From positions 550,695 to 614,694 of the forward strand of contig CAVVNI010000003.1 of the NCBI GenBank assembly GCA_963749585.1: a stretch of DNA of 64,000 nucleotides. Direction: 5' to 3'. A model generated the notes under the pieces. The model had not been told where the DNA came from. It searched no databases and saw only the letters and a list, made by a program, of their open reading frames with translations. The DNA comes from an uncultured Actinomycetota bacterium (lineage in GTDB: Bacteria > Actinomycetota > Actinomycetes > Actinomycetales > Dermatophilaceae). This document shows positions 1 to 64,000 of the stretch, in pieces. Position 1 is the first letter of the stretch, and every line of letters starts with the position of its first letter. The translations under genes and the position numbers were made by a program.

Positions 1-668
1 GCCGCGTCGGCCTCGGGGATGGCTACCGCCAGGTGGGTGGCCTCGTAGCGGGCAGCGACCGATGCGATGTCCCGGCGCCCTCCGCGGACCGGCACGCCCT
101 CGATGCGCAGCTTGCGCTTTCCCTTGTCGTCGTCGATGAACGCCACCGGCCGGAAGGGTGACTGGTCGTCGAGCAGCATGCTCTGGACCAGGCGTCGCCC
201 GGCCACTCCCGCCCCGAAGACCAGCACCCGAGACTCGGCCTTCCGACGAGCCCTGCTTCGCTCTCTGGAGGCGCGCACCACGAAGCGCGCGGCCATCATC
301 AGGATCAATGCGATAGCCCCGCCGAAGGCCGGCACGGAACGAGGCACCCCCGGCGGGCTGAAGACCAGGACCCAGCACATCAGCACCAGGCCCGTGACCA
401 GCGCCGACCGGGCAACCCCACGTACTTCGTCGAACGAGCCTCGAACATGGCTGACCAGGTAGGGGCCAAAAAGTGTGCCCACGAGCAGGTGTATGGCCAC
501 CGCCGCTAAGGCGGCGGACTCGATGCTCATGGTGAACGTGGACTCGAAATCATACTGGTATCGAATCCAGGCCGTTGAGATAACGGCGATGATCCAACAC
601 AAAGCATCGATCAACATCCACGTGAAACGTATGAAAATCTCACGCGGTGATACGGAAATAATGGACAC
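1..668 (-). CDS. CapD/PglF-like polysaccharide biosynthesis protein (membrane N-terminus plus start of the NDP-sugar epimerase/dehydratase Rossmann domain). The 3' end runs off the window.
   Basis: Absent from the ORF track because it has no stop inside the window. My hand translation of the minus strand from GTG at 668 gives VSIISVSPREIFIRFTWMLIDALCWIIAV..., several hydrophobic helices, then RVLVFGAGVAGRRLVQSMLLD...FRPVAFIDDDKGKRKLRIEGVPV (GxGxxG plus IDDD motif typical of this family). GGGGAG lies 6 nt upstream of the GTG. Confidence 0.7.
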   Translation of the reverse strand, partial: MSIISVSPREIFIRFTWMLIDALCWIIAVISTAWIRYQYDFESTFTMSIESAALAAVAIHLLVGTLFGPYLVSHVRGSFDEVRGVARSALVTGLVLMCWVLVFSPPGVPRSVPAFGGAIALILMMAARFVVRASRERSRARRKAESRVLVFGAGVAGRRLVQSMLLDDQSPFRPVAFIDDDKGKRKLRIEGVPVRGGRRDIASVAARYEATHLAVAIPEADA

Positions 669-706
669 ACTAAACTCCCCGAACGATGTGCTCTCGCAAC
701 ACCACC

Positions 707-734
707 AGCCTATAGGGGAATCTGATCTTGACAA
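707..734 (-). promoter_or_regulatory. Candidate sigma-70-type promoter for the CapD-like gene
   Basis: On the minus strand: TTGTCA (complement of 729-734), a 16-nt spacer, then TAGGCT (complement of 707-712, fits actinobacterial TAnnnT). About 35 nt upstream of GTG 668, inside a low-GC intergenic patch. Confidence 0.25.
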
Positions 735-790
735 CTTGTTCAATCTTTACCGAACCAAGAACAAACAGTGCGAAGAAAAGGGAGGTTCTT

Positions 791-1135
791 CTAGGTCAGA
801 GCGATGAGAGCAAGGCTGCTCAGCCCCAGGCTCCAGCACACGCCCACCAGGCAGGCCATCGGAACGGGATTGACCGGTAGCCGCTCAAAGTGAATTGCCG
901 CCACCGCAACGCGTATTCGGTGCTGCTGGGTGGCCGCGATGATCACCGCCGCCACCAGGGTCACCGCCGGCAGCACCAGCAGGGGCACGCCGTACACCGG
1001 GAGCCATCGGATCAGGAACGCGCTGACGATGCAGCACGCCAGGGCGGTGCGCGACCACGCCATCGTGGTGCGCTCCGGCTGGAGGCCCGGGTCGAGATGG
1101 GCCGCCGTATGCCGGTGGTGCGCCGAAGGGGACAC
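791..1135 (-). CDS. DUF202 (YidH-like) small membrane protein
   Basis: 114-aa ORF with the ERTTMAWSRTALA motif (ERT-x-LAW-x-RT of DUF202) followed by hydrophobic helices. GTG start lies 6 nt after the stop of the upstream DUF202 gene. Confidence 0.75.
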   Translation of the reverse strand: MSPSAHHRHTAAHLDPGLQPERTTMAWSRTALACCIVSAFLIRWLPVYGVPLLVLPAVTLVAAVIIAATQQHRIRVAVAAIHFERLPVNPVPMACLVGVCWSLGLSSLALIALT

Positions 1136-1141
1136 AGGGGT

Positions 1142-1564
1142 TCAGCCGGTGGCCACGACGACGATGACGACGAGTGCGCCGAGCGCGGCCCCGAGCCCCA
1201 GGACCGGGGCGATCAGCGGCAACGGCAGGGGCGCTTCGTGGCGCATGGCCCGTTCCACCCCGATCCACCGCATGAAGGCGCCCCCGCTGACAAACATGCC
1301 CAACACCAAAAGCAAGATGGCCACGCCCTTGCCGTATGGATCTTCCAGCACAGCGAAAGCATCCACCGCGATGCCGCCGGCAAGCAGCGCTAGGGCTGTC
1401 CTGATCCACGACAGAAAAGTGCGCTCGTTGGCCAGGCTGAACCGCGGGTCCGGAGCCGCGCCGTCGGGAAAGATCTGCCGGGCCAGCCATCCGTGCCGAT
1501 CACTGCGCTCCGTGCTCTCAGGCTCGCCGGTCAGGCTTTGGTCCGGGATGGGTGCCACAGACAT
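1142..1564 (-). CDS. DUF202 (YidH family) membrane protein
   Basis: 140-aa ORF with LANERTFLSWIRTALALLAGG and three predicted TM helices. Confidence 0.8.
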   Translation of the reverse strand: MSVAPIPDQSLTGEPESTERSDRHGWLARQIFPDGAAPDPRFSLANERTFLSWIRTALALLAGGIAVDAFAVLEDPYGKGVAILLLVLGMFVSGGAFMRWIGVERAMRHEAPLPLPLIAPVLGLGAALGALVVIVVVATG

Positions 1565-1644
1565 ACATTATCCCTCGGAAGGTTCTGGCCCCGGTAGTCG
1601 TTGAGCGGGGGACCGTTGTCAGAAAAGGACGAGGAGTAAGAGTC

Positions 1645-2652
1645 GTGGCGCAGACGTCATACGTAGAGGACAGCTTCAAGCGAGACACCCGATATATCCA
1701 GACTCGCATCACGCAAGACGGCGAAGACAGCGGATATGCCGTCGAGCCGGGCCGTTACCGTCTGATCGTCAGCCGGGCCTGCCCGTGGGCTCATCGCACC
1801 GTGGTGTCTCGTCGTCTGCTGGGCCTCGAAGGTGCCCTGTCGATGGGCATCTGCGGCCCCGTGCACGACGAGAACAGCTGGACCTTCGACCTCGACCCCG
1901 GCCACCGTGACCCGGTGCTCGGCATACCTCGGCTCAAGGACGCCTATGAGGCGCGGCCAGAGGGCTATAAGCCAGGCGTCACTGTGCCGGCTCTGGTGGA
2001 GATCGAGAGCGGCCAGGTCGTGACCAACGACTTCCGGCAGATCACTGAGGACTTCGCAACCCAGTGGACCAGCCTGCATCGCGACGGGGCTCCGGACCTC
2101 TACCCCGAAGCCTTGCGTGAAGAGATCGACGAAGTGTCCAAGCCGATTTACGAAGAGGTCAACAACGGGGTCTACCGGTGCGGTTTCGCTGGCACTCAGC
2201 AGGCATACGAAGAAGCCTACGACCAGCTTTTCTCGCGGCTGGACGCCGTCTCGCAGCGGCTAGAGAACCGCCGCTACCTGGTGGGTGACCACATCACCGA
2301 GGCCGACATCCGGTTGTGGACCACCCTGGTGCGGTTCGACGCGGTGTACCACGGGCACTTCAAGTGCAATCGCAACAAGCTCTCGGAGATGCCAGTGCTC
2401 TGGGCCTACGCACGTGACCTGTTCCAGACGCCAGGGTTCGGCGACACCGTGGACTTCGCCCAGATCAAAGCTCACTACTACGCGACCCACCTCGACATCA
2501 ACCCGACCGGAGTCATCCCGGCGGGCCCGTTGGAACAGGTGTGGAGGACCGAGCACCATCGAGCCGAGCTGGGTGGCTCACCGTTCGGGGACGGCACGCC
2601 CCCGTCCGAGCCGGACCCAGCCGAGAAGGTGCCTGCGCTGGCGGGTTCCTAG
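1645..2652 (+). CDS. yqjG: Glutathionyl-hydroquinone reductase (Xi-class glutathione S-transferase, YqjG/ECM4 family)
   Basis: GRYRLIVSRACPWAHRTVVSRRLLGLE (Cys-Pro-Trp-Ala active-site motif), VPALV...TNDFRQI, NGVYRCGFA, RYL..D.ITEADIRLWTTLVRFD.VYHGHFKCN. The track ORF starts at 1552, but GTG 1645 is preceded by GAGGAG (1631-1636) and avoids overlapping the upstream gene. Confidence 0.85.
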   Translation: MAQTSYVEDSFKRDTRYIQTRITQDGEDSGYAVEPGRYRLIVSRACPWAHRTVVSRRLLGLEGALSMGICGPVHDENSWTFDLDPGHRDPVLGIPRLKDAYEARPEGYKPGVTVPALVEIESGQVVTNDFRQITEDFATQWTSLHRDGAPDLYPEALREEIDEVSKPIYEEVNNGVYRCGFAGTQQAYEEAYDQLFSRLDAVSQRLENRRYLVGDHITEADIRLWTTLVRFDAVYHGHFKCNRNKLSEMPVLWAYARDLFQTPGFGDTVDFAQIKAHYYATHLDINPTGVIPAGPLEQVWRTEHHRAELGGSPFGDGTPPSEPDPAEKVPALAGS

Positions 2653-2657
2653 CCAGC

Positions 2658-2686
2658 GTCGCTGGCCGAGTGACTCGGCCAGCGAC
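2658..2686. terminator. Perfect 29-nt palindrome (14-bp arms, 1-nt centre) between convergent genes; terminator-like hairpin without a U-tract
   Basis: GTCGCTGGCCGAGT g ACTCGGCCAGCGAC, read directly. It sits between the yqjG stop (2652) and the aldo/keto reductase stop (2701). Confidence 0.5.
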
Positions 2687-2700
2687 CGCCTGCCGCGTGA

Positions 2701-3711
2701 CTAGACCGGCCGCTGCTTCGGCGCGAGCTCCGCAGTCTTCTTCGGATCCTTCTCGACAATCTTTCCGAGCGCCTTGTCGATCGCCTTCATCGTGGACTTG
2801 TCCAGTCTCACGCCCGCCGCCTTCACGTTCTCGCCGACCTGCTCGGGCCGCGAGGCACCTACCAAGGCCGACGCTACGTTGTCGTTCTGCAACACCCACG
2901 CGATCGCGAGCTGAGCCATCGACAGCTCAGCCTTCTCGGCAATGGGCTCCAGTTTCTGGACACGGGACAGGACATCGTCGTTCATGAACCGCTTGATCAT
3001 GTCCGCGCCGCCTTTTTCGTCGGCCGCGCGTGAGCCCGCGGGTGGCTCGGCGCCGGGCTGGTACTTGCCCGAGAGCACACCTTGAGCCATCGGGCTCCAC
3101 ACGATCTGGCTGACCCCCACCTCGCGCGACGTCGGCACCACCTCCTCCTCGATGACCCTCCACAGCATCGAGTACTGAGGCTGGCTGGAGATGAGCTGGA
3201 AGCCCATCTCCCGGGACATCTCGACGCCGGCGCGGATCTGGTCGGCCGTCCACTCGCTCACCCCGATGTACAGCGCCTTGCCCTGGCGTACGACGTCGGC
3301 AAAAGCCTGCATCGTCTCCTCCAGCGGCGTCTCGGTGTCGTACCGGTGTGCCTGATAGAGGTCGACATAGTCGGTCTGCAGGCGCCGCAGCGAACCGTTG
3401 ATCGACTCCATGATGTGCTTGCGTGACAGGCCGGTGTCGTTCTTGCCCAGTGGGCCGGTGGGCCAGTACACCTTGGTGAAGATCTCCAGGCTTTCCCGGC
3501 GTTCCCCCTTCAGTGCCTCGCCGAGCACCGACTCGGCGACCGTGTTCGCATAGACGTCAGCGGTGTCGAACGTCGAGATGCCCGCATCAAGCGCTGCGCG
3601 CACACATTGGGTGGCCACGTCGTTCTCCACCTGGGAGCCGTGGGTCAGCCAGTTGCCGTACGTGATTTCGGAGATCTTGAGTCCGCTGTTGCCGAGGTAT
3701 CGAAATTTCAT
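2701..3711 (-). CDS. Aldo/keto reductase (Kv-beta-like AKR family)
   Basis: MKFRYLGNSGLKISEITYGNWLTHG..., FDTADVYANT..ESVLGEAL, DYVDLYQAHRYD, GKALYIGVSEW. The track ORF 2701..4233 is a long upstream extension; homology begins at ATG 3711. Confidence 0.9.
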   Translation of the reverse strand: MKFRYLGNSGLKISEITYGNWLTHGSQVENDVATQCVRAALDAGISTFDTADVYANTVAESVLGEALKGERRESLEIFTKVYWPTGPLGKNDTGLSRKHIMESINGSLRRLQTDYVDLYQAHRYDTETPLEETMQAFADVVRQGKALYIGVSEWTADQIRAGVEMSREMGFQLISSQPQYSMLWRVIEEEVVPTSREVGVSQIVWSPMAQGVLSGKYQPGAEPPAGSRAADEKGGADMIKRFMNDDVLSRVQKLEPIAEKAELSMAQLAIAWVLQNDNVASALVGASRPEQVGENVKAAGVRLDKSTMKAIDKALGKIVEKDPKKTAELAPKQRPV

Positions 3712-3873
3712 AAGCCCCACGCTACGTCGCTGGTGCCGGCGTGTCCCCAGGGGGCGCCCGACCCCCACTGGTGCAGGCTGACTCCCTGCGCTGATGTGGA
3801 GGCGGTCGTACCGTAGGACGATGAACCAGCTCGAGGCGATCAGCCGGCGCCGCGCAGGAACCGCCCTGGGTCG

Positions 3874-4362
3874 ATGACGATGAGGCCCCCAGTGCAGTAC
3901 GTAGGAGTGGTCGGGCCGGGGACGGATGCGACCGCTGATGTTCTTGAGCTCGCGAGCGAGGTCGGCCGGCTGTTGGCCAAGAACGGGCGGATCGTCGTCA
4001 CCGGGGGTCTGGGTGGCGTGATGGAGGCAGCCAGTGGCGGCGCTGCCGGGGTGGGCGGGGTGACCCTGGGGTTGCTCCCCGGCGACACCCGCACCGAGGC
4101 GAACCCGCACCTCAGCATCGCGATCCCGACCGGCATGGGGGAGATGCGCAATGCGCTGCTGGTGCGCACCTGTGACGCCGTCATCTCGGTCGGCGGGTCC
4201 TGGGGCACGCTCAGCGAGATTGCCCTGGCGCACCGCAGCGGAGTGCCCGTGGTCTGCTTGGCCGGGTGGGATCTTCCGTCAGGACCGCAGGAGTCCGGTC
4301 CGCAGCTCGCCGCGACGCCGCTGGAGGCGGTGCAGTTCGCGGTGCTCGCGACCCGCCGCTGA
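3874..4362 (+). CDS. TIGR00725 / LOG-like (SLOG) Rossmann-fold protein
   Basis: VGVVGPG...LA.EVGRLLAKNGRIVVTGGLGGVMEAAS.GA, IPTGMGEMRN.LLVR..DAVISVGGSWGTLSEIA. Confidence 0.75.
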   Translation: MTMRPPVQYVGVVGPGTDATADVLELASEVGRLLAKNGRIVVTGGLGGVMEAASGGAAGVGGVTLGLLPGDTRTEANPHLSIAIPTGMGEMRNALLVRTCDAVISVGGSWGTLSEIALAHRSGVPVVCLAGWDLPSGPQESGPQLAATPLEAVQFAVLATRR

Positions 4363-4406
4363 GGTATCCGCGACTCAGGTCCTCCTGATCCACACGCGCC
4401 CATCGT

Positions 4407-4421
4407 TCATCAAAGTTGACA
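4407..4421 (+). promoter_or_regulatory. Candidate Zur box upstream of znuA
   Basis: TGACAAtggTTATCA is an imperfect inverted repeat (TGAyAA-N3-TTrTCA) in an AT-richer stretch 32 nt upstream of ATG 4453. It matches 12 of 17 positions of my recollection of the actinobacterial Zur consensus TTGAAAATnATTTTCAA. Confidence 0.5.
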
Positions 4422-4452
4422 ATGGTTATCATTTCGGACAAGACTGCACGCT

Positions 4453-5433
4453 ATGTCTCCTGCATGGTGTACCCGCCTGGCCGTCCTCGCCGCGGCGCCT
4501 CTCGCTCTCTCGGCGTGTGGGGGGTCGCAGGACCCGACGCCGGCTTCGGGGCAGGAGCCTGAGCCGATGAACGTGGTCGTGAGCTTCTACCCGTTAGAGT
4601 TCGCGGCCGAGCGCATCGTCGGTGGGGAGGCCAGCGTGGAGACCTTGACCTCACCCGGTGTCGACCCGCACGATGCTGAGCTGAGTCCGCGGAGTGTGGC
4701 CGGGGTTCAGCAGGCCGACCTCGTGATCTACTCCTCCGGTCTGCAACCGGCAGTCGACCAAGCGGTCGAGGGCCAAGCCAGTGACCATGCCTTCGACGTC
4801 AACGACGCAGCGGACCTGGTCGAGACGTCCGAGCAAGAAGAACACGACCACGATCATGACGACGCGGACGCTCACGAGCAGGAGGAGCAGACCGACGAGC
4901 ACGACCCCGGGGGCGTCGACCCGCACTTCTGGTTGGACCCCGAGCGGATGGCAAGCGTGTCCGAGGAGATCGCCGATCAGCTGAGCCAAGCCGACCCTGA
5001 CAACGCAGAGGTCTATCAGGCCAACGTCGAGGAGCTGGTGGCCGAGTTGACCGCGCTCACACAGGAGTACGACACCGGCTTGTCCTCGTGCGCTCAGGAA
5101 GACATGATCACCACGCACGAGGCTTTCGGCTACATCGCGCGGCCGTACGGACTGCACCAGATAAGCATCACTGGCCTGACGCCGGACTCCGAGCCCTCGC
5201 CCGCACGGCTGGCCGAGGTCAGCGAGATCGTCGAAACTTCGGGCAGCAGCACCGTGTACTCCGAGGTGCTGCTGGGTGCTGACATCGCACAGACCGTGGC
5301 CAACGAGACCGGAGCCCAGGTCGCAGTCCTGGACCCCATCGAGGGTGTGAGTGACGCTTCGCCGGGGGAGGACTACTTTGAGATCATGCGAGCCAACCTG
5401 GAGGTCCTGCGCGAGGGCCAGGGCTGCTCGTGA
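4453..5433 (+). CDS. znuA: Zinc ABC transporter substrate-binding lipoprotein
   Basis: Lipobox LALSACGG; VVVSFYPLEF...GVDPHD.ELSP; acidic His-rich loop EQEEHDHDHDDADAHEQEEQTDEHD; DPHFWLDP. Confidence 0.9.
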   Translation: MSPAWCTRLAVLAAAPLALSACGGSQDPTPASGQEPEPMNVVVSFYPLEFAAERIVGGEASVETLTSPGVDPHDAELSPRSVAGVQQADLVIYSSGLQPAVDQAVEGQASDHAFDVNDAADLVETSEQEEHDHDHDDADAHEQEEQTDEHDPGGVDPHFWLDPERMASVSEEIADQLSQADPDNAEVYQANVEELVAELTALTQEYDTGLSSCAQEDMITTHEAFGYIARPYGLHQISITGLTPDSEPSPARLAEVSEIVETSGSSTVYSEVLLGADIAQTVANETGAQVAVLDPIEGVSDASPGEDYFEIMRANLEVLREGQGCS

Positions 5434-6296
5434 ACACCGGCCCCGAGGGCGTCGCGTCCGGTGAGACCCGCCCCTCTCAGACAGCAACGGTGGTGTCGGC
5501 ACGCTCGGCTGCCTTCGGATATGCCGGGCGTTCCGTGGTCGCCGACCTCACTCTCGAGATGGTCTCCGGTGAAGTGTTGGCGCTGCTGGGGCCGAACGGA
5601 TCCGGCAAGTCCACCGTGGTGCGCGGGCTACTCGGACTCAACGACCATCTGGCCGGAGATGTCGAGGTGCTCGGGGCCCCGGTGACCCGGCGCAGTGACC
5701 GCAGCCAGCTGGGATACGTGCCACAACGTCATACCCTGTCCGGTTCGGTGCGCTCCACGGTCCGCGAGGTGGTCTCCACCGGGCGGCTACCGCACCGACG
5801 TTGGTGGCAGCCGGCGAGCCGCCGGGATCACCTGCTGGTGACCGAAGCCCTGGCAACGGTCGATCTGCTCGACCGCGCCAAGGCCGACGTTGCCACCCTG
5901 TCCGGGGGGCAACAACGGCGGGTGCTCATCGCCCGGGCCCTGGTGGGCGAGCCAGCACTGCTGATCATGGATGAGCCCACGGCCGGGGTGGATCACGCCT
6001 CGCAGGAGGGGCTGGTGAACGTGCTGCGCCGGTTGGTGGACACCGGAGTCACGATGCTGGTGGTCACGCACGAGCTGGCTGCCCTGGCCGGCGTGGTGGA
6101 CCACATCGTCGAGATGGACTCTGGTCGAGTGGTCTTCGACGGGACTCCGGATGACTATGCCTCCCATCTGGGCGCTGTCGCGCAGCGGGCCCGACGCACC
6201 GGCGGGGAGCACCACGACGAGTTGGACCATCCCGAGCACCAGCTCATGCGTGGCCCCTATGACGCCCCGGCGACACAGTCACAGAGTCGACGATGA
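5430..6296 (+). CDS. znuC: Zinc ABC transporter ATP-binding protein
   Basis: Walker A GPNGSGKST, signature LSGGQQRRV, Walker B LLIMDEPTAGVD. Its GTG overlaps the znuA stop (GTGA). Confidence 0.9.
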   Translation: MNTGPEGVASGETRPSQTATVVSARSAAFGYAGRSVVADLTLEMVSGEVLALLGPNGSGKSTVVRGLLGLNDHLAGDVEVLGAPVTRRSDRSQLGYVPQRHTLSGSVRSTVREVVSTGRLPHRRWWQPASRRDHLLVTEALATVDLLDRAKADVATLSGGQQRRVLIARALVGEPALLIMDEPTAGVDHASQEGLVNVLRRLVDTGVTMLVVTHELAALAGVVDHIVEMDSGRVVFDGTPDDYASHLGAVAQRARRTGGEHHDELDHPEHQLMRGPYDAPATQSQSRR

Positions 6297-7348
6297 GCGA
6301 CATCCTGGCGCTGGACTTCATGCGCTACGCCCTGTTGGCCGCCTTCTTCGTGGGGTTGTCCGCGCCGCTGGTGGGGATTTTCCTGGTGCAGCGGCGACTG
6401 TCGCTGATCGGCGACGGGATGGGCCATGTCGCGCTCGCCGGAGTTGCGGTGGGTGTCCTGCTCGATCAGCAACCGCTGCTCACCGCACTGGTCGCGGCGA
6501 TGGCGGCGGGCATCGGGATCGAGCTGATCCGGATGCGGGGACGTACCAGCGGCGACGTGGCCCTGGCGATCATGTTCTACGGCGGGATCGCCGCCGGGGT
6601 GGTCATCATCAACAAGGTGGACGGTAGTCAGACGTCCAACCTGACCGGCTACCTGTTCGGTGCCATCACCACGACGACGCCTGCTGACCTGGTGGTGTTC
6701 GGCCTGTTGTCCGCCGTCATTGTCATGGCGACGACGGTGCTGCGACAGCGCTTCTTCGCGGTCGCCGGGGACGAGGAATACTCCCGGGCCAGTGGTCTGC
6801 AGGTGACCTTTCTCAATCTTTTGCTGGCGGCCCTGACCGCGATCACCGTGGTGGTGGCGATGCGGGTTGTGGGGCTGCTGCTGATCAGTGCCTTGATGAT
6901 CGTGCCCAATGCCGCCGCCCAGCAGGTGGCTCGGAGCTTTCGGGGCGCGCTCTGGTGGGCCTCAGGATTTGGCGTGCTGGCAGGGGTCGGTGGTGTGGTG
7001 ACGTCCTTCTACGCCGACACCGCGACCGGAGGAACGATCGTGCTGCTGGCCATCGCCATCTTCGCTGTGGTCGTAGTGGGCCGCGCGATCGCAAGCCCCA
7101 TTCTCGCGCGTAGGCATCGGATGGCCGAGCGGCACGACCACGAGCACGGGATCGACTGTGGCCATCCGGCGGTAGTGCACAAAGACCATGTGGACTATCT
7201 GCACGACGGTCATCGACATGCGGCGCACGGGGGACACTATGACGAGCATCACGACGACGCACAGCATGAGAGCCCACACGACGACAACCAGCACGATGAC
7301 AACGACAACGACGAACGGATCGAACCAGTGAAGCGAGGCCGCCGATGA
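6293..7348 (+). CDS. znuB: Zinc ABC transporter permease with a C-terminal His/Asp-rich tail of about 80 aa
   Basis: Polytopic membrane protein of the ZnuB/MntB type (FMRYALLAA...LVGIFLVQRRLSLIGDGMGH). ATGA overlap with znuC. The tail reads RHDHEHGIDCGHPAVVHKDHVDYLHDGHRHAAHGGHYDEHHDDAQHESPHDDNQHDDNDND. Confidence 0.9.
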   Translation: MSDILALDFMRYALLAAFFVGLSAPLVGIFLVQRRLSLIGDGMGHVALAGVAVGVLLDQQPLLTALVAAMAAGIGIELIRMRGRTSGDVALAIMFYGGIAAGVVIINKVDGSQTSNLTGYLFGAITTTTPADLVVFGLLSAVIVMATTVLRQRFFAVAGDEEYSRASGLQVTFLNLLLAALTAITVVVAMRVVGLLLISALMIVPNAAAQQVARSFRGALWWASGFGVLAGVGGVVTSFYADTATGGTIVLLAIAIFAVVVVGRAIASPILARRHRMAERHDHEHGIDCGHPAVVHKDHVDYLHDGHRHAAHGGHYDEHHDDAQHESPHDDNQHDDNDNDERIEPVKRGRR

Positions 7349-7731
7349 CCCCGACGACCCGGCGTCCCACCCGTCAGCAGACCGCGGTCGCGGCGCGCCT
7401 CGGCGAGATCGAGGACTTCACCTCGGCCCAGGACTTGCACGCCCGGATGCGCACCGCCGGTGAGAGCATCGGGCTGGCCACCGTCTACCGCACGCTCACC
7501 GCCCTGGCGGCAGCCGGGGAGGTCGACGTGTTGCGCACCGATGACGGCGAGGCGGCATATCGGATGTGCAGCACCGGTCACCACCACCATTTGGTATGCC
7601 GCGACTGCGGCCGCACCGTGGAGATCGAGGGCCCAACCGTGGAGCAGTGGACCGAGCGAGTCGCGGCCGAGCACGGCTTCCACGATGTCGCACATACCTT
7701 GGAGATCTTCGGCACCTGCTCCGAGCACTGA
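7345..7731 (+). CDS. zur: Fur-family zinc uptake regulator
   Basis: FTSAQDLH..M......IGLATVYRTL..L, HHHHLVCRDCGR..E, HTLEIFG.C. ATGA overlap with znuB makes it the last gene of the operon. Confidence 0.85.
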   Translation: MTPTTRRPTRQQTAVAARLGEIEDFTSAQDLHARMRTAGESIGLATVYRTLTALAAAGEVDVLRTDDGEAAYRMCSTGHHHHLVCRDCGRTVEIEGPTVEQWTERVAAEHGFHDVAHTLEIFGTCSEH

Positions 7732-7760
7732 CTGACCCCGACGTAGACGATGATGGTCTG

Positions 7761-8909
7761 ATGATGTCGCTGCCCCCGTTGGTCGAGCCCGGTCCGGAGC
7801 TGACTCGCGAGCAGGTAGGGCGCTATTCCCGGCATCTACTCGTGCCGGGGATCGGTATGCCGGGTCAGCGGCGACTCCTGAACGCGCGAGTATGCGTCGT
7901 GGGCGCCGGGGGGCTGGGGTGCCCGGCGTTGCAGTACCTGGCCGCAGCAGGGGTCGGGCACATCACGGTGATCGACCACGACGTCGTGGAGGTGTCCAAC
8001 CTGCAACGCCAGGTGTTGCACCGAACGGCCGACGTCGGGGTGGCGAAAGTGTCCAGCGCTGCGCGGGCCCTGGCCGAGCTGAACCCCACTGTGTCGGTGA
8101 GCACGCGGCATACGCAGGTCACGGCCGAGACCGTGGCCGACCTGATCGCCGGGCACGACGTGGTGCTGGACGGCACCGACAACTTCCCGACCCGCTATCT
8201 GGTCAACGACGCCTGCGTGCGGCAGGGGCTGCCGCTGGTGTGGGCGGCAGTGCTGCGCTTCGACGCCCAAGTCAGCACGTTCGTCCCGGCCCCGCTGGTC
8301 CCCGCCGACGAAGCCGTGCAGCTGCGCGACCTGTTCCCGAGCGCACCGCCACCGGAGGTGGTGCCCTCGTGTGCCGACGCCGGGGTGCTGGGGGCCATGG
8401 TCGGCCAGGTGGGTTCGATCATGGCTACCGAAGCGATCAAGCTGATCGCCGGTGTGGGGGAGCCGCTGCTGGGGAGGGTGCTCCTGATCGACGTTGCGGG
8501 CATGCGGATGCGCGAGATCCCGCTGCGCCCCGCCCCCGTGCAGACTTCCCGAGGGGTCCCATCGCAGGGGGTGGGTGCTAGCGATGTTCCTTCGCCGCTC
8601 TCAGCGATCTCTGCCGCCGCGTTGTCTCAGCAACTGCCGCAGGTCAACGTGTTGGATGTCCGCGAACCGGCCGAACATCACCTCGGCACCATCCCGGGCG
8701 CGGCGTTGGTGCCGCTGTCCGACGTGCTCATGTGGGCTGATCTGGAGGCACTCGCGGCCGGTCCCGTGGTCGTGACCTGCAAGGTCGGCCCGCGTGCCGA
8801 GCGGGCGGCCAGGCACTTGATCGCGTTGGGCCACGACGACGTCCGAGTGCTCACCGGGGGGATGCTGGCCTGGGGCGATGAGGTCGATCCACGCCTTCCC
8901 CGCTACTGA
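7761..8909 (+). CDS. moeZ: MoeB/ThiF-type adenylyltransferase fused to a C-terminal rhodanese domain (MoeZ-type sulfur-carrier activating enzyme)
   Basis: RYSRHLLVPGIG..GQ..L..ARVCVVGAGGLGCPALQYLAAAGVG.ITVIDHDVVEVSNLQRQ; C-terminal LDVREP.E....IPGA..VPL...CK.G.RA..A. The track ORF 7566..8909 begins inside zur; ATG 7761/7764 (MMSLPPL) is the sensible start. Confidence 0.85.
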   Translation: MMSLPPLVEPGPELTREQVGRYSRHLLVPGIGMPGQRRLLNARVCVVGAGGLGCPALQYLAAAGVGHITVIDHDVVEVSNLQRQVLHRTADVGVAKVSSAARALAELNPTVSVSTRHTQVTAETVADLIAGHDVVLDGTDNFPTRYLVNDACVRQGLPLVWAAVLRFDAQVSTFVPAPLVPADEAVQLRDLFPSAPPPEVVPSCADAGVLGAMVGQVGSIMATEAIKLIAGVGEPLLGRVLLIDVAGMRMREIPLRPAPVQTSRGVPSQGVGASDVPSPLSAISAAALSQQLPQVNVLDVREPAEHHLGTIPGAALVPLSDVLMWADLEALAAGPVVVTCKVGPRAERAARHLIALGHDDVRVLTGGMLAWGDEVDPRLPRY

Positions 8910-8986
8910 CCGGCATACCCTGGCCCAGCGGGTGTGTTGGCCAGGTCAGCGATCGGCTCCCAGTTCGATCACCAGGCAGGAGCGAG

Positions 8987-9656
8987 ATGAAGTCACAAAC
9001 GTCACGAGCGAGCAAGAAGCCAGCGCCCTCATGGGCGAGCTACCGGAACTCCATCGGCGATCGGTCCGGGATGTTCCTGGCCGTGGCCCAGAGCTGGGCG
9101 GTAAGGTCGGGCGCTCTACCTGGGCAGCTATCTCGACCTCTCACCTTCGACCGCGATCCCGTCCGTCACCTACGTCGACACCGACCGTCGCGCAGCACGC
9201 TATTTCGCGGACGAGGAGCGGGTAGCCGCCGACCTGCGGGGCCGGACCACCGCGGGTGCGGGAGTGAACGTCGACTTCCTCGCGGCCGATTTCACCGGTC
9301 CGTTGCCGCTGCCCGAGGCGAGCACGGACCTGGTGATCTCGCTGTATACCGGTCCCGCCTGGGACCACTGCCGCCGCTACCTGCGGCCGGGCGGCTTGTT
9401 CTTGGCGAACTCCAGCCACGGGGACGCCAGCCTCGCCGCCCTCGACCCGAGCCTCGAGCTCGTTGCAGCCATCAAGCACCACGGTGACCGCTATCGACTC
9501 GACACCGAGGATCTTGGCCGGTACCTAGTGCCGAAAAAGCCGGAAAGCGCCGACGCCGAGGCCATCCGGACATCCGGGCGTGGCGTTGCCTACACCCGCA
9601 GCGCCTTCGCCTATCTCTTTCGGCTGGCACCCGCCACAGCGGCCGATCCGCGGTGA
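8987..9656 (+). pseudogene. Class I SAM-dependent methyltransferase-like gene, apparently interrupted by a 1-nt frameshift near 9101-9106
   Basis: ATG 8987 has AGGAG at 8978-8982 and good third-position GC up to about 9100. The downstream part (ALYLGSYLDLSPS..VTYVDTD..., DLVISLY, YLRPGGLFL) is in the +1 frame, directly behind TAA 9102-9104. That frame has no ATG/GTG/TTG until GTG 9264. Confidence 0.5.
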
Positions 9657-9683
9657 GATGATGTGTGCAAGGACAGGAGAGGT

Positions 9684-9923
9684 ATGCCGACACTTCGCTA
9701 TTTTGCCGCCGCAGCCGAGGCCGCCCGCACCGACCACGAGGTGGTGGACGGCTCTGACGTCGCCGAGGCGCTGGACGCCGCCTGTCGCGCGCACGGCCCG
9801 AGGATGAGTCACGTCGTCGGCCACAGTTCTGTGCTCCTCCACGGCCGATATGTGTCCGACCACGCAACCCCGCTGTCCTCCGGCGATGTGCTCGATGTGC
9901 TGCCCCCCTTCGCCGGCGGTTAG
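9684..9923 (+). CDS. moaD: MoaD/ThiS-family sulfur-carrier protein (C-terminal Gly-Gly)
   Basis: MPTLRYFAAAAEAA...GDVLDVLPPFAGG-stop. GGAGAGG lies 4 nt upstream of ATG 9684 (the track ORF starts at 9663). Confidence 0.8.
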   Translation: MPTLRYFAAAAEAARTDHEVVDGSDVAEALDAACRAHGPRMSHVVGHSSVLLHGRYVSDHATPLSSGDVLDVLPPFAGG

Positions 9924-10055
9924 TGAAGCACCGGCCGGAGGTGCACTGCCGGCCAGAGTTGCACCGCCGGCCGGGGCGCCTGTCCACACGGTCCCTGCGC
10001 CGATGAGCACCAACGACGGCAGCGCGTGTGGCCGTCGTCGTAGCGACGGTGCCTG

Positions 10056-11492
10056 GTGACAGCCCAGGCCGACTACGTCATCTATCACAGCCGCGGTGGG
10101 CGGGGCGTGATCGCAGCCGCTGTCCTGGGCAGCGGCATGACGATGCTCGACGGAACCGTCGTCAACGTGGCGTTGCGGACCATCGGCGCCGACCTCGACG
10201 CGTCACTGTCCCAGCTGCAGTGGATCACCAACGGATACCTACTGTCTTTGGCGTCCCTGATTCTGCTGGGTGGGGCGCTCGGTGACCGGTTCGGTCGTCG
10301 CCGGATGTTCGTGCTGGGGACGGTGTGGTTCGCGGTGGCCTCGCTGGTGTGCGGGATAGCGCCCAACGCCGAAGTCCTGATTGCCGCCCGGGTGCTGCAG
10401 GGTGCCGGCGGCGCACTGCTGACGCCCGGGTCGCTGGCCATGATCCAAGGAGCGTTCGCCCCCAGTGAGCGCAGCACCGCGATCGGTGCCTGGACCGGTC
10501 TGGGCGCGATCGCTGCCGCGGTGGGCCCGCTGGTCGGCGGGCTGCTGATCGACTACGCCTCATGGCGCTGGATCTTCCTGATGAACATCCCGCTGGCCGT
10601 GATCGCCGTGATCATCGCCCAACGCACGGTGCCTGAGTCCCGAGATCCGGAGTCGGTGAAGGGTTTCGACATCAGTGGGTCGACGCTAGCGGTGCTCAGC
10701 CTTGCCGGCGCCACCTATGCCCTGATCGAGTGGGGTGGGCCGACGGCAATCGTCGCGGCGCTGGTCGGTGCCGCAGCCAGCGCGGCCTTCATCCTGGTCG
10801 AGCGACGCTCCCGGAATCCGCTGATGCCGCTGTCGATGTTCACCAACCGGACATTCAGCGCCGCGAACTTGATGACCCTGCTGGTGTACGGGGCCCTCGG
10901 TGCCATCTTCTTCTTCCTGGTGCTGCAGCTGCAGACCGTCGCCGGATACACAGCGCTGCAGGCGGGCCTCGCGACGCTGCCGATCACGATCTGTATGTTG
11001 TTCCTCGCTGCGCGCGGCGGCCGGTTGGCGACCCGGATCGGGCCACGACTCCCGATGACGATCGGCCCGATGGTCATGGCGGTGGGCGTGCTGTGGCTGC
11101 TGACCGTGGGGCCGGACACGGTCTACTGGCTGCACGTACTGCCGGGGATGACGGTCTTCGGGTTGGGTTTGGCGTTGATGGTGGCACCGCTGACGGCCAC
11201 GGTGCTGGCGGCCGCGCAGGACCGGCATGCCGGGATCGCCAGCGGGGTCAACAACGCCATCTCCCGCACCGGATCGCTGTTGTCCGTGGCTGCCCTGCCA
11301 GTGCTCGTCGGGCTCTCGGGCGATGACTACGCCATACCGGCGGTCTTCGATGCGGGGTATGAGCGTGCGCTCATCATCTGCGCTGTCCTGCTGGTGGTTG
11401 GTGGCGTGATCTCGTGGGTGCTGATCCCGGCCAAGCTGGTCGACTGCCGGCCGGCGGAAGCGCAGGCGATACCCTCACCAGAGCGCAACTGA
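10056..11492 (+). CDS. MFS transporter, DHA2 (EmrB/QacA-like, 14-TMS) family
   Basis: LDGTVVNVAL..I...., WI.NGYLL.LA.L.LLGG.LGDRFGRR, about 14 hydrophobic segments, 478 aa. Confidence 0.85.
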   Translation: MTAQADYVIYHSRGGRGVIAAAVLGSGMTMLDGTVVNVALRTIGADLDASLSQLQWITNGYLLSLASLILLGGALGDRFGRRRMFVLGTVWFAVASLVCGIAPNAEVLIAARVLQGAGGALLTPGSLAMIQGAFAPSERSTAIGAWTGLGAIAAAVGPLVGGLLIDYASWRWIFLMNIPLAVIAVIIAQRTVPESRDPESVKGFDISGSTLAVLSLAGATYALIEWGGPTAIVAALVGAAASAAFILVERRSRNPLMPLSMFTNRTFSAANLMTLLVYGALGAIFFFLVLQLQTVAGYTALQAGLATLPITICMLFLAARGGRLATRIGPRLPMTIGPMVMAVGVLWLLTVGPDTVYWLHVLPGMTVFGLGLALMVAPLTATVLAAAQDRHAGIASGVNNAISRTGSLLSVAALPVLVGLSGDDYAIPAVFDAGYERALIICAVLLVVGGVISWVLIPAKLVDCRPAEAQAIPSPERN

Positions 11493-11631
11493 CCGAAATG
11501 CGCGCGAACAACACCTTCGCGGGCATGATCTGAGCGCATCCGGGTCATCTCAGCGCACTGAGGTCATGTGCGAGCACTCGACCGACGAACGGGCCCGACG
11601 AGGAACTCCACGACCCTCACGTTGCTCGTGA

Positions 11632-11663
11632 CCGGGTGGCCGGGTGGCCGGGTGGCCGGGTGG
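11632..11663. repeat. Tandem octamer (CCGGGTGG) x4
   Basis: Read directly: four perfect head-to-tail copies in the convergent intergenic region, 18 nt from the moaA stop. Confidence 0.9.
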
Positions 11664-11680
11664 CCGAACCGTTGAACTGG

Positions 11681-12694
11681 TTAACCGCCGATGGCGCTCA
11701 TCGGCCGATGTGGCTGCAGGAAGCCAGGCTCGTTGATGCCGTGACCTGGCAGCTTGGCGCCGATGCTGGCGCGGAACAGGGCCGCCAGCTCTTGGTCGCT
11801 CGCTCCGTCGCGCAGCGGGGTGCGCAGGTCCGTTTCTCCGGTAGCAAACAGGCAGTTGCGCAGCTGGCCATCCGCGGTCAGGCGCACCCGGTCGCAGGAG
11901 CCGCAGAACGGCGAGGTCACCGACGCGATGACCCCGACTGTAGCCGGACCGCCATCGACATAGAACAGCTCGGCCGGCGCACTGCCGCGTTGCGACACCG
12001 GGGTGAGGTCGTATGTCGGCGCCAGGAGCGCGTGGATCTCTTCGCCGGTGACCATCGACTCGCGGTGCCAGGTGTGCCCCGCGTCCAGCGGCATCTGCTC
12101 GATGAACCGCAGTTCGTAGCCGCATTCGAGGGCGAACGCCAGCAGCTCCGGTGCCTCATGGTCATTGACGCCGCGCAGCAGCACGGTGTTGAGCTTCAGC
12201 GGGGTGAGCCCGGCGTCGGCGGCCGCCTGAATGCCGACGAGGGTATCCTCCAGCCGGTCCCGCCGAGCCATCTGCTTGAACGTGTCGGCACGAAGAGTGT
12301 CCAAACTGATGTTCACCCGCGTCAACCCCGCGTCGGCCAGCGCCTGAGCCGCTTTGTCCAGCCCGAGCGCGTTGGTCGTCATGGAGACCTCGACCGGTCC
12401 CTCGGCCCCTTCGAGCGAGGCGATGCCGGCCACCATGTCGACCAGGTCACGGCGCAGCAGGGGCTCTCCGCCAGTCAACCGCACCTCGGTGATGCCGAGC
12501 GACACAGCGACCTGGGCCAGGCGCAAGAGCTCCTCGGTGCTGAGCATCGTGGTTTTGGCCAGCCATGGCACCCCTTGCTCAGGCATGCAGTAGGTGCAGC
12601 GCAGCGAGCAACGGTCAGTCACCGAAATGCGCAGGTCGCGGTGCACCCGGTCGAAGCGGTCGACCAGGGTCACGGGAAGGGGCGCAGGGGTCAT
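11681..12694 (-). CDS. moaA: GTP 3',8-cyclase (molybdenum cofactor biosynthesis protein A)
   Basis: Radical-SAM motif CSLRCTYCMP, LTGGEPLLR, C-terminal cluster SPFCGSCDRVRLTADG. Confidence 0.95.
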   Translation of the reverse strand: MTPAPLPVTLVDRFDRVHRDLRISVTDRCSLRCTYCMPEQGVPWLAKTTMLSTEELLRLAQVAVSLGITEVRLTGGEPLLRRDLVDMVAGIASLEGAEGPVEVSMTTNALGLDKAAQALADAGLTRVNISLDTLRADTFKQMARRDRLEDTLVGIQAAADAGLTPLKLNTVLLRGVNDHEAPELLAFALECGYELRFIEQMPLDAGHTWHRESMVTGEEIHALLAPTYDLTPVSQRGSAPAELFYVDGGPATVGVIASVTSPFCGSCDRVRLTADGQLRNCLFATGETDLRTPLRDGASDQELAALFRASIGAKLPGHGINEPGFLQPHRPMSAIGG

Positions 12695-12759
12695 GATCGT
12701 TCCATCGTAAATGGCGGACGCAACTCCGGTATCGGCGGTGAACAGGCGAGCATGGCGGC

Positions 12760-13629
12760 TCAGGGGGCGCCGTCCACCACTCGCTCAGGGTGGGTGTAGA
12801 CGTTCAGGGACGTGTTGCGGACAAAGCCGACCATCGTCATCCCCGCTTCCTGCGCGGTCTCGATCGCGAGCGAGCTCGGCGCTGACACAGCCGAGATGAC
12901 CGGCACCCCGGCGAGGTAGGCCTTCTGGGTCAGCTCGAACGAGACTCGCCCGCTGACTTGCAGGACATGCCCGCGCAGCGGAAGCCTGTCCTCTTGCATG
13001 GCCCAGCCGATGACCTTGTCGACGGCGTTGTGCCGGCCGACGTCTTCGCGCACGACCACGGCCTCGCCGTCGGCGGTGAACAATCCTGCGGCGTGAAGTC
13101 CACCGGTGCGCTCGAAGGTGGGTTGCGCCTGCCGCAGCTGTCCGGGAAGGTCGAGCAACGTGGCTGCCGGCACCCGAGTCCGATCCGTGCTCAGGTCGTA
13201 TGCCGCGCGCACGGCAAGCTCGTCGATGCTGGCTTTGCCGCACACCCCGCAGGCGCTCGAGGTCAGGAATGCCCGAGAGCGCCCGGACTCGATCGGGTCG
13301 ACGACGTGCGGGGCCAGCTGAACTTCGATGACGTTGTAGGTGTTCACCTCGGTCCCGGTGCCGTCATCCATCACCGCCCCGGCGCAGTAGCGGGCAGACA
13401 CGATGTCGCCTTTGGCCGCGATGATGCCCTCAGCGTGCAGAAAACCGTGCAGCCATTCGATGTCATGTCCGGGTGTGCGCATGGTGACGGTGAGCGGAGC
13501 CTGCCCGATCCGAAGCTCGAGCGGTTCCTCGACCACGACTGTGTCGGGCCGCGTGTGTGCGGCCAGCTGCTGAGTCTCCGGGTCGAGGGCATACCGTCGC
13601 GTCCGTTGCCGCACGGTTACTCGTCCCAT
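12760..13629 (-). CDS. fdhD: Formate dehydrogenase accessory sulfurtransferase FdhD
   Basis: EEPLELR..., TSSACGVCGK.SI, GGLHAAGLF, EDVGRHNAVDKVIGWA. Strong RBS GGAGGAACACC before the ATG. Confidence 0.9.
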   Translation of the reverse strand: MGRVTVRQRTRRYALDPETQQLAAHTRPDTVVVEEPLELRIGQAPLTVTMRTPGHDIEWLHGFLHAEGIIAAKGDIVSARYCAGAVMDDGTGTEVNTYNVIEVQLAPHVVDPIESGRSRAFLTSSACGVCGKASIDELAVRAAYDLSTDRTRVPAATLLDLPGQLRQAQPTFERTGGLHAAGLFTADGEAVVVREDVGRHNAVDKVIGWAMQEDRLPLRGHVLQVSGRVSFELTQKAYLAGVPVISAVSAPSSLAIETAQEAGMTMVGFVRNTSLNVYTHPERVVDGAP

Positions 13630-13729
13630 GGTGTTCCTCCTCGCCCGACCTACGCAGTATGACGGGGCAACCTCGCCGGCCGAGAACCGCCCTCATGACA
13701 CGCCCAGGAGAGGCAGGCACGATGGGCGT

Positions 13730-14932
13730 ATGACTGATCGCGAGTACGACCTCATCCTGGTTGGGGCCACTGGCTTCGTGGGCCGACTGACCGCCGCATA
13801 CCTGGCCACAGCAGCATCGGGTGAACTCAGGATCGCCATGGCCGGCCGATCCCGGGACAAGTTGGAAAGCACCCGTGCCGAGCTACCGCCGGCCGCGCAT
13901 CGCTGGCCGCTGCTGACGCTGGACGTCACCGACGCCCAGGCGGCCGCCGAGATCAGTAGGCGCACCCGCGTGATCGTGACCACGGTCGGCCCCTATGCCA
14001 AGTACGGCCAAGAGCTGATCGCCGCCTGCGCTGAACACGGCACGCACTACGCCGACCTGACCGGTGAGGTGCTGTTCGTGCGCGAGGCCATCGAGCACCA
14101 TCATGCCCGCGCGGGAGACACCGGCGCTCGCCTAGTGCCCTCGTGCGGCTTCGACTCAGTTCCCTCCGACCTCGGCATGCTGTTGGCTGACCATGCTGCG
14201 GCCGCAGATCACGAGGGCCGGCTGGTGGAGGCCACACTGCATGTGCGCCGCGCCAAGGGTGGTTTCAGCGGCGGCACGGTCGACTCCATGCGCCAGCAGA
14301 TGATCGCGATGACCGCCGATCCGTCGACCCGCCGAGTGGTCGCGAACCCCGACGCGCTCGCAGCCCAGCGCACGACATACGGACGCGGGGAGGCTCCTAT
14401 CGGCAAAGACTCGAGCACCGGCCGCTGGCACGGTCCGTTCGTGATGTCCGGCTATAACACGCGCGTGGTGCGCCGCTCCTGGTCGCTCAACCACGGCGAT
14501 GCCCCGCTGATCTACGACGAGGTCGTCGACACCGGCCGCGGACCCAAGGGCGCAGCGACCGCGGCGGCGGTGGGGCTCGGCACGGCCGGGTTGGCCGCGG
14601 CCATGGCAATCGGTCCCGCCCGCTCGGTCTTGGACAGGTTTCTCCCGTCGCCGGGGGAAGGACCGAGTGAGGAGCAGCGGGCAGCCGGCATGTTCGAGAT
14701 CGAGATCGACGCAGAGACCACGACCGGAGCGCGCTATCTGGTGACCGTGGCCGCCCCTTACGACCCCGGCTATGACGGCACCGCTGTCATGCTCGGCGAG
14801 TCCGGGCTGGCGTTGGCCGCCGGTGAAGGGAGCGAGCGCGCCGGCGTGTTGACGCCTGCAACCGCTTTGGGTGAGGCCTTGGTCGACCGGTTGCGGGCTC
14901 GGAGTTTCACCTTCACGGTGAGCCGCAGATGA
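13730..14932 (+). CDS. Saccharopine dehydrogenase-like / trans-acting enoyl reductase family oxidoreductase
   Basis: MTDREYDLILVGATGFVGRLTAAYLA..., VGPYAKYG..L..ACAE.GTHY.DLTGE. The track ORF starts at 13628, but homology begins at ATG 13730. Confidence 0.8.
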   Translation: MTDREYDLILVGATGFVGRLTAAYLATAASGELRIAMAGRSRDKLESTRAELPPAAHRWPLLTLDVTDAQAAAEISRRTRVIVTTVGPYAKYGQELIAACAEHGTHYADLTGEVLFVREAIEHHHARAGDTGARLVPSCGFDSVPSDLGMLLADHAAAADHEGRLVEATLHVRRAKGGFSGGTVDSMRQQMIAMTADPSTRRVVANPDALAAQRTTYGRGEAPIGKDSSTGRWHGPFVMSGYNTRVVRRSWSLNHGDAPLIYDEVVDTGRGPKGAATAAAVGLGTAGLAAAMAIGPARSVLDRFLPSPGEGPSEEQRAAGMFEIEIDAETTTGARYLVTVAAPYDPGYDGTAVMLGESGLALAAGEGSERAGVLTPATALGEALVDRLRARSFTFTVSRR

Positions 14933-14963
14933 GTGCGGATCGATTGATGCTCGCGGGGCTGAG

Positions 14964-15422
14964 GTGAGTCCGCAGCGTCTCTATCGGATTGCTGCGACCG
15001 CCGAGGCCATCACCTGGACGTTGCTCTTGCTCGGTATGTTCGCCAAGTATGTGACCCGAACCACCGATGTGGGCGTCACCATCGCCGGTGCGCTGCACGG
15101 CTTCGTCTTCCTGGCTTTCTGCGCGACCACCGTGCTCGTGGCGGTCGACCAACGCTGGTCGCTGCGCCAGAGCGCGCTGGGCCTTGGCTCGGGCATCCCG
15201 CCGCTGCTGACGATCCCCTTCGAGCGATGGGCCGAACGCCGGGGACTGCTCGGAGCGACCTGGCGGTTGCGCCACCAGGCACCGCGCGGCCCGCTGGAGC
15301 CCCTCGTCGGGTATGCCGTGGCTCGCCCCGTCGCCGCCATCCTGACGATCGCTGTCGCGGTGGTCCTGGTGTTTGGCGTCTTGTTGGCGCTCGGTCCTCC
15401 CACGGGTCTTGTCGATGCCTGA
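14964..15422 (+). CDS. DUF3817 membrane protein
   Basis: LYRIAATAEAITWTLLLLGMFAKYV......GV.I.GALHGFVFLAFC, four TM helices, small size. Confidence 0.7.
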   Translation: MSPQRLYRIAATAEAITWTLLLLGMFAKYVTRTTDVGVTIAGALHGFVFLAFCATTVLVAVDQRWSLRQSALGLGSGIPPLLTIPFERWAERRGLLGATWRLRHQAPRGPLEPLVGYAVARPVAAILTIAVAVVLVFGVLLALGPPTGLVDA

Positions 15423-15457
15423 AAACTTGAGATCGCCGTCGCGCCGGACACTCGGCC

Positions 15458-16183
15458 ATGACTGACCTGCTCGCGCAGATCTGGGAGCGGGCCACCACGA
15501 CACAGTCCGCTCCGCCGGTGCTCATCGTGGCGGGACTGGGCATCCTGGCCCTCCTAGCGGTGGGCGCGCCGCAGGGCTATCGGCTGGTACGACACGGTGT
15601 GACGGTGCTGCACGAGGCAGGCCACGCGGTCGTGGCGCTGCTGGTCGGACGGCGACTATCCGGAATCAGGCTGCACTCCGACACCTCGGGTGTGACAGTG
15701 TCCCGTGGCCGGTCCTCCGGCCCTGGGATGGTCGCGACCCTCACCGCAGGCTATCCGGCACCCGCACTGGTCGCCCTGGTCGGCACCGTCGTGCTGAATG
15801 CCGGGTATGCCGTCGGTCTGCTCTGGGCGCTGGTGGCCTTGACGGCCGCGATGGTGCTCTTCGTCCGCAACCTCTACGGGCTGGGCGTGCTGGTGACGAT
15901 CGGTGTCAGTGTCGCGCTGGTGACCTGGACGCTTCCTGCGGTTGCGGCTTCGGCGATTGCCTACGCTCTCGTCTGGATGCTGCTTCTGGCGGCCCCGAGG
16001 TCGGTCCTCGAGCTGTCCGCGAACCGGCGCCGGGCCAGGAGATCCGGCAGGTGGGACAACACCTCCGATGCCGCACAGCTGGCCCGGCTCACCGGGTTCC
16101 CCGCCCCCTTCTGGCTTGCCGTCTTCGCTCTCGTCACCCTGCTGTGCGCCGCAGGTGGCGCTGCCCTGCTGCTGGGAGTCTGA
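15458..16183 (+). CDS. M50B-like membrane metallopeptidase
   Basis: VTVLHEAGHAVVALLVGRRLSGIRLHSDTSG.T (HExxH within a TM helix), polytopic. Confidence 0.7.
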   Translation: MTDLLAQIWERATTTQSAPPVLIVAGLGILALLAVGAPQGYRLVRHGVTVLHEAGHAVVALLVGRRLSGIRLHSDTSGVTVSRGRSSGPGMVATLTAGYPAPALVALVGTVVLNAGYAVGLLWALVALTAAMVLFVRNLYGLGVLVTIGVSVALVTWTLPAVAASAIAYALVWMLLLAAPRSVLELSANRRRARRSGRWDNTSDAAQLARLTGFPAPFWLAVFALVTLLCAAGGAALLLGV

Positions 16184-16283
16184 GCGCCGGCTTGGCCGAC
16201 GTCATGGTTGCGGTCTGCGGCAAGCGTCTTCACGCGGGCGCCCGCGATGGATCCTTTATCCCGCGACACGCCCGGGCGCGACC

Positions 16284-16318
16284 GGCTCAGGGGTGCAGGT
16301 GAACCCCTGAGCCGTTTT
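16284..16318 (+). terminator. Rho-independent terminator-like hairpin
   Basis: GGCTCAGGGG (16284-16293), a 10-nt loop, CCCCTGAGCC (16304-16313), then GTTTTGG. It lies between convergent genes. Confidence 0.6.
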
Positions 16319-16346
16319 GGGCGGGCGTGTCGTCGGCACGGGTCGG

Positions 16347-17345
16347 TTAAGCGTTCGGGTCGACGACGACCCGGCCGCGCACCTGCCCAGCCAAGATGTC
16401 CGCCCCGCGGGCGATCACTTCGCCCAGCGGGATCACCTCGGTCATCGACTCCAGCATGTCTGCTGGGAGCTCGACCGCCAACGACGCCCAGGCTCGTTCC
16501 CGGTCCGCGATGGGAGCCTGCACCGAGTCGATGCCTTGGAGCCGCACCCCGCGCAGAATGAACGGCATCACTGTCGCGGGCAGGTCGACGCCTCCGGCCA
16601 ACCCACAACAGGTCACCACGCCGTGATAAGCGGTCTGCGCCAGCACTGTGGCCAACATCGTCGAGCCCACGGTGTCCACCGCCCCGGCCCAGGTCTCCTT
16701 CTCCAACGGCTTTGACGAGGCGGTCATCTCCTCCCGGGACAGCAGCGTGGTGGCGCCGAGCGAGCGCAGATAGTCGTGCAGCTCGCTGCGCCCGGTCACC
16801 GCACTGACGGCATACCCCCGTGCGGCCAACAGGGCGACCGCAACGCTGCCCACCCCACCTGCTGCTCCGGTGACCACGACCGGTCCGCTCTCGGGGGTGA
16901 CGCCGCCGTCTTCGAGTGCCAGGACGCTCAACATCGCGGTCAGGCCGGCGGTGCCGATCGACATCGCAGCCAACGAGGTCATCCCAGCGGGCCGCTTGAC
17001 CAGCCAGTCGGCGTCCACGCGCTGGCGCTGGGTATAACCCCCCCAGAACCGCTCGCCGACGCCCCACCCGGTGAGGATAACGTCGTCGCCGACCTCGAAT
17101 CGTGGCACGCCGCTAGCCCGCACGGTGCCGGCGAAGTCGATGCCCGGCACCATCGGAAACTCCCGGATGATGCGCCCTTTGCCCCCCAGCGCCATACCGT
17201 CCTTGTAGTTCAGGCTGGAGTAGTCGACGTCGACGGTGACGTAGCCCTCGCCCTGCGGTAAGTCATCCTCGCTGAGCTCTTCGACTGCCGCGTGCGGGCC
17301 GTCATCGGCGTCGCGGACAACGAGGGCGGTGAAGGTGTCGGTCAT
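16347..17345 (-). CDS. acuI: YhdH/AcuI-family MDR oxidoreductase (acrylyl-CoA reductase-like)
   Basis: V.V.YSSLNYKDGMAL.GKG.IIR.FPMVPGIDFAG.V, VVVTGAAGGVGS.AVALLA..GY.V.AVTGR. ATGA overlap with the upstream gene. Confidence 0.8.
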   Translation of the reverse strand: MTDTFTALVVRDADDGPHAAVEELSEDDLPQGEGYVTVDVDYSSLNYKDGMALGGKGRIIREFPMVPGIDFAGTVRASGVPRFEVGDDVILTGWGVGERFWGGYTQRQRVDADWLVKRPAGMTSLAAMSIGTAGLTAMLSVLALEDGGVTPESGPVVVTGAAGGVGSVAVALLAARGYAVSAVTGRSELHDYLRSLGATTLLSREEMTASSKPLEKETWAGAVDTVGSTMLATVLAQTAYHGVVTCCGLAGGVDLPATVMPFILRGVRLQGIDSVQAPIADRERAWASLAVELPADMLESMTEVIPLGEVIARGADILAGQVRGRVVVDPNA

Positions 17346-19462
17346 GGTCTCTCCTGGGCTGTGGTCGATATCTGAACCGCGGCTGGTATGACGAGTGCAT
17401 CCAGGGCCAGAGCGCCCTCGGTGCTGACGGCAAGGGGATTGACGTCGAGTTCGGCGATCAGGTCGCCGAGGTCCGCGGCCAGGTCCGACAGGGAGACCAG
17501 TGCCGCGGCTACGGCATCGACGTTGAGTGCGGGACGGCCGCGGATGCCGTCCAGAATGGGCTTGATCGCGAGCTTGCTGATCATCTGTTCGGCTATGGCC
17601 TGATCAATCGGGACCAGCCCCAGCTGGCGATCGCCGAGCACCTCGATGAACACGCCGCCGCCGGCTACCAGCACGATCGACCCGAACTGTGGGTCGCGCA
17701 CTACGCCCAGAGCCAGCTCGACACCGGGGCTGGTCATCGGCGCGACCACGACCTGCGGCCCAAGCCGTTCGGCGAGGTCAGCGTATGCGGTCGCTACCGC
17801 ATCCTCGTCGGTCAGGTTCAGCATGACGCCGCCCACATCCGACTTGTGCAAGATGCTGGGCGCAGCCGTCTTCAGAACCACGGGCAGGCCGATCGCCCGG
17901 GCGCCCTCGAGGACGGCCTCGAGGGTGTTCGCGACGTGGTGCGGAACCACCGGCAGGCCGTAGTCGGCGAGCAGATTAAGGCCCTCATCCTCGGTCAACG
18001 CCAGCGGTTGGCTGAGCCTGGCCCGCCAGCGTGCCGTCACTGCTGCGTCGGGCGACGTCGGTGGCAATACCTGGGAGCGGGCCACGAAGTCTCGATAGGC
18101 CAGTGCGTGCCTCACCGCGAGCAACCCGGCCACCGTGCCATCGAGCACCGGGATGCCACTATGAGTCAGCCGTTTGGCGAGGTCCTGAGACTCGGTGCCG
18201 ATGTGGTTGGTCAGCACGGCCACCGGTTTGTCGGTGCGGCGGTGCACCCGGCGGCAGATCCGGGCAAAGGACTCATGCAGATGGAACCCCGAGCTGAGAT
18301 CAACCACGAAAACGCCCATCGCGGTGTCCGGGTCGTCCATCAGCGCCTGCCAGCAGCGCTCAAAGACCACCTGGTAGTCGCGGCCGGTACCCCACGCATC
18401 GAGGGGGTTGATCGGCTCCAGCCCATGGTCGAGGTTGTCCACCAACACCTGAGTGGTCCTTTGGCTGAGCTGGCCGAACTCGACGCCAATGTCGCCGGCG
18501 AGATCGATCATCAGCTCGCGCTCCCCGCCGGAGTCGAAGATCGCCGCGAGCGCGCCGCGGGCCGGTCGCCGGGGGTGAGCCAGCAGTTGGGTGGTCGAGG
18601 CCAGCTCGTCCAACGACTTCACCGAGAGCACTCCGTAGCGCTGAAACAGCGTCTGGTACGCCGCGTCGTCACCGGCGATCGCACCGCTGTGGCTCAGCGC
18701 CAACCGCGCAGCATCGGGGGTTCGTCCAGCTTTGAGGGCGATCACCGGGATGTCCCGCTCGGCGGCCTTGCGCAGCGCGGCGATGAAAGCGGTCGGCGAG
18801 CGCACCGACTCGATGAACAGTGCTATCGCGGTCGTGCTCTCCTGCTCCAACGCGTAGTCCATGTACTCGGCCGTGGTGGTCACCAGTTCTTGGCCGGGCG
18901 AGATGGCGAGGTTGAAACGGAGCTTTTGGTCGTTCCACAGGAGCGCGGTCAGCACTGACCCAGACTGGGCGATCAGGGTCACCCCACCCTCGGCGAGCTC
19001 ATAGGGCCGGTGGAACGGCAGCGTTCGGAACCACCTCTCGACGTTATAGAAGCCCATGCAGTTGGCACCGACGATGGGCAGGTGTGCGGCACGAGCCAGG
19101 TCGCGTACACGTTCGCGCAAGGGGTATGCCAGGTCGTCGCCAGACATCGACAAGCTTCCGGGGATCACCAGACCTCCGACGCCGAGATCGATCGCCGCGC
19201 GGACCTGTTCCTCGATGACGGCATTGGCCACTCCCAGGACGGCCAGGTCGGGCGCTTGCGGAAGGTCGCTCAGACTCGGGTAGCAGGGCAGTCCCTCGAT
19301 CTCGTCATACCGCGGGTTGACGGGGTAGACGGCTCCCCGATACCGAGCAACCTGCAGCTCCAAGACCATGTCGTTGCCCGGCACGTTGGGCATCGTCGAA
19401 GCGCCCAACAGAGCCACCGAAGCCGGAGCCAGCATCCGCTCCAGCGGGTGCCTGTCATTCAC
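17342..19462 (-). CDS. ADP-forming acyl-CoA synthetase (acetate--CoA ligase family: CoA-binding, succinyl-CoA-ligase-like and ATP-grasp domains; no GNAT domain)
   Basis: L.PASVALLGAS...PGN, NPRY.EI.GL.CYPSL.DLP..PDLAVL, GANCMGF, C-terminal ATP-grasp VVLKTA...HKSDVGGV.L. The start is uncertain (GTG 19462, ATG 19435 or ATG 19552). Confidence 0.85.
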   Translation of the reverse strand: MNDRHPLERMLAPASVALLGASTMPNVPGNDMVLELQVARYRGAVYPVNPRYDEIEGLPCYPSLSDLPQAPDLAVLGVANAVIEEQVRAAIDLGVGGLVIPGSLSMSGDDLAYPLRERVRDLARAAHLPIVGANCMGFYNVERWFRTLPFHRPYELAEGGVTLIAQSGSVLTALLWNDQKLRFNLAISPGQELVTTTAEYMDYALEQESTTAIALFIESVRSPTAFIAALRKAAERDIPVIALKAGRTPDAARLALSHSGAIAGDDAAYQTLFQRYGVLSVKSLDELASTTQLLAHPRRPARGALAAIFDSGGERELMIDLAGDIGVEFGQLSQRTTQVLVDNLDHGLEPINPLDAWGTGRDYQVVFERCWQALMDDPDTAMGVFVVDLSSGFHLHESFARICRRVHRRTDKPVAVLTNHIGTESQDLAKRLTHSGIPVLDGTVAGLLAVRHALAYRDFVARSQVLPPTSPDAAVTARWRARLSQPLALTEDEGLNLLADYGLPVVPHHVANTLEAVLEGARAIGLPVVLKTAAPSILHKSDVGGVMLNLTDEDAVATAYADLAERLGPQVVVAPMTSPGVELALGVVRDPQFGSIVLVAGGGVFIEVLGDRQLGLVPIDQAIAEQMISKLAIKPILDGIRGRPALNVDAVAAALVSLSDLAADLGDLIAELDVNPLAVSTEGALALDALVIPAAVQISTTAQERP

Positions 19463-19628
19463 GAGCTGAGCGTCCCAGGCCGGAACGTGGAGCGCAAGGG
19501 AAGGTGGTGTCACCCACTGGTTGAGCCTGCTGCTGCACCTCCACGGGGCCATTCCTGACCGAAGACCCCTCCGGGTGACTCAGACTTCGGTGGATCCGCC
19601 CGGTGCAGGGGTTTGCTCGCAGCATCCG

Positions 19629-20261
19629 CTAGGACGTCGCGGGCGTCCACGGAGTGACGAAGTCGTTGCCCTGTCTGCCCTCGACGCCGAACTTGAGCTC
19701 GATGGCCCTCGCCCCGTCCAGCTGCTCTCGGATGAGGTCCGCGTGACCCGCGTGCCGGGCGAACTCCTCGATCAAATGCATCAGGTGAAAACGCTCGACG
19801 GTGGGCGTCGGCTCGTTCCGTCCCTCCCAGGGCTCCGGGGGTGCCACGACGTCGGCGCCAGGGTCGATAACCCGGACCTGGGCGATGAAGCTGGCGTGCA
19901 TCCGGTCGAAGGTCGCGGCAGTTTCGTCGAACTGCTCAGCATCGGTCAGCGCGAAACTGCCGAAGAACTCCCCAGCATGTCTCTGAAGATCCTCCACCGA
20001 CCGCTCACCATGCGGGTTGTCGCGGCGCAGCCGGAGCTGGTTCATGACCCACGTGGCGTGCTTGAGCAAACCTCCGATCGAAAGCGAACTTGCGCAGGGC
20101 GTGGCCCGCGCTTGCTCGTCGGTCAGGCCATACGCCGCATAGCGCAGGGCAGTCAGGTTCTCGTCCAGATAGTCGGCGATCAACTCGATCTCGCTGGCAA
20201 CGCGTGGCTGTGGCATCTCGGTCAACCTCATGTCTGAGTGCGTCTGTGGGAATGGGCTCAC
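19629..20261 (-). CDS. DinB-family (DUF664, mycothiol-transferase-like) protein
   Basis: E.ELI.DYLDENL..L......LTDEQA......SSLSIGGLLKH....E, HLIEEFARHAGHADLIRE. The start is uncertain (ATG 20261, 20231 or 20216). Confidence 0.7.
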   Translation of the reverse strand: MSPFPQTHSDMRLTEMPQPRVASEIELIADYLDENLTALRYAAYGLTDEQARATPCASSLSIGGLLKHATWVMNQLRLRRDNPHGERSVEDLQRHAGEFFGSFALTDAEQFDETAATFDRMHASFIAQVRVIDPGADVVAPPEPWEGRNEPTPTVERFHLMHLIEEFARHAGHADLIREQLDGARAIELKFGVEGRQGNDFVTPWTPATS

Positions 20262-20546
20262 CCTCCCCTAAGCCACCGACATCCCCGATGGGGTACAGGC
20301 AGCCTAGTACGTTCACCGGCACACCCAGCTGCTGGCCATCGTGGAGGTGAGCTCGCGCCATCACATCCCACAGCAGGGTAGGTGCCAACCTCTTGGTGTC
20401 GGTTTGGTGTCTTTCTGCGAATGCCAGCCAGTCGCCTTGACAGCACCGAGCCACGGTGCGAACTTCAGACCACGTCCCTTGTCAGGGCCGGGCAGCACCT
20501 GGAGAGCTGCTTCATCCGGGGCTCGTCATCGCCGCAAGGGGACTTC

Positions 20547-22328
20547 ATGAAAACGCCACCGTCACATCGTCGCCGACTGTTGAGCCTGACGCTCGGCAGC
20601 GCCTTGCTCGCGGGTTCAGCATTCTCACCGAGTGCAGCGCTCGCCTCCTCCGACGCGCGCGCTGGCGCCTCCGCCGCGAGCGTTGCTCTGGCACCCTCTG
20701 ACCCGTGCCCGACCGCGTTCCCGGTCAACCAGCTCAGCCGAGGTCAGGTGGTCAATGGGCTGACCGTCGACGAGGGCACCACGCCGGCACCGTTCAGCGG
20801 GGAAGTGATCGGCACCCTGCGCGATGGCATTGCCCCCGGCATCGACATGGTCATGGTTGAGCTGTCGAGCCCAGCCATCGACGAGGCGGGTGGTGTCTGG
20901 TCCGGGATGAGCGGCTCGCCGGTGTATGCCGAGGACGGCCGGCTGATCGGGGCCGTCGCCTACGGTCTGGCTTTCGGGGGCTCCCCAGTGGCCGGCGTGA
21001 CTCCGGCCAGCGCGATGTACGACATCGGAGCGACGACAGCTGCGCCGCCGGAGAATATCGAGGTGACGAAGGAGGCTCAGAAGCGCCTCGGGGCCGACGC
21101 CAACGTCAGCGGCGAGCAGGCCGCCGACGGCTTCCAGCGACTCCCCGTTCCGCTCGGTCTATCCGGCGTGAACCCTCGGCAGGCCCGTGCCTTCGGTGAG
21201 CTGATCGACACCCGTCTGGAGCTGGGTCAGACCTTCGCCAGTGGAGCCGCGTCTCCCGACGACGAAGCCTCGGCGATCGTGCCGGGTGGGAACGTGGCCG
21301 CCGCGCTGTCCTATGGCGACTTCACGCTGTCGGGCGTCGGCACCGCCACCGCGGTATGCGGCTCAGAGGTCTTGATGTTCGGTCACCCCTTCTTCTTTGA
21401 GGGCAAGACCTCCCAGAGCCTGCATAGCGCCGACGCGCTGTACATTCAGCAGGATTCGAACGCTCCGTTCAAAGTCGCAAACCCAGGTGGGGTCGCCGGC
21501 ACCATCACCGAGGACCGGTTGGCTGGTCTGAAGGGCACCTTCAACTCCGGCCCGGTCACCACTCCCATTGTCAGCACCTTGAGTAACCTGGACACAGGCC
21601 GGGAGCGCAGCGGCCTCACGGCCGCCGTCACTCCCGACTTCACGCCAGACATCGCCGCGTTCCACTCGGTGGTGAACATGGAGCGAGTGCTGGACAGTGC
21701 TGGCGGCGGTGTTGCCCGAACGGACCTGACCATCAAAGGGACCACGGACAACGGCCCCTGGTCGGTCACTCTCGACGGGGTCACCGCTGAGCGCTACGAC
21801 CTCGCGTTCCTGACCGGCTTCGACGTCTATGAGCCTCTGTTTCAGATCATGGAGTACCCGCGCAAGGAAGCTCAGATCACCTCTGTCACCCTGAACGGCA
21901 CAGTCACCGAGGAGTATCAGGACATCCATATGGCCTCTGCTGATATTCGGGTCCGCGGGAAGTGGCAACGCCTGAACGAGTCGAACCAGCCGACGGTCAG
22001 GTCCGACCGTCACATCAAGATGCGGATCAATGGTTACCCGTACAAGTCGAGCACAGTGGTTCGCCGGGAGTTCACCCTTCCGCCGCAACCGCGCGGGTAC
22101 ACCAGCGTTGAGCTGACCGGAGGTGCCGAGGGTTTCTACGAGTTCGGCCTCGAAGAGGAAGAGCGCACCCCGCGGACCTTCAACCGTTTGCTTCGCGCGC
22201 TGCGAAATGCGCCCACTGGTGCACAGGTCGGTGTGACCCTGGAGGGGCGTCGAGGCGTCACCCGGGCCACCGTGGATATGCCGGACGCGACGAAGGGATA
22301 TGTCTACGGCGAGATCCGCGTCCGCTGA
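20547..22328 (+). CDS. Secreted SpoIVB/peptidase-S55-like serine protease with a twin-arginine-like signal peptide
   Basis: MKTPPSHRRRLLSLTLGSALLAGSAFSPSAALA signal. GMSGSPVYAEDGRLIGAVAYGL closely resembles the SpoIVB catalytic-serine block GMSGSPIIQNGKVIGAV. The track ORF starts at 20382; ATG 20547 begins the signal peptide. Confidence 0.65.
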   Translation: MKTPPSHRRRLLSLTLGSALLAGSAFSPSAALASSDARAGASAASVALAPSDPCPTAFPVNQLSRGQVVNGLTVDEGTTPAPFSGEVIGTLRDGIAPGIDMVMVELSSPAIDEAGGVWSGMSGSPVYAEDGRLIGAVAYGLAFGGSPVAGVTPASAMYDIGATTAAPPENIEVTKEAQKRLGADANVSGEQAADGFQRLPVPLGLSGVNPRQARAFGELIDTRLELGQTFASGAASPDDEASAIVPGGNVAAALSYGDFTLSGVGTATAVCGSEVLMFGHPFFFEGKTSQSLHSADALYIQQDSNAPFKVANPGGVAGTITEDRLAGLKGTFNSGPVTTPIVSTLSNLDTGRERSGLTAAVTPDFTPDIAAFHSVVNMERVLDSAGGGVARTDLTIKGTTDNGPWSVTLDGVTAERYDLAFLTGFDVYEPLFQIMEYPRKEAQITSVTLNGTVTEEYQDIHMASADIRVRGKWQRLNESNQPTVRSDRHIKMRINGYPYKSSTVVRREFTLPPQPRGYTSVELTGGAEGFYEFGLEEEERTPRTFNRLLRALRNAPTGAQVGVTLEGRRGVTRATVDMPDATKGYVYGEIRVR

Positions 22329-22380
22329 TCCGACATGACGGGCCGACCAGCAGCCATGTTCGGAAACGACTCCCCGCCCG

Positions 22381-23649
22381 CTATTGAATGAAGCGGAACA
22401 TGGGGCTGTCCGGGGGAATCTGCTCAACGGTGATCGACGAGGCGCGCATCCGTTCCATCAACGGGCCAAGGTCCCCCGGTGAGCCCAACTCGATGCCCAC
22501 CAGCGCTGGGCCGATCTCCCGGTTGCTGCGCTTGACGTACTCGAAAAGGGCGATGTCGTCGTCCGGCCCCAGAACCTCGTCCAAGAACCGCCGCAGTGCA
22601 CCCGGCTCTTGCGGGAAGTTCACCAGGAAGTAGTGCTTCCGGCCCTCGTGCACCAACGCGCGCTCCATGACCTCGGCATACCTCAGCACGTCGTTGTTGC
22701 CACCGGACACGATGGCGACGACGTTTTCACCCGGAGACAGGCTGATCTGGTCGAGTGCCGCCGAGGCCAGTGCCCCGGCGGGCTCGGCGATGATGCCCTC
22801 GGTCTGGTACAGCGCCAGCATCTCGACGCAGATCCGGCCCTCCGGCACTGTGAGCATCTGTGCCCCCGCCGCCTTGACCAACGGGTAGGTGACATCACCG
22901 GCCCGGCGCACGGCAGCACCGTCCACAAAGGGGTCAACCTCCGGCAACATCACCGGACCGTCGGCCGCCAGCGCGGCAGTCATGCTGGCCGCGCCCGCGG
23001 GCTCGGCGCCGATCAGTCGCACCCTCGGGTGACGTTCCTTCAGGTATGCCGACGCACCCGCGATCAGGCCGCCGCCACCGACCGGGACCACCACGACATC
23101 CGGGGGCTGGGGCAGGGCCTCCATGATCTCGGCGATCATGGTGCCCTGGCCAGCGATGGTCATCGGGTGGTCAAAGGGTGGCACCAACGTCAGCCCGGAC
23201 TCTTGGGCATACGCGGCGGCTGCCGAAGCCGCAGCGTCGTAGTTGTCTCCGCCCACGACGATGTCCACGAACGCCCCACCCAGTGCAGCCACCCGGTCCC
23301 GTTTCTGGCGAGGAGTGGTTCGTGGCAGATAGATCCGCGCCGAGACCCCGAGCTGAGCACACGCAAAGGCGACGCCTTGGGCGTGGTTGCCAGCGCTGGC
23401 GCAGACGACCCCCATCCGCTGTTGGTGATCGGAGAGCTGCGCGATGAAGTTCGTCGCTCCACGGCACTTGTAGGACCTGACCTGTTGCTGGTCCTCCCGT
23501 TTCAACCACACCTGAGCCCCAGTCGCCGCTGACAGACGTTCGCTGTAGGTCAACGGCGAGGGAGCCACCCGACCCTCCAGGCGGTCGGCGGCAGCGTCAA
23601 CGTCGGCGGCATCGACCGTCACACGGTCGTGCGTCGTCTTCGAAAGCAT
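22381..23649 (-). CDS. ilvA: Threonine ammonia-lyase (biosynthetic type with one C-terminal regulatory domain)
   Basis: VWLKREDQQ.VRSYKCRGA.N (PLP-lysine motif), ASAGNHAQGVA, VPVGGGGLI.G, C-terminal ACT-like region. The start is taken at MLSKTT (ATG 23649). Confidence 0.9.
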   Translation of the reverse strand: MLSKTTHDRVTVDAADVDAAADRLEGRVAPSPLTYSERLSAATGAQVWLKREDQQQVRSYKCRGATNFIAQLSDHQQRMGVVCASAGNHAQGVAFACAQLGVSARIYLPRTTPRQKRDRVAALGGAFVDIVVGGDNYDAAASAAAAYAQESGLTLVPPFDHPMTIAGQGTMIAEIMEALPQPPDVVVVPVGGGGLIAGASAYLKERHPRVRLIGAEPAGAASMTAALAADGPVMLPEVDPFVDGAAVRRAGDVTYPLVKAAGAQMLTVPEGRICVEMLALYQTEGIIAEPAGALASAALDQISLSPGENVVAIVSGGNNDVLRYAEVMERALVHEGRKHYFLVNFPQEPGALRRFLDEVLGPDDDIALFEYVKRSNREIGPALVGIELGSPGDLGPLMERMRASSITVEQIPPDSPMFRFIQ

Positions 23650-23781
23650 GGTCAAGAGCGTGTCATACCTTTCCGCGACGTCAGTCCGGCCGTGGACGCG
23701 ATGCGGTCTGCATGCCCGGTGCCGCGCCGGGCACAGGGCACACCTCAGCACCCTCTGAGCGCGTAGGCATGATCAGGCCGA

Positions 23782-24804
23782 TCAGCCGAAGAGGACCGAG
23801 GCTTCCTCATACCGGTGCAACGGCACGGTCTTGAGGTTCTTGGTGGCCCGATGCAGCGGCACCGTCGTCACGTCGATCCCGTGCAGCGAGACCATCGTTC
23901 CCCACTCACTGTGCTTCACAGCGTCCACCGCCGCGCCTCCGAAACGCGTTGCCAACACCCGGTCAAAGGCCGTCGGCACGCCACCGCGCTGCAGATGCCC
24001 GAGCACCGTGGAGCGGGTCTCTATGTTGGTGCGTTGCTGGATCTCCACCGCCAGATGATCGCCGATGCCGCCGAGTCGCGGTCGACCGAAGGAGTCGACC
24101 CCCCGCAGTGCCACTGCTTCGGTGCCACCCTCGGGCACGAACCCCTCGGCCACCACCACCATGGGGGCGCGGCCGCGGTCCATCGCCATCTGTACCCAGG
24201 CGACGATCTGGTCCATGGTGACTGACACCTCGGGAATCAGGATGACGTGTGCCCCGCCCGCCAACCCCGAATGCAAGGCGATCCAGCCGACGTTTCGGCC
24301 CATCACTTCGACCACCATGCAGCGGTGGTGGCTCTCCCCGGTGGTGCGAAGCCGGTCGATCGACTCGGTGGCGATGGACACGGACGTGTCGAACCCGAAG
24401 GTGTAGTCGGTGGCCAGGAGGTCGTTGTCGATCGTCTTCGGGACCCCGACGATCTTGACGCCCTCCTCGTGCAGCATCTTGGCGACCGTCAGGGTGCCTT
24501 CCCCACCGATGGCAATCACGGCGTCCATCGTGTTGGCGGCCATCACCTCTTTGACCCGATCCGCGCCACCATGTTCAAAGGGACTGGTCCGGGAGGTGCC
24601 AAGGATCGTGCCGCCCTGCTTGGACAACCCGCGCACGTCGTGTCGGGGCAGGTCACGCACGTCGTCTTCCACCAGACCGCGAAACCCGTCGCGGATACCC
24701 AAGAAGGTGTGACCGTAGATCCGATCCCCCTTCATCACCGCCCCGCGGATGACTGCGTTCAAGCCAGGACAATCTCCACCGCTGGTCAGCATCCCAATTC
24801 TCAC
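23782..24804 (-). CDS. pfkA: 6-phosphofructokinase (ATP- or PPi-dependent; not distinguishable here)
   Basis: VRIGMLTSGGDCPGLNAVIRG.V, IGGEGTL, PKTIDNDL..TD.TFGFDT, LGHLQRGG. GTG 24804 was chosen because family N-termini read MRIG.LT.GGD. Confidence 0.9.
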   Translation of the reverse strand: MRIGMLTSGGDCPGLNAVIRGAVMKGDRIYGHTFLGIRDGFRGLVEDDVRDLPRHDVRGLSKQGGTILGTSRTSPFEHGGADRVKEVMAANTMDAVIAIGGEGTLTVAKMLHEEGVKIVGVPKTIDNDLLATDYTFGFDTSVSIATESIDRLRTTGESHHRCMVVEVMGRNVGWIALHSGLAGGAHVILIPEVSVTMDQIVAWVQMAMDRGRAPMVVVAEGFVPEGGTEAVALRGVDSFGRPRLGGIGDHLAVEIQQRTNIETRSTVLGHLQRGGVPTAFDRVLATRFGGAAVDAVKHSEWGTMVSLHGIDVTTVPLHRATKNLKTVPLHRYEEASVLFG

Positions 24805-24863
24805 CGTTCTAGTGTGGTGCGTGCAGGATGCCAAGTGGAAATCGAGTGCTAGATTTCGACTTC

Positions 24864-25652
24864 GTGGCAAGCTCTCGTGCACTCAGCAACGACGACGTCG
24901 AAGAAGAGGTCACCGGCACCTTCGAGCACAGTGTGCAAGAGGGCAGTGAGCGGCTGAACCGGTCTACGCGAGTGATGCTGACCACCGGCTTTGCGGGGGG
25001 CGTCGAGGTCGGGTTCGGCGTCGCGGCTTATTTGACCGTCTATGCCGAGACCGGAAGCTCCTTGCTGGGGGCGATTGCGTTCTCGATCGGTTTCGCTGCT
25101 CTGTATCTGGCTCATTCCGAGCTGTTCACCGAGGGTTTCTACTACCCGATCGTGGCGATCTTTGCTGGTGAGGGGTCGGTGCTGCAGCTCGTTCGACTGT
25201 GGGGTTTGACGCTCTTGGCCAACCTCGCGGGCGGGTGGGTTTTGATGTGGGTCGTGGTGGGTGCACTTCCCGACCTGCACGCCACGTTTGAGGAGAAAGC
25301 ACTCGGCTTCGTCCAGGCCCCGCTGGATTGGCAGTCGATCTGCCTGGCGCTGCTGGGGGGCGCTGCGATCACCCTGATGACCCGCATGCAGGCTGGTAGC
25401 GACTCCCAGGTCGCCACCCTGGCCGCAGCGCTGGCCGGCGCTTTCTTGCTGATCGGGCTGGGCTTGTTCCATTCCATCCTCGACTCGGTGATCATCTTCG
25501 GTGCCCTGCATGCTGGCGCTGACGACGTGACATACCTCAACTGGTTGGCGTGGTTCTGGTATGTCGTCATCGCCAACGTGGTGGGTGGTTTGCTGCTGGT
25601 GACCATTCCCCGGCTGGTCCGCAGCAGCCAGCTGGTGGAGAAAGCCTCGTGA
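24864..25652 (+). CDS. Formate/nitrite transporter (FNT) family channel
   Basis: F...V.EG.ERL.R......TGFAGG.EVGFGV, FSIGF..LYLAHSELFTE.F..P, LW..TL.ANL.GG. The first 12 codons of the track ORF (from 24828) have poor third-position GC, so I prefer GTG 24864; the start is uncertain. Confidence 0.8.
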   Translation: MASSRALSNDDVEEEVTGTFEHSVQEGSERLNRSTRVMLTTGFAGGVEVGFGVAAYLTVYAETGSSLLGAIAFSIGFAALYLAHSELFTEGFYYPIVAIFAGEGSVLQLVRLWGLTLLANLAGGWVLMWVVVGALPDLHATFEEKALGFVQAPLDWQSICLALLGGAAITLMTRMQAGSDSQVATLAAALAGAFLLIGLGLFHSILDSVIIFGALHAGADDVTYLNWLAWFWYVVIANVVGGLLLVTIPRLVRSSQLVEKAS

Positions 25653-25760
25653 AGTCCTACCCCACGACCGACGCACGGCACCCCGGCTTGTGGCACTCTT
25701 ACCCGGTAGGTCCCCGTCCTGGGCCTCTCGACTGACCGACCGACTGCCGTAGGAGACCAC

Positions 25761-26351
25761 GTGAGCACCGCCGCGCTTGCCCCCCAGCCCGTCTTGGCCG
25801 ATCGGCTGGTCTCGCGGAGCCTGGCCACCGACATCACCCTGGTGCTCACCGGCGCCCTGACGGTGGGAGTCTTGGCCCAGGTCGGTTTCGGTCGGCCCGT
25901 GCCGGTGACCGGTCAAACCCTCGGCGTGCTGCTGGTCGGCGGAAGCCTGGGTATGCGTCGTGGCGCCATGTCGCTGTTCACCTACCTGGTGTTGGGAGTA
26001 GCCGGGGTGCCCTGGTTCTCGAACTTCTCGGGCGGTCCAGGCGCGGTGCTCCTGCCCTCGTTCGGCTACATCATCGGTTTTGTCTTCGCGGCAGGGCTCG
26101 TCGGGTGGCTCGCCGAGCGCACTTGGGACCGTAAGCCTGGGTTGGCTATGGCCGGGTTCGTGCTGGCCTCACTCGTGCCGTTCGTGTTCGGCATTCCATA
26201 CCTGGCGATGGTGACCAACATCACCGACGTCTCGAGGTTGCTGGCGCTGGGCTTCACTCCGTTCATCGTCGGCGGGCTGGTCAAGTGCGCCATTGCGGCC
26301 GCGATCTTCCCGGCCGCCTGGGCGGGCGTGCGAAAACTCGACCGGCGCTGA
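25761..26351 (+). CDS. bioY: Biotin transporter BioY (ECF S-component)
   Basis: PVPVTGQTLGVLLVGGSLG.RRGA.S...YL.LG..G.PWF......G.......PSFGYIIGF. AGGAG lies 5 nt before the GTG. Confidence 0.85.
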   Translation: MSTAALAPQPVLADRLVSRSLATDITLVLTGALTVGVLAQVGFGRPVPVTGQTLGVLLVGGSLGMRRGAMSLFTYLVLGVAGVPWFSNFSGGPGAVLLPSFGYIIGFVFAAGLVGWLAERTWDRKPGLAMAGFVLASLVPFVFGIPYLAMVTNITDVSRLLALGFTPFIVGGLVKCAIAAAIFPAAWAGVRKLDRR

Positions 26352-26485
26352 CGCTCAGCGTCGCGCTGGCCGAACCGGGCCTCAGGGCCATGACCAGGGC
26401 GATTCGGGCAGAATGTGCAGTTCAGCCCTAGGCCGTGCTGAGCACCCACGATAGCCAGGTGCTTTGATTGTCGTAAGATTCACGG

Positions 26486-28588
26486 GTGTCGACCATCGCT
26501 GACGCCATCACTTCACGGGTGAGCTCCCGCATTGTTGCCGTGCTCGGCATCCTCTTCGCGATCGTCATGATCGTCGGCGTGGGCCAAGGCGAGCGGTCTC
26601 CATCGCCGACCGACTCCCTGCCTCAGGGATTCGACAACACCGAGGGTGTCGCCCTCTTGGACGAGCTGCCCGCAGAGGACAACTCGACAGCCATTGTGCT
26701 GTTCACGGTCGATTCCGGTGTGCAGGAGCAACTAGGGTCGCTGCAGCAGGTGGTCGACTCACTGGAAACGACCGACGGCGAGGCCTACCCCCCTGGTCAA
26801 GTGGTGCCTTCGCAGGATGGCACCGCCGCCATCGCGATCGTGACAGTGCCTTCACAGACGGCGACCGACACCTCTGCTGAGATCACGGCCTTGCGAGACA
26901 CCCTGGATGAGGAGGTGCCAGAAGGGGTCACCGCGGCCGTCACCGGCCCGGCCGCCGTCGAGGCCGATCTGGCGGCCGTCTTCGAAGGCGCCAACTTCAC
27001 CCTGCTGCTGACGACCGCCTCGGTCGTTGCGGTCCTACTCCTGGTGACCTACCGCAGCCCATCGCTGTGGATCATCCCGCTGCTGGTCATTGGCTTGGGA
27101 GATCTGTTCGCCTCCACCGCCGCGACGCGAGTCCTGGAGGCGACGGGGATACCGTGGGACGAGTCGACCGTCGGCATCCTGTCGGTCCTGGTCTTCGGAG
27201 CCGGGACGAACTATGCCTTGTTGTTGATCTCGCGTTACCGAGACGAGCTCAAACGGTACTCCAGCCGGTATGAGGCGATGAACCTCGCCCTACGACGCAC
27301 CTCGGAGGCTGTGTTCGCGAGTGCCTCCACTGTCTTCTTGGGCTTGCTGACCTTCTTGCTCTCGGTCTTTCCCGCTACCCGCGGGCTGGGACTGGCCTGT
27401 GCCGTCGGCATCCTCGTCGCCGCCACCTTCGCGTTGGTCATCCTTCCGGCGGTGCTCGTGCAGTTCGGTCGCTGGGTGTTCTGGCCTTTGGTGCCCCAGG
27501 AAGGTCAGCCTGCTTTGGCCGACGGCAAGTCCATCTGGAAGCGCGTCGGTGATCTGGTCGCGAAACGTCCACCGGCCTTCATTGCAGGCACTTTGGCCGT
27601 GTTGATCCTGGCGGCTTTCGGCACCACGCGCATCGACCTCGGGCTGCCCACCAGCGAGCAGTTCCTGCAGGAACCGGAGGCCATCAGTGCCGCAGAACGC
27701 CTCGGTGAGTCCTTCCCCGCGGGGAGCGCCGATCCCACGGTCGTGGTGACACGCAGCACCGACGAGCAGGAACTGGGAGAGATTCAAACAGCGATCGAGG
27801 GCGTGGACGCAGTGGACTCCGTCCGGCCGGGTGAACCGAATACCGAGGCAGGGATCACCACCTTCGAGGTCGTCCTGTCCGCCGCTCCCAGCACGAGCGA
27901 GGGTGAGCAGGCCGTCATCGATCTGCGTGAGGCGCTGGAGGGGCAGGACGAGACCTACGTCACGGGAGCCGACGCTGAGGCGCTGGACGTCGACGAGGCC
28001 ACCGCACGAGACCGTACCCTGATCCTCCCGCTCATCCTCGGGCTGGTCCTGTTCGCGTTGTTCGGCCTGTTGCGCTCCTTCGTCGCGCCGATCATCTTGG
28101 TCTCCACCGTGCTGTTGACCTATCTTTCGGCGCTGGGCGTCTCCTGGGTCCTGTTCACATCCGTCTTCGGGTTCTCCGGCCTCGATTCCGGCGTGCCTTT
28201 GCTGGCGTTCCTCTTCCTGGTCGCGCTCGGCGTCGACTACAACATCTTCTTGATCACCAGAGCCCTGGAGGAGACGAAGGTCGTCGGCGCGCGCAAGGGC
28301 ATTCTGCGCGCCCTGGCCGCGACAGGCGGTGTGATCACCAGCGCCGGAATCCTGCTGGCGGCGGTCTTCGCGGCGCTGGGCGTCCTGCCCCTGGTCGTCC
28401 TGGCCCAGCTCGGCGTCATCATCTTCGTCGGAGTCCTGATCGACACCCTGATCGTTCGCACCGTCCTGGTGCCTGCGATCGTGTTGACCATGGGAGACAC
28501 GTTCTACTGGCCGCGCAAGCTGCAGCCGGGGAGGCATTCAGAAGAAATGGTCGAGGCACAGCGCCAGGCCGATCCAGCACTTATTTGA
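26486..28588 (+). CDS. MMPL-family (RND superfamily) membrane transporter
   Basis: 700 aa; two blocks of about 6 TM helices, each preceded by an extracytoplasmic domain; YRS..LW..PL; GAGTNYALLLISRYREEL-type motif; GVDYNIFL..R..EE. Confidence 0.85.
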   Translation: MSTIADAITSRVSSRIVAVLGILFAIVMIVGVGQGERSPSPTDSLPQGFDNTEGVALLDELPAEDNSTAIVLFTVDSGVQEQLGSLQQVVDSLETTDGEAYPPGQVVPSQDGTAAIAIVTVPSQTATDTSAEITALRDTLDEEVPEGVTAAVTGPAAVEADLAAVFEGANFTLLLTTASVVAVLLLVTYRSPSLWIIPLLVIGLGDLFASTAATRVLEATGIPWDESTVGILSVLVFGAGTNYALLLISRYRDELKRYSSRYEAMNLALRRTSEAVFASASTVFLGLLTFLLSVFPATRGLGLACAVGILVAATFALVILPAVLVQFGRWVFWPLVPQEGQPALADGKSIWKRVGDLVAKRPPAFIAGTLAVLILAAFGTTRIDLGLPTSEQFLQEPEAISAAERLGESFPAGSADPTVVVTRSTDEQELGEIQTAIEGVDAVDSVRPGEPNTEAGITTFEVVLSAAPSTSEGEQAVIDLREALEGQDETYVTGADAEALDVDEATARDRTLILPLILGLVLFALFGLLRSFVAPIILVSTVLLTYLSALGVSWVLFTSVFGFSGLDSGVPLLAFLFLVALGVDYNIFLITRALEETKVVGARKGILRALAATGGVITSAGILLAAVFAALGVLPLVVLAQLGVIIFVGVLIDTLIVRTVLVPAIVLTMGDTFYWPRKLQPGRHSEEMVEAQRQADPALI

Positions 28589-28597
28589 GGAGGCCCG

Positions 28598-29527
28598 ATG
28601 GTCACCCACACCATGAAATCGCAGGTAGGACGCGCCACCGGCTCGGTCCAACTGATGATCGGCCATGCGCTTCGCGCCAAAGTGGCCGGCGACGACGCAC
28701 CAACCCGCGCTCAGCGCATCTGGGGCGCCGACGGACAGCGTTGGTTCAGCCCGACCGACCCGGTATGGCGCGTGCACGCCGACGCCGCCATGTTCCCGGC
28801 CGGCGTGACGGCTTTGCTGATGCAGATGCTGCATCCGATGGCGATGGCCGGGGTCGCCGGGCACAGCGGATACAAGGGTGACGTGTGGGGACGGCTGCAG
28901 CGGACCAGCAACTACTTGGCCACCACGACGTTCGGCACCATCCGCGACGCGGAGCAGACGATCGGGCATGTGCGGTCCATCCATCGACGCGTCCGTGGCA
29001 AGGACGAACATGGCCGTCCCTATCGCGCTAGCGACCCGCACTTGTTGATGTGGGTGCACATCGCCGAGATCGACGCCTTCCTGCGAGGATTCCAGGCCTA
29101 CGCGCCACAGCCACTGACGACGCGCGAGGCGGACACCTATGTGCGCCAGGCAGGTCTGTCCGCACGCAAGCTCGGCGTCATCGAGCCTCCCACCACCGTC
29201 GCCCAGCTGAATGACGCCCTGGCCGCATACCGGCCCGAGATGGAATCCACTCCCGCAGCACGGGAAGCTGCACGGTTCCTGTTGCTGTCCCCACCGTTGC
29301 CGTGGTCGGCCCGGGCCGGCTATGGCGCTATTGCCGCCGGCGGGGTGGCCTTGTTGCCGCAGTGGGCGCGGCAGATGCTGGGCCTGCCGGTGCCGGAAGC
29401 AGTGGCACGCTGGGTGGCGCAACCGCTTGGCCACCTGGGCACAGCGACGGTGCGCTGGGCGATGTCCGGCCTGGAGCAGAGTCGCACAGAGATCTCCCCG
29501 GGGGCTGGGCATCGGAAGGCTTCCTGA
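28598..29527 (+). CDS. MpaB-family oxygenase (DUF2236)
   Basis: VWRVHAD.AMF..G..ALLMQMLHP.AMAGV..HS.Y..D.WGRL.RT..YL..TTFG, IH..V.G.D..GR.Y.A.DP.LL.WVH. GAGGAGG RBS. Confidence 0.75.
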   Translation: MVTHTMKSQVGRATGSVQLMIGHALRAKVAGDDAPTRAQRIWGADGQRWFSPTDPVWRVHADAAMFPAGVTALLMQMLHPMAMAGVAGHSGYKGDVWGRLQRTSNYLATTTFGTIRDAEQTIGHVRSIHRRVRGKDEHGRPYRASDPHLLMWVHIAEIDAFLRGFQAYAPQPLTTREADTYVRQAGLSARKLGVIEPPTTVAQLNDALAAYRPEMESTPAAREAARFLLLSPPLPWSARAGYGAIAAGGVALLPQWARQMLGLPVPEAVARWVAQPLGHLGTATVRWAMSGLEQSRTEISPGAGHRKAS

Positions 29528-29638
29528 GATCCGACCCGGCGGGAGGGGCGGCATCTGGCCGGACAGGCGCGGTCACATGGTGCACAGTGGTGACATGACG
29601 CTGAACCCACAGACCGCCGTGCAGGATGGCGAGGCCGA

Positions 29639-30892
29639 GTGACCGCAAGACACGAGGTCGTGGTCGTCGGGGCCGGACTGGCCGGTCTGATGTGTGCCAA
29701 CCAGCTCCAGGAGGCCGGCGTGGACGTCGCCGTGCTGGAAGCCGCCGAAGCGGTCGGGGGGCGGATCCGCACCGATGTCATCGACGGCTTCGTGATGGAT
29801 CGTGGGTTCCAGGTCCTCAACCCCGCCTACCCAGCGGTCCGCGAACACATCGACGTCGCCGCGCTGGATTTGCAGCAGTTCGGCTCCGGTGCCGGGGTGT
29901 TGCGCGATGACGGCACAATCGCGGTGCTGGCCGATCCGCTGCGCGAACCAAGGCACCTCCTCGATCTGCTCCGCAGCGGCTATCTCGACCCAGCGGCGCT
30001 GGTTGCGCTGGCGCGCTGGGCAGGGCCATCGCTCGGTCCGACCTCGGCGCTGACGTCCGGGCCGGACGAGAGCCGCGGGTCGGCGATGGCCCGAGCAGGT
30101 CTGCGTGGCCCGCTCAGCCGGGTCGTCGATGCCTTTGTCGCGGGCGTCGTGCTCGAAGACGACGGCAGCACCTCCAACAACTTCACACAGCTACTGCTGC
30201 GCATGTTTGCCTTCGGGTCCCCCGGGCTTCCCCGTGGGGGAATGCAAGCTTTCCCGCAACAGCTCGCAGACCGGCTCGTGCGGCCGGTACAGACCGACAC
30301 TGCCGCTCGGGCGGTCGAAGAGGCACACGGTCACGGCCAGGTGCGGACCGAGCAGGGCACGGTCGAGGCTGAGCTCGTGGTGATGGCCACCGGGCCCTCC
30401 GCGTCGGCTCAGCTACTCGGCACTGCGGAGCCACAGATGAAGGGTGTAGTGACCGACTGGTTCACCATGCCGGTGGCGCCGAGCGACCTACCGATGTTGA
30501 TCGTGGACGGGCGCCAACGGCCTGGCCCGATCAAGAACACGGCGGTCGTGACCGCCGCCGCTGCGTCATATGCCCCTGAGGGCACGGCGTTGGTGCAGAG
30601 CTCAGCCCTGATGCAGCCGGGTCATCAGCCGCCATCGATACCAGAGATCCTGGCTCACGCCGCTGAGATGTATGCCGTTTCGACCCAGGACTGGGAGTTG
30701 ATCCACCGACACGAGGTCCCGCACGCCTTGCCGGTCCAACACCCGCCGCTGTCGACGCGTCGGCCGATGCAGGTCAGCGACCATGTCATCACCTGTGGTG
30801 ACCATCTGGACACTGCCTCGATTCAAGGCGCCATGGTCAGCGGGACGCGGGCTGCCCAGGGCTTTCTGCGGCGGCGCTCTCAGCGGCCTTGA
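29639..30892 (+). CDS. NAD(P)/FAD-dependent oxidoreductase (amine-oxidase / phytoene-desaturase-like fold)
   Basis: VVVVGAGLAGLMCANQLQEAGVDVAVLEA.EAVGGRIRT (dinucleotide-binding motif plus GGR), C-terminal GD......SIQGA..SG..AA. Confidence 0.75.
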   Translation: MTARHEVVVVGAGLAGLMCANQLQEAGVDVAVLEAAEAVGGRIRTDVIDGFVMDRGFQVLNPAYPAVREHIDVAALDLQQFGSGAGVLRDDGTIAVLADPLREPRHLLDLLRSGYLDPAALVALARWAGPSLGPTSALTSGPDESRGSAMARAGLRGPLSRVVDAFVAGVVLEDDGSTSNNFTQLLLRMFAFGSPGLPRGGMQAFPQQLADRLVRPVQTDTAARAVEEAHGHGQVRTEQGTVEAELVVMATGPSASAQLLGTAEPQMKGVVTDWFTMPVAPSDLPMLIVDGRQRPGPIKNTAVVTAAAASYAPEGTALVQSSALMQPGHQPPSIPEILAHAAEMYAVSTQDWELIHRHEVPHALPVQHPPLSTRRPMQVSDHVITCGDHLDTASIQGAMVSGTRAAQGFLRRRSQRP

Positions 30893-32336
30893 TCAGCCCT
30901 CGATGCATCGCGGCAAACGTCGGTTTGTGACCTAGCCACAGCGCGCCCCAATAGCCCAACCCGGCCAGGCCAACGGGGGTGAACTGCGCCTGCTGCTCCA
31001 CGTCGGTGGTGCCCGGCCGCGCACCGGGGCTGACGATGATGATCATCCGAGCCTTACCGGGCGTCCTCATCCGTGACTTCAGGTGCAGTTCACGACCACC
31101 GTCCTCGCGGTCGACGAGGCGCTCCACGACCCAGGAGTCCACCCGCATACCCTCGGTGAACGGGCCGGTCTCGCGATGGGGCCGGTGGCCGACGCCGCCG
31201 ACGGCGCGGTCAGCGAAACCGCGCACCCGCCACAGCACGTCGGGCACGTGCCAACCCTTGCTTCCGCCCAGCTTCTCCACCTGAGACCACACCTGTTCGA
31301 CGCTGGCGTGGACGGTGCTCTGGTGCTTGTCGGCGAAGACGGTCATGCCCGCCCATTCGGGGTCGGGGGCGCTGATCCTACTCGGCGCGGCGGGGTCTAC
31401 CTCTGGCCGCAGAGCAACCGGCTGGGGTCCGGCCAGCGCCCGTCGTACGGCCTCCTCGAAGTCGAGGAATCCCCCCTCGGGGTCGGGGATGTACTCGGCG
31501 ATGTCGTGTTCCTTGCAGATGACCTCGTGAATGAGGCTGCCCACGAGGGGCTTGGCGATCCCGGACGGCACGGGGGTCACCAGGCCGACCCAATGACTTG
31601 CCAACCCGGGAGTCATCACAGGCAGGGTACGAACCCGACGTTTGGCCAGGCGAGAGACCGCGGCATACCGATCGATCATGTCCTTGTAGGTCAGCACCTC
31701 GCCCGCGCCGATGTCGAAACCCCGGTTCACCTCAGGCGGGAGGTCGGCCGCGGCCACCAGATAGCGCACCACGTCGGTGATGGCGATGGGTTCGATGTTG
31801 GTGGACAGCCAGCGGGGGGCAATCATGATCGGCAGCCGATCGGTCAGGTGTCGCAGCATCTCGAACGACGCGGACCCCGCTCCCAGGATCACCGCGGCCC
31901 GCAGCACTGCGGCAGGCACGGGGGAGTCGATGAAGATATCTTCGGCCTGCTTGCGGGAGCCGAGGTGGGTGGACAGCTCTTCGCCCTGCGGATAGAGCCC
32001 GCTGAGGTACACGATGCGAGAGACGCCCTGTTCGTGGGCCGTGGTGGCGAAGAGCTCCGCCATCTGCTTGTCCTTCTCCACCCAGGCGGCAGAGCCGTCC
32101 ATCGAATGAATGAAGTAGTAGGCCACGTCTACATCGGCCATCGCGGACGTGAGGTGCTCAGCATCGTCGGCGCTGCCTTCGCTGATCTCGACGTCGTCAT
32201 GCCACGGCCGGGCTCGCACCTTCTCAGCGCTGCGGCTGAGTACCCGCACGGTCCAGCCTTCGAGCAACAGCTGCGGGACCAGACGTGAACCGATGTATCC
32301 GGTGGCCCCGGTCACGAGTGCGCGGCGATCAGTCAT
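30837..32336 (-). CDS. NAD(P)-binding SDR/NmrA-like domain fused to a DUF2867 domain
   Basis: RALVTGATGYIGSRLVPQLL.EGW.VRVLSR; C-terminal half of about 170 aa of the DUF2867 type (W..VE..GG..GW). Its 3' end overlaps the convergent gene by 56 nt. Confidence 0.75.
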   Translation of the reverse strand: MTDRRALVTGATGYIGSRLVPQLLLEGWTVRVLSRSAEKVRARPWHDDVEISEGSADDAEHLTSAMADVDVAYYFIHSMDGSAAWVEKDKQMAELFATTAHEQGVSRIVYLSGLYPQGEELSTHLGSRKQAEDIFIDSPVPAAVLRAAVILGAGSASFEMLRHLTDRLPIMIAPRWLSTNIEPIAITDVVRYLVAAADLPPEVNRGFDIGAGEVLTYKDMIDRYAAVSRLAKRRVRTLPVMTPGLASHWVGLVTPVPSGIAKPLVGSLIHEVICKEHDIAEYIPDPEGGFLDFEEAVRRALAGPQPVALRPEVDPAAPSRISAPDPEWAGMTVFADKHQSTVHASVEQVWSQVEKLGGSKGWHVPDVLWRVRGFADRAVGGVGHRPHRETGPFTEGMRVDSWVVERLVDREDGGRELHLKSRMRTPGKARMIIIVSPGARPGTTDVEQQAQFTPVGLAGLGYWGALWLGHKPTFAAMHRGLIKAAESAAAESPGQPASR

Positions 32337-32363
32337 GAGTACTTCTTTCCGAGGACAGAGTCA

Positions 32364-33158
32364 TCACATTGGGGTGAGCGTGGTCAGGAGTGGGGGAAGG
32401 ATGAACAGCATCGACATCGACCAGGTCAGGTGGGTGATGATCGGGCCGAGCACGCCACCGGTCACCCGTCGTTGAAGACCGACCATGACGCCGAGCACGG
32501 CGGCGGCAAAGACCAGCATCAGGTTGCCGGTGCTGATCGTCACCAACGCATAGAGACCGGTGGAGATGAGGACCGGGTGCTTGCGACCGATGGCCGCGAA
32601 GACAGCACCCCTGAAGAACAGCTCTTCGGCGACGCCGTTGATCAAGGTGATGCTGGCTACCAACAGTATCGGGGCCTGGCGGGCGTACTCCAGGACCTCG
32701 TTGACCGGGTCGCGGAGGATCGCGAACTGGGCGACGATCACCGCACCGAGGCAGAACAGCGTCACCGCGAAGACGCCGAGCAAGAACGGTTGGAGGATCG
32801 GTCGTGCGTGATGATCCCCGTGGCGCGTGTGAGCCCACCCCAGGTGCAGCGGTCCGGAGGCGAACGCCCCGATCGTCCACACCACGGCGAGCGCAGCAGT
32901 GGCGAGGTAGAAGCTGGTGTCGCCAGGGGGACGGGTGAGCCCATACCCGAGGAGGAAGGAACCGACGAACAGCGTGCACAAGACGACGATGCGACGCCGT
33001 CGGAACTGCGCATCGGTTTGCTCGTGGTCGCGAGGGACCGGTGTGACCAAGGCCGCCCGGAGGAACCTCAGAAGTTCCTTGGGACTGTTGCTGGGCCGGT
33101 CCGGGAGCACATCGTCGTCGGTGGGCTGCTCGGGGCCGGACCCCGGATGCTCGGTCAT
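32364..33158 (-). CDS. CPBP-family intramembrane glutamic endopeptidase (CAAX protease-like)
   Basis: Polytopic; INGVAEELFFRG (EExxxR motif), GP..THL.W (His motif). Confidence 0.8.
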   Translation of the reverse strand: MTEHPGSGPEQPTDDDVLPDRPSNSPKELLRFLRAALVTPVPRDHEQTDAQFRRRRIVVLCTLFVGSFLLGYGLTRPPGDTSFYLATAALAVVWTIGAFASGPLHLGWAHTRHGDHHARPILQPFLLGVFAVTLFCLGAVIVAQFAILRDPVNEVLEYARQAPILLVASITLINGVAEELFFRGAVFAAIGRKHPVLISTGLYALVTISTGNLMLVFAAAVLGVMVGLQRRVTGGVLGPIITHLTWSMSMLFILPPLLTTLTPM

Positions 33159-33172
33159 CTAGGTGGCGTTCG

Positions 33173-33718
33173 CTACCGCGCCGCGGCGGCAGCCTGCTCC
33201 TCGGTGTGAACGCCGGAGTGGGCCAGCTGGCCACCGATGTCTTCCAGGTGAGCTCGGACAAACCACTGAAACTTCTCCAGCTCGGCCGTCTGTCCGATGA
33301 GGATGTCCTCGGTGACCGGATCGATGTCGCCGAAGGCGTCGATGGCCGCGCGGTTGTCGGTGATGACTCCCACATAGACCAGGTCGAGGGCAGCCAAGTG
33401 TGCCAGGACACCATCTCGCCCGATCGAGTAGTCGTCCCAGGTGCGGTCCGAGACGATCGCGCCCGTGGTTCCTTGCGGAGAGCCGCCCATCGTCGCGATC
33501 CGTTCGGCGATCTCATCGGCGTATCCACGGACCAGGTCGACCTGGGGGTCGATCATCTCGTGCACAGCGATGAAGTGCGGACCGACGACGTTCCAGTGCA
33601 CATGCTTGAGCGTCAGGTGCAGGTCGTTGTAGGCGGACAGACGTTTCTGGAGGGTCGTGATCACGGTGCTGCTCTGATCGTCATCCAGGCCGGGGACTGT
33701 GTATGGGACATGAGCCAT
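33173..33718 (-). CDS. dps: Dps (DNA protection during starvation) ferritin-like protein
   Basis: LQ..L....DL.L.LKHVHWNV.GP.FI.VHEM.D.......D..AERI...GG.P.GT. AAGGAG RBS. Confidence 0.9.
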   Translation of the reverse strand: MAHVPYTVPGLDDDQSSTVITTLQKRLSAYNDLHLTLKHVHWNVVGPHFIAVHEMIDPQVDLVRGYADEIAERIATMGGSPQGTTGAIVSDRTWDDYSIGRDGVLAHLAALDLVYVGVITDNRAAIDAFGDIDPVTEDILIGQTAELEKFQWFVRAHLEDIGGQLAHSGVHTEEQAAAAAR

Positions 33719-33833
33719 GGGTCTGATGAGCTCCTTCTTCTATCGAACTACCCTGAGGTGACGACGTTACCGTGCCACCGGGGCGCTCGCGACGGCGGCC
33801 CTGATCGCGGTAGGCCCAGAACGAGGAGATCTG

Positions 33834-34346
33834 ATGAGTGAAGCTATGGACCGGCCGCAGGAGTCGGTGTGGGACTACCCGCGTCCGCCAGACATCGTGC
33901 CCAGTGACGAAACCGTGGAGATCTACCTAGGGGGTCAGCGAATAGCGCGCTCACAGCGCACATTGCGGGTCCGGGAGACGAGCCACCCACCGACCTACTA
34001 CGTACCGATCGCCGACTTCGCGCCCGACTCGCTGGTTCCGGTCGGCGGCACGACATACTGCGAGTTCAAAGGTGTGGCGCAGTACTTCGATGTCGTTGCT
34101 GAGCCCACCGCTCCAGATCGGGAGATGCCCATCGTCGTGGCACCCCGCGCAGCCTGGCACTACCCGAAGGCGACAGGCCGGTTCGCCGCCCTACTGGACC
34201 ATGTTGCTGTGATGCCCTCAGCGCTCGACCGGTGCGTGGTCGATGGTGAGGTCGTGGTGCCGCAAGAAGGGTCGTTCTACGGCGGATGGATCACCTCACG
34301 TGTCACGGGCCCCTTCAAGGGGGGTCCGGGCACCCTCGGCTGGTGA
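33834..34346 (+). CDS. DUF427 domain protein
   Basis: ESVWDYPRPP, ETSHPP.YY.P..D, T.C.FKG.A.Y..V, AW.YP. ATG 33846 is an alternative start. Confidence 0.8.
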   Translation: MSEAMDRPQESVWDYPRPPDIVPSDETVEIYLGGQRIARSQRTLRVRETSHPPTYYVPIADFAPDSLVPVGGTTYCEFKGVAQYFDVVAEPTAPDREMPIVVAPRAAWHYPKATGRFAALLDHVAVMPSALDRCVVDGEVVVPQEGSFYGGWITSRVTGPFKGGPGTLGW

Positions 34347-34474
34347 TCGACTGTTGATCGAGCAGGCCGGTGACCTGCACCACGGGAACCACTCGTCGTC
34401 CAGTCGGGCGTCTCCGGCCAGAACATGTGGGTGGTCGCTGCCCCGTGGTGTGAGCCCCCACCTACCCTGGGGAG

Positions 34475-35836
34475 ATGCCGACATCCTTGCTCTGGCTCCG
34501 CCGCGACCTTCGGCTGAATGACCTCCCGGCCCTGGGGGCGGCTCATGACGCCGCTGGGGGTGGGCGCATTGTGCCGGTCTTCGTGCTGGACCCCACGTTG
34601 ATGCAGCAGTCGCCGGTGCGCACGTCCTGTCTGTTAAGCGCCCTAGCAGCGGTGCGCGAGTCGTATGACGGCGCTTTGGTCCTGCGCGCCGGGTCCCCGG
34701 AGGAGGTGATCCCGGCCCTGGTGCGAGAGTCGGGGGCAACCTCGGTGCACATCACGGCCGAGTCGACCCCATACGGTCGTCGGCGAGACGAACGAGTGGG
34801 TGCTGCCCTGCCGGGCCACGTGCCGCTGGCGGCCACCGGCTCCGCATACGCCATCGGTCCGGGCACGATCCGCAACGGCTCGGGGGACCCGTACAAGGTC
34901 TTTACGCCGTTCTCGAAGGCGTGGCGTGAGCACGGATGGCATGCGCCGGCGCAGGTGCCCGCTGATCTGCGCTGGCACCGGCAGATCGAGTCCGAGGGCC
35001 TGCCGCAGCGACCGGCAACCGAGGCCACCTTGCCGGAGGTCACCGAGGACGCCGCGCTGCGACGTTGGCACGACTTCCTGGACAGCTCAGTCGCTGACTA
35101 CGGAGACGAACGGGACCGCCCAGATCACCCGGGGACCAGCGAGCTCTCCGTACAGCTGAAGTACGGCACGGTCCATCCGCGCACATTGCTGGCCGACCTG
35201 GCCAGCCGGCGTAGCGAGGGGGCTGATGGGTTCACCACCGAGCTGGCCTGGCGCGAGTTCTACGCCGATGTGCTGTGGCACAACCCTGGCTCCGCGTGGG
35301 GGGACCTGCGACCGCAGTTGCGGTCGATGGCCTACGACGACCCCGACACGGACGAAGAGGTCGCCGCGATGGTGCAGGCGTGGCGCGAGGGGCGCACGGG
35401 ATATCCGTTCGTGGACGCCGGCATGCGACAGCTGTTGGCGCAGGGCTGGATGCACAACCGGGTGCGGATGGTCACGGCGAGCTTCCTGTGTAAGCACCTG
35501 CACGTCTGGTGGCCGCACGGCGCGCGGCATTTCATGCAGCATCTTCGCGACGGCGACCTGGCCTCGAACAACCACGGGTGGCAGTGGGTGGCCGGGACTG
35601 GCACGGACGCGGCGCCATACTTCCGGATCTTCAACCCGACGACCCAGGGCCAACGCTTCGACCCCCAGGGCGACTACGTGCGCCGGTATGTGCCCGAGCT
35701 GCGCCACATACCGGGCAAGGCGGTGCATGAGCCGGGCACAGTCGACGGTGGCTACGATCACGGCTACCCCGAGCCGATCGTGGATCACAAGACCGCCCGC
35801 GAGGAGGCCTTGGCGCGCTACCACAACTCCCGTTGA
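34475..35836 (+). CDS. phr: Deoxyribodipyrimidine photolyase (class I CPD photolyase / cryptochrome family)
   Basis: LLWLRRDLRLNDLPAL, PYKVFTPF.K.W, TS.LS..LK.G..HPR, ELAWREFY, GYPFVDAGMRQL...GWMHNR.RM..ASFL.K.L...W, HGWQWVAGTG.DAAPYFRIFNP..Q...FDP.G.Y.RRYVPEL. Confidence 0.9.
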   Translation: MPTSLLWLRRDLRLNDLPALGAAHDAAGGGRIVPVFVLDPTLMQQSPVRTSCLLSALAAVRESYDGALVLRAGSPEEVIPALVRESGATSVHITAESTPYGRRRDERVGAALPGHVPLAATGSAYAIGPGTIRNGSGDPYKVFTPFSKAWREHGWHAPAQVPADLRWHRQIESEGLPQRPATEATLPEVTEDAALRRWHDFLDSSVADYGDERDRPDHPGTSELSVQLKYGTVHPRTLLADLASRRSEGADGFTTELAWREFYADVLWHNPGSAWGDLRPQLRSMAYDDPDTDEEVAAMVQAWREGRTGYPFVDAGMRQLLAQGWMHNRVRMVTASFLCKHLHVWWPHGARHFMQHLRDGDLASNNHGWQWVAGTGTDAAPYFRIFNPTTQGQRFDPQGDYVRRYVPELRHIPGKAVHEPGTVDGGYDHGYPEPIVDHKTAREEALARYHNSR

Positions 35837-35892
35837 GCGCGGTATTGCTGGCTCATCACTGGACGTGAGCGCGGTGTTCCAGCCCCGGCGGC

Positions 35893-37104
35893 CTAGTTGG
35901 GCGCGGTACTGCACCGTTGGAGGGCGACGCCGGCCAGCCAGGCAGCAGCATCTGGCACGACTGCGTCGTCAAAGATCGCACGCGGAGAGTGGTTGTCCGG
36001 CGCCTTCTCGTGGTCGTCGCCGGGGCACGCTCCCAGCAAGAAGTAGGCCCCTGGCACCTCGTTCATCACGAACGACATGTCTTCCGAACCCATCTCCGGT
36101 AGCGGACGTTCGGCATACCGATCTGCCCCGAACAACTGCACCGCTACGTCGGCGGCGAGTGCATACTCGGCCTCGTCGTTGATCGTTGCTGGGTACCCCT
36201 CGCTGAACCCAACCGTGCTCGTCATCCCATGCGCCGCGCTGACTCCAGCGGCGACCCGCTCGATCGCTGCGTGGGCGGTATCCCGAGTCTCGGGGGAGAA
36301 CGTGCGCAACGTCGCGGCTAGTTCGGCGGTATCCGGGATGATGTTGTCCTTGGTGCCCGCGCTGACTCGGCCGACCGTCAGCACGACCGAGTCGAAAGCG
36401 TCGAAGGTGCGCGTCACCATCGTCTGCAGTGCCAGGACCATCTCGCAGATCACCGGCACCGGGTCGGCCGTTCGATGGGGCATCGACCCGTGACCGCCAC
36501 GACCCGTCACGCAGATGGTGACCGTGTCGGCCCCGGCCATCATGGCCCCGGCCTTGGCTGACCAGTGACCGTAGGGCAGCTCGGAGGAGAACGCATGCAT
36601 CGCGTATGCGGCATCGACCGGGCGGCCTGCCGCGTCCAGCAGTCCTTCGGCCAGCATCGGCTCGGCCCCGCCGGGTCCTTCCTCGGCCGGTTGGAACATG
36701 AACACGACATCGCCCGCGAGTTCTTCTCGCTGCGTGTGCAGGATGCGCGCCGCCCCGACGAGCGCAGCCATGTGCAGGTCGTGACCACACGCGTGCATCT
36801 GGCCGACATGCGTCGAGGCGTAGGGCACCTCGACCTCTTCGGTCACCGGCAGGCCGTCCATGTCGCCGCGCAGCAAGACGACTGGTCCGGTGTTGGCGCC
36901 AGACGCCCCGCCACGCATGACCGCGACGATCGAGCTCAGCCCGGTGCCGGTGGTGGTTTCGAGGTCGAGACCGTCCAACTCCTCGAGCAGCCGGGCCTGA
37001 GTCAGAGGCAGGTGAAGGCCGATCTCGGGGATCCGATGGAGATCGCGCCGCAGCTGGCGCAGATCGTCGGCGATGGTGTGAGCCAGTTCTGCGGTCCGCT
37101 TCAT
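35893..37104 (-). CDS. M20D-family amidohydrolase (N-acyl-L-amino acid amidohydrolase / hippurate hydrolase-like)
   Basis: LRRDLHRIPE.G..LP.T, LLRGDMDGLP..E......AS...G.MHACGHD.H...L.G.A, F.FQPAEEG.GGA. The track ORF 35893..37488 is an upstream extension; homology begins at ATG 37104. Confidence 0.85.
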   Translation of the reverse strand: MKRTAELAHTIADDLRQLRRDLHRIPEIGLHLPLTQARLLEELDGLDLETTTGTGLSSIVAVMRGGASGANTGPVVLLRGDMDGLPVTEEVEVPYASTHVGQMHACGHDLHMAALVGAARILHTQREELAGDVVFMFQPAEEGPGGAEPMLAEGLLDAAGRPVDAAYAMHAFSSELPYGHWSAKAGAMMAGADTVTICVTGRGGHGSMPHRTADPVPVICEMVLALQTMVTRTFDAFDSVVLTVGRVSAGTKDNIIPDTAELAATLRTFSPETRDTAHAAIERVAAGVSAAHGMTSTVGFSEGYPATINDEAEYALAADVAVQLFGADRYAERPLPEMGSEDMSFVMNEVPGAYFLLGACPGDDHEKAPDNHSPRAIFDDAVVPDAAAWLAGVALQRCSTAPN

Positions 37105-37156
37105 ACCGGCATTGTGTCGTGTCCCCCGGTGCAGAGTCTGGGACGATAGGAGCGAA

Positions 37157-38419
37157 ATGACGAGCAACCCCCTGTCCTCCCTTGCTGCTGCGAGCTCGAG
37201 CGGCGCCGACCCCCAGACGATCCGGATGGCGAGCATCGCGCTGATCTGCGGTGGCTTCGCGATCGGCGTGACCGAGTTCGTCACGATGGGTCTGCTCCCG
37301 CAGATCGCCGAAGGCATCTCCGTAGACATACCCACGGCCGGCCACACGATCTCGGCGTATGCCATCGGTGTGGTGGTCGGGGCCCCGTTGATCTCGATCT
37401 GGGGAGCCAAGGCACCCCGGCGGGCAATGCTGATCGGCCTCATGACGGTCTTCGCGATCGGGAACGCACTTGCGGCACTGGCGCCCAACTACGAGACCCT
37501 GATGGTGTCCAGATTCGTTGCCGGGTTACCGCACGGCGCCTTCTTCGGGATGGCCTCGCTGGTCGCAGTCAGCCTGGCACCGCGCGGTCGAAGCGGCCGC
37601 GCGGTCGGCACGATCATGCTCGGCATCCCGTTGGCGAACGTGCTCGGTGTGCCGGCCGCGACCTGGATGGGCCAGGTGTATGGGTGGCGCACCGCGTACT
37701 GGGGCGTTGCCGCGATCGGGGTGCTCACCGTGGTCCTGGTGCGGTTGTGGGTCCCCAAGACCCCGGCTGACCCGATGCAGAACTGGCGCAGAGAGATCGC
37801 CGCGTTCAAGACGACACAGGTCTGGCTGACGTTGCTGATCGGCGCGATCGGTTTCGGCGGCATGTTCGCGATGTACTCCTACATCGCCCCCACCGTCACG
37901 GAGGTCACCGGCCGTCCCGAAAGCTGGGTGCCACTGTTCTTGTTGGCCTTCGGGGTGGGGTCGATCGTCGGCACCCGGCTGGGGGGCATGCTGGCCGACT
38001 GGTCCATCCTTCGGTCTTTGGTGCTCAACGGCGTCATCATGGCCGGTCTCCTGGCCGCCTTCTCGATCACCTCGCAGTGGACCATCCCCGGGATGTTGAC
38101 CGTATTCAGCATTTCGGTGGTGACCGGGGCCTGGGTCATCGGGTTGCAGATGCGGCTGATGAGCGTTGCCGGCGAAGCCAAGAACCTCGGCGCGGCGATG
38201 AACCACGCCTCGCTGAACTTCGCCAACGCCCTCGGGGCTCTGCTCGGTGGGGCGGTGGTGAGCGCCGGGTATGGCTACCGGGCGCCGAGTCTGGTCGGTG
38301 CCGGTCTCGCTAGCCTCGGGTTGGTCATTCTGGCGACGTCGGTCATCGTGCATCGCCGCGATCAAGCCTCGACATCCATCCAAGCTATACGCGACCGTAC
38401 CCCGGTGATGGAGGTCTGA
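37157..38419 (+). CDS. MFS transporter (DHA1 / AraJ-like, 12 TMS)
   Basis: About 12 hydrophobic segments; F.IGVTEFV.MGLLP.IA......GH.IS.YA.GVV.GAP. TAGGAGCG RBS before ATG 37157. Confidence 0.8.
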   Translation: MTSNPLSSLAAASSSGADPQTIRMASIALICGGFAIGVTEFVTMGLLPQIAEGISVDIPTAGHTISAYAIGVVVGAPLISIWGAKAPRRAMLIGLMTVFAIGNALAALAPNYETLMVSRFVAGLPHGAFFGMASLVAVSLAPRGRSGRAVGTIMLGIPLANVLGVPAATWMGQVYGWRTAYWGVAAIGVLTVVLVRLWVPKTPADPMQNWRREIAAFKTTQVWLTLLIGAIGFGGMFAMYSYIAPTVTEVTGRPESWVPLFLLAFGVGSIVGTRLGGMLADWSILRSLVLNGVIMAGLLAAFSITSQWTIPGMLTVFSISVVTGAWVIGLQMRLMSVAGEAKNLGAAMNHASLNFANALGALLGGAVVSAGYGYRAPSLVGAGLASLGLVILATSVIVHRRDQASTSIQAIRDRTPVMEV

Positions 38420-38444
38420 GAGCTATGGAACTCCAAAGCCACCA

Positions 38445-39389
38445 TCACATTGACCGCCCGGCCTTCCAGGGGCGACCTGGGAAGTGGATCCGGAACGTAG
38501 CGGGCGGGTCGACGGGCAGCGGCTTGTCGTATCCACGACTGGCCAGAACGGCACCGATCCGACGCACCGTCTCCCACGGCGTGTCGTACACATCGGCAGC
38601 ACGCACCACGAGCAACCGCCACCGGTGGTCATCGAGCCACTCTCGACGCCGGATGTCATGGCCCCACTGCGTCGCATCGTCGGCGTGATGACGACCGTCA
38701 TACTCGATGGCCAGTCGCAACTCTGGATAGCTGAGGTCCAGGCGATAGGTCACCTCGCCGTTGACACCCCGGATCGAGATGTTGATGGCCGGCTCGGGCA
38801 GGCCCGCGAACACCATCATCAGGCGCACCCGCGTCTCCATCGGCGACTCCACCCGAGCCCGCACCATCTCAGCGGCCTGGCCGGCCCAACGTCGGGCGCC
38901 GCTCGTCATCTCATCGACGGCGGCGAGCAGGGATGCTGGGTCGAGACATCCTCGATGCACGAGTGAGTCACCCAGAACCACAAGGTCGACGAGATCTAGG
39001 TCGTCGGCGAGATCACAGAAGGTCTGTGCCGGAGTCGTCACCCGTAGCGGGCCGCGATGCTCGGTCTGCAGATCTCGGCCGACGTGGACCATCAGGCCTA
39101 GGCGGCGTCGCCGCTGGCGGGCCGTTGCCACCGTGACGTGGGTCGATGAGTCCTCGGGAACCACTGCCCCGTGCAGCCGAGCCGCGGTGTGGCGGCTGAC
39201 CACGGCGTTCGGCACGACCAGGGTGGCAGCACGCGCCAGGATTTCGGGCGTGAGCTGAGACTGCTTCGTCACCCTGACGGATCCAAACAGCTGATGGTAG
39301 GCCGGGCCGTCCACGTCGTACTTGGTCAGGCCAGCCTCGATTGCTTCTTGTCGGAGGAACGGCCAGGGGCCACCCACCTGTGAGTGCAT
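38445..39389 (-). CDS. DUF559 protein (Vsr/restriction-endonuclease-like fold C-terminus)
   Basis: C-terminal ES..E...R......GLPEP..N..I......V.YRLDL.YP..RLAIEYDG..H........D..R...L...GW..L.V...D, typical of actinobacterial DUF559 proteins. Confidence 0.7.
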   Translation of the reverse strand: MHSQVGGPWPFLRQEAIEAGLTKYDVDGPAYHQLFGSVRVTKQSQLTPEILARAATLVVPNAVVSRHTAARLHGAVVPEDSSTHVTVATARQRRRRLGLMVHVGRDLQTEHRGPLRVTTPAQTFCDLADDLDLVDLVVLGDSLVHRGCLDPASLLAAVDEMTSGARRWAGQAAEMVRARVESPMETRVRLMMVFAGLPEPAINISIRGVNGEVTYRLDLSYPELRLAIEYDGRHHADDATQWGHDIRRREWLDDHRWRLLVVRAADVYDTPWETVRRIGAVLASRGYDKPLPVDPPATFRIHFPGRPWKAGRSM

Positions 39390-39629
39390 GGGTCAACTGT
39401 GCCGAACGGGCCGGCGAGGTGGCGGCGTTATCCACAGGTTGACCCGTGTGGTCCGCCGACACGCCCGGGTTCTGCGGCTCCAGCGCGCACGTGAACCCGT
39501 GAGCCGCTGGTGACGGGAGTGTCGGCGGGTCAGAACGGCCGGGTATGCGCGCAGCGAGGTGCGTGGAGCGCCGACATCGATGCGTGACCTTTTGGGGTTG
39601 CGTCAGGGGCTGGGTGTTCAATACGGCAC

Positions 39630-40352
39630 GTGATGCAGTTTTCGGGATCGGCCGCCAAAGCCGGGATGCGTGCAGCCCTACCGCTGGCGCTTGGCGCGAT
39701 TCCGTTCGGACTGGTCTACGGGGTCGCGGTGAGCGACAGCTCGATATCGGCGTGGGTGGGAGCGGCGGGCTCTTGGCTGATCCTGGCCGGAGCCGCCCAG
39801 ATCAGCATGCTCGAGCTGATGGAGAATGGTGCCGCCTGGCCGATCGCCGTTGGCACAGCCCTGGTCATCAACGCCCGGTTCGCCCTGTATAGCGCTGCCT
39901 TGGCCCCGGCCTTCGCCAGGTTTCCTCGCCGCTGGCGCTTCACCTTGCCGTACCTGCTGACCGACCAAGCCGCGAGCCTGTCGATGACCCGGTTTCGGGA
40001 GATGCACGACCCGGTGGCCCGCCGCTCCTACTATCTGGCATCGGCGCTGCTGGTTGCCTTCCTGTGGTGGTCCGGCTCGGTCGCTGGGATCGTCTTGGGG
40101 GCCTCCATCCCCGAGCAGATCGATATCGGGTTTGCGGTGCCGGCGATGTTCCTGGCGCTGTTGATCCCGTCGCTGACCGACCGGCCCGCGGTGATTGCTG
40201 CCGTGGTCGGTGGGGCCGTCAGCGTGTTGGCCGCGCCCCTGCCCAGCGGCCTCAACATCACCCTGGCCGCCATCGCCGGGATCGCCGCGGGAGCCGGCGC
40301 TCTGCCGCGGGTCGACCAGGCCGGAGCGGGGCAGAGCGAGGTGACCCGATGA
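39630..40352 (+). CDS. azlC: AzlC-family branched-chain amino acid exporter subunit
   Basis: LP.ALG.IPFGL.YG......G.S......S.LI.AGAAQ......., .V.NARF.LYSAAL..., LTD... Confidence 0.85.
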   Translation: MMQFSGSAAKAGMRAALPLALGAIPFGLVYGVAVSDSSISAWVGAAGSWLILAGAAQISMLELMENGAAWPIAVGTALVINARFALYSAALAPAFARFPRRWRFTLPYLLTDQAASLSMTRFREMHDPVARRSYYLASALLVAFLWWSGSVAGIVLGASIPEQIDIGFAVPAMFLALLIPSLTDRPAVIAAVVGGAVSVLAAPLPSGLNITLAAIAGIAAGAGALPRVDQAGAGQSEVTR

Positions 40353-40663
40353 GCCCGCTGCTGCAGATCCTGCTCGCTGGACTGGGCACTTACCTACTTC
40401 GGCTGTCCTTCATCGGCCTGTCCAGCCGACTGGGAACGCCGTCGCCGCGCACCGAAGAGGTCCTGCGACTGATCGGCCCGGCCGTGCTCGCCGCCATCGT
40501 CGCCGATCAGCTCTTCGTCGGTGAGCGGACGTGGATCCTCCAGTGGGACTGGTGGATCGCCGGGGTCCTCGCCGGGCTCATCGCGTGGCGATGGAAGTCG
40601 GCCGGACTGACGATGGTGACGGGCATGGTGATCGTGTGGGTTCTCGATGCCACCGTGAACTGA
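40349..40663 (+). CDS. azlD: AzlD-family small membrane protein
   Basis: MSPLLQILLAGLGTYLLRLSFI...; 104 aa, 3-4 TM helices. ATGA overlap with azlC. It sits inside the longer track ORF 40064..40663. Confidence 0.75.
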   Translation: MSPLLQILLAGLGTYLLRLSFIGLSSRLGTPSPRTEEVLRLIGPAVLAAIVADQLFVGERTWILQWDWWIAGVLAGLIAWRWKSAGLTMVTGMVIVWVLDATVN

Positions 40664-40675
40664 TGACTGAGGCCG

Positions 40676-40774
40676 ATGAGTGAGCCGGCGATGGTCAGCG
40701 ATGCCGACCATCGCCGGGTCCTTGGCGCTCGCCATCTGCTGACCGCGAGCACTCGCACTGACGACGTTGAGGCG
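40676..40774 (+). pseudogene. Orphan 5' fragment (first 33 codons) of an alkZ/ycaQ-like gene
   Basis: MSEPAMVSDADHRRVLGARHLLTASTRTDDVEA parallels MSAHQISDADRRRLLGARHLLTASARTDDVEA at 55317. After codon 33 similarity stops, and the ORF runs antisense through the 3' end of the GntR gene. Confidence 0.6.
40697..40774 (+). repeat. Left copy of a 78-bp imperfect direct repeat
   Basis: Hand alignment to 55335-55412 gives 72 of 78 identical positions with no gaps. Confidence 0.85.
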
Positions 40775-40858
40775 CACAGGCCTGACACCTCCGGGTCCGG
40801 AAAAGCAAGCGGACGCTCAGTGCTTCTTGGGATCAGAGGCGGAGAGAGTTGGGGCGAG

Positions 40859-41542
40859 TTAATGCGCCAGGTCTGGCGCAAAGAGTCCTTCGTGCTTGGC
40901 AAGCTCAACTCTCGTGCGCCGGATGTGCTGGGTCAGCGTGAGGCAGGCCGCCTCGGTGTCGCCCTCGGCGATAGCCTCGATGAGGAGCCGGTGCTCCGCG
41001 TTGATGATCCACGACCGCTCACGACCGGTGAGTCGGGTGAACGCACGCCGGTAGGACTGGGTCGTGTCCCACAGTCGCTGCGTCAAGTCCGCCAGTTGCG
41101 TGGCCCCATGTTCGGCATATGAGGTCCAGTGCAGCTCGCGGTCAAGCACGAGGAATCGCTCGACGTCGTCCGTGGCTTCGATTTGGTCTTGGAGGGCTCG
41201 CATCCTTGCCACATGATGCTGGGTCAAGTGGGGCATGCTCTCCAACAGGAGTAGCGGCTCCAGACGCTCGCGGATCTTGTAGGAGATCTCGAGGTCCTGC
41301 AGCCTCATCTGCGAGACCCAGGCGCCCGTATTGGCTCGCAGCATCACGAGGCCTCGGGAGGCGAGTATCCGCAGTGCTTCCCTCACTGGAATCCGGCTGG
41401 TCTCGAACTCTTGGGCCAGCTCGTCCTGCTTGATCCTGGTGCCGGGTGCCAGCTTTCCGGACAGAATCCGCTCGGCTACTGCGGTGGCGACCCGATGGCT
41501 AGCGACCGGCGCGCCCGTGTTGATCGGCTCGAGGTCGCTCAC
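40859..41542 (-). CDS. GntR-family transcriptional regulator (FadR subfamily, FCD domain)
   Basis: IL.G.L.PG.R..Q.ELA..F..SR.PVREAL..L...GLV.......GA.V, C-terminal all-helical FCD-like region. GTG 41542 has AGGAG 5 nt upstream, 16 nt after the VOC gene stop. Confidence 0.85.
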   Translation of the reverse strand: MSDLEPINTGAPVASHRVATAVAERILSGKLAPGTRIKQDELAQEFETSRIPVREALRILASRGLVMLRANTGAWVSQMRLQDLEISYKIRERLEPLLLLESMPHLTQHHVARMRALQDQIEATDDVERFLVLDRELHWTSYAEHGATQLADLTQRLWDTTQSYRRAFTRLTGRERSWIINAEHRLLIEAIAEGDTEAACLTLTQHIRRTRVELAKHEGLFAPDLAH

Positions 41543-41558
41543 GTCGGCTCCTGTGAGG

Positions 41559-42068
41559 TCATTCGAACGCGGCTGGGGTTTTGTCGAACGCCTTGCCCTG
41601 TGGGTATGAAACAAGCTCGAACTGCATACCCCACGGGGAAAGGAAGTAGATCCATCGTTGTCCTTGGCTGGCGCCCCGGCTGGTCGTCGCATCGCCAAGA
41701 ACGCGTAGGCCATTGCGGTGCAGGGCCTCTACTGCGACGTCGAAGTCGGTGACGTAGAGGGCGACATGGTGCCCACCGATGTCGCTGTTCAAGGGTGGCT
41801 TCGTCTGTTGATCTGGCGCCTCATACTCGAAGACTTCGAAGATCGCCTGGCCGCCCAACCGGTAGAAATGGAGCCGGCGCATCACGGCCCGATCCGGTAC
41901 GTTGAGATGCTCACTCATCCACGATCCGGAATCTTGGAACGGTCCGAGCCGGTAGAGATACTCGCAGCCCAGAATCTCTGTGAAGAACACGTGCGCTTCG
42001 GCGAGGTCCGGCACGGTCAGCCCAATGTGGTCGACTCGGCTGATCCCAGGAATCAGTATCGGGGACAT
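41559..42068 (-). CDS. VOC-family protein (glyoxalase/bleomycin-resistance/extradiol-dioxygenase fold)
   Basis: ISRVDHIGLTVPDL.EA..FF...LG........GP........, GGHHVALYV.D.D.A...L...G........, W.YF..PWG...EL. The start is taken at ATG 42068 (MSPILIPG). Confidence 0.8.
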   Translation of the reverse strand: MSPILIPGISRVDHIGLTVPDLAEAHVFFTEILGCEYLYRLGPFQDSGSWMSEHLNVPDRAVMRRLHFYRLGGQAIFEVFEYEAPDQQTKPPLNSDIGGHHVALYVTDFDVAVEALHRNGLRVLGDATTSRGASQGQRWIYFLSPWGMQFELVSYPQGKAFDKTPAAFE

Positions 42069-42080
42069 GAGTGCTCCTTG

Positions 42081-42094
42081 CAATGGATCCATTG
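42081..42094. promoter_or_regulatory. Perfect 14-bp palindrome CAATGGATCCATTG in the divergent VOC/GntR - E1 control region (candidate operator)
   Basis: Read directly. It lies 13 nt upstream of the VOC start on the minus strand, within the 152-bp divergent intergenic region. GTATggATAC and TGTCGACA palindromes lie further on in the same region. Confidence 0.3.
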
Positions 42095-42220
42095 GGGTCC
42101 TACTCTAGTCATGGCAGCACCTTATGTCGACACATTGACCAGAGTGTACGGATGGTATGGATACATTCAGTGGCTCTGGATCTTCGCAGCACTCGGTCGA
42201 CCGAAAAGAGAGAGAGCGTC

Positions 42221-44401
42221 ATGGCCAAGACACGCCGCCTGGAAACCGATGCCCCCTGGACGGAAGTACTCGTCGACGAGGGCGACTGGGACGATGCGGA
42301 CCCCTCGCTGCTGCAGACGATGTTCACCCAACTCCAGCTGATCCGTTCGTTCGAGGAATACGTGCTGGAGCTGGCCGCCTCCGGCCTGATCAACGGGCCT
42401 GCACACTCCAGTATCGGTCAGGAGGGAGGAGCCGTCGGCACCGTCCTGGCCTTGGGGGCCGGTGACACTGTGAATGGGTCACACCGGGGGCATCACCAGT
42501 TCCTCGCGAAGGTTATCCAGCACGTGGCCCCTGATGGCGTCCCGATCGATGACTTCTCTGAAGACCTGCGCGCCGTCCTCTTGCGCTGCCTCGCCGAGAT
42601 CTGCGGGCTGGACCGCGGATTCAGCCACGGCCGGGGAGGCTCGATGCATCTGCAATGGAAAGAGGCGGGTGCGATCGGCACGAACGCGATTGTCGGCGGT
42701 GGTGTGCCCTTGGCGGCCGGATCAGCATGGGCGCACCGCAACGCCGGGACGGACCGAGTCGCCGTCACCTACTTCGGTGACGGCGCGATCAACATCGGGT
42801 CGACGCTCGAGACGTTCAACCTCGCTGCGGCCTGGAAGCTCCCCATCTGCTTCGCGATCGAGAACAACCAGTATGCAGTGTCCACCAGTGTCCAAGAGGC
42901 CACGGGCGAGCCGCGGCTCTCGGCTCGGGGTCCCGGATTCGGGATCGCCAGCTGGAAGGTCGACGGCATGGACCCTCTGGCGACCTACCACGCGATGACC
43001 CAAGCTGTGGAACACATGCGAAGCGGCAAGGGACCGGCTGTGGTGGAGTTGGACGTCTACCGCTATTTTCACCAGAACGGCGGCTTTCCCGGCTCCTCGT
43101 TCGGCTACCGAAGCAAAGAAGAGGAGAAGTCGTGGCGGGCACGCGACCCGATCGCCCAAGTCTCCGGTCACCTTGTCCGCAGAGGCATCCTCAGCCAGGA
43201 CGCGATCGACGAGTTTGTCGCCTCCAGCGGTGCGCTCATGGCCGAAATCGGTGACATGCTCGTCGAACCGATGCCCGACGGCAAACCTCGTCAGCGTCGG
43301 ATCAAGCCGGACGAGTGGCCTGACCCCGATTTCGTCAACGTCGGTGTGCGCGGCGACCTCAGCGAGTTCGATGACGTGTCGATGCTCGATGGAGAGCCGG
43401 TCGGTGGCGTGACCCAGGGCCGCTTCGTCGACTCGATCGCCGCCGTGATCGGGCGAGCGATGGACACCGATGAGTCCGTCATCGTGCTGGGCGAGGATGT
43501 CCACCGCCTCAAGGGGGGGACCAACGGTGCGACCCGCGGCCTCAAAGATCAATTCCCCGACCGGGTCCTCGGGACTCCGATCAGCGAGAATGCCTTCACC
43601 GGCTTGGCCGGGGGAATGGCCCTGGACGGGCGGTTCAAGCCGGTTATCGAGTTCATGTATGCCGACTTCATGTGGGTCGCCGCAGACCAGCTCTTCAACC
43701 AGATCGGCAAGGCGCGGCACATGTTCGGGGGCACGGACGAGGTGCCGGTCGTGCTGCGGAGCAAGGTGGCGATGGGGACGGGCTACGGATCTCAACACTC
43801 GATGGATCCTGCCGGCGTGATGGTGACCTCTCCCGGGTGGCGGATCGTGGCCCCATCAACACCGTTGGACTATGTCGGCCTGTTCAATACGGCGCTGCAG
43901 TGCAAGGACCCGGTGATCATTTTGGAGCATGTGGACTTGTACACCTCCATGGGGGATACCCCCGTTCAGGACCTAGATTTCTGCCTGCCCGTCGGGAAGG
44001 CGGCGATCCGGCGCGAGGGCAGTGACATCACCGTCATCACCTACCTCGCCATGACTGCCTACGTCCTCGAGGCAGTCGAAGCGACCGGCGTCGACGCAGA
44101 GGTGATCGACTTGCGTTGGCTCGATCGCGCGAGCATCGACTGGGACACGATCGGCGCGAGCGTTAAGGCGACCAATAACGTCCTGATCGCCGAGCAGGGG
44201 GCCGTCGGCACGTCCTATGGCGGCTGGCTCGCCGACGAGATCCAACGCCGGTTCTTCGACTGGCTCGATGCCCCTATCGAGCGGGTCACAGGTGGGGAGG
44301 CGTCCCCGAGTATCAGCAAGGTTTTGGAGCGGGCTGCGATCGCGCGGTCCGAGGAAGTGGTCGCCAAGCTTGAGCAGCTTGAGCAGCTCGGGGGGAACTG
44401 A
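42221..44401 (+). CDS. Fused E1 alpha/beta component of a thiamine-diphosphate-dependent 2-oxoacid (or acetoin-type) dehydrogenase complex
   Basis: N-terminal half is alpha-like (IRSFEE......G.I.GP.H.S.GQE..AVG......D...GSHRGHH..LAK, GG.G.MH, YFGDGA.N.G...E..N.AA.WKLP..F.IENN.YA). C-terminal half is beta-like (V...GEDV.........T.GL...F...RV..TPISE..F.G...G.A..G..P..E.M..DF, two transketolase-like domains). The start is at MAKTRR (ATG 42221). Confidence 0.85.
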   Translation: MAKTRRLETDAPWTEVLVDEGDWDDADPSLLQTMFTQLQLIRSFEEYVLELAASGLINGPAHSSIGQEGGAVGTVLALGAGDTVNGSHRGHHQFLAKVIQHVAPDGVPIDDFSEDLRAVLLRCLAEICGLDRGFSHGRGGSMHLQWKEAGAIGTNAIVGGGVPLAAGSAWAHRNAGTDRVAVTYFGDGAINIGSTLETFNLAAAWKLPICFAIENNQYAVSTSVQEATGEPRLSARGPGFGIASWKVDGMDPLATYHAMTQAVEHMRSGKGPAVVELDVYRYFHQNGGFPGSSFGYRSKEEEKSWRARDPIAQVSGHLVRRGILSQDAIDEFVASSGALMAEIGDMLVEPMPDGKPRQRRIKPDEWPDPDFVNVGVRGDLSEFDDVSMLDGEPVGGVTQGRFVDSIAAVIGRAMDTDESVIVLGEDVHRLKGGTNGATRGLKDQFPDRVLGTPISENAFTGLAGGMALDGRFKPVIEFMYADFMWVAADQLFNQIGKARHMFGGTDEVPVVLRSKVAMGTGYGSQHSMDPAGVMVTSPGWRIVAPSTPLDYVGLFNTALQCKDPVIILEHVDLYTSMGDTPVQDLDFCLPVGKAAIRREGSDITVITYLAMTAYVLEAVEATGVDAEVIDLRWLDRASIDWDTIGASVKATNNVLIAEQGAVGTSYGGWLADEIQRRFFDWLDAPIERVTGGEASPSISKVLERAAIARSEEVVAKLEQLEQLGGN

Positions 44402-44402
44402 C

Positions 44403-45776
44403 ATGGCATACCTGTTGTACATGCCCGAGGTGGCCGCTGACTCAGCTGAGGCGGTCCTGCAGGACTGGGTCGTCGCCGAGAACACGGAGTTCTCGGCTGC
44501 GGAGACTCTCGCGACGGTCGAGACCGAGAAGGCGGTGATCGACGTCGAGGCCGAGTCGGCGGGCCTCATCGTGCGGAGGTTGGTCGAGGCAGGTGACTCG
44601 GTGATCCTGGGCGACCCCATTGCGCTGATCGCCGAGCCAGATGAACGGGTGGGCGACGTTGATGCGCTGCTGGTCAGTTTGGGTGCCAGAAACGGCGCCA
44701 CGCACGAGCAGGCCGCCACGCAAGAGCAGGGCGCTACGTCAGAGGAGACAACCGCGCAGGATGAGGCGACCGGGCAACCGGAGAGGGCGGCGAGCTCACC
44801 GGTGCCGACGGGCGAGGGTGAGGAGCGGGCCGAGACGCGGGCGAAGACTCAATCCCGGCTATTCATCAGTCCGCTCGCCCGCACCTTGGCCCGAGATGCC
44901 GGTCTCGACGCCGATCACGTCACCGGGACGGGACCCAAGGGCCGGATCCGCAAGCGGGACGTCGAGGCTGCCATCGCTGGTCGTGCCGAGCCGCAGGGCG
45001 GTCAGGCAGGGCGGGATCAGCCGGAAGGCGATCAGCCCAAGGGGTCGGCAGGGCAGCCATCGCAAGGCTCAGGAACCCAGCCAGAGGGCGTGCCGAACGG
45101 CTACACCGAGGTGCCGCATACGCGCATCCGTCGCGCGGTCGCCTCTCGCCTGTTACTCAGCAAGCAGACCGTCCCGCACTTCTACGTCAAGGGAACCGCC
45201 GATGTCGAGGCGCTGATGGCCCTGCGCGAGGGCATCAATGCCACCGGGCCGGTGCGTGTCTCCCTCAACGACCTACTGGTCAAGGCGGCCGGAGTGGCGC
45301 TGAGCCTCCACCCGGAGATGAACGTCACGTGGACCGAGGAGGCGGTTCGCGCCTACGAGAGTGTCTCTCTCTCGGTGGCGATCGCGAGTGAACGCGGATT
45401 GGTGGCCCCGGTCCTGCGAAATGTCGACACGATGAGGATCACCGAGATTTCGGCTGCAGTTCGGGATCTCGCCGAGCGTGCCAATGCCGGCACGCTGACA
45501 CAAGCCGAACTCGAGGGCGGGGCCTTCAGCCTCAGCAACCTGGGCATGTTGGGTACAGAGGAATTCACGGCCATCATCAACCCACCCCAAGCGGCCATTC
45601 TTGCGGTGGGGGCGATTCGCGAGGAACCAGTAGTCCGTCAGGGAAGAGTGGAAGTGTCGCAGGTGATCCACTTCGTCCTCTCCGTTGATCATCGCCCCGT
45701 AGATGGGGTGGTCGCCGCAAAGTGGATGCGGACCTTCCTGGGGATACTCGAGTCACCGTTGAGGATCCTTCTCTGA
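44403..45776 (+). CDS. Dihydrolipoamide acyltransferase (E2): one lipoyl domain, E1/E3-binding domain, catalytic domain
   Basis: Lipoyl block LATVETEKAVIDVEA; PSBD ISPLARTLARDAGLD...V.GTGPKGRI.K.DVE; catalytic SLSNLGM.G...F.AIINPPQAAILAVG and SVDHRPVDG. ATG 44403 is 1 nt after the E1 stop. Confidence 0.9.
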   Translation: MAYLLYMPEVAADSAEAVLQDWVVAENTEFSAAETLATVETEKAVIDVEAESAGLIVRRLVEAGDSVILGDPIALIAEPDERVGDVDALLVSLGARNGATHEQAATQEQGATSEETTAQDEATGQPERAASSPVPTGEGEERAETRAKTQSRLFISPLARTLARDAGLDADHVTGTGPKGRIRKRDVEAAIAGRAEPQGGQAGRDQPEGDQPKGSAGQPSQGSGTQPEGVPNGYTEVPHTRIRRAVASRLLLSKQTVPHFYVKGTADVEALMALREGINATGPVRVSLNDLLVKAAGVALSLHPEMNVTWTEEAVRAYESVSLSVAIASERGLVAPVLRNVDTMRITEISAAVRDLAERANAGTLTQAELEGGAFSLSNLGMLGTEEFTAIINPPQAAILAVGAIREEPVVRQGRVEVSQVIHFVLSVDHRPVDGVVAAKWMRTFLGILESPLRILL

Positions 45777-45914
45777 GCCCTGCCGCGCGCTGGCCACTGC
45801 GCTGGACACCTTGTGGCGGGCGTGCGATCGAGGCACGTCGACCTGGGGTCTGACGTCGGCGTGGTGCCACTGTAGTCAGCGATCGGCAGACCTGCTGTCT
45901 ACACTGGTCAGCGC

Positions 45915-45929
45915 GACAGACCGTCTGTC
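45915..45929. promoter_or_regulatory. Inverted repeat GACAGAC-c-GTCTGTC upstream of the XRE-cupin regulator (candidate operator)
   Basis: Perfect 7-bp arms, read directly, 26 nt upstream of ATG 45955. It overlaps TGTCcaGACA, and related CAGAC/GTCTA half-sites occur at about 45884-45899. A TACACT (-10-like) hexamer lies just upstream. Confidence 0.35.
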
Positions 45930-45954
45930 CAGACAAATATCCGGTAGGGCTGGT

Positions 45955-46647
45955 ATGAGTCTGACCAACACGACCCCTGAGTGGGTGGGGATCGGCACCC
46001 GGATTCGGGGGGCCCGCAAAGAGGCACGCCTCAGCGTGCGCGAACTTGCCCGACGGATGAGCGTTTCCCCGAGTCATGTCTCGCAGGTGGAGCGGGGCTT
46101 GGCCTCCTTCAGCGTGCGGGCGCTGTACAACGTCACGAACGTGCTGGATATCTCCATGGACAGCCTCTTTGAGGACGGTAAGGTCCCGGCCGAGGTGGCA
46201 TCCCCCCCAACTGCGAGTGGCCGGCAACCCGCTGAGGACGACCCGTTGGTGGATTCCCTCGTGGTGATGCGCGCTTCGCAGCGGCCCACCATCTCGCTGG
46301 AAGGCGACACTCGGTGGGAGCGGCTCACCCCGAAGCCGGAAATCGCAGCCGAGTTCATCGAAGTGATCTATGCACCTCATGCCGGCGGCACCCCCGTGGA
46401 CGAGTTCATTCGGCACTCCAGCCGGGAGTACGGCATCGTGATTCAAGGCTCGCTGAGTGTTCAAGTGGCCTTCGATCGGGCGGTGCTCAATCCCGGTGAT
46501 TCGATCGCCTTCGACTCATCCACTCCGCACCGATTCTGGAATGACACCGCCGAGGAAGTCCGTGCCATCTGGTTCATCTCGGATGGGCCAGATAGTGGCA
46601 AGACTCCAGAGTTGGGCACGGAGCCGCAGGGAGGCCGCCACTCCTGA
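45955..46647 (+). CDS. XRE-family HTH regulator with a C-terminal cupin domain (PuuR-like architecture)
   Basis: IG.RIRGARKEARLSVRELARRM.VSPSHVSQVERG (HTH_3), then a cupin part H...EYGIV..G.L.V.......L.PGDSI.FDS..PHRF.N. The start is at MSLTN (ATG 45955). Confidence 0.8.
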   Translation: MSLTNTTPEWVGIGTRIRGARKEARLSVRELARRMSVSPSHVSQVERGLASFSVRALYNVTNVLDISMDSLFEDGKVPAEVASPPTASGRQPAEDDPLVDSLVVMRASQRPTISLEGDTRWERLTPKPEIAAEFIEVIYAPHAGGTPVDEFIRHSSREYGIVIQGSLSVQVAFDRAVLNPGDSIAFDSSTPHRFWNDTAEEVRAIWFISDGPDSGKTPELGTEPQGGRHS

Positions 46648-46875
46648 CGGCAGCACCGGCCTGCTCTGGACACCCCGAGCGGATAGGCGCTCGCCCACCC
46701 GCTGGCAAACCAGGCCTCGATAGCCTCCATACACACGGGTAGTTCTGTCTGAGCACACATTTGCCACGAGATGCACCGGATTCCTTTACACCGTGTGCAC
46801 TGGGAGTGTACGTTTTCCCCGAGTATCCCAGAGGACACTGGCCTGCTGTGCAGGCGTCAACGCAAAGAGGCGTAC

Positions 46876-48408
46876 ATGACGAAGCAAGGCTCACCTGAGG
46901 CGCAGGGCACCGTCGTGATCGAGGCGACGTCCGTCGTCAAGCGTTTCGGCGGTGCGACAGCGGTTGATGACGTCAGCGTCCAAGTTCGCGCCGGGGAGAT
47001 CTACGGAATCGTCGGCGAGAACGGTGCCGGCAAGTCGACCCTCATGCGCATGCTGGCGGGGATACTGACCCCGACCGAGGGTGTTGTCACGGTGGACGGA
47101 CGTCCCCTCGAGGGTGGCGCCAAGGGGGCGATCGAGGCAGGAATCGCGTTGGTCCATCAGGAGCTGAGCCTGGTGCCAGAGATGACCAGCGCCGAAAACA
47201 TCATGCTCGGAGCCTTCCCGACGAGCTACGGATTCATTAAGTCCAAGGATCTGAGGAAGATCGCGAACGATGCGATCGAGGAGATCGGCGTGGGGGTCGA
47301 CCTCGACGAGCGAGTGGCCCGACTCTCCGTGGCGCTGCGCCAGTTCGTTGAGATCGCTCGCGCTGTCGCCCGCAAGCCCCGGGTGCTGATCCTCGATGAA
47401 CCCACCGCGACGTTGACTCCCGCTGAGACCGACTACCTGCTGGCGATGCTGCAGCGGCTCGCTGGGCGTGGGCTCGCCATTCTCTATATTTCGCACCGTC
47501 TCCCGGAAATCTTCACGATCTGCGATCGGGTCACGGTGCTGCGAGATGGGCGTCACATCAAGACGATGGACATCGGGGACACCACGCCAGACGACCTCGT
47601 CGACCAGATGGTCGGCGGCGAGCTCAAGGCAGATCTGCAGGTCCATCGAGACGTAGAACTAGGGGAGGTGGTCCTGGACGCGCGAGGTGTCCAGGCCCCA
47701 GGGGTGAACGACATCGATCTGCAGGTGCGGGCCGGTGAGATCGTTGGCCTCGGCGGGCTGGTCGGTGCCGGTCGCACCGAACTGGTGCGGGCGATTCTGG
47801 GTGTGGACCCTAGAACGGCAGGCGATGTCACGATCACGGTCGCAGGTGAGACGAAGAGAATCACCAGCTACCAAAGCGCCATAGACAGCGGTGCGGCATA
47901 CGTGCCAGAGGAGCGCAGGACCGACGGCCTGGCTCTGACCATGTCGGTCGTGGACAACATCACCCTGCCTAACCGAGGCAAGCTTTCCACCTACGGGGTA
48001 CTGATGCCGAAGCAGATCACCCCCTTCGCCCAAGAACTCTCAGAGTCTGTCGGCCTCAGACCGCCTAAAATCAAGAGCGCAGCGGGTGAATTCAGCGGGG
48101 GCAACCAGCAGAAGATCGTCATAGCGAAGTGGCTCGGTCGAGAGCCCGACCTGATCGTCCTTGATGAACCGACCAGGGGGGTGGATGTCGGCGCCAAGGC
48201 CGAGATTCACCGGCTCGTCCGTGAACTTGGTAGTCGTGGCACAGCGGTGTTGGTGGTGAGCTCCGACCTCGCAGAACTTCTCGACCTCTCTGATGTGGTC
48301 CACGTGATCAGGGACGGTCGGATCACGGGAACGCTGACCGCGGCGGAGGCAGACGAAAAGTCAGTCATGTTACTTGCGTCCGGAGGAACGTTGGTGGATA
48401 GCGCATGA
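46876..48408 (+). CDS. Sugar-type (CUT2) ABC transporter ATP-binding protein with duplicated NBD (RbsA/MglA-like)
   Basis: First NBD has GENGAGKSTLM..L.G and ILDEPTA.L. The second has a degenerate Walker A (GLGGLVGAGRTEL), FSGGNQQKIVIAKWL and LDEPTRGVDVGAK. 510 aa. Confidence 0.9.
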   Translation: MTKQGSPEAQGTVVIEATSVVKRFGGATAVDDVSVQVRAGEIYGIVGENGAGKSTLMRMLAGILTPTEGVVTVDGRPLEGGAKGAIEAGIALVHQELSLVPEMTSAENIMLGAFPTSYGFIKSKDLRKIANDAIEEIGVGVDLDERVARLSVALRQFVEIARAVARKPRVLILDEPTATLTPAETDYLLAMLQRLAGRGLAILYISHRLPEIFTICDRVTVLRDGRHIKTMDIGDTTPDDLVDQMVGGELKADLQVHRDVELGEVVLDARGVQAPGVNDIDLQVRAGEIVGLGGLVGAGRTELVRAILGVDPRTAGDVTITVAGETKRITSYQSAIDSGAAYVPEERRTDGLALTMSVVDNITLPNRGKLSTYGVLMPKQITPFAQELSESVGLRPPKIKSAAGEFSGGNQQKIVIAKWLGREPDLIVLDEPTRGVDVGAKAEIHRLVRELGSRGTAVLVVSSDLAELLDLSDVVHVIRDGRITGTLTAAEADEKSVMLLASGGTLVDSA

Positions 48409-49424
48409 GCAAAGTAGATACCGACCAAAGCGCCACTAAGACGCAGGCACCACCGGTTGAACGGGACCCTTCCGCACGAAATGCCGCGATTCTTGCCTGG
48501 GTCGCCGAGCGCGGCATCTTCTTCTTCACCATCGCTCTCATTCTGTTCGCAGTGTTCTTCGTCGACGGTTTTGCCTCGCTGGTCAACATCACCGACGTCT
48601 TTCACCGGGCTGCACCGATCGGTATCGTGGCGGTCGGCATGACCTTCGTGGTGATTTCGGGCAACTATCTGGACCTGTCCGTGGTGGCGCAAGTCGCTAC
48701 CTCCGCGGTGATCCTGATCGCGGTAAGCAACTCGTACGGGATTGTGGTCGCTGTCCCGGCCGCGCTTCTGGTCGCCTTGATCTATGGGGTTGTCAACGGC
48801 GCTGCGGTCGGATATTTCAAAGCCAACGCCGTCATCGTCACACTGTCGACGTCCTACATCGGTCTGGGACTCCTGCGCTGGCTGTCCGGCGGCAGCATCT
48901 TTTTCGGTCCATCAGATGGTGTCATCGCCACCATCGGGCAGGTCAAAGTCGGGCCCGTGCCGATCTCGGCCATCGTTCTGATCGCGATGGCCCTGCTGCT
49001 GGCCTTCGTGCTGGACCGGAGCAACTTCGGCTTCCTGATCCGTGCTTTCGGCTCGAACAACGAGGCGACTCGACTGAGTGGGGTGGCGACCCCGCGAGTG
49101 GTGCTCGGTGCCTTCTTGATAACTGCCCTTTCCGCCACGATCGCTGGGTTCGTGCTGGCTGCTTTCTCCAACACCGCCGTGTCGACGATGTCCGACGGTT
49201 TCGACTTCGGTGCGCTGGCGGCGATCATCATCGGCGGGACCAGCGTGTTCGGCGGCAAGGGAAGTGTGTTGAGGACACTGCTGGGGGTGGTGTTCGTCAG
49301 CGTGCTGACCAACGTCTTGGTCATATCAAACATCGGATTCGGCTGGCAACAGATGGCGATCGGGGCACTCATCGTCCTAGCGGTCGCTGTCGACTCCCTC
49401 GCCCGGAAGGGAACTAGGCGATGA
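48405..49424 (+). CDS. CUT2 ABC transporter permease (RbsC-like)
   Basis: About 10 TM helices; IDLSV......S.V........; GG.S..GG.G.V..T..G. ATGA overlap with the ATPase gene. Confidence 0.85.
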   Translation: MSKVDTDQSATKTQAPPVERDPSARNAAILAWVAERGIFFFTIALILFAVFFVDGFASLVNITDVFHRAAPIGIVAVGMTFVVISGNYLDLSVVAQVATSAVILIAVSNSYGIVVAVPAALLVALIYGVVNGAAVGYFKANAVIVTLSTSYIGLGLLRWLSGGSIFFGPSDGVIATIGQVKVGPVPISAIVLIAMALLLAFVLDRSNFGFLIRAFGSNNEATRLSGVATPRVVLGAFLITALSATIAGFVLAAFSNTAVSTMSDGFDFGALAAIIIGGTSVFGGKGSVLRTLLGVVFVSVLTNVLVISNIGFGWQQMAIGALIVLAVAVDSLARKGTRR

Positions 49425-50500
49425 CCAACCTCGACACTCTCGATCTGGCTCAAAGCGGCGCGGGCTCCAGCAAATGGCGTGCCTCCCTCGCCCGTCGAAC
49501 CGAGTGGCGGGCTGTCAGCCTTCTCGTGATCGTCGTGATCGTTGCCCTGGTGATGGAGCCATTGGTCTTCACCGCCTACGAAGTCACACTCGGGCGGGTG
49601 GCCTTGATCGGGTTGGTCGCACTCGGGTTGACGGCGGTCATCTTGATGGGCGAACTCGATCTGAGTGTGGCCAGCACGCTGGCCGTCTCCGGCGTGGTGA
49701 TGGCGAGCGTTCCGAACTTTACTCTTGGAATCCTCGCCGCGCTTGCCACCGGCCTCCTCATCGGCGTCGTGAACGCCTTCCTGGTAGTCAAAGTAGGCAT
49801 CAACTCCTTTATTGCGACCCTCGGCATGCTCTTCGTGTTGCGCGGTCTCGCGTTCGTGCTTTCCGACGAGAAGCCTGTTCGGCTGACCAACATCGAGGCG
49901 GGCATCGAGTTCGGGAGACCGCTGATTGGCCCGCTCACGCCACGCATCCTTCTGTTCGTCCTCGCTTTCGTAGCGCTGCAAGTCTTCGTCACCAGGGTGC
50001 GCGCGGGGCGTGAGTTTTTCGCGGTGGGCGGCAACCGTCAGGGTGCTCGCGACGCAGGTATCCCGGTGTCGCGACGCCTGTACACCGGCTTCATGATCTC
50101 GGGTTTCGTCGCTGCCCTGGCGGGTGTGATCAACACGATGGAACTGACTGCGGCAGACCCAACTGCAGGTTCCAGTGTCCTGTTGTCGAGTTTTGCTGCC
50201 GCGATCATCGGTGGTAGTGCCCTGACCGGCGGTCGGGGCTCGATCGTGGGAACTCTCATCGGGGCTCTATCGCTGGGAATCCTCGAGGTGGGGCTCACTT
50301 TGTCTGGTGTTCAGATCGACGTGCAGCAGATCTTCATCGGTGGTGTACTGCTCATCGCTGTTATCACCGATCCCGCGGGTCTACGAGCCGCCCGGGCAAA
50401 CCTCGTCGCGTCCCTCCAGAGCCGCCAAGCCAGCAGCCAGCCGGCTACACCGACTCACAACACGCCGCCAACTCACAACACGCCGCCACGGTCGCAATAG
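49421..50500 (+). CDS. Second CUT2 ABC transporter permease (RbsC-like), with a Thr/Pro-rich C-terminal tail
   Basis: GELDLSV.S..A........, IIGG.ALTGGRGSIVGTLIGAL. ATGA overlap. The tail reads ...ATPTHNTPPTHNTPPRSQ. Confidence 0.85.
   Translation: MTNLDTLDLAQSGAGSSKWRASLARRTEWRAVSLLVIVVIVALVMEPLVFTAYEVTLGRVALIGLVALGLTAVILMGELDLSVASTLAVSGVVMASVPNFTLGILAALATGLLIGVVNAFLVVKVGINSFIATLGMLFVLRGLAFVLSDEKPVRLTNIEAGIEFGRPLIGPLTPRILLFVLAFVALQVFVTRVRAGREFFAVGGNRQGARDAGIPVSRRLYTGFMISGFVAALAGVINTMELTAADPTAGSSVLLSSFAAAIIGGSALTGGRGSIVGTLIGALSLGILEVGLTLSGVQIDVQQIFIGGVLLIAVITDPAGLRAARANLVASLQSRQASSQPATPTHNTPPTHNTPPRSQ
50453..50488 (+). repeat. Perfect 18-bp tandem duplication (ACTCACAACACGCCGCCA x2) encoding THNTPP x2
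   Basis: Read directly at the 3' end of the second permease gene. Confidence 0.9.
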
Positions 50501-50533
50501 AAGTCACGGTCCCAGAGAAGAGGAAGACAAGCG

Positions 50534-51517
50534 ATGAGAACGCCCCGTTTCACCACCGGAGCCGTTGGCTTCCTGGCAGCAGTCAGCCTGATCTTGAGCG
50601 GCTGCGGCTCCTCCGACGACGACTCGGGTGGCGGCGAATTCTCGGTCTACGCGCTTCTGCCGCAGGGGACCGACCAGCCCTACGGAACGACGTACCTGCC
50701 ACCGATGAGAGAGGAGGCGGCGAAGAATGGAATCGACCTCACCATCACCAACGCTCAGTACGACGCAGACCAGCAGGCCAGCGACTGCACAGTGGCGGTT
50801 GCCTCTGAACCCGACCTCATCATCCTCTGGCCGGCCGTAGGCGACACTGCACTTCCATGTCTCGCCAAGGCCCAGTCGGCCGATATCCCGGTCACGATCA
50901 GCAACTCTGACGTGAATCCCGAAGACAAGGAGTACACCGCGGGATACTCCGGGCCGGACACCTATGGTCAGGGTGCCGCGTCGGCGGAGATGATGTGCGA
51001 GCTCGCAGATGGCGAGCCCACCAACATCATCATGGTGAACGGGCAAACCGGTAACTCCACGGCGATCAACCGCCGCGCGGGTTTCATGGAAACCATCGCG
51101 TCCGAGTGTCCCAACGTGACGATTCTGGCGGAGCAGCCCGGGAACTGGAATAAGGACGACTCCCAGACCGTCACATCCGAAATGCTCACATCCGTCGGGG
51201 CCGACAAGGTCGATGGGATCTTCGCCGCCGACGACACGATGATCGCTGGCGCTATTGCGGCTCTCAAGTCCCGCGGCATTGACCCTGAGCCGCTCCACAT
51301 CACCTCTATTGGCAACACGGAACTGGGCAACCCCCTGGTGAAGTCCGGCGAACTCGACGGGACCATCTTTCAGTCTTCTTCGTGGGATGGCCGCAATGCC
51401 ATTGTTATCGCGGACCAGGTCTTGAACGGTGAAACTGTGGAGGAGGACCTCTTCATGCCCTCGATCAAGGTCACCCAGGAGAACGCGGATGATCCCGAAG
51501 TCGCTCCTGAGTGGTGA
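50534..51517 (+). CDS. CUT2 ABC transporter substrate-binding lipoprotein (RbsB-like, periplasmic-binding-protein type I fold)
   Basis: Lipobox LILSGCGSS; alternating beta-alpha pattern with ...DLIILWP...., IPV...N......., G..A...M.......I....G..G......R..GF, GIFA.DD.M..GA..AL...G. Confidence 0.85.
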   Translation: MRTPRFTTGAVGFLAAVSLILSGCGSSDDDSGGGEFSVYALLPQGTDQPYGTTYLPPMREEAAKNGIDLTITNAQYDADQQASDCTVAVASEPDLIILWPAVGDTALPCLAKAQSADIPVTISNSDVNPEDKEYTAGYSGPDTYGQGAASAEMMCELADGEPTNIIMVNGQTGNSTAINRRAGFMETIASECPNVTILAEQPGNWNKDDSQTVTSEMLTSVGADKVDGIFAADDTMIAGAIAALKSRGIDPEPLHITSIGNTELGNPLVKSGELDGTIFQSSSWDGRNAIVIADQVLNGETVEEDLFMPSIKVTQENADDPEVAPEW

Positions 51518-51613
51518 CCGTGTTCACGCGATCCGAATCAACGGGGGTGCGGCACGGTGCCGTTCGTGCATCGGGCTGCGCCCCGTCCCGCCGATCCATA
51601 CTGGAGATCTGAC

Positions 51614-52900
51614 ATGGCCACGATCCTGGAAACCCCACCGCTGACGCCCGCGCTCGACTTTGGCGTGCGCAACATACCGGCTCCTGGCCACATGGGTGTC
51701 GACTACGAGGCGCGGGTCGATTTCGGCAGGCTACGTGACTACCGACTGGCTCGGGCCGTGGGGTCGTTGGAGGCCAGTGGGTGCGGGGCGTTCCTGCTCT
51801 TCGACTTCTACAACATCCGCTACTCCACGCAGACCTGGATTGGCGGCGCCCTGGGCGACAAGATGTCTCGCTACGCCCTCCTGACTCGCGACGCTCAGCC
51901 GCACCTGTGGGACTTCGGCTCAGCGGCGAAACACCACAGGCTCTATGCTCCGTGGCTGGAGCCGGATCGGTGTCGAGCCGGGATGCTCGGCTTACGTGGC
52001 GCGATCAGCCCCGAGGCGGGACTGATGAAGGATGCCGTCACCGACATCAAGGGCTTGCTGACTGATGCGGGAGTGGTGGATGAACCCGTCGGCGTGGACA
52101 TCGTCGAGCCTGCGTTCCTCTTCGAAATGCAGGCCCAGGGGCTGACGGTGGTCGATATCCAGCAACACATGTTGGACGCCCGCGCCATCAAGTCGGTCGA
52201 CGAGATCATGTTGTTGAGCCAGGCTGCGGCGATGGTCGACGGCGTGTACCAAGACATCGTTGAAGCACTGAAGCCGGGAGTGCGGGAGAACGACATCGTC
52301 GCGCTGGCCAATAAGCGGCTCTACGAGATGGGTTCGGACCAGGTCGAGGCGGTCAACGCCGTGTCAGGAGAGCGCTGCAACCCGCACCCACACAACTTCA
52401 CCGACCGCATTATCCGGCCGGGAGATCAGGCGTTCTTCGACATCATCCACTCCTTCAATGGCTACCGGACGTGCTACTACCGCACGTTCTCGGTGGGTTC
52501 ATCGACCCCACCGCAGCATGAGGCGTACACGCGCGCACGCGAGTGGATGGACGCGGCGATCGACAAGGTCGCCGACGGAGTAGGCACCGATGAAGTGGCT
52601 CAACTCTGGCCCAAGGCAACAGATCTCGGGTTCGCCAGCGAGATGGACGCATTCGGTCTGCAGTTCGGTCACGGGCTCGGTCTGGGTCTGCACGAGCGGC
52701 CGATCATCTCGCGTCTCAACAGCCTGACGAATCCGGTGGAGATCAAGAACGGCATGGTCTTCGCCCTCGAAACGTACTGCCCGGCATCCGACGGAGTCTC
52801 TGCGGCGCGGATCGAGGAGGAGGTCGTCGTGACCGAAAAGGGCGCCGAGGTTCTCACACGGTTCCCGGCCCAGACACTGTTTGTGGCAAACAAGTACTGA
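51614..52900 (+). CDS. M24-family (pita-bread fold) metallohydrolase with a creatinase-type N-domain; resembles creatinase, ectoine hydrolase and DddP-type enzymes more than a housekeeping aminopeptidase
   Basis: FLLFDFYNIRYST (compare DddP LLMFDPLNIRYAT as I recall it), AIKSVDEI.LL, PGDQAFFDI...FNGYR.CYYRTF, HGLGLGLHERP, NGMVFALET, ARIEEEVVVTE.G.E.LT.FP. The start is at MATILE (ATG 51614). Confidence 0.75.
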   Translation: MATILETPPLTPALDFGVRNIPAPGHMGVDYEARVDFGRLRDYRLARAVGSLEASGCGAFLLFDFYNIRYSTQTWIGGALGDKMSRYALLTRDAQPHLWDFGSAAKHHRLYAPWLEPDRCRAGMLGLRGAISPEAGLMKDAVTDIKGLLTDAGVVDEPVGVDIVEPAFLFEMQAQGLTVVDIQQHMLDARAIKSVDEIMLLSQAAAMVDGVYQDIVEALKPGVRENDIVALANKRLYEMGSDQVEAVNAVSGERCNPHPHNFTDRIIRPGDQAFFDIIHSFNGYRTCYYRTFSVGSSTPPQHEAYTRAREWMDAAIDKVADGVGTDEVAQLWPKATDLGFASEMDAFGLQFGHGLGLGLHERPIISRLNSLTNPVEIKNGMVFALETYCPASDGVSAARIEEEVVVTEKGAEVLTRFPAQTLFVANKY

Positions 52901-52932
52901 ACTACCCACTCCATGCACGGAAGGAACCTCAG

Positions 52933-53736
52933 ATGGACACCACCCGATTGGCTGGCAAGCACATTCTGATCACTGGAGCTGCGCAGGGCATGGGGGCCGC
53001 CGTCGCCCATGACTACGCGGCCCAGGGCGCGAAAGTCTGCCTCGGGGACGTCAACGTCGACGGAGCCGCCGAGAGCGCCGAAGAGATCCGGATGAGGGGT
53101 GGTGTCGCCACCTCGGTCAAGCTCGACGTCTCCAGTGAGGAAGACGCCGCCGCCGCTGTCGCCCACACCGTCGAGCAGTTCGGCAGCATCAACGTCCTGG
53201 TGAATAACGCCGGGATCAACAAGCCGCTGTTCTTCCTCGATATCACGCGCGACAACTGGCAACGCATCATGGACGTCAATGCCTGGGGAACGCTCAACTG
53301 TATGCAGGCTGCGGCCCGCCAAATGAAAGCACAGGGGAAGCAGGACTACCCCTACAAGATCATCAACGTCGGGTCGATCCTGTCCCGCGAAGTATTCGAC
53401 GACGTCGTGGTCTACTCGGCCTCGAAACACGCGGTGCTGGCGATGATCAAGGGTGGCGCGAAGTCGCTGATCGAACACAACATCACCGTCAACGGCTACG
53501 GTCCCGGTGTCGTACGCACCGAGCTGTGGGAGCAGTTGGACAAGGATCTGGTCGAGATCGGGAAGTTTTCCACGCCAGGTGAGTCGATGGACTCCCTCGC
53601 CGAAAACATGATTCTGATGAAGCGTTACTCCTACCCCGAGGACGTCGTGGGCACCGCGTCGTTCCTCGCAAGCGCGGATAGCGACTACATGACGGGTCAA
53701 CTCCTCATGATCGATGGAGGAATGGTCATGCAGTGA
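52933..53736 (+). CDS. Classical short-chain dehydrogenase/reductase (SDR)
   Basis: GKH.LITGAAQGMG (TGxxxGxG), NNAGI, catalytic YSASKHAV, PG.V.T, MTGQ.L.IDGG. Confidence 0.9.
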   Translation: MDTTRLAGKHILITGAAQGMGAAVAHDYAAQGAKVCLGDVNVDGAAESAEEIRMRGGVATSVKLDVSSEEDAAAAVAHTVEQFGSINVLVNNAGINKPLFFLDITRDNWQRIMDVNAWGTLNCMQAAARQMKAQGKQDYPYKIINVGSILSREVFDDVVVYSASKHAVLAMIKGGAKSLIEHNITVNGYGPGVVRTELWEQLDKDLVEIGKFSTPGESMDSLAENMILMKRYSYPEDVVGTASFLASADSDYMTGQLLMIDGGMVMQ

Positions 53737-53794
53737 GGCCCCAGGGGGCACTCACCTCAGCCGCCAGTCCCATCCTGGCTCACTCGTGAAAGGA

Positions 53795-55240
53795 ATGATC
53801 ATCAGCGCGCTCGATGTTCGGTCCCAGCTGTTCATCGGCGGAGAGTGGATCACGTCCGCGACCCGTCTGCCTGTCCACAACCCCGCGACCGGTGACGTGC
53901 TGGCCGAGGTCGCAGACGCCACGGTCGACGAGGCGCTCCAGGCCGTCGGATCGGCGTACGACGCGGCTGGCGGTTGGGCCGCCTCCTCGCCTCGCGAGCG
54001 AGCAGAGGTCCTGCGCCGCTCCTTCGAGATCATGACCGAGGAAATCGAGGATTGCGCGCGCCTCATCGTGCTCGAAAACGGCAAAGCGTGGAGCGACGCG
54101 ATGGGCGAGGCACGCTATGCCGCCGAGTTCTTCCGGTGGTTCTCTGAGGAGGCCTGTCGGGTGCCCGGTGACTTCCGGATGGCTCCCGGAGGAGACAAGA
54201 CAATCATCGTGGACCACCGCCCGCTGGGTGTCGCCTACCTGATCACCCCCTGGAACTTCCCTGCGGCGATGGCCACCCGGAAGTTGGCTCCAGCCTTGGC
54301 GGCTGGTTGCACCACGGTGCTCAAACCCGCCGCCGAAACTCCTCTGACCGCGCTGTGGGTGGCCGACGTGATGCAGCGGGCGGGGGCGCCAGCGGGCGTT
54401 GTCAATGTGATCCCGACGTCGGCGTCTGGCCCCGTCTCCGAGGCGGTGTTGGCCGACTCGCGCGTGGCTACGCTGTCGTTCACCGGTTCGACCTACGTCG
54501 GGAAGTTGCTGCTGTCGCAAACGGCGCAGCGAGTCCTGCCATCATCGATGGAGCTTGGCGGTAATGCCCCACTGATCGTCCTGGAGGGGGCTCTGGTCGA
54601 GCGCGCCGTCGAGGGGGCGTTGGTGGCCAAGATGCGTAACGGTGGGTGCGCCTGCACGGCGGCGAATCGGTTCTACGTCCACGAGTCACTGGCAGAGTCC
54701 TTCACGGCGCAGTTCCAGTCAGCGCTCGCCGCACTGCGAGTCGGCCCTGGGATCGAGAGGCACCATGAGCTTGGAGCGATGGTGAGCACCAAGGAGCGCG
54801 ACAAGATCCTCGATCTGGTGAGCCAAGCCGAGGCCGAAGGCGGGCGGAGCGTCACGGTGTCAGAAGCACCCAGCAGGGGCGCCTTCCTGGCTCCGCGCAT
54901 CGTGCACGACGTCGAGCAAGGCTCGGTGCTGACCCGCAACGAAATCTTCGGTCCGGTCGCGCCGATCGTGACGTTCAACTCCACGCAGGAGGCGATCTCG
55001 ATGGCCAACGACACAACGTATGGCCTGATTTCCTACGTGTTCGCGCAGAACGACGCTGAGGGCCTGCGAGTCGGCGCCCGGATGGAGTCGGGAATGGTCG
55101 CGGTCAACCGCGGTATCGCCTCCGATCCAGCCGCGCCGTTTGGCGGTTTCAAGGAGTCCGGTCTGGGCCGCGAGGGGGGTTTTGCCGGCATCCACGAGTT
55201 CCTGGAGACCCAGTACCTCGCCGTCGACCTGCGACCCTAG
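53795..55240 (+). CDS. NAD(P)-dependent aldehyde dehydrogenase (succinate-semialdehyde dehydrogenase-like)
   Basis: LFIGGEW......L.V.NPATG..LA.V.DA, ITPWNFP.AM..RK.APALAAGCT.VLKPA..TPLT, FTGST.VG, MELGGNAP, cysteine block GG.ACTAANR, EIFGPV. The start is uncertain (ATG 53795 or GTG 53786; the track ORF starts at 53714). Confidence 0.9.
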   Translation: MIISALDVRSQLFIGGEWITSATRLPVHNPATGDVLAEVADATVDEALQAVGSAYDAAGGWAASSPRERAEVLRRSFEIMTEEIEDCARLIVLENGKAWSDAMGEARYAAEFFRWFSEEACRVPGDFRMAPGGDKTIIVDHRPLGVAYLITPWNFPAAMATRKLAPALAAGCTTVLKPAAETPLTALWVADVMQRAGAPAGVVNVIPTSASGPVSEAVLADSRVATLSFTGSTYVGKLLLSQTAQRVLPSSMELGGNAPLIVLEGALVERAVEGALVAKMRNGGCACTAANRFYVHESLAESFTAQFQSALAALRVGPGIERHHELGAMVSTKERDKILDLVSQAEAEGGRSVTVSEAPSRGAFLAPRIVHDVEQGSVLTRNEIFGPVAPIVTFNSTQEAISMANDTTYGLISYVFAQNDAEGLRVGARMESGMVAVNRGIASDPAAPFGGFKESGLGREGGFAGIHEFLETQYLAVDLRP

Positions 55241-55316
55241 TTTCAACCGACGTGCCCTTTCTGACGAAGGTCCCTGGGGTGGTCGTCGCGTTGGTGCTTG
55301 ATGCGACCCTGATCTA

Positions 55317-56567
55317 ATGTCGGCTCACCAGATCAGCGATGCCGACCGTCGCCGGCTCCTTGGCGCCCGCCATCTGCTGACCGCGAGCGCTCGCACTGAT
55401 GACGTCGAGGCGATCTCGCGGTCGGTCGTGGCGCTGCACTCCACGGATCCGGTCAGCGTGTACCTCAGCGTTCTTGCCCGGATGCGCAACCCAGACCTGA
55501 ACTCCGTCGCGGAGGCGCTCTACACCCGTCGTTCGCTGATTCGGCACCACGCAATGCGGCGCACATTGTGGGTCGCCACAGCGGACACCGTGGCGCTGAT
55601 GCACCATGCCTGCACGCTCAAGATCGCTGACGTGGAACGTCGCAAGACCGAAGCCTTCTTGGCCACCTCGGGTATCTCCGAGCCGGGGCGGTGGTTGATC
55701 CACGCCAAGGATCGGGTATGCGACGTGCTGGCCGAGCGCGGCCCGACGAGCGCCCGCGACATTGGCAAGCTGTTGCCGGAGGTCGCTCGCCCTCTGACCA
55801 TGGCAGAGGGGAAGACCTATGCCGGCACTCAGGGAGCGCATTCACGAGTGCTGACCGGGCTCGGGTTCGAGGGGCGAGGCGTGCGCACTCGGCCCAGTGG
55901 CAGCTGGATCAACGGACAGTATGCGTGGGCGCGCATGCAGGAGTGGGCACCCGACCTGCATACCTCGCTGCTGGCCGACGCCGGCCACAACGACGTGAGC
56001 CAGATGCCAGCGCAGGCGGAGTTGGCGAGGCTGTGGTTGAGCCGGTTCGGTCCGGGCACGGAGCGCGACCTCTCGTGGTGGGCCGGCTGGACACTCGGGG
56101 ACACGCGGGCGGCTTTGGCAGCATGCGGCGCCGAAGCCGTGGAAGTACAGACCGGATCGGCTTGGGTGTTGCCGGAGGACATCGAGGTGCTGGGTGCGGG
56201 GAAGCGTGGCGTGAACGGTGAGTTCGCCGACGAGCCGTGGGTGGCCCTGCTGCCAGGTCTGGACCCGAGCGTGATGGGCTGGAAGGAACGGGGCTTCTAC
56301 CTGCCATCTGGTGGGGAGCGGGCGTGGGACACCTATGGCAACGCAGGGCCGACAGTGTGGGTCGACGGAGCGGTGGTTGGCGCGTGGGGGCAGGCCAACA
56401 GCGGCGAGATCCGGCTACGCTACTTCACCGACCTGCCGCTCGCCCGCCGACGTGAGATCGAGGATCGGGCCGCGCAGGTCGGCGAATGGCTCGGTGCGAC
56501 CCGGATCTCCTGGCGCTTTCCGGGCGCTATCAATGCCGAGTTGATCGCACGGCCGGGATCGAGCTGA
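55317..56567 (+). CDS. Winged-helix DUF1006 / HTH_42 superfamily protein (AlkZ/YcaQ-like DNA glycosylase family)
   Basis: 416 aa. N-terminal RRRLLGARHLLT......V.A..R.VVALHSTDP.SVYLS..AR, SL....AMR.TLW..., C-terminal WRFPG... Overall length and pattern are typical of this family. Confidence 0.75.
   Translation: MSAHQISDADRRRLLGARHLLTASARTDDVEAISRSVVALHSTDPVSVYLSVLARMRNPDLNSVAEALYTRRSLIRHHAMRRTLWVATADTVALMHHACTLKIADVERRKTEAFLATSGISEPGRWLIHAKDRVCDVLAERGPTSARDIGKLLPEVARPLTMAEGKTYAGTQGAHSRVLTGLGFEGRGVRTRPSGSWINGQYAWARMQEWAPDLHTSLLADAGHNDVSQMPAQAELARLWLSRFGPGTERDLSWWAGWTLGDTRAALAACGAEAVEVQTGSAWVLPEDIEVLGAGKRGVNGEFADEPWVALLPGLDPSVMGWKERGFYLPSGGERAWDTYGNAGPTVWVDGAVVGAWGQANSGEIRLRYFTDLPLARRREIEDRAAQVGEWLGATRISWRFPGAINAELIARPGSS
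55335..55412 (+). repeat. Right copy of the 78-bp imperfect direct repeat
   Basis: 72 of 78 positions identical to 40697-40774. It lies inside codons 7-32 of the intact alkZ/ycaQ-like gene. Confidence 0.85.
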
Positions 56568-56784
56568 TTGGACCGCCAACACTGAGCTGAATGTGCCGCC
56601 CATGGCATGCTGGCCTGCAGTCGGTCAGCACCGAGCCAAGGCACCGTCGATGTCACGTCGACTGCACCGGCCCTGAGCTCGCCAGATGAGCCGGCTACCC
56701 CGCGGCCGGGAACGAGGGCGCCACACGTAGCGTTGACTTCTTCGCACGGCAATTGCGGTGCCATGGAGAAAAGGGACTGTCCGT

Positions 56785-59520
56785 ATGTTGCCTGGTGCCG
56801 TCCGCGCCCTCGCCGCCATGGCGGGACTGCTGACCCTGGCAGCGCCGGTTGCGATCGCCGCGCCGGTGCTGTCAGCCGAGCCGGTGAACGCGGCCGAGGT
56901 GGCTGCGAGCGTGGAGAACCGGCAGGTCGATGTCGGAGCCGAGCCTGATGGCACGCAGGTGGCGCTGGATGTCGACATCTATCGAGACGACGCGGCCGAC
57001 GAGTCGGTCCCGGCGGTCATCTTGGGGCACGGGTTCGGCGGGAGCAAGGCTGACCTCGTGGACCAGGCTGAACGCCTAGCCGGCGAAGGGTATCTGGTGG
57101 TGGCCTACTCGGCGCGGGGGTTCGGCGCGTCCGGTGGGCGGGTGCATGTGAACGACCCAGACTTCGAGATCGCCGACGCGCAGGCACTGATCGACGTTCT
57201 GGCCGACGACCCGGGCGTGCAGCAGGACGGTGCGGGTGACCCGCGGGTCGCGCTCGTGGGTGGCAGCTACGGCGGGGCCATGGCACTGATGACAGCCGGC
57301 GCGGACGAGCGCGTCGATTCGGTGATCGCTCAGATCACCTGGAATGACCTGGCGGACGCGTTCTATCCGCAGTCGGCGGTCGGGGTCGACCAACCGGGAC
57401 CGTTCAAGAAGCTGTGGGCCTCCACCTTCTTCGCGTCGGTGGTGGCTGCTCCGTTGAACGGGCAAGCTGGCGAGGACCCCCAAGGAGCCGGCCAGGGAGC
57501 GGGCGGAGCTGCTGATGCCCAGAGCGGCGCCCTCATCGATCCACTGTGCGGGGCCTTCGACCCGGAGCTGTGTCAGCAGTTCATTGGGGCGATGGAGTCG
57601 GCCGAGGCCAACGAAGAGCTGATCGAGCAGCTTCGTCGGCACAGCCCGGCGCCCACGCTCGCAGATGTGACCGCGCCGACGTACCTGGTGCAGGGCATGT
57701 CGGACAGCCTGTTCGGGCTGGACCAAGCCGATGCCAATGCGCGGGTGCTGTTGGATGCCGGAGTGCCGACGGCGGTGAACTGGTTCAACGGGGGACACGG
57801 CGCCCAGACGTCGGTGCAGCCCCCGAGCAACGATGAGGAAGGCGGCCCGCCCGGGGACGATGGTGCCACTGTTGCCGGGGAGGGGATCGACCTCGAGCAG
57901 GAGCAAACCGACAATGCTCTGACGTGGCTCGATGGCACATTGCGGGCCTCCGAGCCGGTCACTCAGGAGACGCTGCCACTACCTGCCTTCAGCTATGTCG
58001 GGCCGCTGCCGAGCAACGGCCAGGCGCCCGAGGAGTACACCCTGGACGTCTACCCGGGTCTGAACGATGTTGGCTGGATGTCAGCCGATGGCGAGCAGGA
58101 AGCAGCAGGTGAGCGGACGTACCTCCCGCTCAGCGCGCAAGGGCCCCCTGCGCTTGCCAGTCCTCCGGGGGCCGTGCCCGAAGCCTTGACCACCATCCCG
58201 GGTGTCGGTGGCCTGCTGGGTGAGGTCTCCACATACGCGCTGGCTGCGCTGCCGGGCCAGTCCGTGGCCTTCGACACCGAGCCGCTCGACGAGGCACTCG
58301 TGGTGGCAGGGCAACCGCAGGTCAGTCTCGACGTCACGTCGACCGGACCGGCCAGCAGCTTGTTCGTTTCGCTGTGGGAGGTGCAGCCCGGTGGCCCGGT
58401 GTTGCCGCGGCGTCTCGTCGCCCCACTGGAGGTGGACGTCACGCCGGGGCAGTCGCAACGCGTGGAGATTGCTCTGCCGGCCGGCACCTGGGACATGCCT
58501 GCGGGCTCAACCTGGCGTGTGTTGGTCAGTGCGACCGACGGATCGTTCCGCGTCGACCCGACCACCCGACTGGACCAGGTCTCGCTCGCTGACCCCGCGC
58601 TGGGTTTGGCATTGCCGGTGAGTCAAGCCACCGCGGTCAGCCCGCCGAGCCGCTGGGACAACGAGACGATCGGCGTGGCGATCGCCTTGGGGACAGTGCT
58701 GTTGCTGTCGGCCATAGCCCTGATCCGGGCACGCACCCGGCCGCATCCGCAGGTTGCTCAATGGGCCGATGTGCCACTGGTCGTCAGCGGGTTGACCAAG
58801 GCCTACGCCGACGGTCACCTTGCCGTCGACGACGTGTCCTGGCGTGCGGAGAAGGGCCAAGTGGTCGGCTTGCTGGGCCCCAACGGCGCCGGCAAAACGA
58901 CCACCCTGCGGATGGTGATGGGCCTGATCGGACAAGACTCGGGAACGGTGCACGTCCTGGGTAGGCCGGTGTATGCCGGAGCGCCCGTGCTGCAGCGCGT
59001 CGGGTCTCTGGTCGAAGGGCCGGGTTTCTTGCCGCACCTGTCGGGGATGGATAACTTGCGGGCGTACTGGGCGGCGACAGGCAGACCCGCCCACGAGGCC
59101 CAGTTTGAGGAGGCCTTGGCGATTGCGGCCCTGGGCGACGCGGTACAACGACCGGTGAAGTCGTACAGCCAAGGGATGCGTCAACGTCTCGGCATAGCCC
59201 AGGCCATGCTCGGGATGCCCGAAGTGCTGATCCTGGACGAGCCGACCAATGGCCTCGACCCACCGCAGATCGCGGCGATGCGACCCATGTTGGCCGACTA
59301 TGCAGCTGCCGGGCGCACTGTCGTCATCTCAAGTCACCTGCTGGCCGAGGTCGAGATGACGTGTAGCCACGTTGTGGTGATGCACGCCGGAAGGGTGTTG
59401 GCGGCCGGCTCGGTGGCGGAGGTCGGCGTGGAGCAAGGACGCAACTTGGAAGAGGTCTTCTTGTCCACCATCGCCGGAGCGGCGCAGGGCGCGGCGTTGA
59501 ACGCGGTGCGGCCCCGATGA
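56785..59520 (+). CDS. Fusion protein: signal peptide + CocE/NonD (peptidase S15-like) alpha/beta hydrolase with C-terminal beta-sandwich domain + single TM helix + ABC transporter ATP-binding domain
   Basis: One uninterrupted ORF. Signal MLPGAVRALAAMAGLLTLAAPVAIA-AP. Hydrolase motifs ILGHGFGGSK, AYSARGFGASGG, nucleophile elbow VGGSYGG (Ser codon 57265-57267), VQGMSDSLF, NGGHG. Non-catalytic domain LVVAGQPQVSLDV.S......FVSLW.V.P.G. TM IGVAIALGTVLLLSAIALI (about 58668-58727). NBD has Walker A GPNGAGKTT, signature YSQGMRQRL, Walker B LILDEPTNGLD and H-loop SSHLL. The start is ATG 56785 (AAAGGGA upstream) or the track start 56758. Confidence 0.8.
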   Translation: MLPGAVRALAAMAGLLTLAAPVAIAAPVLSAEPVNAAEVAASVENRQVDVGAEPDGTQVALDVDIYRDDAADESVPAVILGHGFGGSKADLVDQAERLAGEGYLVVAYSARGFGASGGRVHVNDPDFEIADAQALIDVLADDPGVQQDGAGDPRVALVGGSYGGAMALMTAGADERVDSVIAQITWNDLADAFYPQSAVGVDQPGPFKKLWASTFFASVVAAPLNGQAGEDPQGAGQGAGGAADAQSGALIDPLCGAFDPELCQQFIGAMESAEANEELIEQLRRHSPAPTLADVTAPTYLVQGMSDSLFGLDQADANARVLLDAGVPTAVNWFNGGHGAQTSVQPPSNDEEGGPPGDDGATVAGEGIDLEQEQTDNALTWLDGTLRASEPVTQETLPLPAFSYVGPLPSNGQAPEEYTLDVYPGLNDVGWMSADGEQEAAGERTYLPLSAQGPPALASPPGAVPEALTTIPGVGGLLGEVSTYALAALPGQSVAFDTEPLDEALVVAGQPQVSLDVTSTGPASSLFVSLWEVQPGGPVLPRRLVAPLEVDVTPGQSQRVEIALPAGTWDMPAGSTWRVLVSATDGSFRVDPTTRLDQVSLADPALGLALPVSQATAVSPPSRWDNETIGVAIALGTVLLLSAIALIRARTRPHPQVAQWADVPLVVSGLTKAYADGHLAVDDVSWRAEKGQVVGLLGPNGAGKTTTLRMVMGLIGQDSGTVHVLGRPVYAGAPVLQRVGSLVEGPGFLPHLSGMDNLRAYWAATGRPAHEAQFEEALAIAALGDAVQRPVKSYSQGMRQRLGIAQAMLGMPEVLILDEPTNGLDPPQIAAMRPMLADYAAAGRTVVISSHLLAEVEMTCSHVVVMHAGRVLAAGSVAEVGVEQGRNLEEVFLSTIAGAAQGAALNAVRPR

Positions 59521-60326
59521 GCGCGGTGTTGACTCCTCGGGTCGAGGCCCGCAGGCAGCTGACCCGGCTGCGCACCCGGTGGACCTTCGCCGTGCTGTTC
59601 GTGTTGCCGTTGATCGTGGTCGGCGCCTACGCGCTCGGCGATGATGACGGTGGCGGTGCACGGTTTTCGGATCTGACCACAAGCGGCTCGGCCAACTTCG
59701 CCATCTTCATGGTGTTCGTCACCGCCGAGCTGTTGCTGCTCATCGTGGCAGCCCTGTTTGTCGGTGACCCGATTCCCTCGGAAGCCTCCTGGTCCTCGCT
59801 GCGCTATCTACTGACTGCGCCGGTGCCGCGGATGAAGCTGTTGACCAGCAAGCTCATCGTCGGTCTGGGTGGGACAGCGCTGGCGATGGTCACGCTCTTG
59901 GTGTGGGTGCTGCTGGTCGGCGGAGTGTTCTACGGCTGGTCGTCGTTGACCTTGCCGGTGGGCGGGGCCCTGGACTGGCCCACGTTCCTGGTCCGGTTGG
60001 CTGTCGCTGCGGCATACATCTTCGTCGCGCTGCTGCCCTTTGCCGCCATCGCGTTCTGGATGGGCGTGCGCACAGACGCCCCGCTCGGTGCCGTGGGGGT
60101 CGCAGTGCTGGCCGCGATCGTCTCGTCGATCCTCGATGCGCTGGACGCCCTCGGCGACTATCGGCGCGCGCTGCCGAACCACTACTCCAGGGAATGGGTG
60201 GGACTGCTCCAGGCAGAGGCTGACTACTGGGCGTTGCTGCCCGGAGTGCTGTGGGCTTCGCTGTGGGCCAGCGTGTTCATCGCGCTCGCCTACCGGCACT
60301 TCGCACGCAAAGATGTCCTGAGCTAG
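59517..60326 (+). CDS. ABC-2-type transporter permease
   Basis: 269 aa, about 6 TM helices, a large first extracytoplasmic loop region, typical ABC-2 layout. ATGA overlap with the fusion gene. Confidence 0.75.
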   Translation: MSAVLTPRVEARRQLTRLRTRWTFAVLFVLPLIVVGAYALGDDDGGGARFSDLTTSGSANFAIFMVFVTAELLLLIVAALFVGDPIPSEASWSSLRYLLTAPVPRMKLLTSKLIVGLGGTALAMVTLLVWVLLVGGVFYGWSSLTLPVGGALDWPTFLVRLAVAAAYIFVALLPFAAIAFWMGVRTDAPLGAVGVAVLAAIVSSILDALDALGDYRRALPNHYSREWVGLLQAEADYWALLPGVLWASLWASVFIALAYRHFARKDVLS

Positions 60327-60357
60327 AAGACCACGCCCTGTGGGCCTACGTGGCGCT

Positions 60358-60906
60358 CTAGCCGTCCAGTCCTTGTGGTGCCTCCGGTTGCCGGGCCCGG
60401 TCGACGCCGCGTGCGCGACTGTTCCTGATCCGCTTGCTGACCAGCGTCGCCGCGTACACCACCGCGATCGCACCGAGGCCCGCCAAAGCCAAGGGCGAGC
60501 CGGCGGCGGCGGCCACCGCTGCCTGCCAGACCGCGAAGCCGATCGTGGCATAGATCAACGCCCAGGCAGCTGCGCCGGGGACCTGCGCCGCCGTGAACCA
60601 CGACCACCGCAACCGCATCACTCCGGCGGCGGCGAGCACCAGCGTCTGAAAGCCGACGGTGAGATAGCTCAGCGGCACCACGATCAGTCCCCACCGCTGA
60701 ATCGAACGGCGTCCACGGGCCAGCCCTTCGCCTTGCAACCAGGTATGAACGCTGCGGCGCCACCCCTGCTGCGGATGAGTGCGTGCGAGTGTCCCTTCGA
60801 CGACGACGCGCGCGACCCAGTAAGTCAGCTGTCCGCGGAGCAGGGCGACCAGAAAAAGGAGCCCGAAAGTGAGCCAGAAGCCTTGGCCCAACCACCCTTC
60901 CGGCAT
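60358..60906 (-). CDS. DedA/VTT-domain family membrane protein
   Basis: FLVALLRGQLTYWVAR........, RWG...V.LSYLTVG.QT.V..AAG..R..W..F. The start is taken at MPEGW (ATG 60906). Confidence 0.7.
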   Translation of the reverse strand: MPEGWLGQGFWLTFGLLFLVALLRGQLTYWVARVVVEGTLARTHPQQGWRRSVHTWLQGEGLARGRRSIQRWGLIVVPLSYLTVGFQTLVLAAAGVMRLRWSWFTAAQVPGAAAWALIYATIGFAVWQAAVAAAAGSPLALAGLGAIAVVYAATLVSKRIRNSRARGVDRARQPEAPQGLDG

Positions 60907-61088
60907 GGCGACATCATCGCACGCGGCGAGGTTCACACAGCGGTCACGCCGGGGCAGCAACCCGGTCAGGGCCTGCCCGGTGGCCTAGGCTGATGGCGTC
61001 CCTGCGCATGTGTTCCGCAGCGGGACGCTAGTTCCCTTCATCAGGCACGATGGGTGATGACCACCCGGGGCGAGATAGAGGACAACCG

Positions 61089-62465
61089 ATGACTGAAACG
61101 ATGCCGACCACACTCATCATCCTGGGCGCCTCGGGAGACTTGACCAGCCGGCTTCTCCTGCCGGGACTGGCATCGTTGCTGAGCGTGGAGCCCGAGCGGA
61201 GTATCGAGGTGATCGGCGTCGATCGGGGGAAGCTGAGCGACCAGGAATGGCATACGGTCCTCGTTGACGCGATGGCCGAGTCCGAGCTGCCGCAGTCCCG
61301 CCTGGACGAGTTGCTCGCGACCACCTCCTACGTGCAGACCGACGTCCTCGATCCGCAGATGCTCGCAGACCTGCTCAGCGGCCGGTCCGCGCCGATGGTG
61401 CTGTACTTCGCGTTGCCGCCGCAGGTGAGCAGCAAGGCATGCGCGTTGTTGGAGAACATCGACCTGCCGCCGGGCACCCAGCTGGCGTTGGAGAAGCCTT
61501 TCGGGCATGACCTCGAGTCAGCGCAGGAGCTCAATGCACAGCTGCTCAGGCTGGTGCCAGAGGAGCAGATACACCGAATCGACCACTTCCTGGGCGTCAA
61601 CACGGTGCTGAACCTCATCGGCATCCGGTTCGCCAACCGGTTGTTGCAGCCCGTGTGGTCTGCCGAGCACATTGAGCGCGTGGATATCACCTACGACGAG
61701 AAGCTGGCCCTCGAGGGCCGGGCCGGCTACTACGACCACGCCGGCGCGTTGGTCGATATGGTCCAGTCACACCTGCTGCAGATCTTGGCGCTCTTTGCGA
61801 TGGAGGCGCCCGCGTCGTTGACCAGTGGCGAGGTCCAGGCGCTCAAGTCTCAGGTGCTGCGGGCGACGCATCTGTTGGACGACGATCCGGTGACTGCTTC
61901 TCGGCGGGCACGCTACGGGGCCGGTCGGATCGATGGGCGCGAGGTGCCCGACTACGTCGCCGAGCAGGGGGTGGACGCTCAGCGTTCTACCGAGACCTTG
62001 GCCGAGGTGATCCTGGTGGTTGAGAACGCTCGGTGGTCGGGAGTGCCTTTTCACCTGCGCAGCGGTAAGGCGCTAGGGCACCAGGCCAAGCGGATCACCG
62101 TCACGTTCAAGGCGCCGACTCATCTGCCGACAGGGTTGCGAGACACTCCCGAGCCCGATGAGCTGGTGCTCGATCTGAAACCTGGCGCCGTGTCCATGGT
62201 GCTGTCGATGAACGCCGAGGGCGACCCGTTCGAGCTGGAGCAGAAGTCGTTGACGGCGACGTTGGGCAAGCCGCGGATGCTGCCCCACGGGGAAGTTCTC
62301 GCCGGGATCCTCGAGGGCGACCCGCTGTTGTCGATCCGTGGTGATGTGGCCGAGCAATGCTGGCGGATCATGACGCCGGTGTTGCAGGCATGGCAGGACG
62401 GCTCGGTGCCGCTGGAGACCTACCCGGCCGGCAGTAGCGGACCCGAACATGGGTCAGCCGACTGA
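61089..62465 (+). CDS. zwf: Glucose-6-phosphate dehydrogenase (divergent paralogue)
   Basis: LIILGASGDLTSRLLLPGL, YFALPP, LALEKPFGHDLESAQELN, HRIDHFLGVNTVLNL...RFAN (canonical RIDHYLGKE is altered), Y...GA..DM.QSHLLQ.L, WSGVPF.LRSGKAL. Confidence 0.85.
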   Translation: MTETMPTTLIILGASGDLTSRLLLPGLASLLSVEPERSIEVIGVDRGKLSDQEWHTVLVDAMAESELPQSRLDELLATTSYVQTDVLDPQMLADLLSGRSAPMVLYFALPPQVSSKACALLENIDLPPGTQLALEKPFGHDLESAQELNAQLLRLVPEEQIHRIDHFLGVNTVLNLIGIRFANRLLQPVWSAEHIERVDITYDEKLALEGRAGYYDHAGALVDMVQSHLLQILALFAMEAPASLTSGEVQALKSQVLRATHLLDDDPVTASRRARYGAGRIDGREVPDYVAEQGVDAQRSTETLAEVILVVENARWSGVPFHLRSGKALGHQAKRITVTFKAPTHLPTGLRDTPEPDELVLDLKPGAVSMVLSMNAEGDPFELEQKSLTATLGKPRMLPHGEVLAGILEGDPLLSIRGDVAEQCWRIMTPVLQAWQDGSVPLETYPAGSSGPEHGSAD

Positions 62466-62539
62466 GGAAGAGCCCCGTGTCGACGGATAGATGCCAGGCA
62501 ACCTCCACCTGATGCTGCTGAGAACTCGAGGATGGGTCT

Positions 62540-63793
62540 ATGACTGAAGTGCTGTTGATCTCTGTGGTCGTCTTCGGGTTCGGCATGGTTTCGAAGCGGC
62601 TGGCGATGTCGCCGCTGACTGCCCCGATGGTCTACACCACGTTCGGGTTGGTCATCGGCGGAGCTGGACTGGGGTGGTTCGACCTCAAACCGGAAGGTGA
62701 GGCGCTCACGGTTCTGATCGAGGCAACCCTGGTGTTGGTGTTGTTCACCGACGCGGTGCGGATCAATGTGAGATCCCTGCGCAAGGACGCCGCCATCCCG
62801 GTGCGCCTGTTGGGCGTGGGACTGCCGTTGACTCTTGTGGCCGGGACCGCCACTGCGGCCGTGATCTTTCCCGCGTTGGGTTGGGCCGAAGCGTTGCTGT
62901 TGGCCGCGGTGTTGGCCCCGACCGATGCTGCCCTGGGCCAAGCGGTGGTCAGCGACACCCGCCTGCCAGCACGGGTGCGACAGAGCCTGAACGTGGAGAG
63001 CGGGCTGAACGACGGCATGATGGTCCCGATCGTCACCGTCGCGCTCGCGTTGTCCGCGATGGAGACTGGGGAGACCTCGCGCAACTGGGGGACCTTCGTC
63101 GCGGCGCAAATCGGTTTCGGCCTGCTGGGGGGACTCCTGGCCGGGTATGTCGGCGGCAAGCTGTTGGATCGCTTTGTTACCTCAGGGAGCGTTGAGAGCG
63201 TCTACCGTCAGCTTGCGACTCTTGCTGTCGCCGGGGGTGCCTACGCTGCAGCATCGTTGGTCGGCGGCAACGGGTTCGTCGCGGCGTTCACTGCGGGCAT
63301 CGTCTTCGGAGTCGTCGCCGCGCCGCACTGTCGCGACGTCCAAGACTTCACCCAGGACGAAGGCGACCTGCTGACGGCGATCACCTTTGTGCTATTCGGT
63401 GCCGTGCTTGTGCCGCAAGTCCTTGCGGGCCTCGACTGGCGAGTTGCCGCCTACGCCCTGCTGTCGCTGACGGTGGTACGCATGCTGCCGGTTGCTCTAG
63501 CGATGATCGGCTCGGGGACGCTGGCCCAGACCAGGCTGTTCGTCGGTTGGTTCGGTCCGCGCGGTTTGGCCTCCATCTTGTTTGCTCTGTTGGTCCTGGA
63601 GGACATTGACGGGTCGGCTGCAGAGCTGATCTTCACAGTGGCGATCTGGACAGTGTTTCTGAGCGTGTTCGCACATGGCGCGAGTGCCAGCCCGTGGACC
63701 GGCAGGCTGGCCGCCCGACTGGCCGGCATGTCGAGTAAACGGCCGGAGCACGCTCGAACGGTCGAGCACCCGACGCGCCGACGCCTGAGGTGA
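62540..63793 (+). CDS. Cation:proton antiporter (CPA1, Na+/H+ exchanger family)
   Basis: About 11-12 TM helices; LL.AVLAPTDAAL, ESGLNDG...P, GWFGPRG.ASI.F. Confidence 0.85.
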   Translation: MTEVLLISVVVFGFGMVSKRLAMSPLTAPMVYTTFGLVIGGAGLGWFDLKPEGEALTVLIEATLVLVLFTDAVRINVRSLRKDAAIPVRLLGVGLPLTLVAGTATAAVIFPALGWAEALLLAAVLAPTDAALGQAVVSDTRLPARVRQSLNVESGLNDGMMVPIVTVALALSAMETGETSRNWGTFVAAQIGFGLLGGLLAGYVGGKLLDRFVTSGSVESVYRQLATLAVAGGAYAAASLVGGNGFVAAFTAGIVFGVVAAPHCRDVQDFTQDEGDLLTAITFVLFGAVLVPQVLAGLDWRVAAYALLSLTVVRMLPVALAMIGSGTLAQTRLFVGWFGPRGLASILFALLVLEDIDGSAAELIFTVAIWTVFLSVFAHGASASPWTGRLAARLAGMSSKRPEHARTVEHPTRRRLR

Positions 63794-64000
63794 GCTGACG
63801 CCCGGGTCCACGGCAGGGTCGCCGACGGCGATGGGTGGAATGCTCAGTGTCAGCGGCCTTGCGCGTCACCGGACCTCGGCACGACCTCGTTCGCAGCGAG
63901 TGATCTCGATCAGCGGATGCGCGGTGGTCCGGGTCGCCTCAGGGGAGACTCAGGGTGGACCCGCATGGCATGCCGGGCGGCTACGGTCTAGCGTTGGGAC

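Follow-up and report, generated by a model that had tools for sequence, protein, structure and literature searches.

A 12-gene catabolic module inserted between azlD and an alkZ-like gene and flanked by a mosaic duplication of their junction

In the window, the whole 64,000-nt stretch of DNA analysed here, 14.5 kb carrying 12 genes for nutrient uptake and catabolism (40775-55260) separate azlD from an AlkZ-like gene whose start is present at both ends of the block. By which route was this block gained, and why is the junction of the two neighbouring genes present twice? The host is an Ornithinimicrobium-like actinobacterium. Coordinates of the features are collected in Table 1.

Table 1. Features of the azlD/alkZ locus (positions in the window)
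Feature	Coordinates	Strand	Basis or remark
azlC, resident left flank	39630..40352	+	PF03591, 5.7e-29; 89.8% nt identity to L010
azlD, intact, resident, 104 aa	40349..40663	+	PF05437; 90.5% nt identity to L010
Left junction copy	40607..40774	+	last 57 nt of azlD, long L010-type spacer, first 99 nt of alkZ; alignments
Orphan 33-codon alkZ stub	40676..40774	+	translation; ORF continues to 41122 antisense to GntR, not a gene
Strong hairpin	40682..40720	+	left copy only; inverted repeat; spacer is the inverted complement of alkZ codons 10-15
High-identity part of left repeat (Z1-left)	40695..40774	+	74/80 vs 55333-55412; only 57/80 vs L010
Left edge of insert, 84 nt between stub and GntR stop codon	40775..40858	.	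origin not traced by similarity
GntR/FCD regulator, first module gene	40859..41542	-	PF00392, PF07729; 227 aa in L002
VOC/glyoxalase-family protein	41559..42068	-	PF00903 on identical L002 gene; conserved in L086/L087
Fused E1 alpha/beta, 2-oxoacid/acetoin-type dehydrogenase, 726 aa	42221..44401	+	PF00676, PF02779, PF02780
E2 lipoyl acyltransferase	44403..45776	+	PF00364, PF02817, PF00198
XRE-HTH and cupin regulator, PuuR-like architecture	45955..46647	+	PF01381, PF07883
Sugar-type ABC importer	46876..51517	+	double ATPase, two BPD_transp_2 permeases, Peripla_BP_4 binding protein
M24-family hydrolase, substrate unassigned	51614..52900	+	PF00557
Short-chain dehydrogenase (SDR)	52933..53736	+	PF13561 / PF00106
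SSADH-like aldehyde dehydrogenase, last module gene	53795..55240	+	PF00171, 2.8e-140
azlD 3' remnant (a')	55261..55317	+	encodes LTKVPGVVVALVLDATLI and stop; TAA overlaps alkZ ATG; alignments
Intact AlkZ-like gene, 416 aa	55317..56567	+	PF06224, 164.5 bits
alkZ 5' segment, ancestry at odds with both flanks, probable imported-tract end	55317..55816	+	bootstraps, third-position identity
High-identity part of right repeat (Z1-right)	55333..55412	+	alignment to Z1-left

The block is an insertion

The first-pass annotation had read the block as an insertion and predicted an empty site in which azlCD stands directly before a single intact alkZ. This is the arrangement found in nine relatives' loci (L003, L004, L005, L007, L008, L009, L010, L089 and L138), all from Ornithinimicrobium / Dermatophilaceae MAGs. 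Synteny with L138 extends over ~20 kb on both sides, with 82-87% nt identity in most aligned blocks and 79.6-82.2% in alkZ. Since L138 is syntenic on both sides without the block, the block is an insertion, gained by this lineage. Among the homologous loci retrieved, no second genome carried the module between azlD and alkZ.

The window belongs to a 1.46-Mb contig of a metagenome-assembled genome and assemblers can be misled by repeats, which would speak for a chimera. Both junctions were nevertheless recovered in Logan contigs assembled separately from run ERR11594398, namely L002 (38884-42093) and L001 (55187-57781), with 100% and 99.97% identity to the window. Moreover, a repeat of 80 nt with 93% identity is not strong enough to produce a misjoin, and the azlD remnant and the stub described below form coherent biological scars. 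The junctions are not an assembly artefact, and a chimera is hardly credible.

Pfam profiles gave the gene content between the repeats as it had been described: regulators, a transporter and catabolic enzymes. The GntR/FCD gene holds the same module position in L086/L087, the fused E1 protein is identical to P0121, and the E2 start codon was set by comparison with L086. Finer assignments with NCBIfam stayed under the cut-offs: the XRE-HTH/cupin regulator matched PuuR weakly, the ABC importer gave YtfQ/RbsB matches only and the SDR matched the acetoin-reductase subfamily. Assignment of the M24 hydrolase as DddP was rejected (best NCBIfam match 101 bits, cut-off 600). The aldehyde dehydrogenase C-terminus is 2 codons longer than in homologues, and homology to the modules of other genomes stops at ~55230. 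The insert is trimmed nearly to the ends of its genes, with 84 nt left over at the left and 20 nt at the right.

Looking for the block elsewhere, as had been advised, we found the same 12-gene module, with 73-79% nt identity, in seven further genomic contexts. Across contexts it behaves as a discrete unit with sharp borders at gene ends, and the one other copy testable on both sides lacks flanking repeats of this kind. The searches returned no donor: the best AlkZ homologue was 77% identical and the best aldehyde dehydrogenase and E1 homologues 87%. Domain, tRNA and inverted-repeat searches agreed with the first-pass annotation that integrase, transposase, tRNA and terminal inverted repeats are lacking. 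No recombinase domain was detected in the 12 island ORFs nor in those scanned up to ~10 kb to the left and right of the block, the 64-kb window contains no tRNA, the block has no terminal inverted repeats, and there was no Rfam match.

The compositional difference that had also been put forward is real on proper calculation. GC is 63.1% in the island and 66.6 / 66.8% in the flanks, GC3 0.769 versus 0.799 (p = 0.0016), GC1 0.638 versus 0.693 (p = 6e-5), and tetranucleotide distance 0.19-0.22 versus 0.11-0.14; the 14.5-kb stretch of lowest GC in the whole sequence begins at 40601. The difference is modest, however, and weaker evidence than claimed: in 4 of the 5 other genomes compared, too, the module lies 3-5 GC points under the flanking host DNA, hence its low GC does not date its arrival.

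A mosaic duplication of the azlD/alkZ junction

With blastn the direct repeat extends to 40695-40774 and 55333-55412, which agree at 74/80 positions without gaps (pairwise E = 8e-31), and the 72/78 identity reported earlier for 40697-40774 and 55335-55412 was reproduced. This alkZ part of the repeat is real, but the right repeat truly starts at 55261, not at 55335. Because it also holds a 57-nt azlD 3' remnant, the duplicated segment is the whole azlD-end/alkZ-start junction, 152-168 nt comprising azlD end, spacer and alkZ start. A 30-nt repeat core (up to 3 mismatches) occurs in the 64 kb only at the two repeats; in shuffled sequence none is expected. As the annotation had claimed, an ATG precedes both copies and the N-terminal peptides are similar (MSEPAMVSDADHRRVLGARHLLTASTRTDDVEA and MSAHQISDADRRRLLGARHLLTASARTDDVEA). 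The right copy was confirmed as the true 5' end of the AlkZ-like gene, whose orthologues behind azlD in relatives show 59-77% aa identity. The description of the left copy as an orphan stub running antisense into the GntR/FCD gene was likewise borne out: its ORF has no Pfam match, and its similarity to the alkZ of every relative ends at 40774. Up to this same position the left junction copy aligns to L010/L138 without interruption. The 84-nt left edge that follows has no similarity to the relatives' alkZ or to L086/L087 sequence downstream of GntR. The protein encoded by the intact azlD is identical on Logan contig L002.

Identity within the duplication is mosaic: 41/57 (72%) in the azlD part versus 74/80 (93%) in the alkZ part (Fisher p = 0.0018), that is 16/57 (28%) versus 6/80 (7.5%) differences. 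Against other relatives, the azlD remnant has 33-42 of 57 identical positions. The stop/start architecture also differs between the two copies. The left one has a long spacer, common to L003 and the closest relatives L010/L138, whereas the right one has a compact TAATG overlap matching that of L004, L005, L007 and L008, where it reads TGATG. Judged by these alignments, the right repeat appears to be a foreign-type junction copy. The 80-nt alkZ part itself is identical to L010 and L003 at 57-64 of 80 positions and is too short and variable for phylogeny.

A simple duplication in place would not be expected to produce such a mosaic. An illegitimate insertion in place, by a linear fragment at a staggered break or by template switching, would have duplicated a target of ~150-170 nt whose dead halves then decayed. 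The structure does correspond to azlD end and alkZ start duplicated in tandem, with foreign DNA where the copies meet; the insert stops close to the ends of its genes, and of the 6 positions that differ in the 80-nt stretch, 4 are peculiar to the dead left copy. The two dead halves should however have decayed equally, contrary to the difference given above. Also, the right copy has the compact overlap of distant relatives and not the long spacer of the clade, so that the overlap would need to re-evolve, and the excess synonymous divergence of the alkZ 5' part (see below) is left unexplained. We regard this origin as unlikely.

Still less probable is an ancient insertion preceding the split of the window, L010 and L003, in which the long spacer evolved in the unconstrained left copy and L010/L138 and L003 lost the module between the repeats. 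Recombination of repeat with repeat would indeed yield the azlD, long spacer, alkZ state of these relatives, and great age would account for the decayed azlD remnant. Yet at least two independent precise losses are required, no trace of the module is seen in L004-L009 and L089, which are more distant, and the stub, which should match the azlD remnant in decay, still has 93% identity with the live copy.

Ancestry of the alkZ 5' part and a proposed route of gain

For the left flank, 300/300 bootstraps placed window and L010 as sisters, and for 55817-56144 296/300 did so, but for 55517-55816 only 3/300. Third-codon-position identity of the alkZ 5' part to L138 is 55%, versus 63-81% in 15 other genes, and over alkZ 55333-55816 a third-position identity of 55-56% contrasts with 79-81% in MFS/azlC/azlD (p = 4e-8). 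Identity here is the lowest among 174 sliding windows; it is the deepest drop and not a unique one, as three other places reach 75-76%. The control pair L008-L009 showed no comparable drop in alkZ. The discordance reaches ~400 nt beyond the right repeat, and the first ~500 nt of alkZ differ in ancestry from both flanks, the recombinant lineage being either the window or L010/L138.

We propose, with a probability of about one half, that the module came with its own diverged junction copy and that homologous recombination, rather than a site-specific att reaction, joined it to the chromosome. On this reading the DNA that came in carried the diverged azlD-end/alkZ-start junction 55261-55412, probably on to ~55800, and recombined with the chromosome through the junction that both had in common. 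The likeliest event would be a double exchange involving DNA of a divergent relative already holding the module at this locus, with a left exchange near 40695 and a right exchange near 55800; a circular intermediate integrating by a single crossover would be less likely. The resident alkZ start would have remained as the dead stub of 33 codons, and the working alkZ would now lie on the imported junction, probably transcribed by read-through from the aldehyde dehydrogenase gene.

The right-hand junction copy supports the earlier suggestion that the incoming DNA brought a replacement alkZ 5' end, and of the two options offered with it, an old event or recombination between diverged alleles, the data favour the latter. 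The donor model places the initial duplication in an unseen donor and leaves its origin unexplained. Read as proposed, the block would be a clean, fairly ordinary instance of recombinational gene gain.

Comparison with known systems

The attL/attR-like picture of the first-pass annotation was not borne out as put forward. As a rival reading of this kind, a recombinase acting in trans would have integrated a recombinase-less island comparable to a cis-mobilisable element (CIME), the repeats being attL and attR and attP carrying the replacement alkZ 5' end. Imperfect direct repeats do bracket the block exactly, at the 5' end of a gene, the replacement N-terminus leaves alkZ intact and the block itself has no recombinase. 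A precedent exists in the island for microcin H47 of E. coli, ~13 kb with extensive imperfect direct repeats and no integrase or excisionase, for which RecA-independent excision and integration were shown experimentally, with hybrid sites in several short identical segments; its repeats are widespread in E. coli, and other strains have empty single-copy sites (PMC3191183, PMC5426353). The present block resembles it as a small recombinase-less block with imperfect direct repeats and empty sites in relatives. Unlike those of H47, its repeats are a resident gene junction found only in this strain, and its flanking gene shows a recombination tract. Against integration in trans, the longest identical run between the repeats is 21 nt and internal, only 6 identical nt abutting the island edge, and among the 137 loci retrieved this 21-nt core is confined to the strain's own contigs L001 and L002. 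Similarity spans the whole 152-168-nt duplication with its sharp mosaic, the foreign-looking ancestry runs through ~500 nt of alkZ, well past the repeat, the seven other module copies lie at unrelated sites, with no such repeats around the two-side-testable one, and no integrase was found within ~10 kb. Taken together, these points make integration in trans improbable.

For the homologous route that we favour, a parallel is island gain through conserved flanking genes, in which homologous recombination can add islands and leave mosaic tracts from a diverged donor, as in mycobacterial distributive conjugal transfer. Here too there is no element recombinase, the bounding segments differ in ancestry and relatives have an empty site. 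Such replacement normally leaves no duplicated junction, whereas the present block retains the stub and the azlD remnant; hence either the duplication was present in the donor beforehand or a single crossover took place.

SXT/R391 integrates in the 5' end of prfC and supplies a new 5' end, by means of its own tyrosine integrase and a short identical core, as a ~100-kb conjugative element. The present insertion similarly lies in the first ~100 nt of a coding sequence, and a replacement start and N-terminus leave the gene intact, but it has no tyrosine integrase, short identical core or ~100-kb conjugative element. The CIMEs of Streptococcus thermophilus are att-bounded ICE remnants without recombination genes, and their att sites are recognisable by the integrase of a related ICE. 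The block shares with them direct repeats as bounds and the lack of recombination or transfer genes; unlike them, it is filled with cargo over the whole interval, and the window holds neither an ICE remnant nor a related integrase. Finally, homology-facilitated illegitimate recombination, a one-sided homologous anchor combined with a microhomology join, would fit an exchange inside alkZ on the right and, on the left, the abrupt join without homology at 40774/40775. The resident stub and the donor right copy should then differ by 28% like the azlD parts, and 7.5% is observed.

The two junction copies also differ in folding: the right copy does not fold better than shuffles, while the hairpin of the left copy reaches -37.1 kcal/mol (z = -4.7).

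Empty azlD/alkZ sites in relatives

The first-pass annotation had read the block between azlD and the AlkZ-like gene (alkZ), which holds 12 genes, as an island insertion, for which an empty site should show azlD followed directly by alkZ. When one genome of each species was scanned with the AlkZ-like protein, eight close loci came up in Ornithinimicrobium and Dermatophilaceae MAGs, and nine loci in all showed exactly this empty arrangement. The order MFS, (REase-like), azlC, azlD, alkZ was found in L003, L005, L007, L008, L009 and L010, with the S15-ABC gene after alkZ in the first five, the L010 contig stopping inside alkZ; alkZ is also directly after azlD in L004 and in the metagenome contig L089. 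L138, a 44.7-kb contig that is 99.1% identical to L010 and belongs to its species, is syntenic with window 31486-63794, minus 40775-55346; most aligned blocks are 82-87% identical to the window at the nucleotide level and alkZ 79.6-82.2%. Since their azlD-alkZ sites are empty, the block is an insertion with respect to all relatives sampled. An ancient insertion followed by repeated precise loss would be the least parsimonious account of these sites. The right (GATGCGACCCTGATCTAATGTCGGCTCACC) and left (GACGTTGAGGCGCACAGGCCTGAC) junctions were both recovered in Logan contigs of the same strain, assembled separately from run ERR11594398; because this second assembly reproduces them, misassembly is very unlikely and the reading of the locus as an assembly artefact is contradicted.

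Coordinates of the features of the locus (1-based in the window)
Feature	Position	Strand	Remarks
Second stretch of slightly lower GC	19000-29000		64-66% GC, upstream of the studied region
REase-like ORF	38445-39389	-	314 aa, between MFS and azlC
Start of the lowest-GC 14.5-kb stretch	40601		
Left junction copy	40607-40774		
ATG of the alkZ stub	40676		peptide MSEPAMVSDADHRRVLGARHLLTASTRTDDVEA
Hairpin at the stub	40682-40720		spacer before the stub is the inverted complement of stub codons 10-15
Left 80-nt repeat	40695-40774		
Insert proper	40775-55260		14,486 nt
Aldehyde dehydrogenase C-terminus	55226-55240		VDLRP, stop TAG
azlD 3′ end remnant	55261-55317		encodes LTKVPGVVVALVLDATLI, then stop
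Right junction copy	55261-55412		
TAATG stop/start overlap	55315-55319		
Right 80-nt repeat	55333-55412		
S15-ABC fusion ORF	56758-59520	+	920 aa, Peptidase_S15 + PepX_C and ABC ATPase domain

We found none of the usual mobility features, in agreement with what had been noticed from the sequence. Pfam revealed no recombinase or transposase domain in any of the 12 island ORFs, nor in the ORFs scanned within ~10 kb either side; no tRNA was found in the whole window, no inverted terminal repeat at the block ends, and no Rfam family, promoter or terminator at the junctions. On this count the block does not fit an integrase-bearing island, no recombinase gene lying inside it or within that distance. 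Nor does it fit a transposon or composite IS element: the block has neither transposase nor terminal inverted repeat, and the duplication at its ends is 152-168 nt, not short. Imperfect direct repeats without recombination genes, as expected of a recombinase-less island, are what the block displays, and it is an island of this known kind, probably gained via flank or junction homology.

The REase-like ORF, a weak match to REase_MTES_1575, is present in the window, L003, L010 and L138 and absent from L005, L007, L008 and L009; it is a second presence/absence difference at the azlD/alkZ locus. Separately, an apparent frameshift breaks azlD of L009 (9745-9995) in two, and in L084, a module copy elsewhere, several genes are fragmented; both are probably MAG assembly errors and not biology.

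A duplicated junction and the ancestry of alkZ

The direct repeats reported earlier are confirmed (72/78 identical positions at the stated coordinates), and blastn extends their match to 74/80 without gaps. Their longest identical run, 21 nt, is internal; only 6 identical nt stand at the island-proximal edge. A 30-nt repeat core (3 mismatches allowed) was found nowhere in the window but at the two repeats, and in 0 of 100 shuffles, and the 21-nt core, searched among 137 loci, occurs in this strain's own contigs only. Relatives carry single copies of the 80-nt stretch that are 57-64/80 identical. The annotation was also correct that both copies are preceded by an ATG, that the right one is the true gene start and that the left one is an orphan stub. 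The right ORF starts MSAHQISDADRRRLLGARHLLTASARTDDVEA and runs for 416 aa with a full-profile match to PF06224 (164.5 bits vs a cut-off of 25.9, profile positions 3-329 of 329); a sequence search matched no solved structure to this protein, and it reached no NCBIfam model. Past 40774, the left ORF continues without family match, antisense to the GntR/FCD gene.

The repeats are thus real, but the duplication is larger than had been described, with a remnant of the 3′ end of azlD preserved ahead of the right-hand alkZ start. The resident AzlD ends in LTMVTGMVIVWVLDATVN and those of relatives in VWVLDATLF. In the right copy the remnant stop overlaps the alkZ start (TAATG), and an equivalent compact coupling, TGATG, is found in L004, L005, L007 and L008. 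In the left copy the spacer is longer, as it is in the closest relatives L010/L138 and, with looser similarity, in L003. The duplicated unit is therefore the entire azlD-end/alkZ-start junction, and the insert proper extends 84 nt past the GntR stop and 20 nt past the aldehyde dehydrogenase stop. This duplication is a mosaic: its azlD part is identical at 41/57 positions vs 74/80 for its alkZ part (Fisher p = 0.0018). In-place duplication with neutral decay is disfavoured because the two halves differ so sharply, and because the ancestral compact stop/start overlap would not be restored.

The stub and the spacer ahead of it form a strong hairpin of 18 bp (-37.1 kcal/mol, z = -4.7), acquired by the left copy and lacking in the live right one. 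A templated (quasi-palindrome) mutation in a pseudogene might explain it, or it might be a new terminator after azlD.

We then compared the window with the L010/L138 species. Nucleotide identity is 90.6% for MFS, 89.8% for azlC and 90.5% for azlD vs 79.5% for alkZ, whereas in a control pair of similar flank divergence (L008/L009) alkZ shows no identity drop. Neighbour-joining bootstraps paired window and L010 as sisters in 300/300 with the left flank and in 296/300 with alkZ 55817-56144, vs 3/300 with 55517-55816. Identity to L138 at third codon positions is 55% in 55333-55816, 68% in the rest of alkZ and 63-81% in 15 other genes, the 5′ segment differing from the three left-flank genes with p = 4e-8. 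Among 174 sliding windows, identity is lowest at 55524-55823 (75.3%; mean 85.9, sd 3.9), with three other places also down to 75-76%. The excess divergence of the alkZ 5′ segment sits at synonymous sites and therefore reflects deeper coalescence, not relaxed selection. As a third taxon, L003 favours neither lineage as the recombinant, its alkZ being equally distant from the window (70.3%) and from L010 (70.5%). The window, rather than L010/L138, is the parsimonious choice of recombinant, since the segment directly adjoins the foreign-type junction and the insert, and L010 has a continuous junction of its own.

Incoming DNA with its own diverged azlD/alkZ junction, joined by homologous recombination, fits best. 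Our preferred variant is a double exchange with an already-loaded donor, a divergent relative that would have held repeat, module and repeat at its azlD/alkZ locus, with crossover sites close to 40695 and 55800. On this variant the two 80-nt copies would be donor-type alike; both match L010 at 71-74%, as the alkZ 5′ segment does. The 7.5% difference between repeats would reflect the age of the duplication inside the donor, and the 28% difference of the azlD part the donor-versus-recipient divergence. A single crossover of a circle bearing the junction would yield an equal gross structure, but it predicts native alkZ right after the repeat and is less likely in view of the ancestry data. No donor was found by AlkZ scans of genome and metagenome contigs or by aldehyde dehydrogenase, E1 and AlkZ protein searches, in which no homologue exceeded 87% aa identity.

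Site-specific integration by a recombinase supplied in trans is a less likely reading with a real precedent, the microcin H47 genomic island of E. coli (PMC3191183, PMC5426353). Several findings speak against it: the repeat is mosaic and without an identical core abutting its edge, it was not found elsewhere among the 137 loci and the other copies of the module do not use it. Insertion is supported; the attL/attR-like reading of the repeats is not. The block shares with recombinase-less islands of the H47/CIME type, mobilised by host or helper functions, its imperfect flanking direct repeats and the absence of recombination genes; repeats of that type would be expected to recur in other genomes, and those of the block did not among the loci searched. 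We regard it as improbable that the repeats serve as functional attachment sites for a recombinase-free ‘parasitic’ cassette, with host functions excising the 12-gene module and putting it back at the azlD/alkZ junction as in the H47 island. If true, the replacement alkZ start would render insertion harmless, and this would be the first actinobacterial case of the H47-type RecA-independent, poorly understood mobility. The first-ever duplication event is accounted for by none of these readings.

The module: cargo, composition and other contexts

Regulators, a transporter and catabolic enzymes had been recognised in the block, and Pfam identifies them all. A GntR/FCD regulator and a VOC/glyoxalase protein are on the minus strand; the plus strand carries a fused E1 alpha/beta, E2, an XRE-cupin regulator, a double ABC ATPase, two BPD_transp_2 permeases, a Peripla_BP_4 binding protein, an M24 hydrolase, an SDR and an SSADH-like aldehyde dehydrogenase. 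Non-coding gaps are all <=230 nt, leaving no room for a hidden further gene. No block enzyme was named by NCBIfam above a curated cut-off. The known pathways compared with the cargo (DddP DMSP lyase, ectoine DoeA, acetoin dehydrogenase, GabD) all scored well short of it: DddP 101 vs 600, DoeA 49 vs 613, SSADH subfamily 481 vs 646 and acetoin reductase 230 vs 304. The architecture suggests import of a sugar- or polyol-like compound, which we infer might be oxidised by the SDR and cleaved by the acetoin-dehydrogenase-like E1/E2, with the aldehyde dehydrogenase finishing the pathway.

The 12-gene order is kept in seven other contexts. After the module come a DDE transposase and nar genes in L083, ADH and a TetR gene in L084, a DUF4185 gene in L085, pgm and glgC-like genes in L134/L135 and a FAD_binding_4 gene in L136; the module lies between a qcr/cta/trpD region and a His_Phos_1 gene in L086/L137 and adjoins an ECF sigma gene in L087. 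These copies are 73-79% identical to the window at the nucleotide level, the similarity ending at gene ends; the closest homologues of the aldehyde dehydrogenase and E1 are 85-87% and 86-87% identical in amino acids, respectively. Among eight module copies inspected, none in a second genome is beside azlD/alkZ. The module turns up in eight different places in related actinobacteria and is hence a unit that has been relocated time and again. At contig_5289, the sole copy with both sides available, there is no flanking repeat, which goes against such repeats being a general trait of the module.

Transposase genes near some of the other copies have inconsistent positions: a DDE_Tnp_1 gene directly after the aldehyde dehydrogenase (L083 11455-12168), an IS110 4.4 kb upstream (L087 3001-4239) and a Transposase_29-like gene 8 kb downstream (L084 19321-21428). 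At the module's right end, all homologues of the aldehyde dehydrogenase end in VDL with a TGA stop, and the right breakpoint may lie in or beside the original stop codon.

A search for the block on plasmids had also been suggested. No plasmid carries it, and a plasmid origin was rejected: the best records cover <=43% of either half at <=72% identity. A looser enzyme set at 66-72% identity is found on roseobacter, Streptomyces and Citricoccus plasmids (hosts Tritonibacter, Phaeobacter, Marinovum, Streptomyces and Citricoccus). It consists of M24 hydrolase, E1, E2, SDR, SSADH-like aldehyde dehydrogenase and sometimes GntR and VOC, and looks like a widespread catabolic pathway without NCBIfam name. 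This pathway is perhaps worth identifying.

The compositional deviation noted in the first reading is real but modest. GC is 63.1% in the block vs 66.6% and 66.8% in the flanks (3.5 points lower), GC3 0.769 vs 0.799 (p = 0.0016) and GC1 0.638 vs 0.693 (p = 6e-5); the block lies at a tetranucleotide distance of 0.19-0.22 from the rest of the window vs 0.11-0.14 for the flanks, or ~1.6x. Since module copies in 4/5 other hosts (L083-L087) are also 3-5 GC points under their own flanks, lower GC is a module property rather than a clock for arrival, and composition is weakened as proof of recent foreign origin. Either repeated transfer of the module or an intrinsically lower GC could account for this. 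Across L083-L087, module GC tracks host GC.

Consequences for the azlCD-alkZ locus

Translation of azlD and alkZ is coupled in relatives. The window has alkZ separated from azlCD and starting 76 nt after the aldehyde dehydrogenase stop; as this gap holds no promoter-like or terminator-like site, alkZ and the module are probably transcribed together. The exchange is recorded jointly by the dead alkZ stub, the azlD remnant and the discordant alkZ 5′ part. Current understanding of island biology is unchanged by the block, which is a case with both scars kept of how a complete uptake-and-catabolism module with its regulators can get into a chromosome when no mobility gene is present.

The overlap of azlD stop and alkZ start recurs in the relatives L004, L005, L007, L008 and L010 and implies an azlCD-alkZ operon, in which a putative DNA glycosylase would be linked to a branched-chain amino-acid exporter. 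About 5 kb upstream there is a photolyase gene. Downstream, the S15-ABC ORF joins an S15/CocE-type hydrolase to an ABC ATPase domain and is followed by an ABC-2 permease gene; L003-L009 and L138 (985 aa) likewise have the fusion in one gene, an unusual architecture.

Follow-up and report, generated by a model that had tools for sequence, protein, structure and literature searches.

The two genes described here encode a self-contained, widespread actinobacterial ABC machine of the type V/ABC-2 class, in which one membrane helix links an exported esterase/peptidase-type enzyme with the ATP motor of an ABC transporter in the same chain. The fusion gene lies at 56785..59520 (+) of the window, the 64,000-nucleotide stretch of DNA that was analysed, and consists of 911 codons and a TGA stop, bearing out the single open reading frame without an internal stop described in the original prediction. 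The frame is open over 56758..59520 (+), with the ATG at 56785 giving the 911-residue product; an alternative GTG start is present at 56758. The polypeptide reads, in order, as a signal-like segment, a CocE/NonD (S15) alpha/beta hydrolase, a PepX_C beta-sandwich, a TM helix, an Arg-rich linker, and an ABC ATPase, and this predicted order was recovered by Pfam search, hydropathy, and an AlphaFold2 (AF2) model alike. The Pfam search suggested with the original prediction returned Peptidase_S15, PepX_C, and ABC_tran, all above their gathering cut-offs. The AF2 model (mean pLDDT 79.9) holds a single long helix at 626-650, and in Foldseek searches its N-terminal half matched the lipase 8yzn (PaL), cocaine esterase, and alpha-amino-acid ester hydrolase, and its C-terminal part matched ABC ATPases.

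The alpha/beta-hydrolase core with its helical lid (aa 40-340, 56902..57804 (+)) is supported by the Peptidase_S15 match (aa 55-310, 67.2 bits against a cut-off of 23), by Foldseek, and by conservation in 78 fused orthologues. The motifs GGSYGG, QGMSDSLF, and NGGHG picked out at the outset are present and contain the nucleophile Ser161 (57265-57267 (+)), Asp307 (57703-57705 (+)), and His338 (57796-57798 (+)), which are kept in 77, 78, and 78 of the 78 fused orthologues, respectively. The triad follows the family order Ser-Asp-His with a GxSxG nucleophile elbow, and its spacings of 146 (Ser to Asp) and 31 residues (Asp to His) compare with ~142 and ~28 in CocE. The core also carries an HGFGG oxyanion motif (His82) and an RGxxxSxG motif (R111-G118). 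The lid region combines variable inserts with a Cys255/Cys263 pair (57547-57549 and 57571-57573 (+)) that is invariant in 78/78 fused orthologues, and loops inside the hydrolase are of 9 to 66 residues across orthologues. The beta-sandwich (aa ~390-620, 57952..58644 (+)) was identified by Pfam (PepX_C, aa 489-586, 43.5 bits against a cut-off of 22.5), by profile alignment (E 4e-7 for the 8yzn C-terminal domain), and by strands at 402-618 in the AF2 model. Foldseek aligned the hydrolase fold to 8yzn and CocE over ~610-690 columns (TM-score on target 0.63-0.75), though the resemblance to 8yzn is remote (19% identity) and compatible with ester or peptide specificity. Judged by its domains and triad, the enzyme belongs to the CocE/NonD (Peptidase_S15 plus PepX_C) family and is predicted to be active.

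Hydropathy and orthologue comparisons support a topology in which the hydrolase would be extracytoplasmic and the nucleotide-binding domain (NBD) cytoplasmic, and the reasoning of the original prediction on this point holds. Just two hydropathy peaks occur in the fusion, at aa 4-31 (signal-like, with AIA-AP) and at aa 626-651 (the TM helix, followed by RARTRPH). The signal-peptide-like segment (aa 1-30, 56785..56874 (+); Kyte-Doolittle 19-residue peak 2.07) has a hydrophobic core at aa 8-29 and candidate cleavage sites at AIA-AP and LSA-EP, and a basic-then-hydrophobic N-terminus is found in every aligned homologue in which the N-terminus is intact. The single TM helix (aa 626-650, 58660..58734 (+)) ends in RAR, peaks at 2.65 on the same scale, and coincides with the AF2 helix; in the 78 orthologues the median maximum is 2.67, with a positive-inside bias of a median of 5 Lys/Arg in the 15 residues after the helix versus 1 in the 15 before. 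Placement of the hydrolase outside and the ATPase inside is further supported by the invariant Cys255/Cys263 pair and by the hydrolase's unfused relatives, which are either secreted or held by a TM anchor or an LPXTG sortase signal. A cytoplasmic Arg-rich linker of about 14-16 residues (aa 651-664, TRPHPQVAQWADVP, 58735..58776 (+)) connects the TM helix to the first NBD strand and is poorly ordered in the AF2 model (pLDDT ~66 for the blocks covering 641-660 and under 50 at residues 651-653). The distance from the end of the TM helix to the conserved Pro664 is 14-24 residues across orthologues, with variable sequence, and the spacers on the two sides of the helix are, unlike the loops inside the hydrolase, near-constant in length (interquartile ranges 16-18 and 16-16), which would count in favor of integration rather than loose tethering.

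The NBD (aa 665-911, 58777..59517 (+)) matches ABC_tran at aa 682-822 with 101 bits and contains a Walker A motif GPNGAGKT (Lys704), the signature YSQGMRQR (Ser795), Walker B VLILDE with the catalytic Glu819, and an H-loop SSH (His851). Across the 78 orthologues, each motif residue is unchanged in 75-78 (78/78 for the Walker-A Lys, 77/77 for the catalytic Glu, and 75/75 for the H-loop His), and the conservation of both the hydrolase and ATPase active sites shows that each activity is under selection. The Q-loop position is Glu744, with Glu in 78/78 orthologues, as is usual in this ABC-2 subgroup. The best PDB sequence matches are the NBDs of ABCA4, ABCA3, and ABCA1, together with 1vpl and NosF, the last at E 1.5e-38 and with 36% identity in the Foldseek alignment. 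The nearest NCBIfam models, a lantibiotic-protection ABC ATPase (TIGR03740, 173 bits) and the daunorubicin-resistance ATPase DrrA (TIGR01188, 160 bits), were rejected as assignments at cut-offs of 309.75 and 312, respectively. An anti-phage defence system was likewise rejected, as PADLOC matches were confined to the generic ATPase region (mad3, mad8, and AriA), with none for the permease.

The ATGA coupling to an ABC-2 permease that had been proposed from the sequence is borne out, with the permease ORF (59517..60326 (+), 269 aa, six TM helices) starting at the ATG of the overlap at 59517. The permease matches ABC2_membrane_2 and ABC2_membrane_4 in Pfam, as do 14 of the 14 permeases tested, and its AF2 model (pLDDT 86.5) has six long helices. 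Among PDB folds it is most like NosY of NosDFY (TM-score 0.62-0.65), and further matches of type V include ABCG, Rv1217c, PmtCD, TarG, KpsM, and Wzm. Most such type V transporters handle lipids, lipid-linked polymers, or amphipathic peptides. A permease homologue lies directly downstream of the fusion in 75 of 80 loci, and the other loci end at contig ends. Within the window the operon is flanked by an AlkZ-like glycosylase, a VTT/DedA protein, G6PD, and an antiporter, and across the 80 loci only the fusion and permease are conserved together, with no third gene, no kinase or regulator, and no biosynthetic cluster conserved beside them. The lack of a conserved cluster argues against the processing of a cluster-specific product and for a housekeeping envelope role of the module, which is plausible. 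The suggestion of signalling across the membrane, made in the original prediction, finds no support given that no kinase or regulator is conserved beside the module.

The fusion is real and old, and is conserved across many actinobacterial families. Hydrolase and NBD share one open frame in 78 of the 80 related genome loci, down to 34% identity, and no stop of the kind that had been envisaged between the TM helix and the NBD was found. Of the two exceptions, one runs off the end of its contig and the other (L010) is a single frameshift in a metagenome-assembled genome (MAG), placing the halves in different frames; the MAG bears a name of the kind used in the Microflora Danica survey, whose assemblies come from nanopore reads. 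The loci originate from both isolates and MAGs and span the Dermatophilaceae, Nocardioides, Micromonosporaceae, Kitasatospora/Streptomyces, Rhodococcus, Blastococcus, and others. At least 120 protein clusters, with identities of 50-83%, have the full architecture, a RefSeq Tsukamurella gene pair from a record assembled to completion has the like annotation and the same 4-nt overlap, and in public databases hundreds of such fusions go by unspecific labels, 'alpha/beta fold hydrolase' among them.

How the machine works can be described only conditionally, and the leading model, to which we assign a probability of roughly 40%, is that the type V ABC module passes an ester or peptide substrate associated with the membrane on to the tethered hydrolase. 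If the complex follows the usual (NBD)2(permease)2 stoichiometry, it would be (fusion)2(permease)2, with two NBDs in the cytoplasm, 12 permease helices and two extra anchor helices in the membrane, and two predicted-competent CocE/NonD-type serine hydrolases kept near the outer membrane face. The ABC-2 module would spend ATP to lift or expel from the bilayer an ester- or amide-containing substrate, with a lipid, a lipid-linked envelope precursor, or an amphipathic peptide as candidates, and the expelled substrate would pass directly to the tethered hydrolase for cleavage at the surface. Through the covalent link each motor would have a single enzyme, and the hand-off a set geometry. In favor of such a substrate, the NBD is nearest in sequence to ABCA lipid transporters and NosF, the permease has a type V fold, and the hydrolase is nearest to lipase, CocE, and alpha-amino-acid ester hydrolase. 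The gene neighborhood across the 80 loci is uninformative and counts against the hand-off; the AF2 model of the fusion is a monomer, and a permease-hydrolase contact or channel is beyond its reach. Of the roles raised in the original prediction, two others are possible: the enzyme may cut a product that the transporter exports, or it may destroy a toxic ester or peptide as this is pumped out.

A close rival, tentative in its own right, is that the ABC-2 module moves no substrate at all and that the ATP cycle of the NBD dimer shifts the anchor helices and permease, switching the hydrolases or opening their lids. On the prevailing view, NosFY acts to drive NosD, its partner in the periplasm, and moves no solute, and since NosFY is the best structural relative of both ABC parts, with NosY as the best fold match of the permease and NosF among the best NBD matches, this relationship favors gating over the hand-off. 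By analogy to FtsEX acting on cell-wall hydrolases and NosFY acting on NosD, a risky surface hydrolase might be licensed only when ATP is available. The fixed-length spacers around the TM helix are as expected for force transmission, the lid region has an invariant Cys pair and variable inserts, no substrate-related gene is conserved nearby, and NosD has been described as membrane-anchored through NosFY (PMC8457098). Conversely, one TM helix and ~16 apparently unstructured residues leading to the NBD make a weak lever, Pfam identified no FtsX-type extracytoplasmic domain or coiled-coil adaptor, and unfused family members work without any ABC partner.

It is rather improbable that the fusion serves anchoring and co-localisation only. 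Under this explanation, a C-terminally anchored surface hydrolase upstream of an ABC-2 operon lost its stop codon and became fused to the NBD, and the fusion persists by fixing stoichiometry and location, for example by keeping an exporter of toxic peptides or esters beside the degrading enzyme, with no conformational or hand-off coupling. The unfused relatives do end in a TM anchor or LPXTG signal and then an RRRR tail, the same hydrophobic-plus-Arg layout found ahead of the NBD in the fusion, and the sub-cut-off NCBIfam models nearest to the NBD belong to resistance and protection ATPases. However, 78 of 80 intact fusions to ~34% identity and the near-constant spacers point to more constraint than a simple tether needs, and the TM-anchored unfused relatives examined were not beside ABC genes, such that the ancestral arrangement of neighbors was not observed. 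That a sequencing or assembly indel erased the stop between two separate genes, leaving an artefact or pseudogene, has next to no probability: the split frames of L010 speak for it, but it is refuted by the identical architecture in at least 120 independent clusters, the fused loci from isolates and MAGs of many families, the completely assembled RefSeq record, and the invariant catalytic residues on either side of the junction.

Extracytoplasmic enzymes have no ATP of their own, and the few known controls powered from inside (FtsEX, NosDFY, and Lol/Lpt-type extractors) are central to envelope biology. The fusion family is a promising, unstudied case of an inside ATP motor tied to an outside enzyme, and it would add a covalent, genetically minimal two-gene version in which stoichiometry and geometry are set by the fusion, making it attractive for cryo-EM and reconstitution. 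A more ambitious proposal, which we regard as speculative and somewhat unlikely, is a transmembrane motor-enzyme, where cytoplasmic ATP turnover acts through the anchor helix and the NosY-like permease to gate the attached extracellular serine hydrolase or to feed it with substrate drawn from the membrane. If true, extracellular catalysis on the actinobacterial envelope would be directly ATP-dependent, with the turnover of an ester-linked lipid or wall-polymer substituent as a speculative example. Several hundred actinobacterial species or more have kept the fusion, among them members of Rhodococcus, Tsukamurella, Kitasatospora, Micromonospora, and Actinoplanes, which makes it plausible that the module has a housekeeping job in the envelope of these antibiotic producers and opportunists. 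The present names ('alpha/beta fold hydrolase', 'CocE/NonD family hydrolase', and 'ABC transporter ATP-binding protein') each hide half of the protein. Consistent with the original statement that no characterised ABC system is known to be built in this way, the literature searched contained no published study or characterised member of the fusion family and no enzyme-TM-NBD machine of this kind.

Compared with known systems, the hydrolase half shares with the CocE/NonD family (MEROPS S15: cocaine esterase, alpha-amino-acid ester hydrolase, PepX, and lipase PaL 8yzn) the alpha/beta core, helical lid, C-terminal beta-sandwich, Ser-Asp-His order, and RGxxxSxG motif. To our knowledge, every solved member is a free, unanchored enzyme, whereas the fusion is predicted to be exported, continues into a TM helix and ABC ATPase, and has an identity to any solved member of at most 19%. 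In FtsEX (with PcsB, RipC, CwlO, or EnvC), a cytoplasmic ABC ATPase controls an extracytoplasmic hydrolase, and the likeness is one of concept only: FtsX is of type VII, with four TM helices and its own large outer domain, the hydrolase is a separate protein, and identity with FtsEX was rejected as Pfam returned no FtsX match or sequence relationship and placed the permease in ABC-2 families. NosDFY of denitrifiers also has a six-helix ABC-2 permease and an ABC module that bears a membrane-anchored extracytoplasmic partner (PMC8457098), but NosD is separate, non-covalently bound, and not a hydrolase, in contrast to the serine hydrolase described here, which its own TM helix links covalently to the NBD; a copper-site assembly identity was rejected, with no nosD, nosL, or nosZ among the genes flanking the operon. 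The original view, in which an NBD is normally either soluble or part of the same chain as its permease, was too strong, as in TagGH, the type V transporter that exports wall teichoic acid in B. subtilis, the NBD polypeptide continues through one TM helix into an SH3b-like domain outside the cell (PMC11466899). TagGH has the reverse order (NBD, TM helix, C-terminal extracellular domain) and so needs no signal peptide, and its outer domain is a non-catalytic binding module on a flexible linker of ~30 residues, in contrast to the catalytic ~600 residues and short fixed-length spacers of the fusion. In TCDB 3.A.1.145, an ABC-2-class system is covalently tied to a peptidase-type hydrolase (e.g., Myxococcus xanthus Q1D520, function uncharacterised; PMC3924187), but it is the permease and not the NBD that is fused, to a zinc M1 aminopeptidase rather than a serine S15-type enzyme, and in another phylum. 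The PCAT exporters (e.g., SunT) fuse a C39 peptidase to an ABC exporter and couple cleavage to export (PMC11466899), with a cytoplasmic peptidase on a type IV TMD-NBD half-transporter where the fusion has an outside hydrolase on a stand-alone NBD; identity with PCATs was rejected as Pfam identified no C39 peptidase or ABC_membrane domain. TagGH, TCDB 3.A.1.145, the PCATs, and FtsEX each provide a partial precedent for the fusion.

The fusion gene and the permease gene overlapping it form a real, ancient, and widespread two-gene module of the actinobacteria. In the window, the fusion gene lies in the open frame 56758..59520 (+), within which an ATG at 56785 gives 911 codons followed by TGA, and a second ORF (59517..60326, +), encoding the ABC-2 permease, starts within the ATGA overlap. 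Pfam matches above the gathering score place Peptidase_S15 at aa 55-310 (67 bits), PepX_C at aa 489-586 (43.5 bits), and ABC_tran at aa 682-822 (101 bits) of the fusion protein, and the permease protein matches ABC2_membrane_2 and ABC2_membrane_4. A 19-residue hydropathy scan of the fusion protein returned only two hydrophobic segments, a signal-like stretch at aa 4-31 (...PVAIA-AP...) and a second at aa 626-651 that is directly followed by RARTRPH. The hydrolase carries the motifs GGSYGG, QGMSDSLF, and NGGHG, and the nucleotide-binding domain (NBD) carries Walker A (GPNGAGKT), signature (YSQGMRQR), Walker B (VLILDE), and H-loop (SSH) motifs. The original prediction, of an extracytoplasmic hydrolase joined through one transmembrane (TM) helix to an ABC ATPase, was accurate in its coordinates and description, with the ORF, Pfam domains, hydropathy, and ATGA overlap in agreement and every quoted motif found.

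Several local features of the gene pair should also be noted. A low-complexity acidic/Gly/Pro insert just past the catalytic His338 (window 57805-57885, aa 341-367; pLDDT below 50) occurs in the window protein and its closest relatives, and the same proteins lack the C-terminal NBD extension of ~60 residues present in most homologues. The last NBD residues (L..VR.R; window 59490-59520), which overlap the permease start, are invariant in 28 closer homologues and unalignable in more distant orthologues; their conservation may reflect translational coupling or a functional tail. Rfam gave no match within window 55000-61200, and a promoter and terminator scan returned nothing above chance.

A search of ~5.8 billion proteins recovered at least 120 clusters at 50-83% identity to the window protein, nearly all with the whole architecture and few of them partial fragments. 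Among the clusters listed, the nearest belong to Ornithinimicrobium (81-83% identity), and further sources are Janibacter, Knoellia, Intrasporangium, Nocardioides, Arsenicicoccus, Lapillicoccus, and Nostocoides. Database names for these proteins are generic only ('alpha/beta fold hydrolase', 'CocE/NonD family hydrolase', and 'ABC-2 type transport system ATP-binding protein'). Because the ATPase would bias a search, genomes (one per species) were scanned with a hydrolase-plus-TM alignment (A2), and at least 555 loci encode a relative. The detailed comparison used the best 80 of these loci, down to 34% identity, which add Terrabacter, Phycicoccus, Branchiibius, Quadrisphaera, Blastococcus, Actinoplanes, Micromonospora, Asanoa, Kitasatospora, Streptomyces, Rhodococcus, Pseudonocardiaceae, Propionibacteriaceae, and Motilibacteraceae.

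The original prediction had proposed looking in orthologues for a stop between the TM helix and the NBD; with purpose-built HMMs, the two domains were found to share one stop-free frame in 78 of the 80 loci. Together with a RefSeq pair in Tsukamurella tyrosinosolvens, in which an 'alpha/beta fold hydrolase' gene has a 4-nt overlap with an 'ABC transporter permease' gene, these unbroken frames refute the explanation that the fusion is an artefact. One of the two exceptions, L065, stops at a contig edge. The other (L010:5890-8633) has the hydrolase and NBD in two overlapping frames, the frame changing around nt 7545-7673, within the TM/linker region, and is the sole split case among the 80 loci. 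This locus originates from a MAG with an 'MFD' name, which we take to denote the Microflora Danica survey, reportedly based on nanopore reads, and the split may be an indel error or a genuine pseudogene. Upstream of the hydrolase, L011, L034, and L041 have very long stop-free frames that were rejected as coding; they contain no Pfam domain and are just open high-GC frames.

Across the fused orthologues, the hydrolase residues Ser161 (77 of 78), Asp307, and His338 (each 78 of 78) are kept, as is the HGFGG oxyanion motif (75-76 of 78), and the NBD retains its Walker-A Lys (78/78), catalytic Glu (77/77), and H-loop His (75/75); thus both enzymes have been maintained. Cys255 and Cys263 (CGxFDPxxC), present in all 78, would fit an extracytoplasmic disulfide. 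In every one of the 78, the helix preceding the NBD is strongly hydrophobic (median KD19 2.67), with a median of five Arg/Lys in the 15 residues after it vs one in the 15 residues before it, which is the positive-inside pattern expected with a cytoplasmic NBD. The predicted orientation, with the hydrolase outside and the ATPase inside, is supported by the Cys pair, the Arg/Lys skew, and the anchored or secreted nature of unfused relatives.

These unfused relatives were drawn from a search with the hydrolase part only (266 clusters at E < 1e-30). They include soluble secreted proteins (P0204, P0211, and P0247), TM-anchored proteins (P0140, P0158, and P0194), and proteins with a sortase signal (P0219, P0224, P0229, P0230, and P0263), in which LPATG or LAETG is followed by a hydrophobic stretch and RRRR. 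As the free members are wall-anchored, membrane-anchored, or secreted, the hydrolase family is therefore one of cell-surface enzymes with several anchoring solutions. The hydrophobic-plus-Arg tail of the unfused relatives has the same layout as the segment before the fusion NBD, which suggests a possible route to the fusion. No 'split' version, with an unfused relative beside an NBD and permease, was found in the gene contexts examined. The P0140 gene adjoins an S8 subtilase, and the P0158 gene (L081:86-5837) lies between a Polysacc_synt (Wzx-like) flippase gene and the gene for a 464-aa multi-spanning membrane protein that is O-antigen-ligase- or polymerase-like by eye, with no Pfam hit on record. 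This single case points tentatively to a connection with wall-polysaccharide loci.

AlphaFold2 modelled the full-length fusion protein (pLDDT 79.9) as an alpha/beta core bearing a helical lid (aa 40-340), followed by a beta-sandwich (about 400-620), the helix (626-650), and the NBD (665-900). In Foldseek comparisons with the PDB, the N-terminal 620 residues best match the lipase PaL (8yzn/8yzo; E 3e-28, target TM-score 0.75), followed by cocaine esterase, alpha-amino-acid ester hydrolase, SACOL2612, and PepX, and the C-terminal part matches 1vpl, LptB, NosF, and Rv1218c. At the sequence level, the NBD is most similar to those of ABCA4, ABCA3, and ABCA1 (E about 1e-52), then to 1vpl and NosF. 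A PDB sequence search with the permease, as single sequence or profile, returned no match, and only the fold search gave matches. The permease model (pLDDT 86.5) has six long helices, and NosY of NosDFY is its best match, accounting for all of the top nine hits (TM-score 0.62-0.65), ahead of ABCG25, ABCG2, Rv1217c, PmtCD, TarG, KpsM, and Wzm. In the outer loops of the permease, the conserved residues include G57/N60/F61, G135/Y139/G140, and L212/R216/P220/W227. The fold matches place the ABC part among the type V / ABC-2 machines, with NosFY as its nearest solved relative. Every sequence and fold test applied assigned the components to the CocE/NonD hydrolases, the ABC ATPases, and the ABC-2 / type V permeases.

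All-against-all ORF clustering of the 80 loci revealed only two conserved genes, the fusion (80/80) and the permease (75/80, the remainder being contig ends), and the module had no co-conserved regulator or kinase in these loci, nor any biosynthetic gene or third transporter subunit. Its neighbours in the window encode an AlkZ-like glycosylase, a VTT/DedA protein, G6PD, and a Na+/H+ exchanger. The AlkZ-like DNA glycosylase gene (window 55317-56567; Pfam 164 bits) is directly upstream of the operon and is not conserved beside the module elsewhere in the 80 loci. Further away, a single 776-aa ORF (window 42071-44401; E1_dh, Transket_pyr, and Transketolase_C by Pfam) is predicted to be a fused alpha/beta E1 of a 2-oxoacid or acetoin dehydrogenase, and the next ORF (44217-45776) resembles, by eye, a lipoyl-bearing E2 acyltransferase. 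A sugar-type ABC importer cluster identified by eye at 46771-52900 (double ATPase, two permeases, and a binding lipoprotein) is unrelated to the fusion, and is followed by an M24 metallopeptidase-family protein (Pfam) and by short-chain dehydrogenase-like and aldehyde dehydrogenase-like ORFs, both recognized by eye.

Within the fusion protein, 15-24 residues (interquartile range 16-18) separate the final conserved Pro of the sandwich from the start of the TM helix, and 14-24 residues (interquartile range 16-16) separate the end of that helix from the first strand of the NBD. The sequence of these spacers is not conserved, but their length is near-fixed, whereas the length of the lid loop ranges between 9 and 66 residues; given this difference, the helix and both domains read as geometrically integrated in a complex, not loosely tethered.

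ABC systems work as two NBDs and two membrane domains, and by this rule the complex would be (fusion)2(permease)2, carrying two hydrolases on the outside. Pairing of the ectodomains would be in keeping with CocE, which is a biologically active dimer (title of 3puh). In the reading we prefer, with a probability of roughly 0.4, the type V module would lift a membrane-associated substrate to the tethered hydrolase, which would then cleave it. This reading is favoured by the resemblance of the NBD to those of the ABCA proteins, by the type V fold, by an ectodomain of lipase/esterase type placed near the membrane, and by the fixed spacers. Candidate substrates, chosen speculatively from the kinds that type V transporters and CocE/NonD enzymes handle, might be esters of lipids or wall polymers, or amphipathic peptides. 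Only somewhat less probable is gating, in which ATP turnover would instead control the hydrolase in the manner of FtsEX or NosDFY. Among solved structures, both ABC parts come closest to NosFY, a module that keeps a periplasmic partner attached at the membrane (PMC8457098), which counts for such gating; against it, the lever would be a single helix and about 16 residues of lower model confidence. That the fusion merely co-localises the hydrolase and the ABC module is improbable in view of the depth of conservation and the fixed spacers.

Literature searches with domain names, TCDB wording, 8YZO/PaL, and actinobacterial ABC-2 hydrolases found no paper on the fusion family. The novelty is one of architecture and not of a mechanism demonstrated to be new, and public databases already contain the sequences under generic names, though the module is surprising enough that specialists in ABC transporters and the cell envelope would want a structure and a knockout. 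The module is not NosDFY (no NosD, NosL, or NosZ), FtsEX, or a PCAT; the NBD scores far under the cut-offs for the lantibiotic-protection and DrrA equivalogs, and PADLOC gave generic ATPase matches only, so that a known defence system was also rejected. TCDB 3.A.1.145 was rejected as the fusion family, the entry being a permease-M1 peptidase fusion. According to the original prediction, no characterised ABC system is known to be built this way, a claim weakened by three partial precedents: B. subtilis TagGH, where a TM helix fused to the NBD subunit leads to an extracellular SH3b-like domain (PMC11466899), TCDB 3.A.1.145, where an ABC-2 permease is joined to an M1 aminopeptidase (PMC3924187), and SunT and other PCATs, where a C39 peptidase is joined to the exporter (PMC11466899). 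The exact combination still stands apart, in that none of the three unites an N-terminal exported catalytic domain, a single TM helix, and a stand-alone NBD, and the design principle of the module is unusual, not unprecedented.
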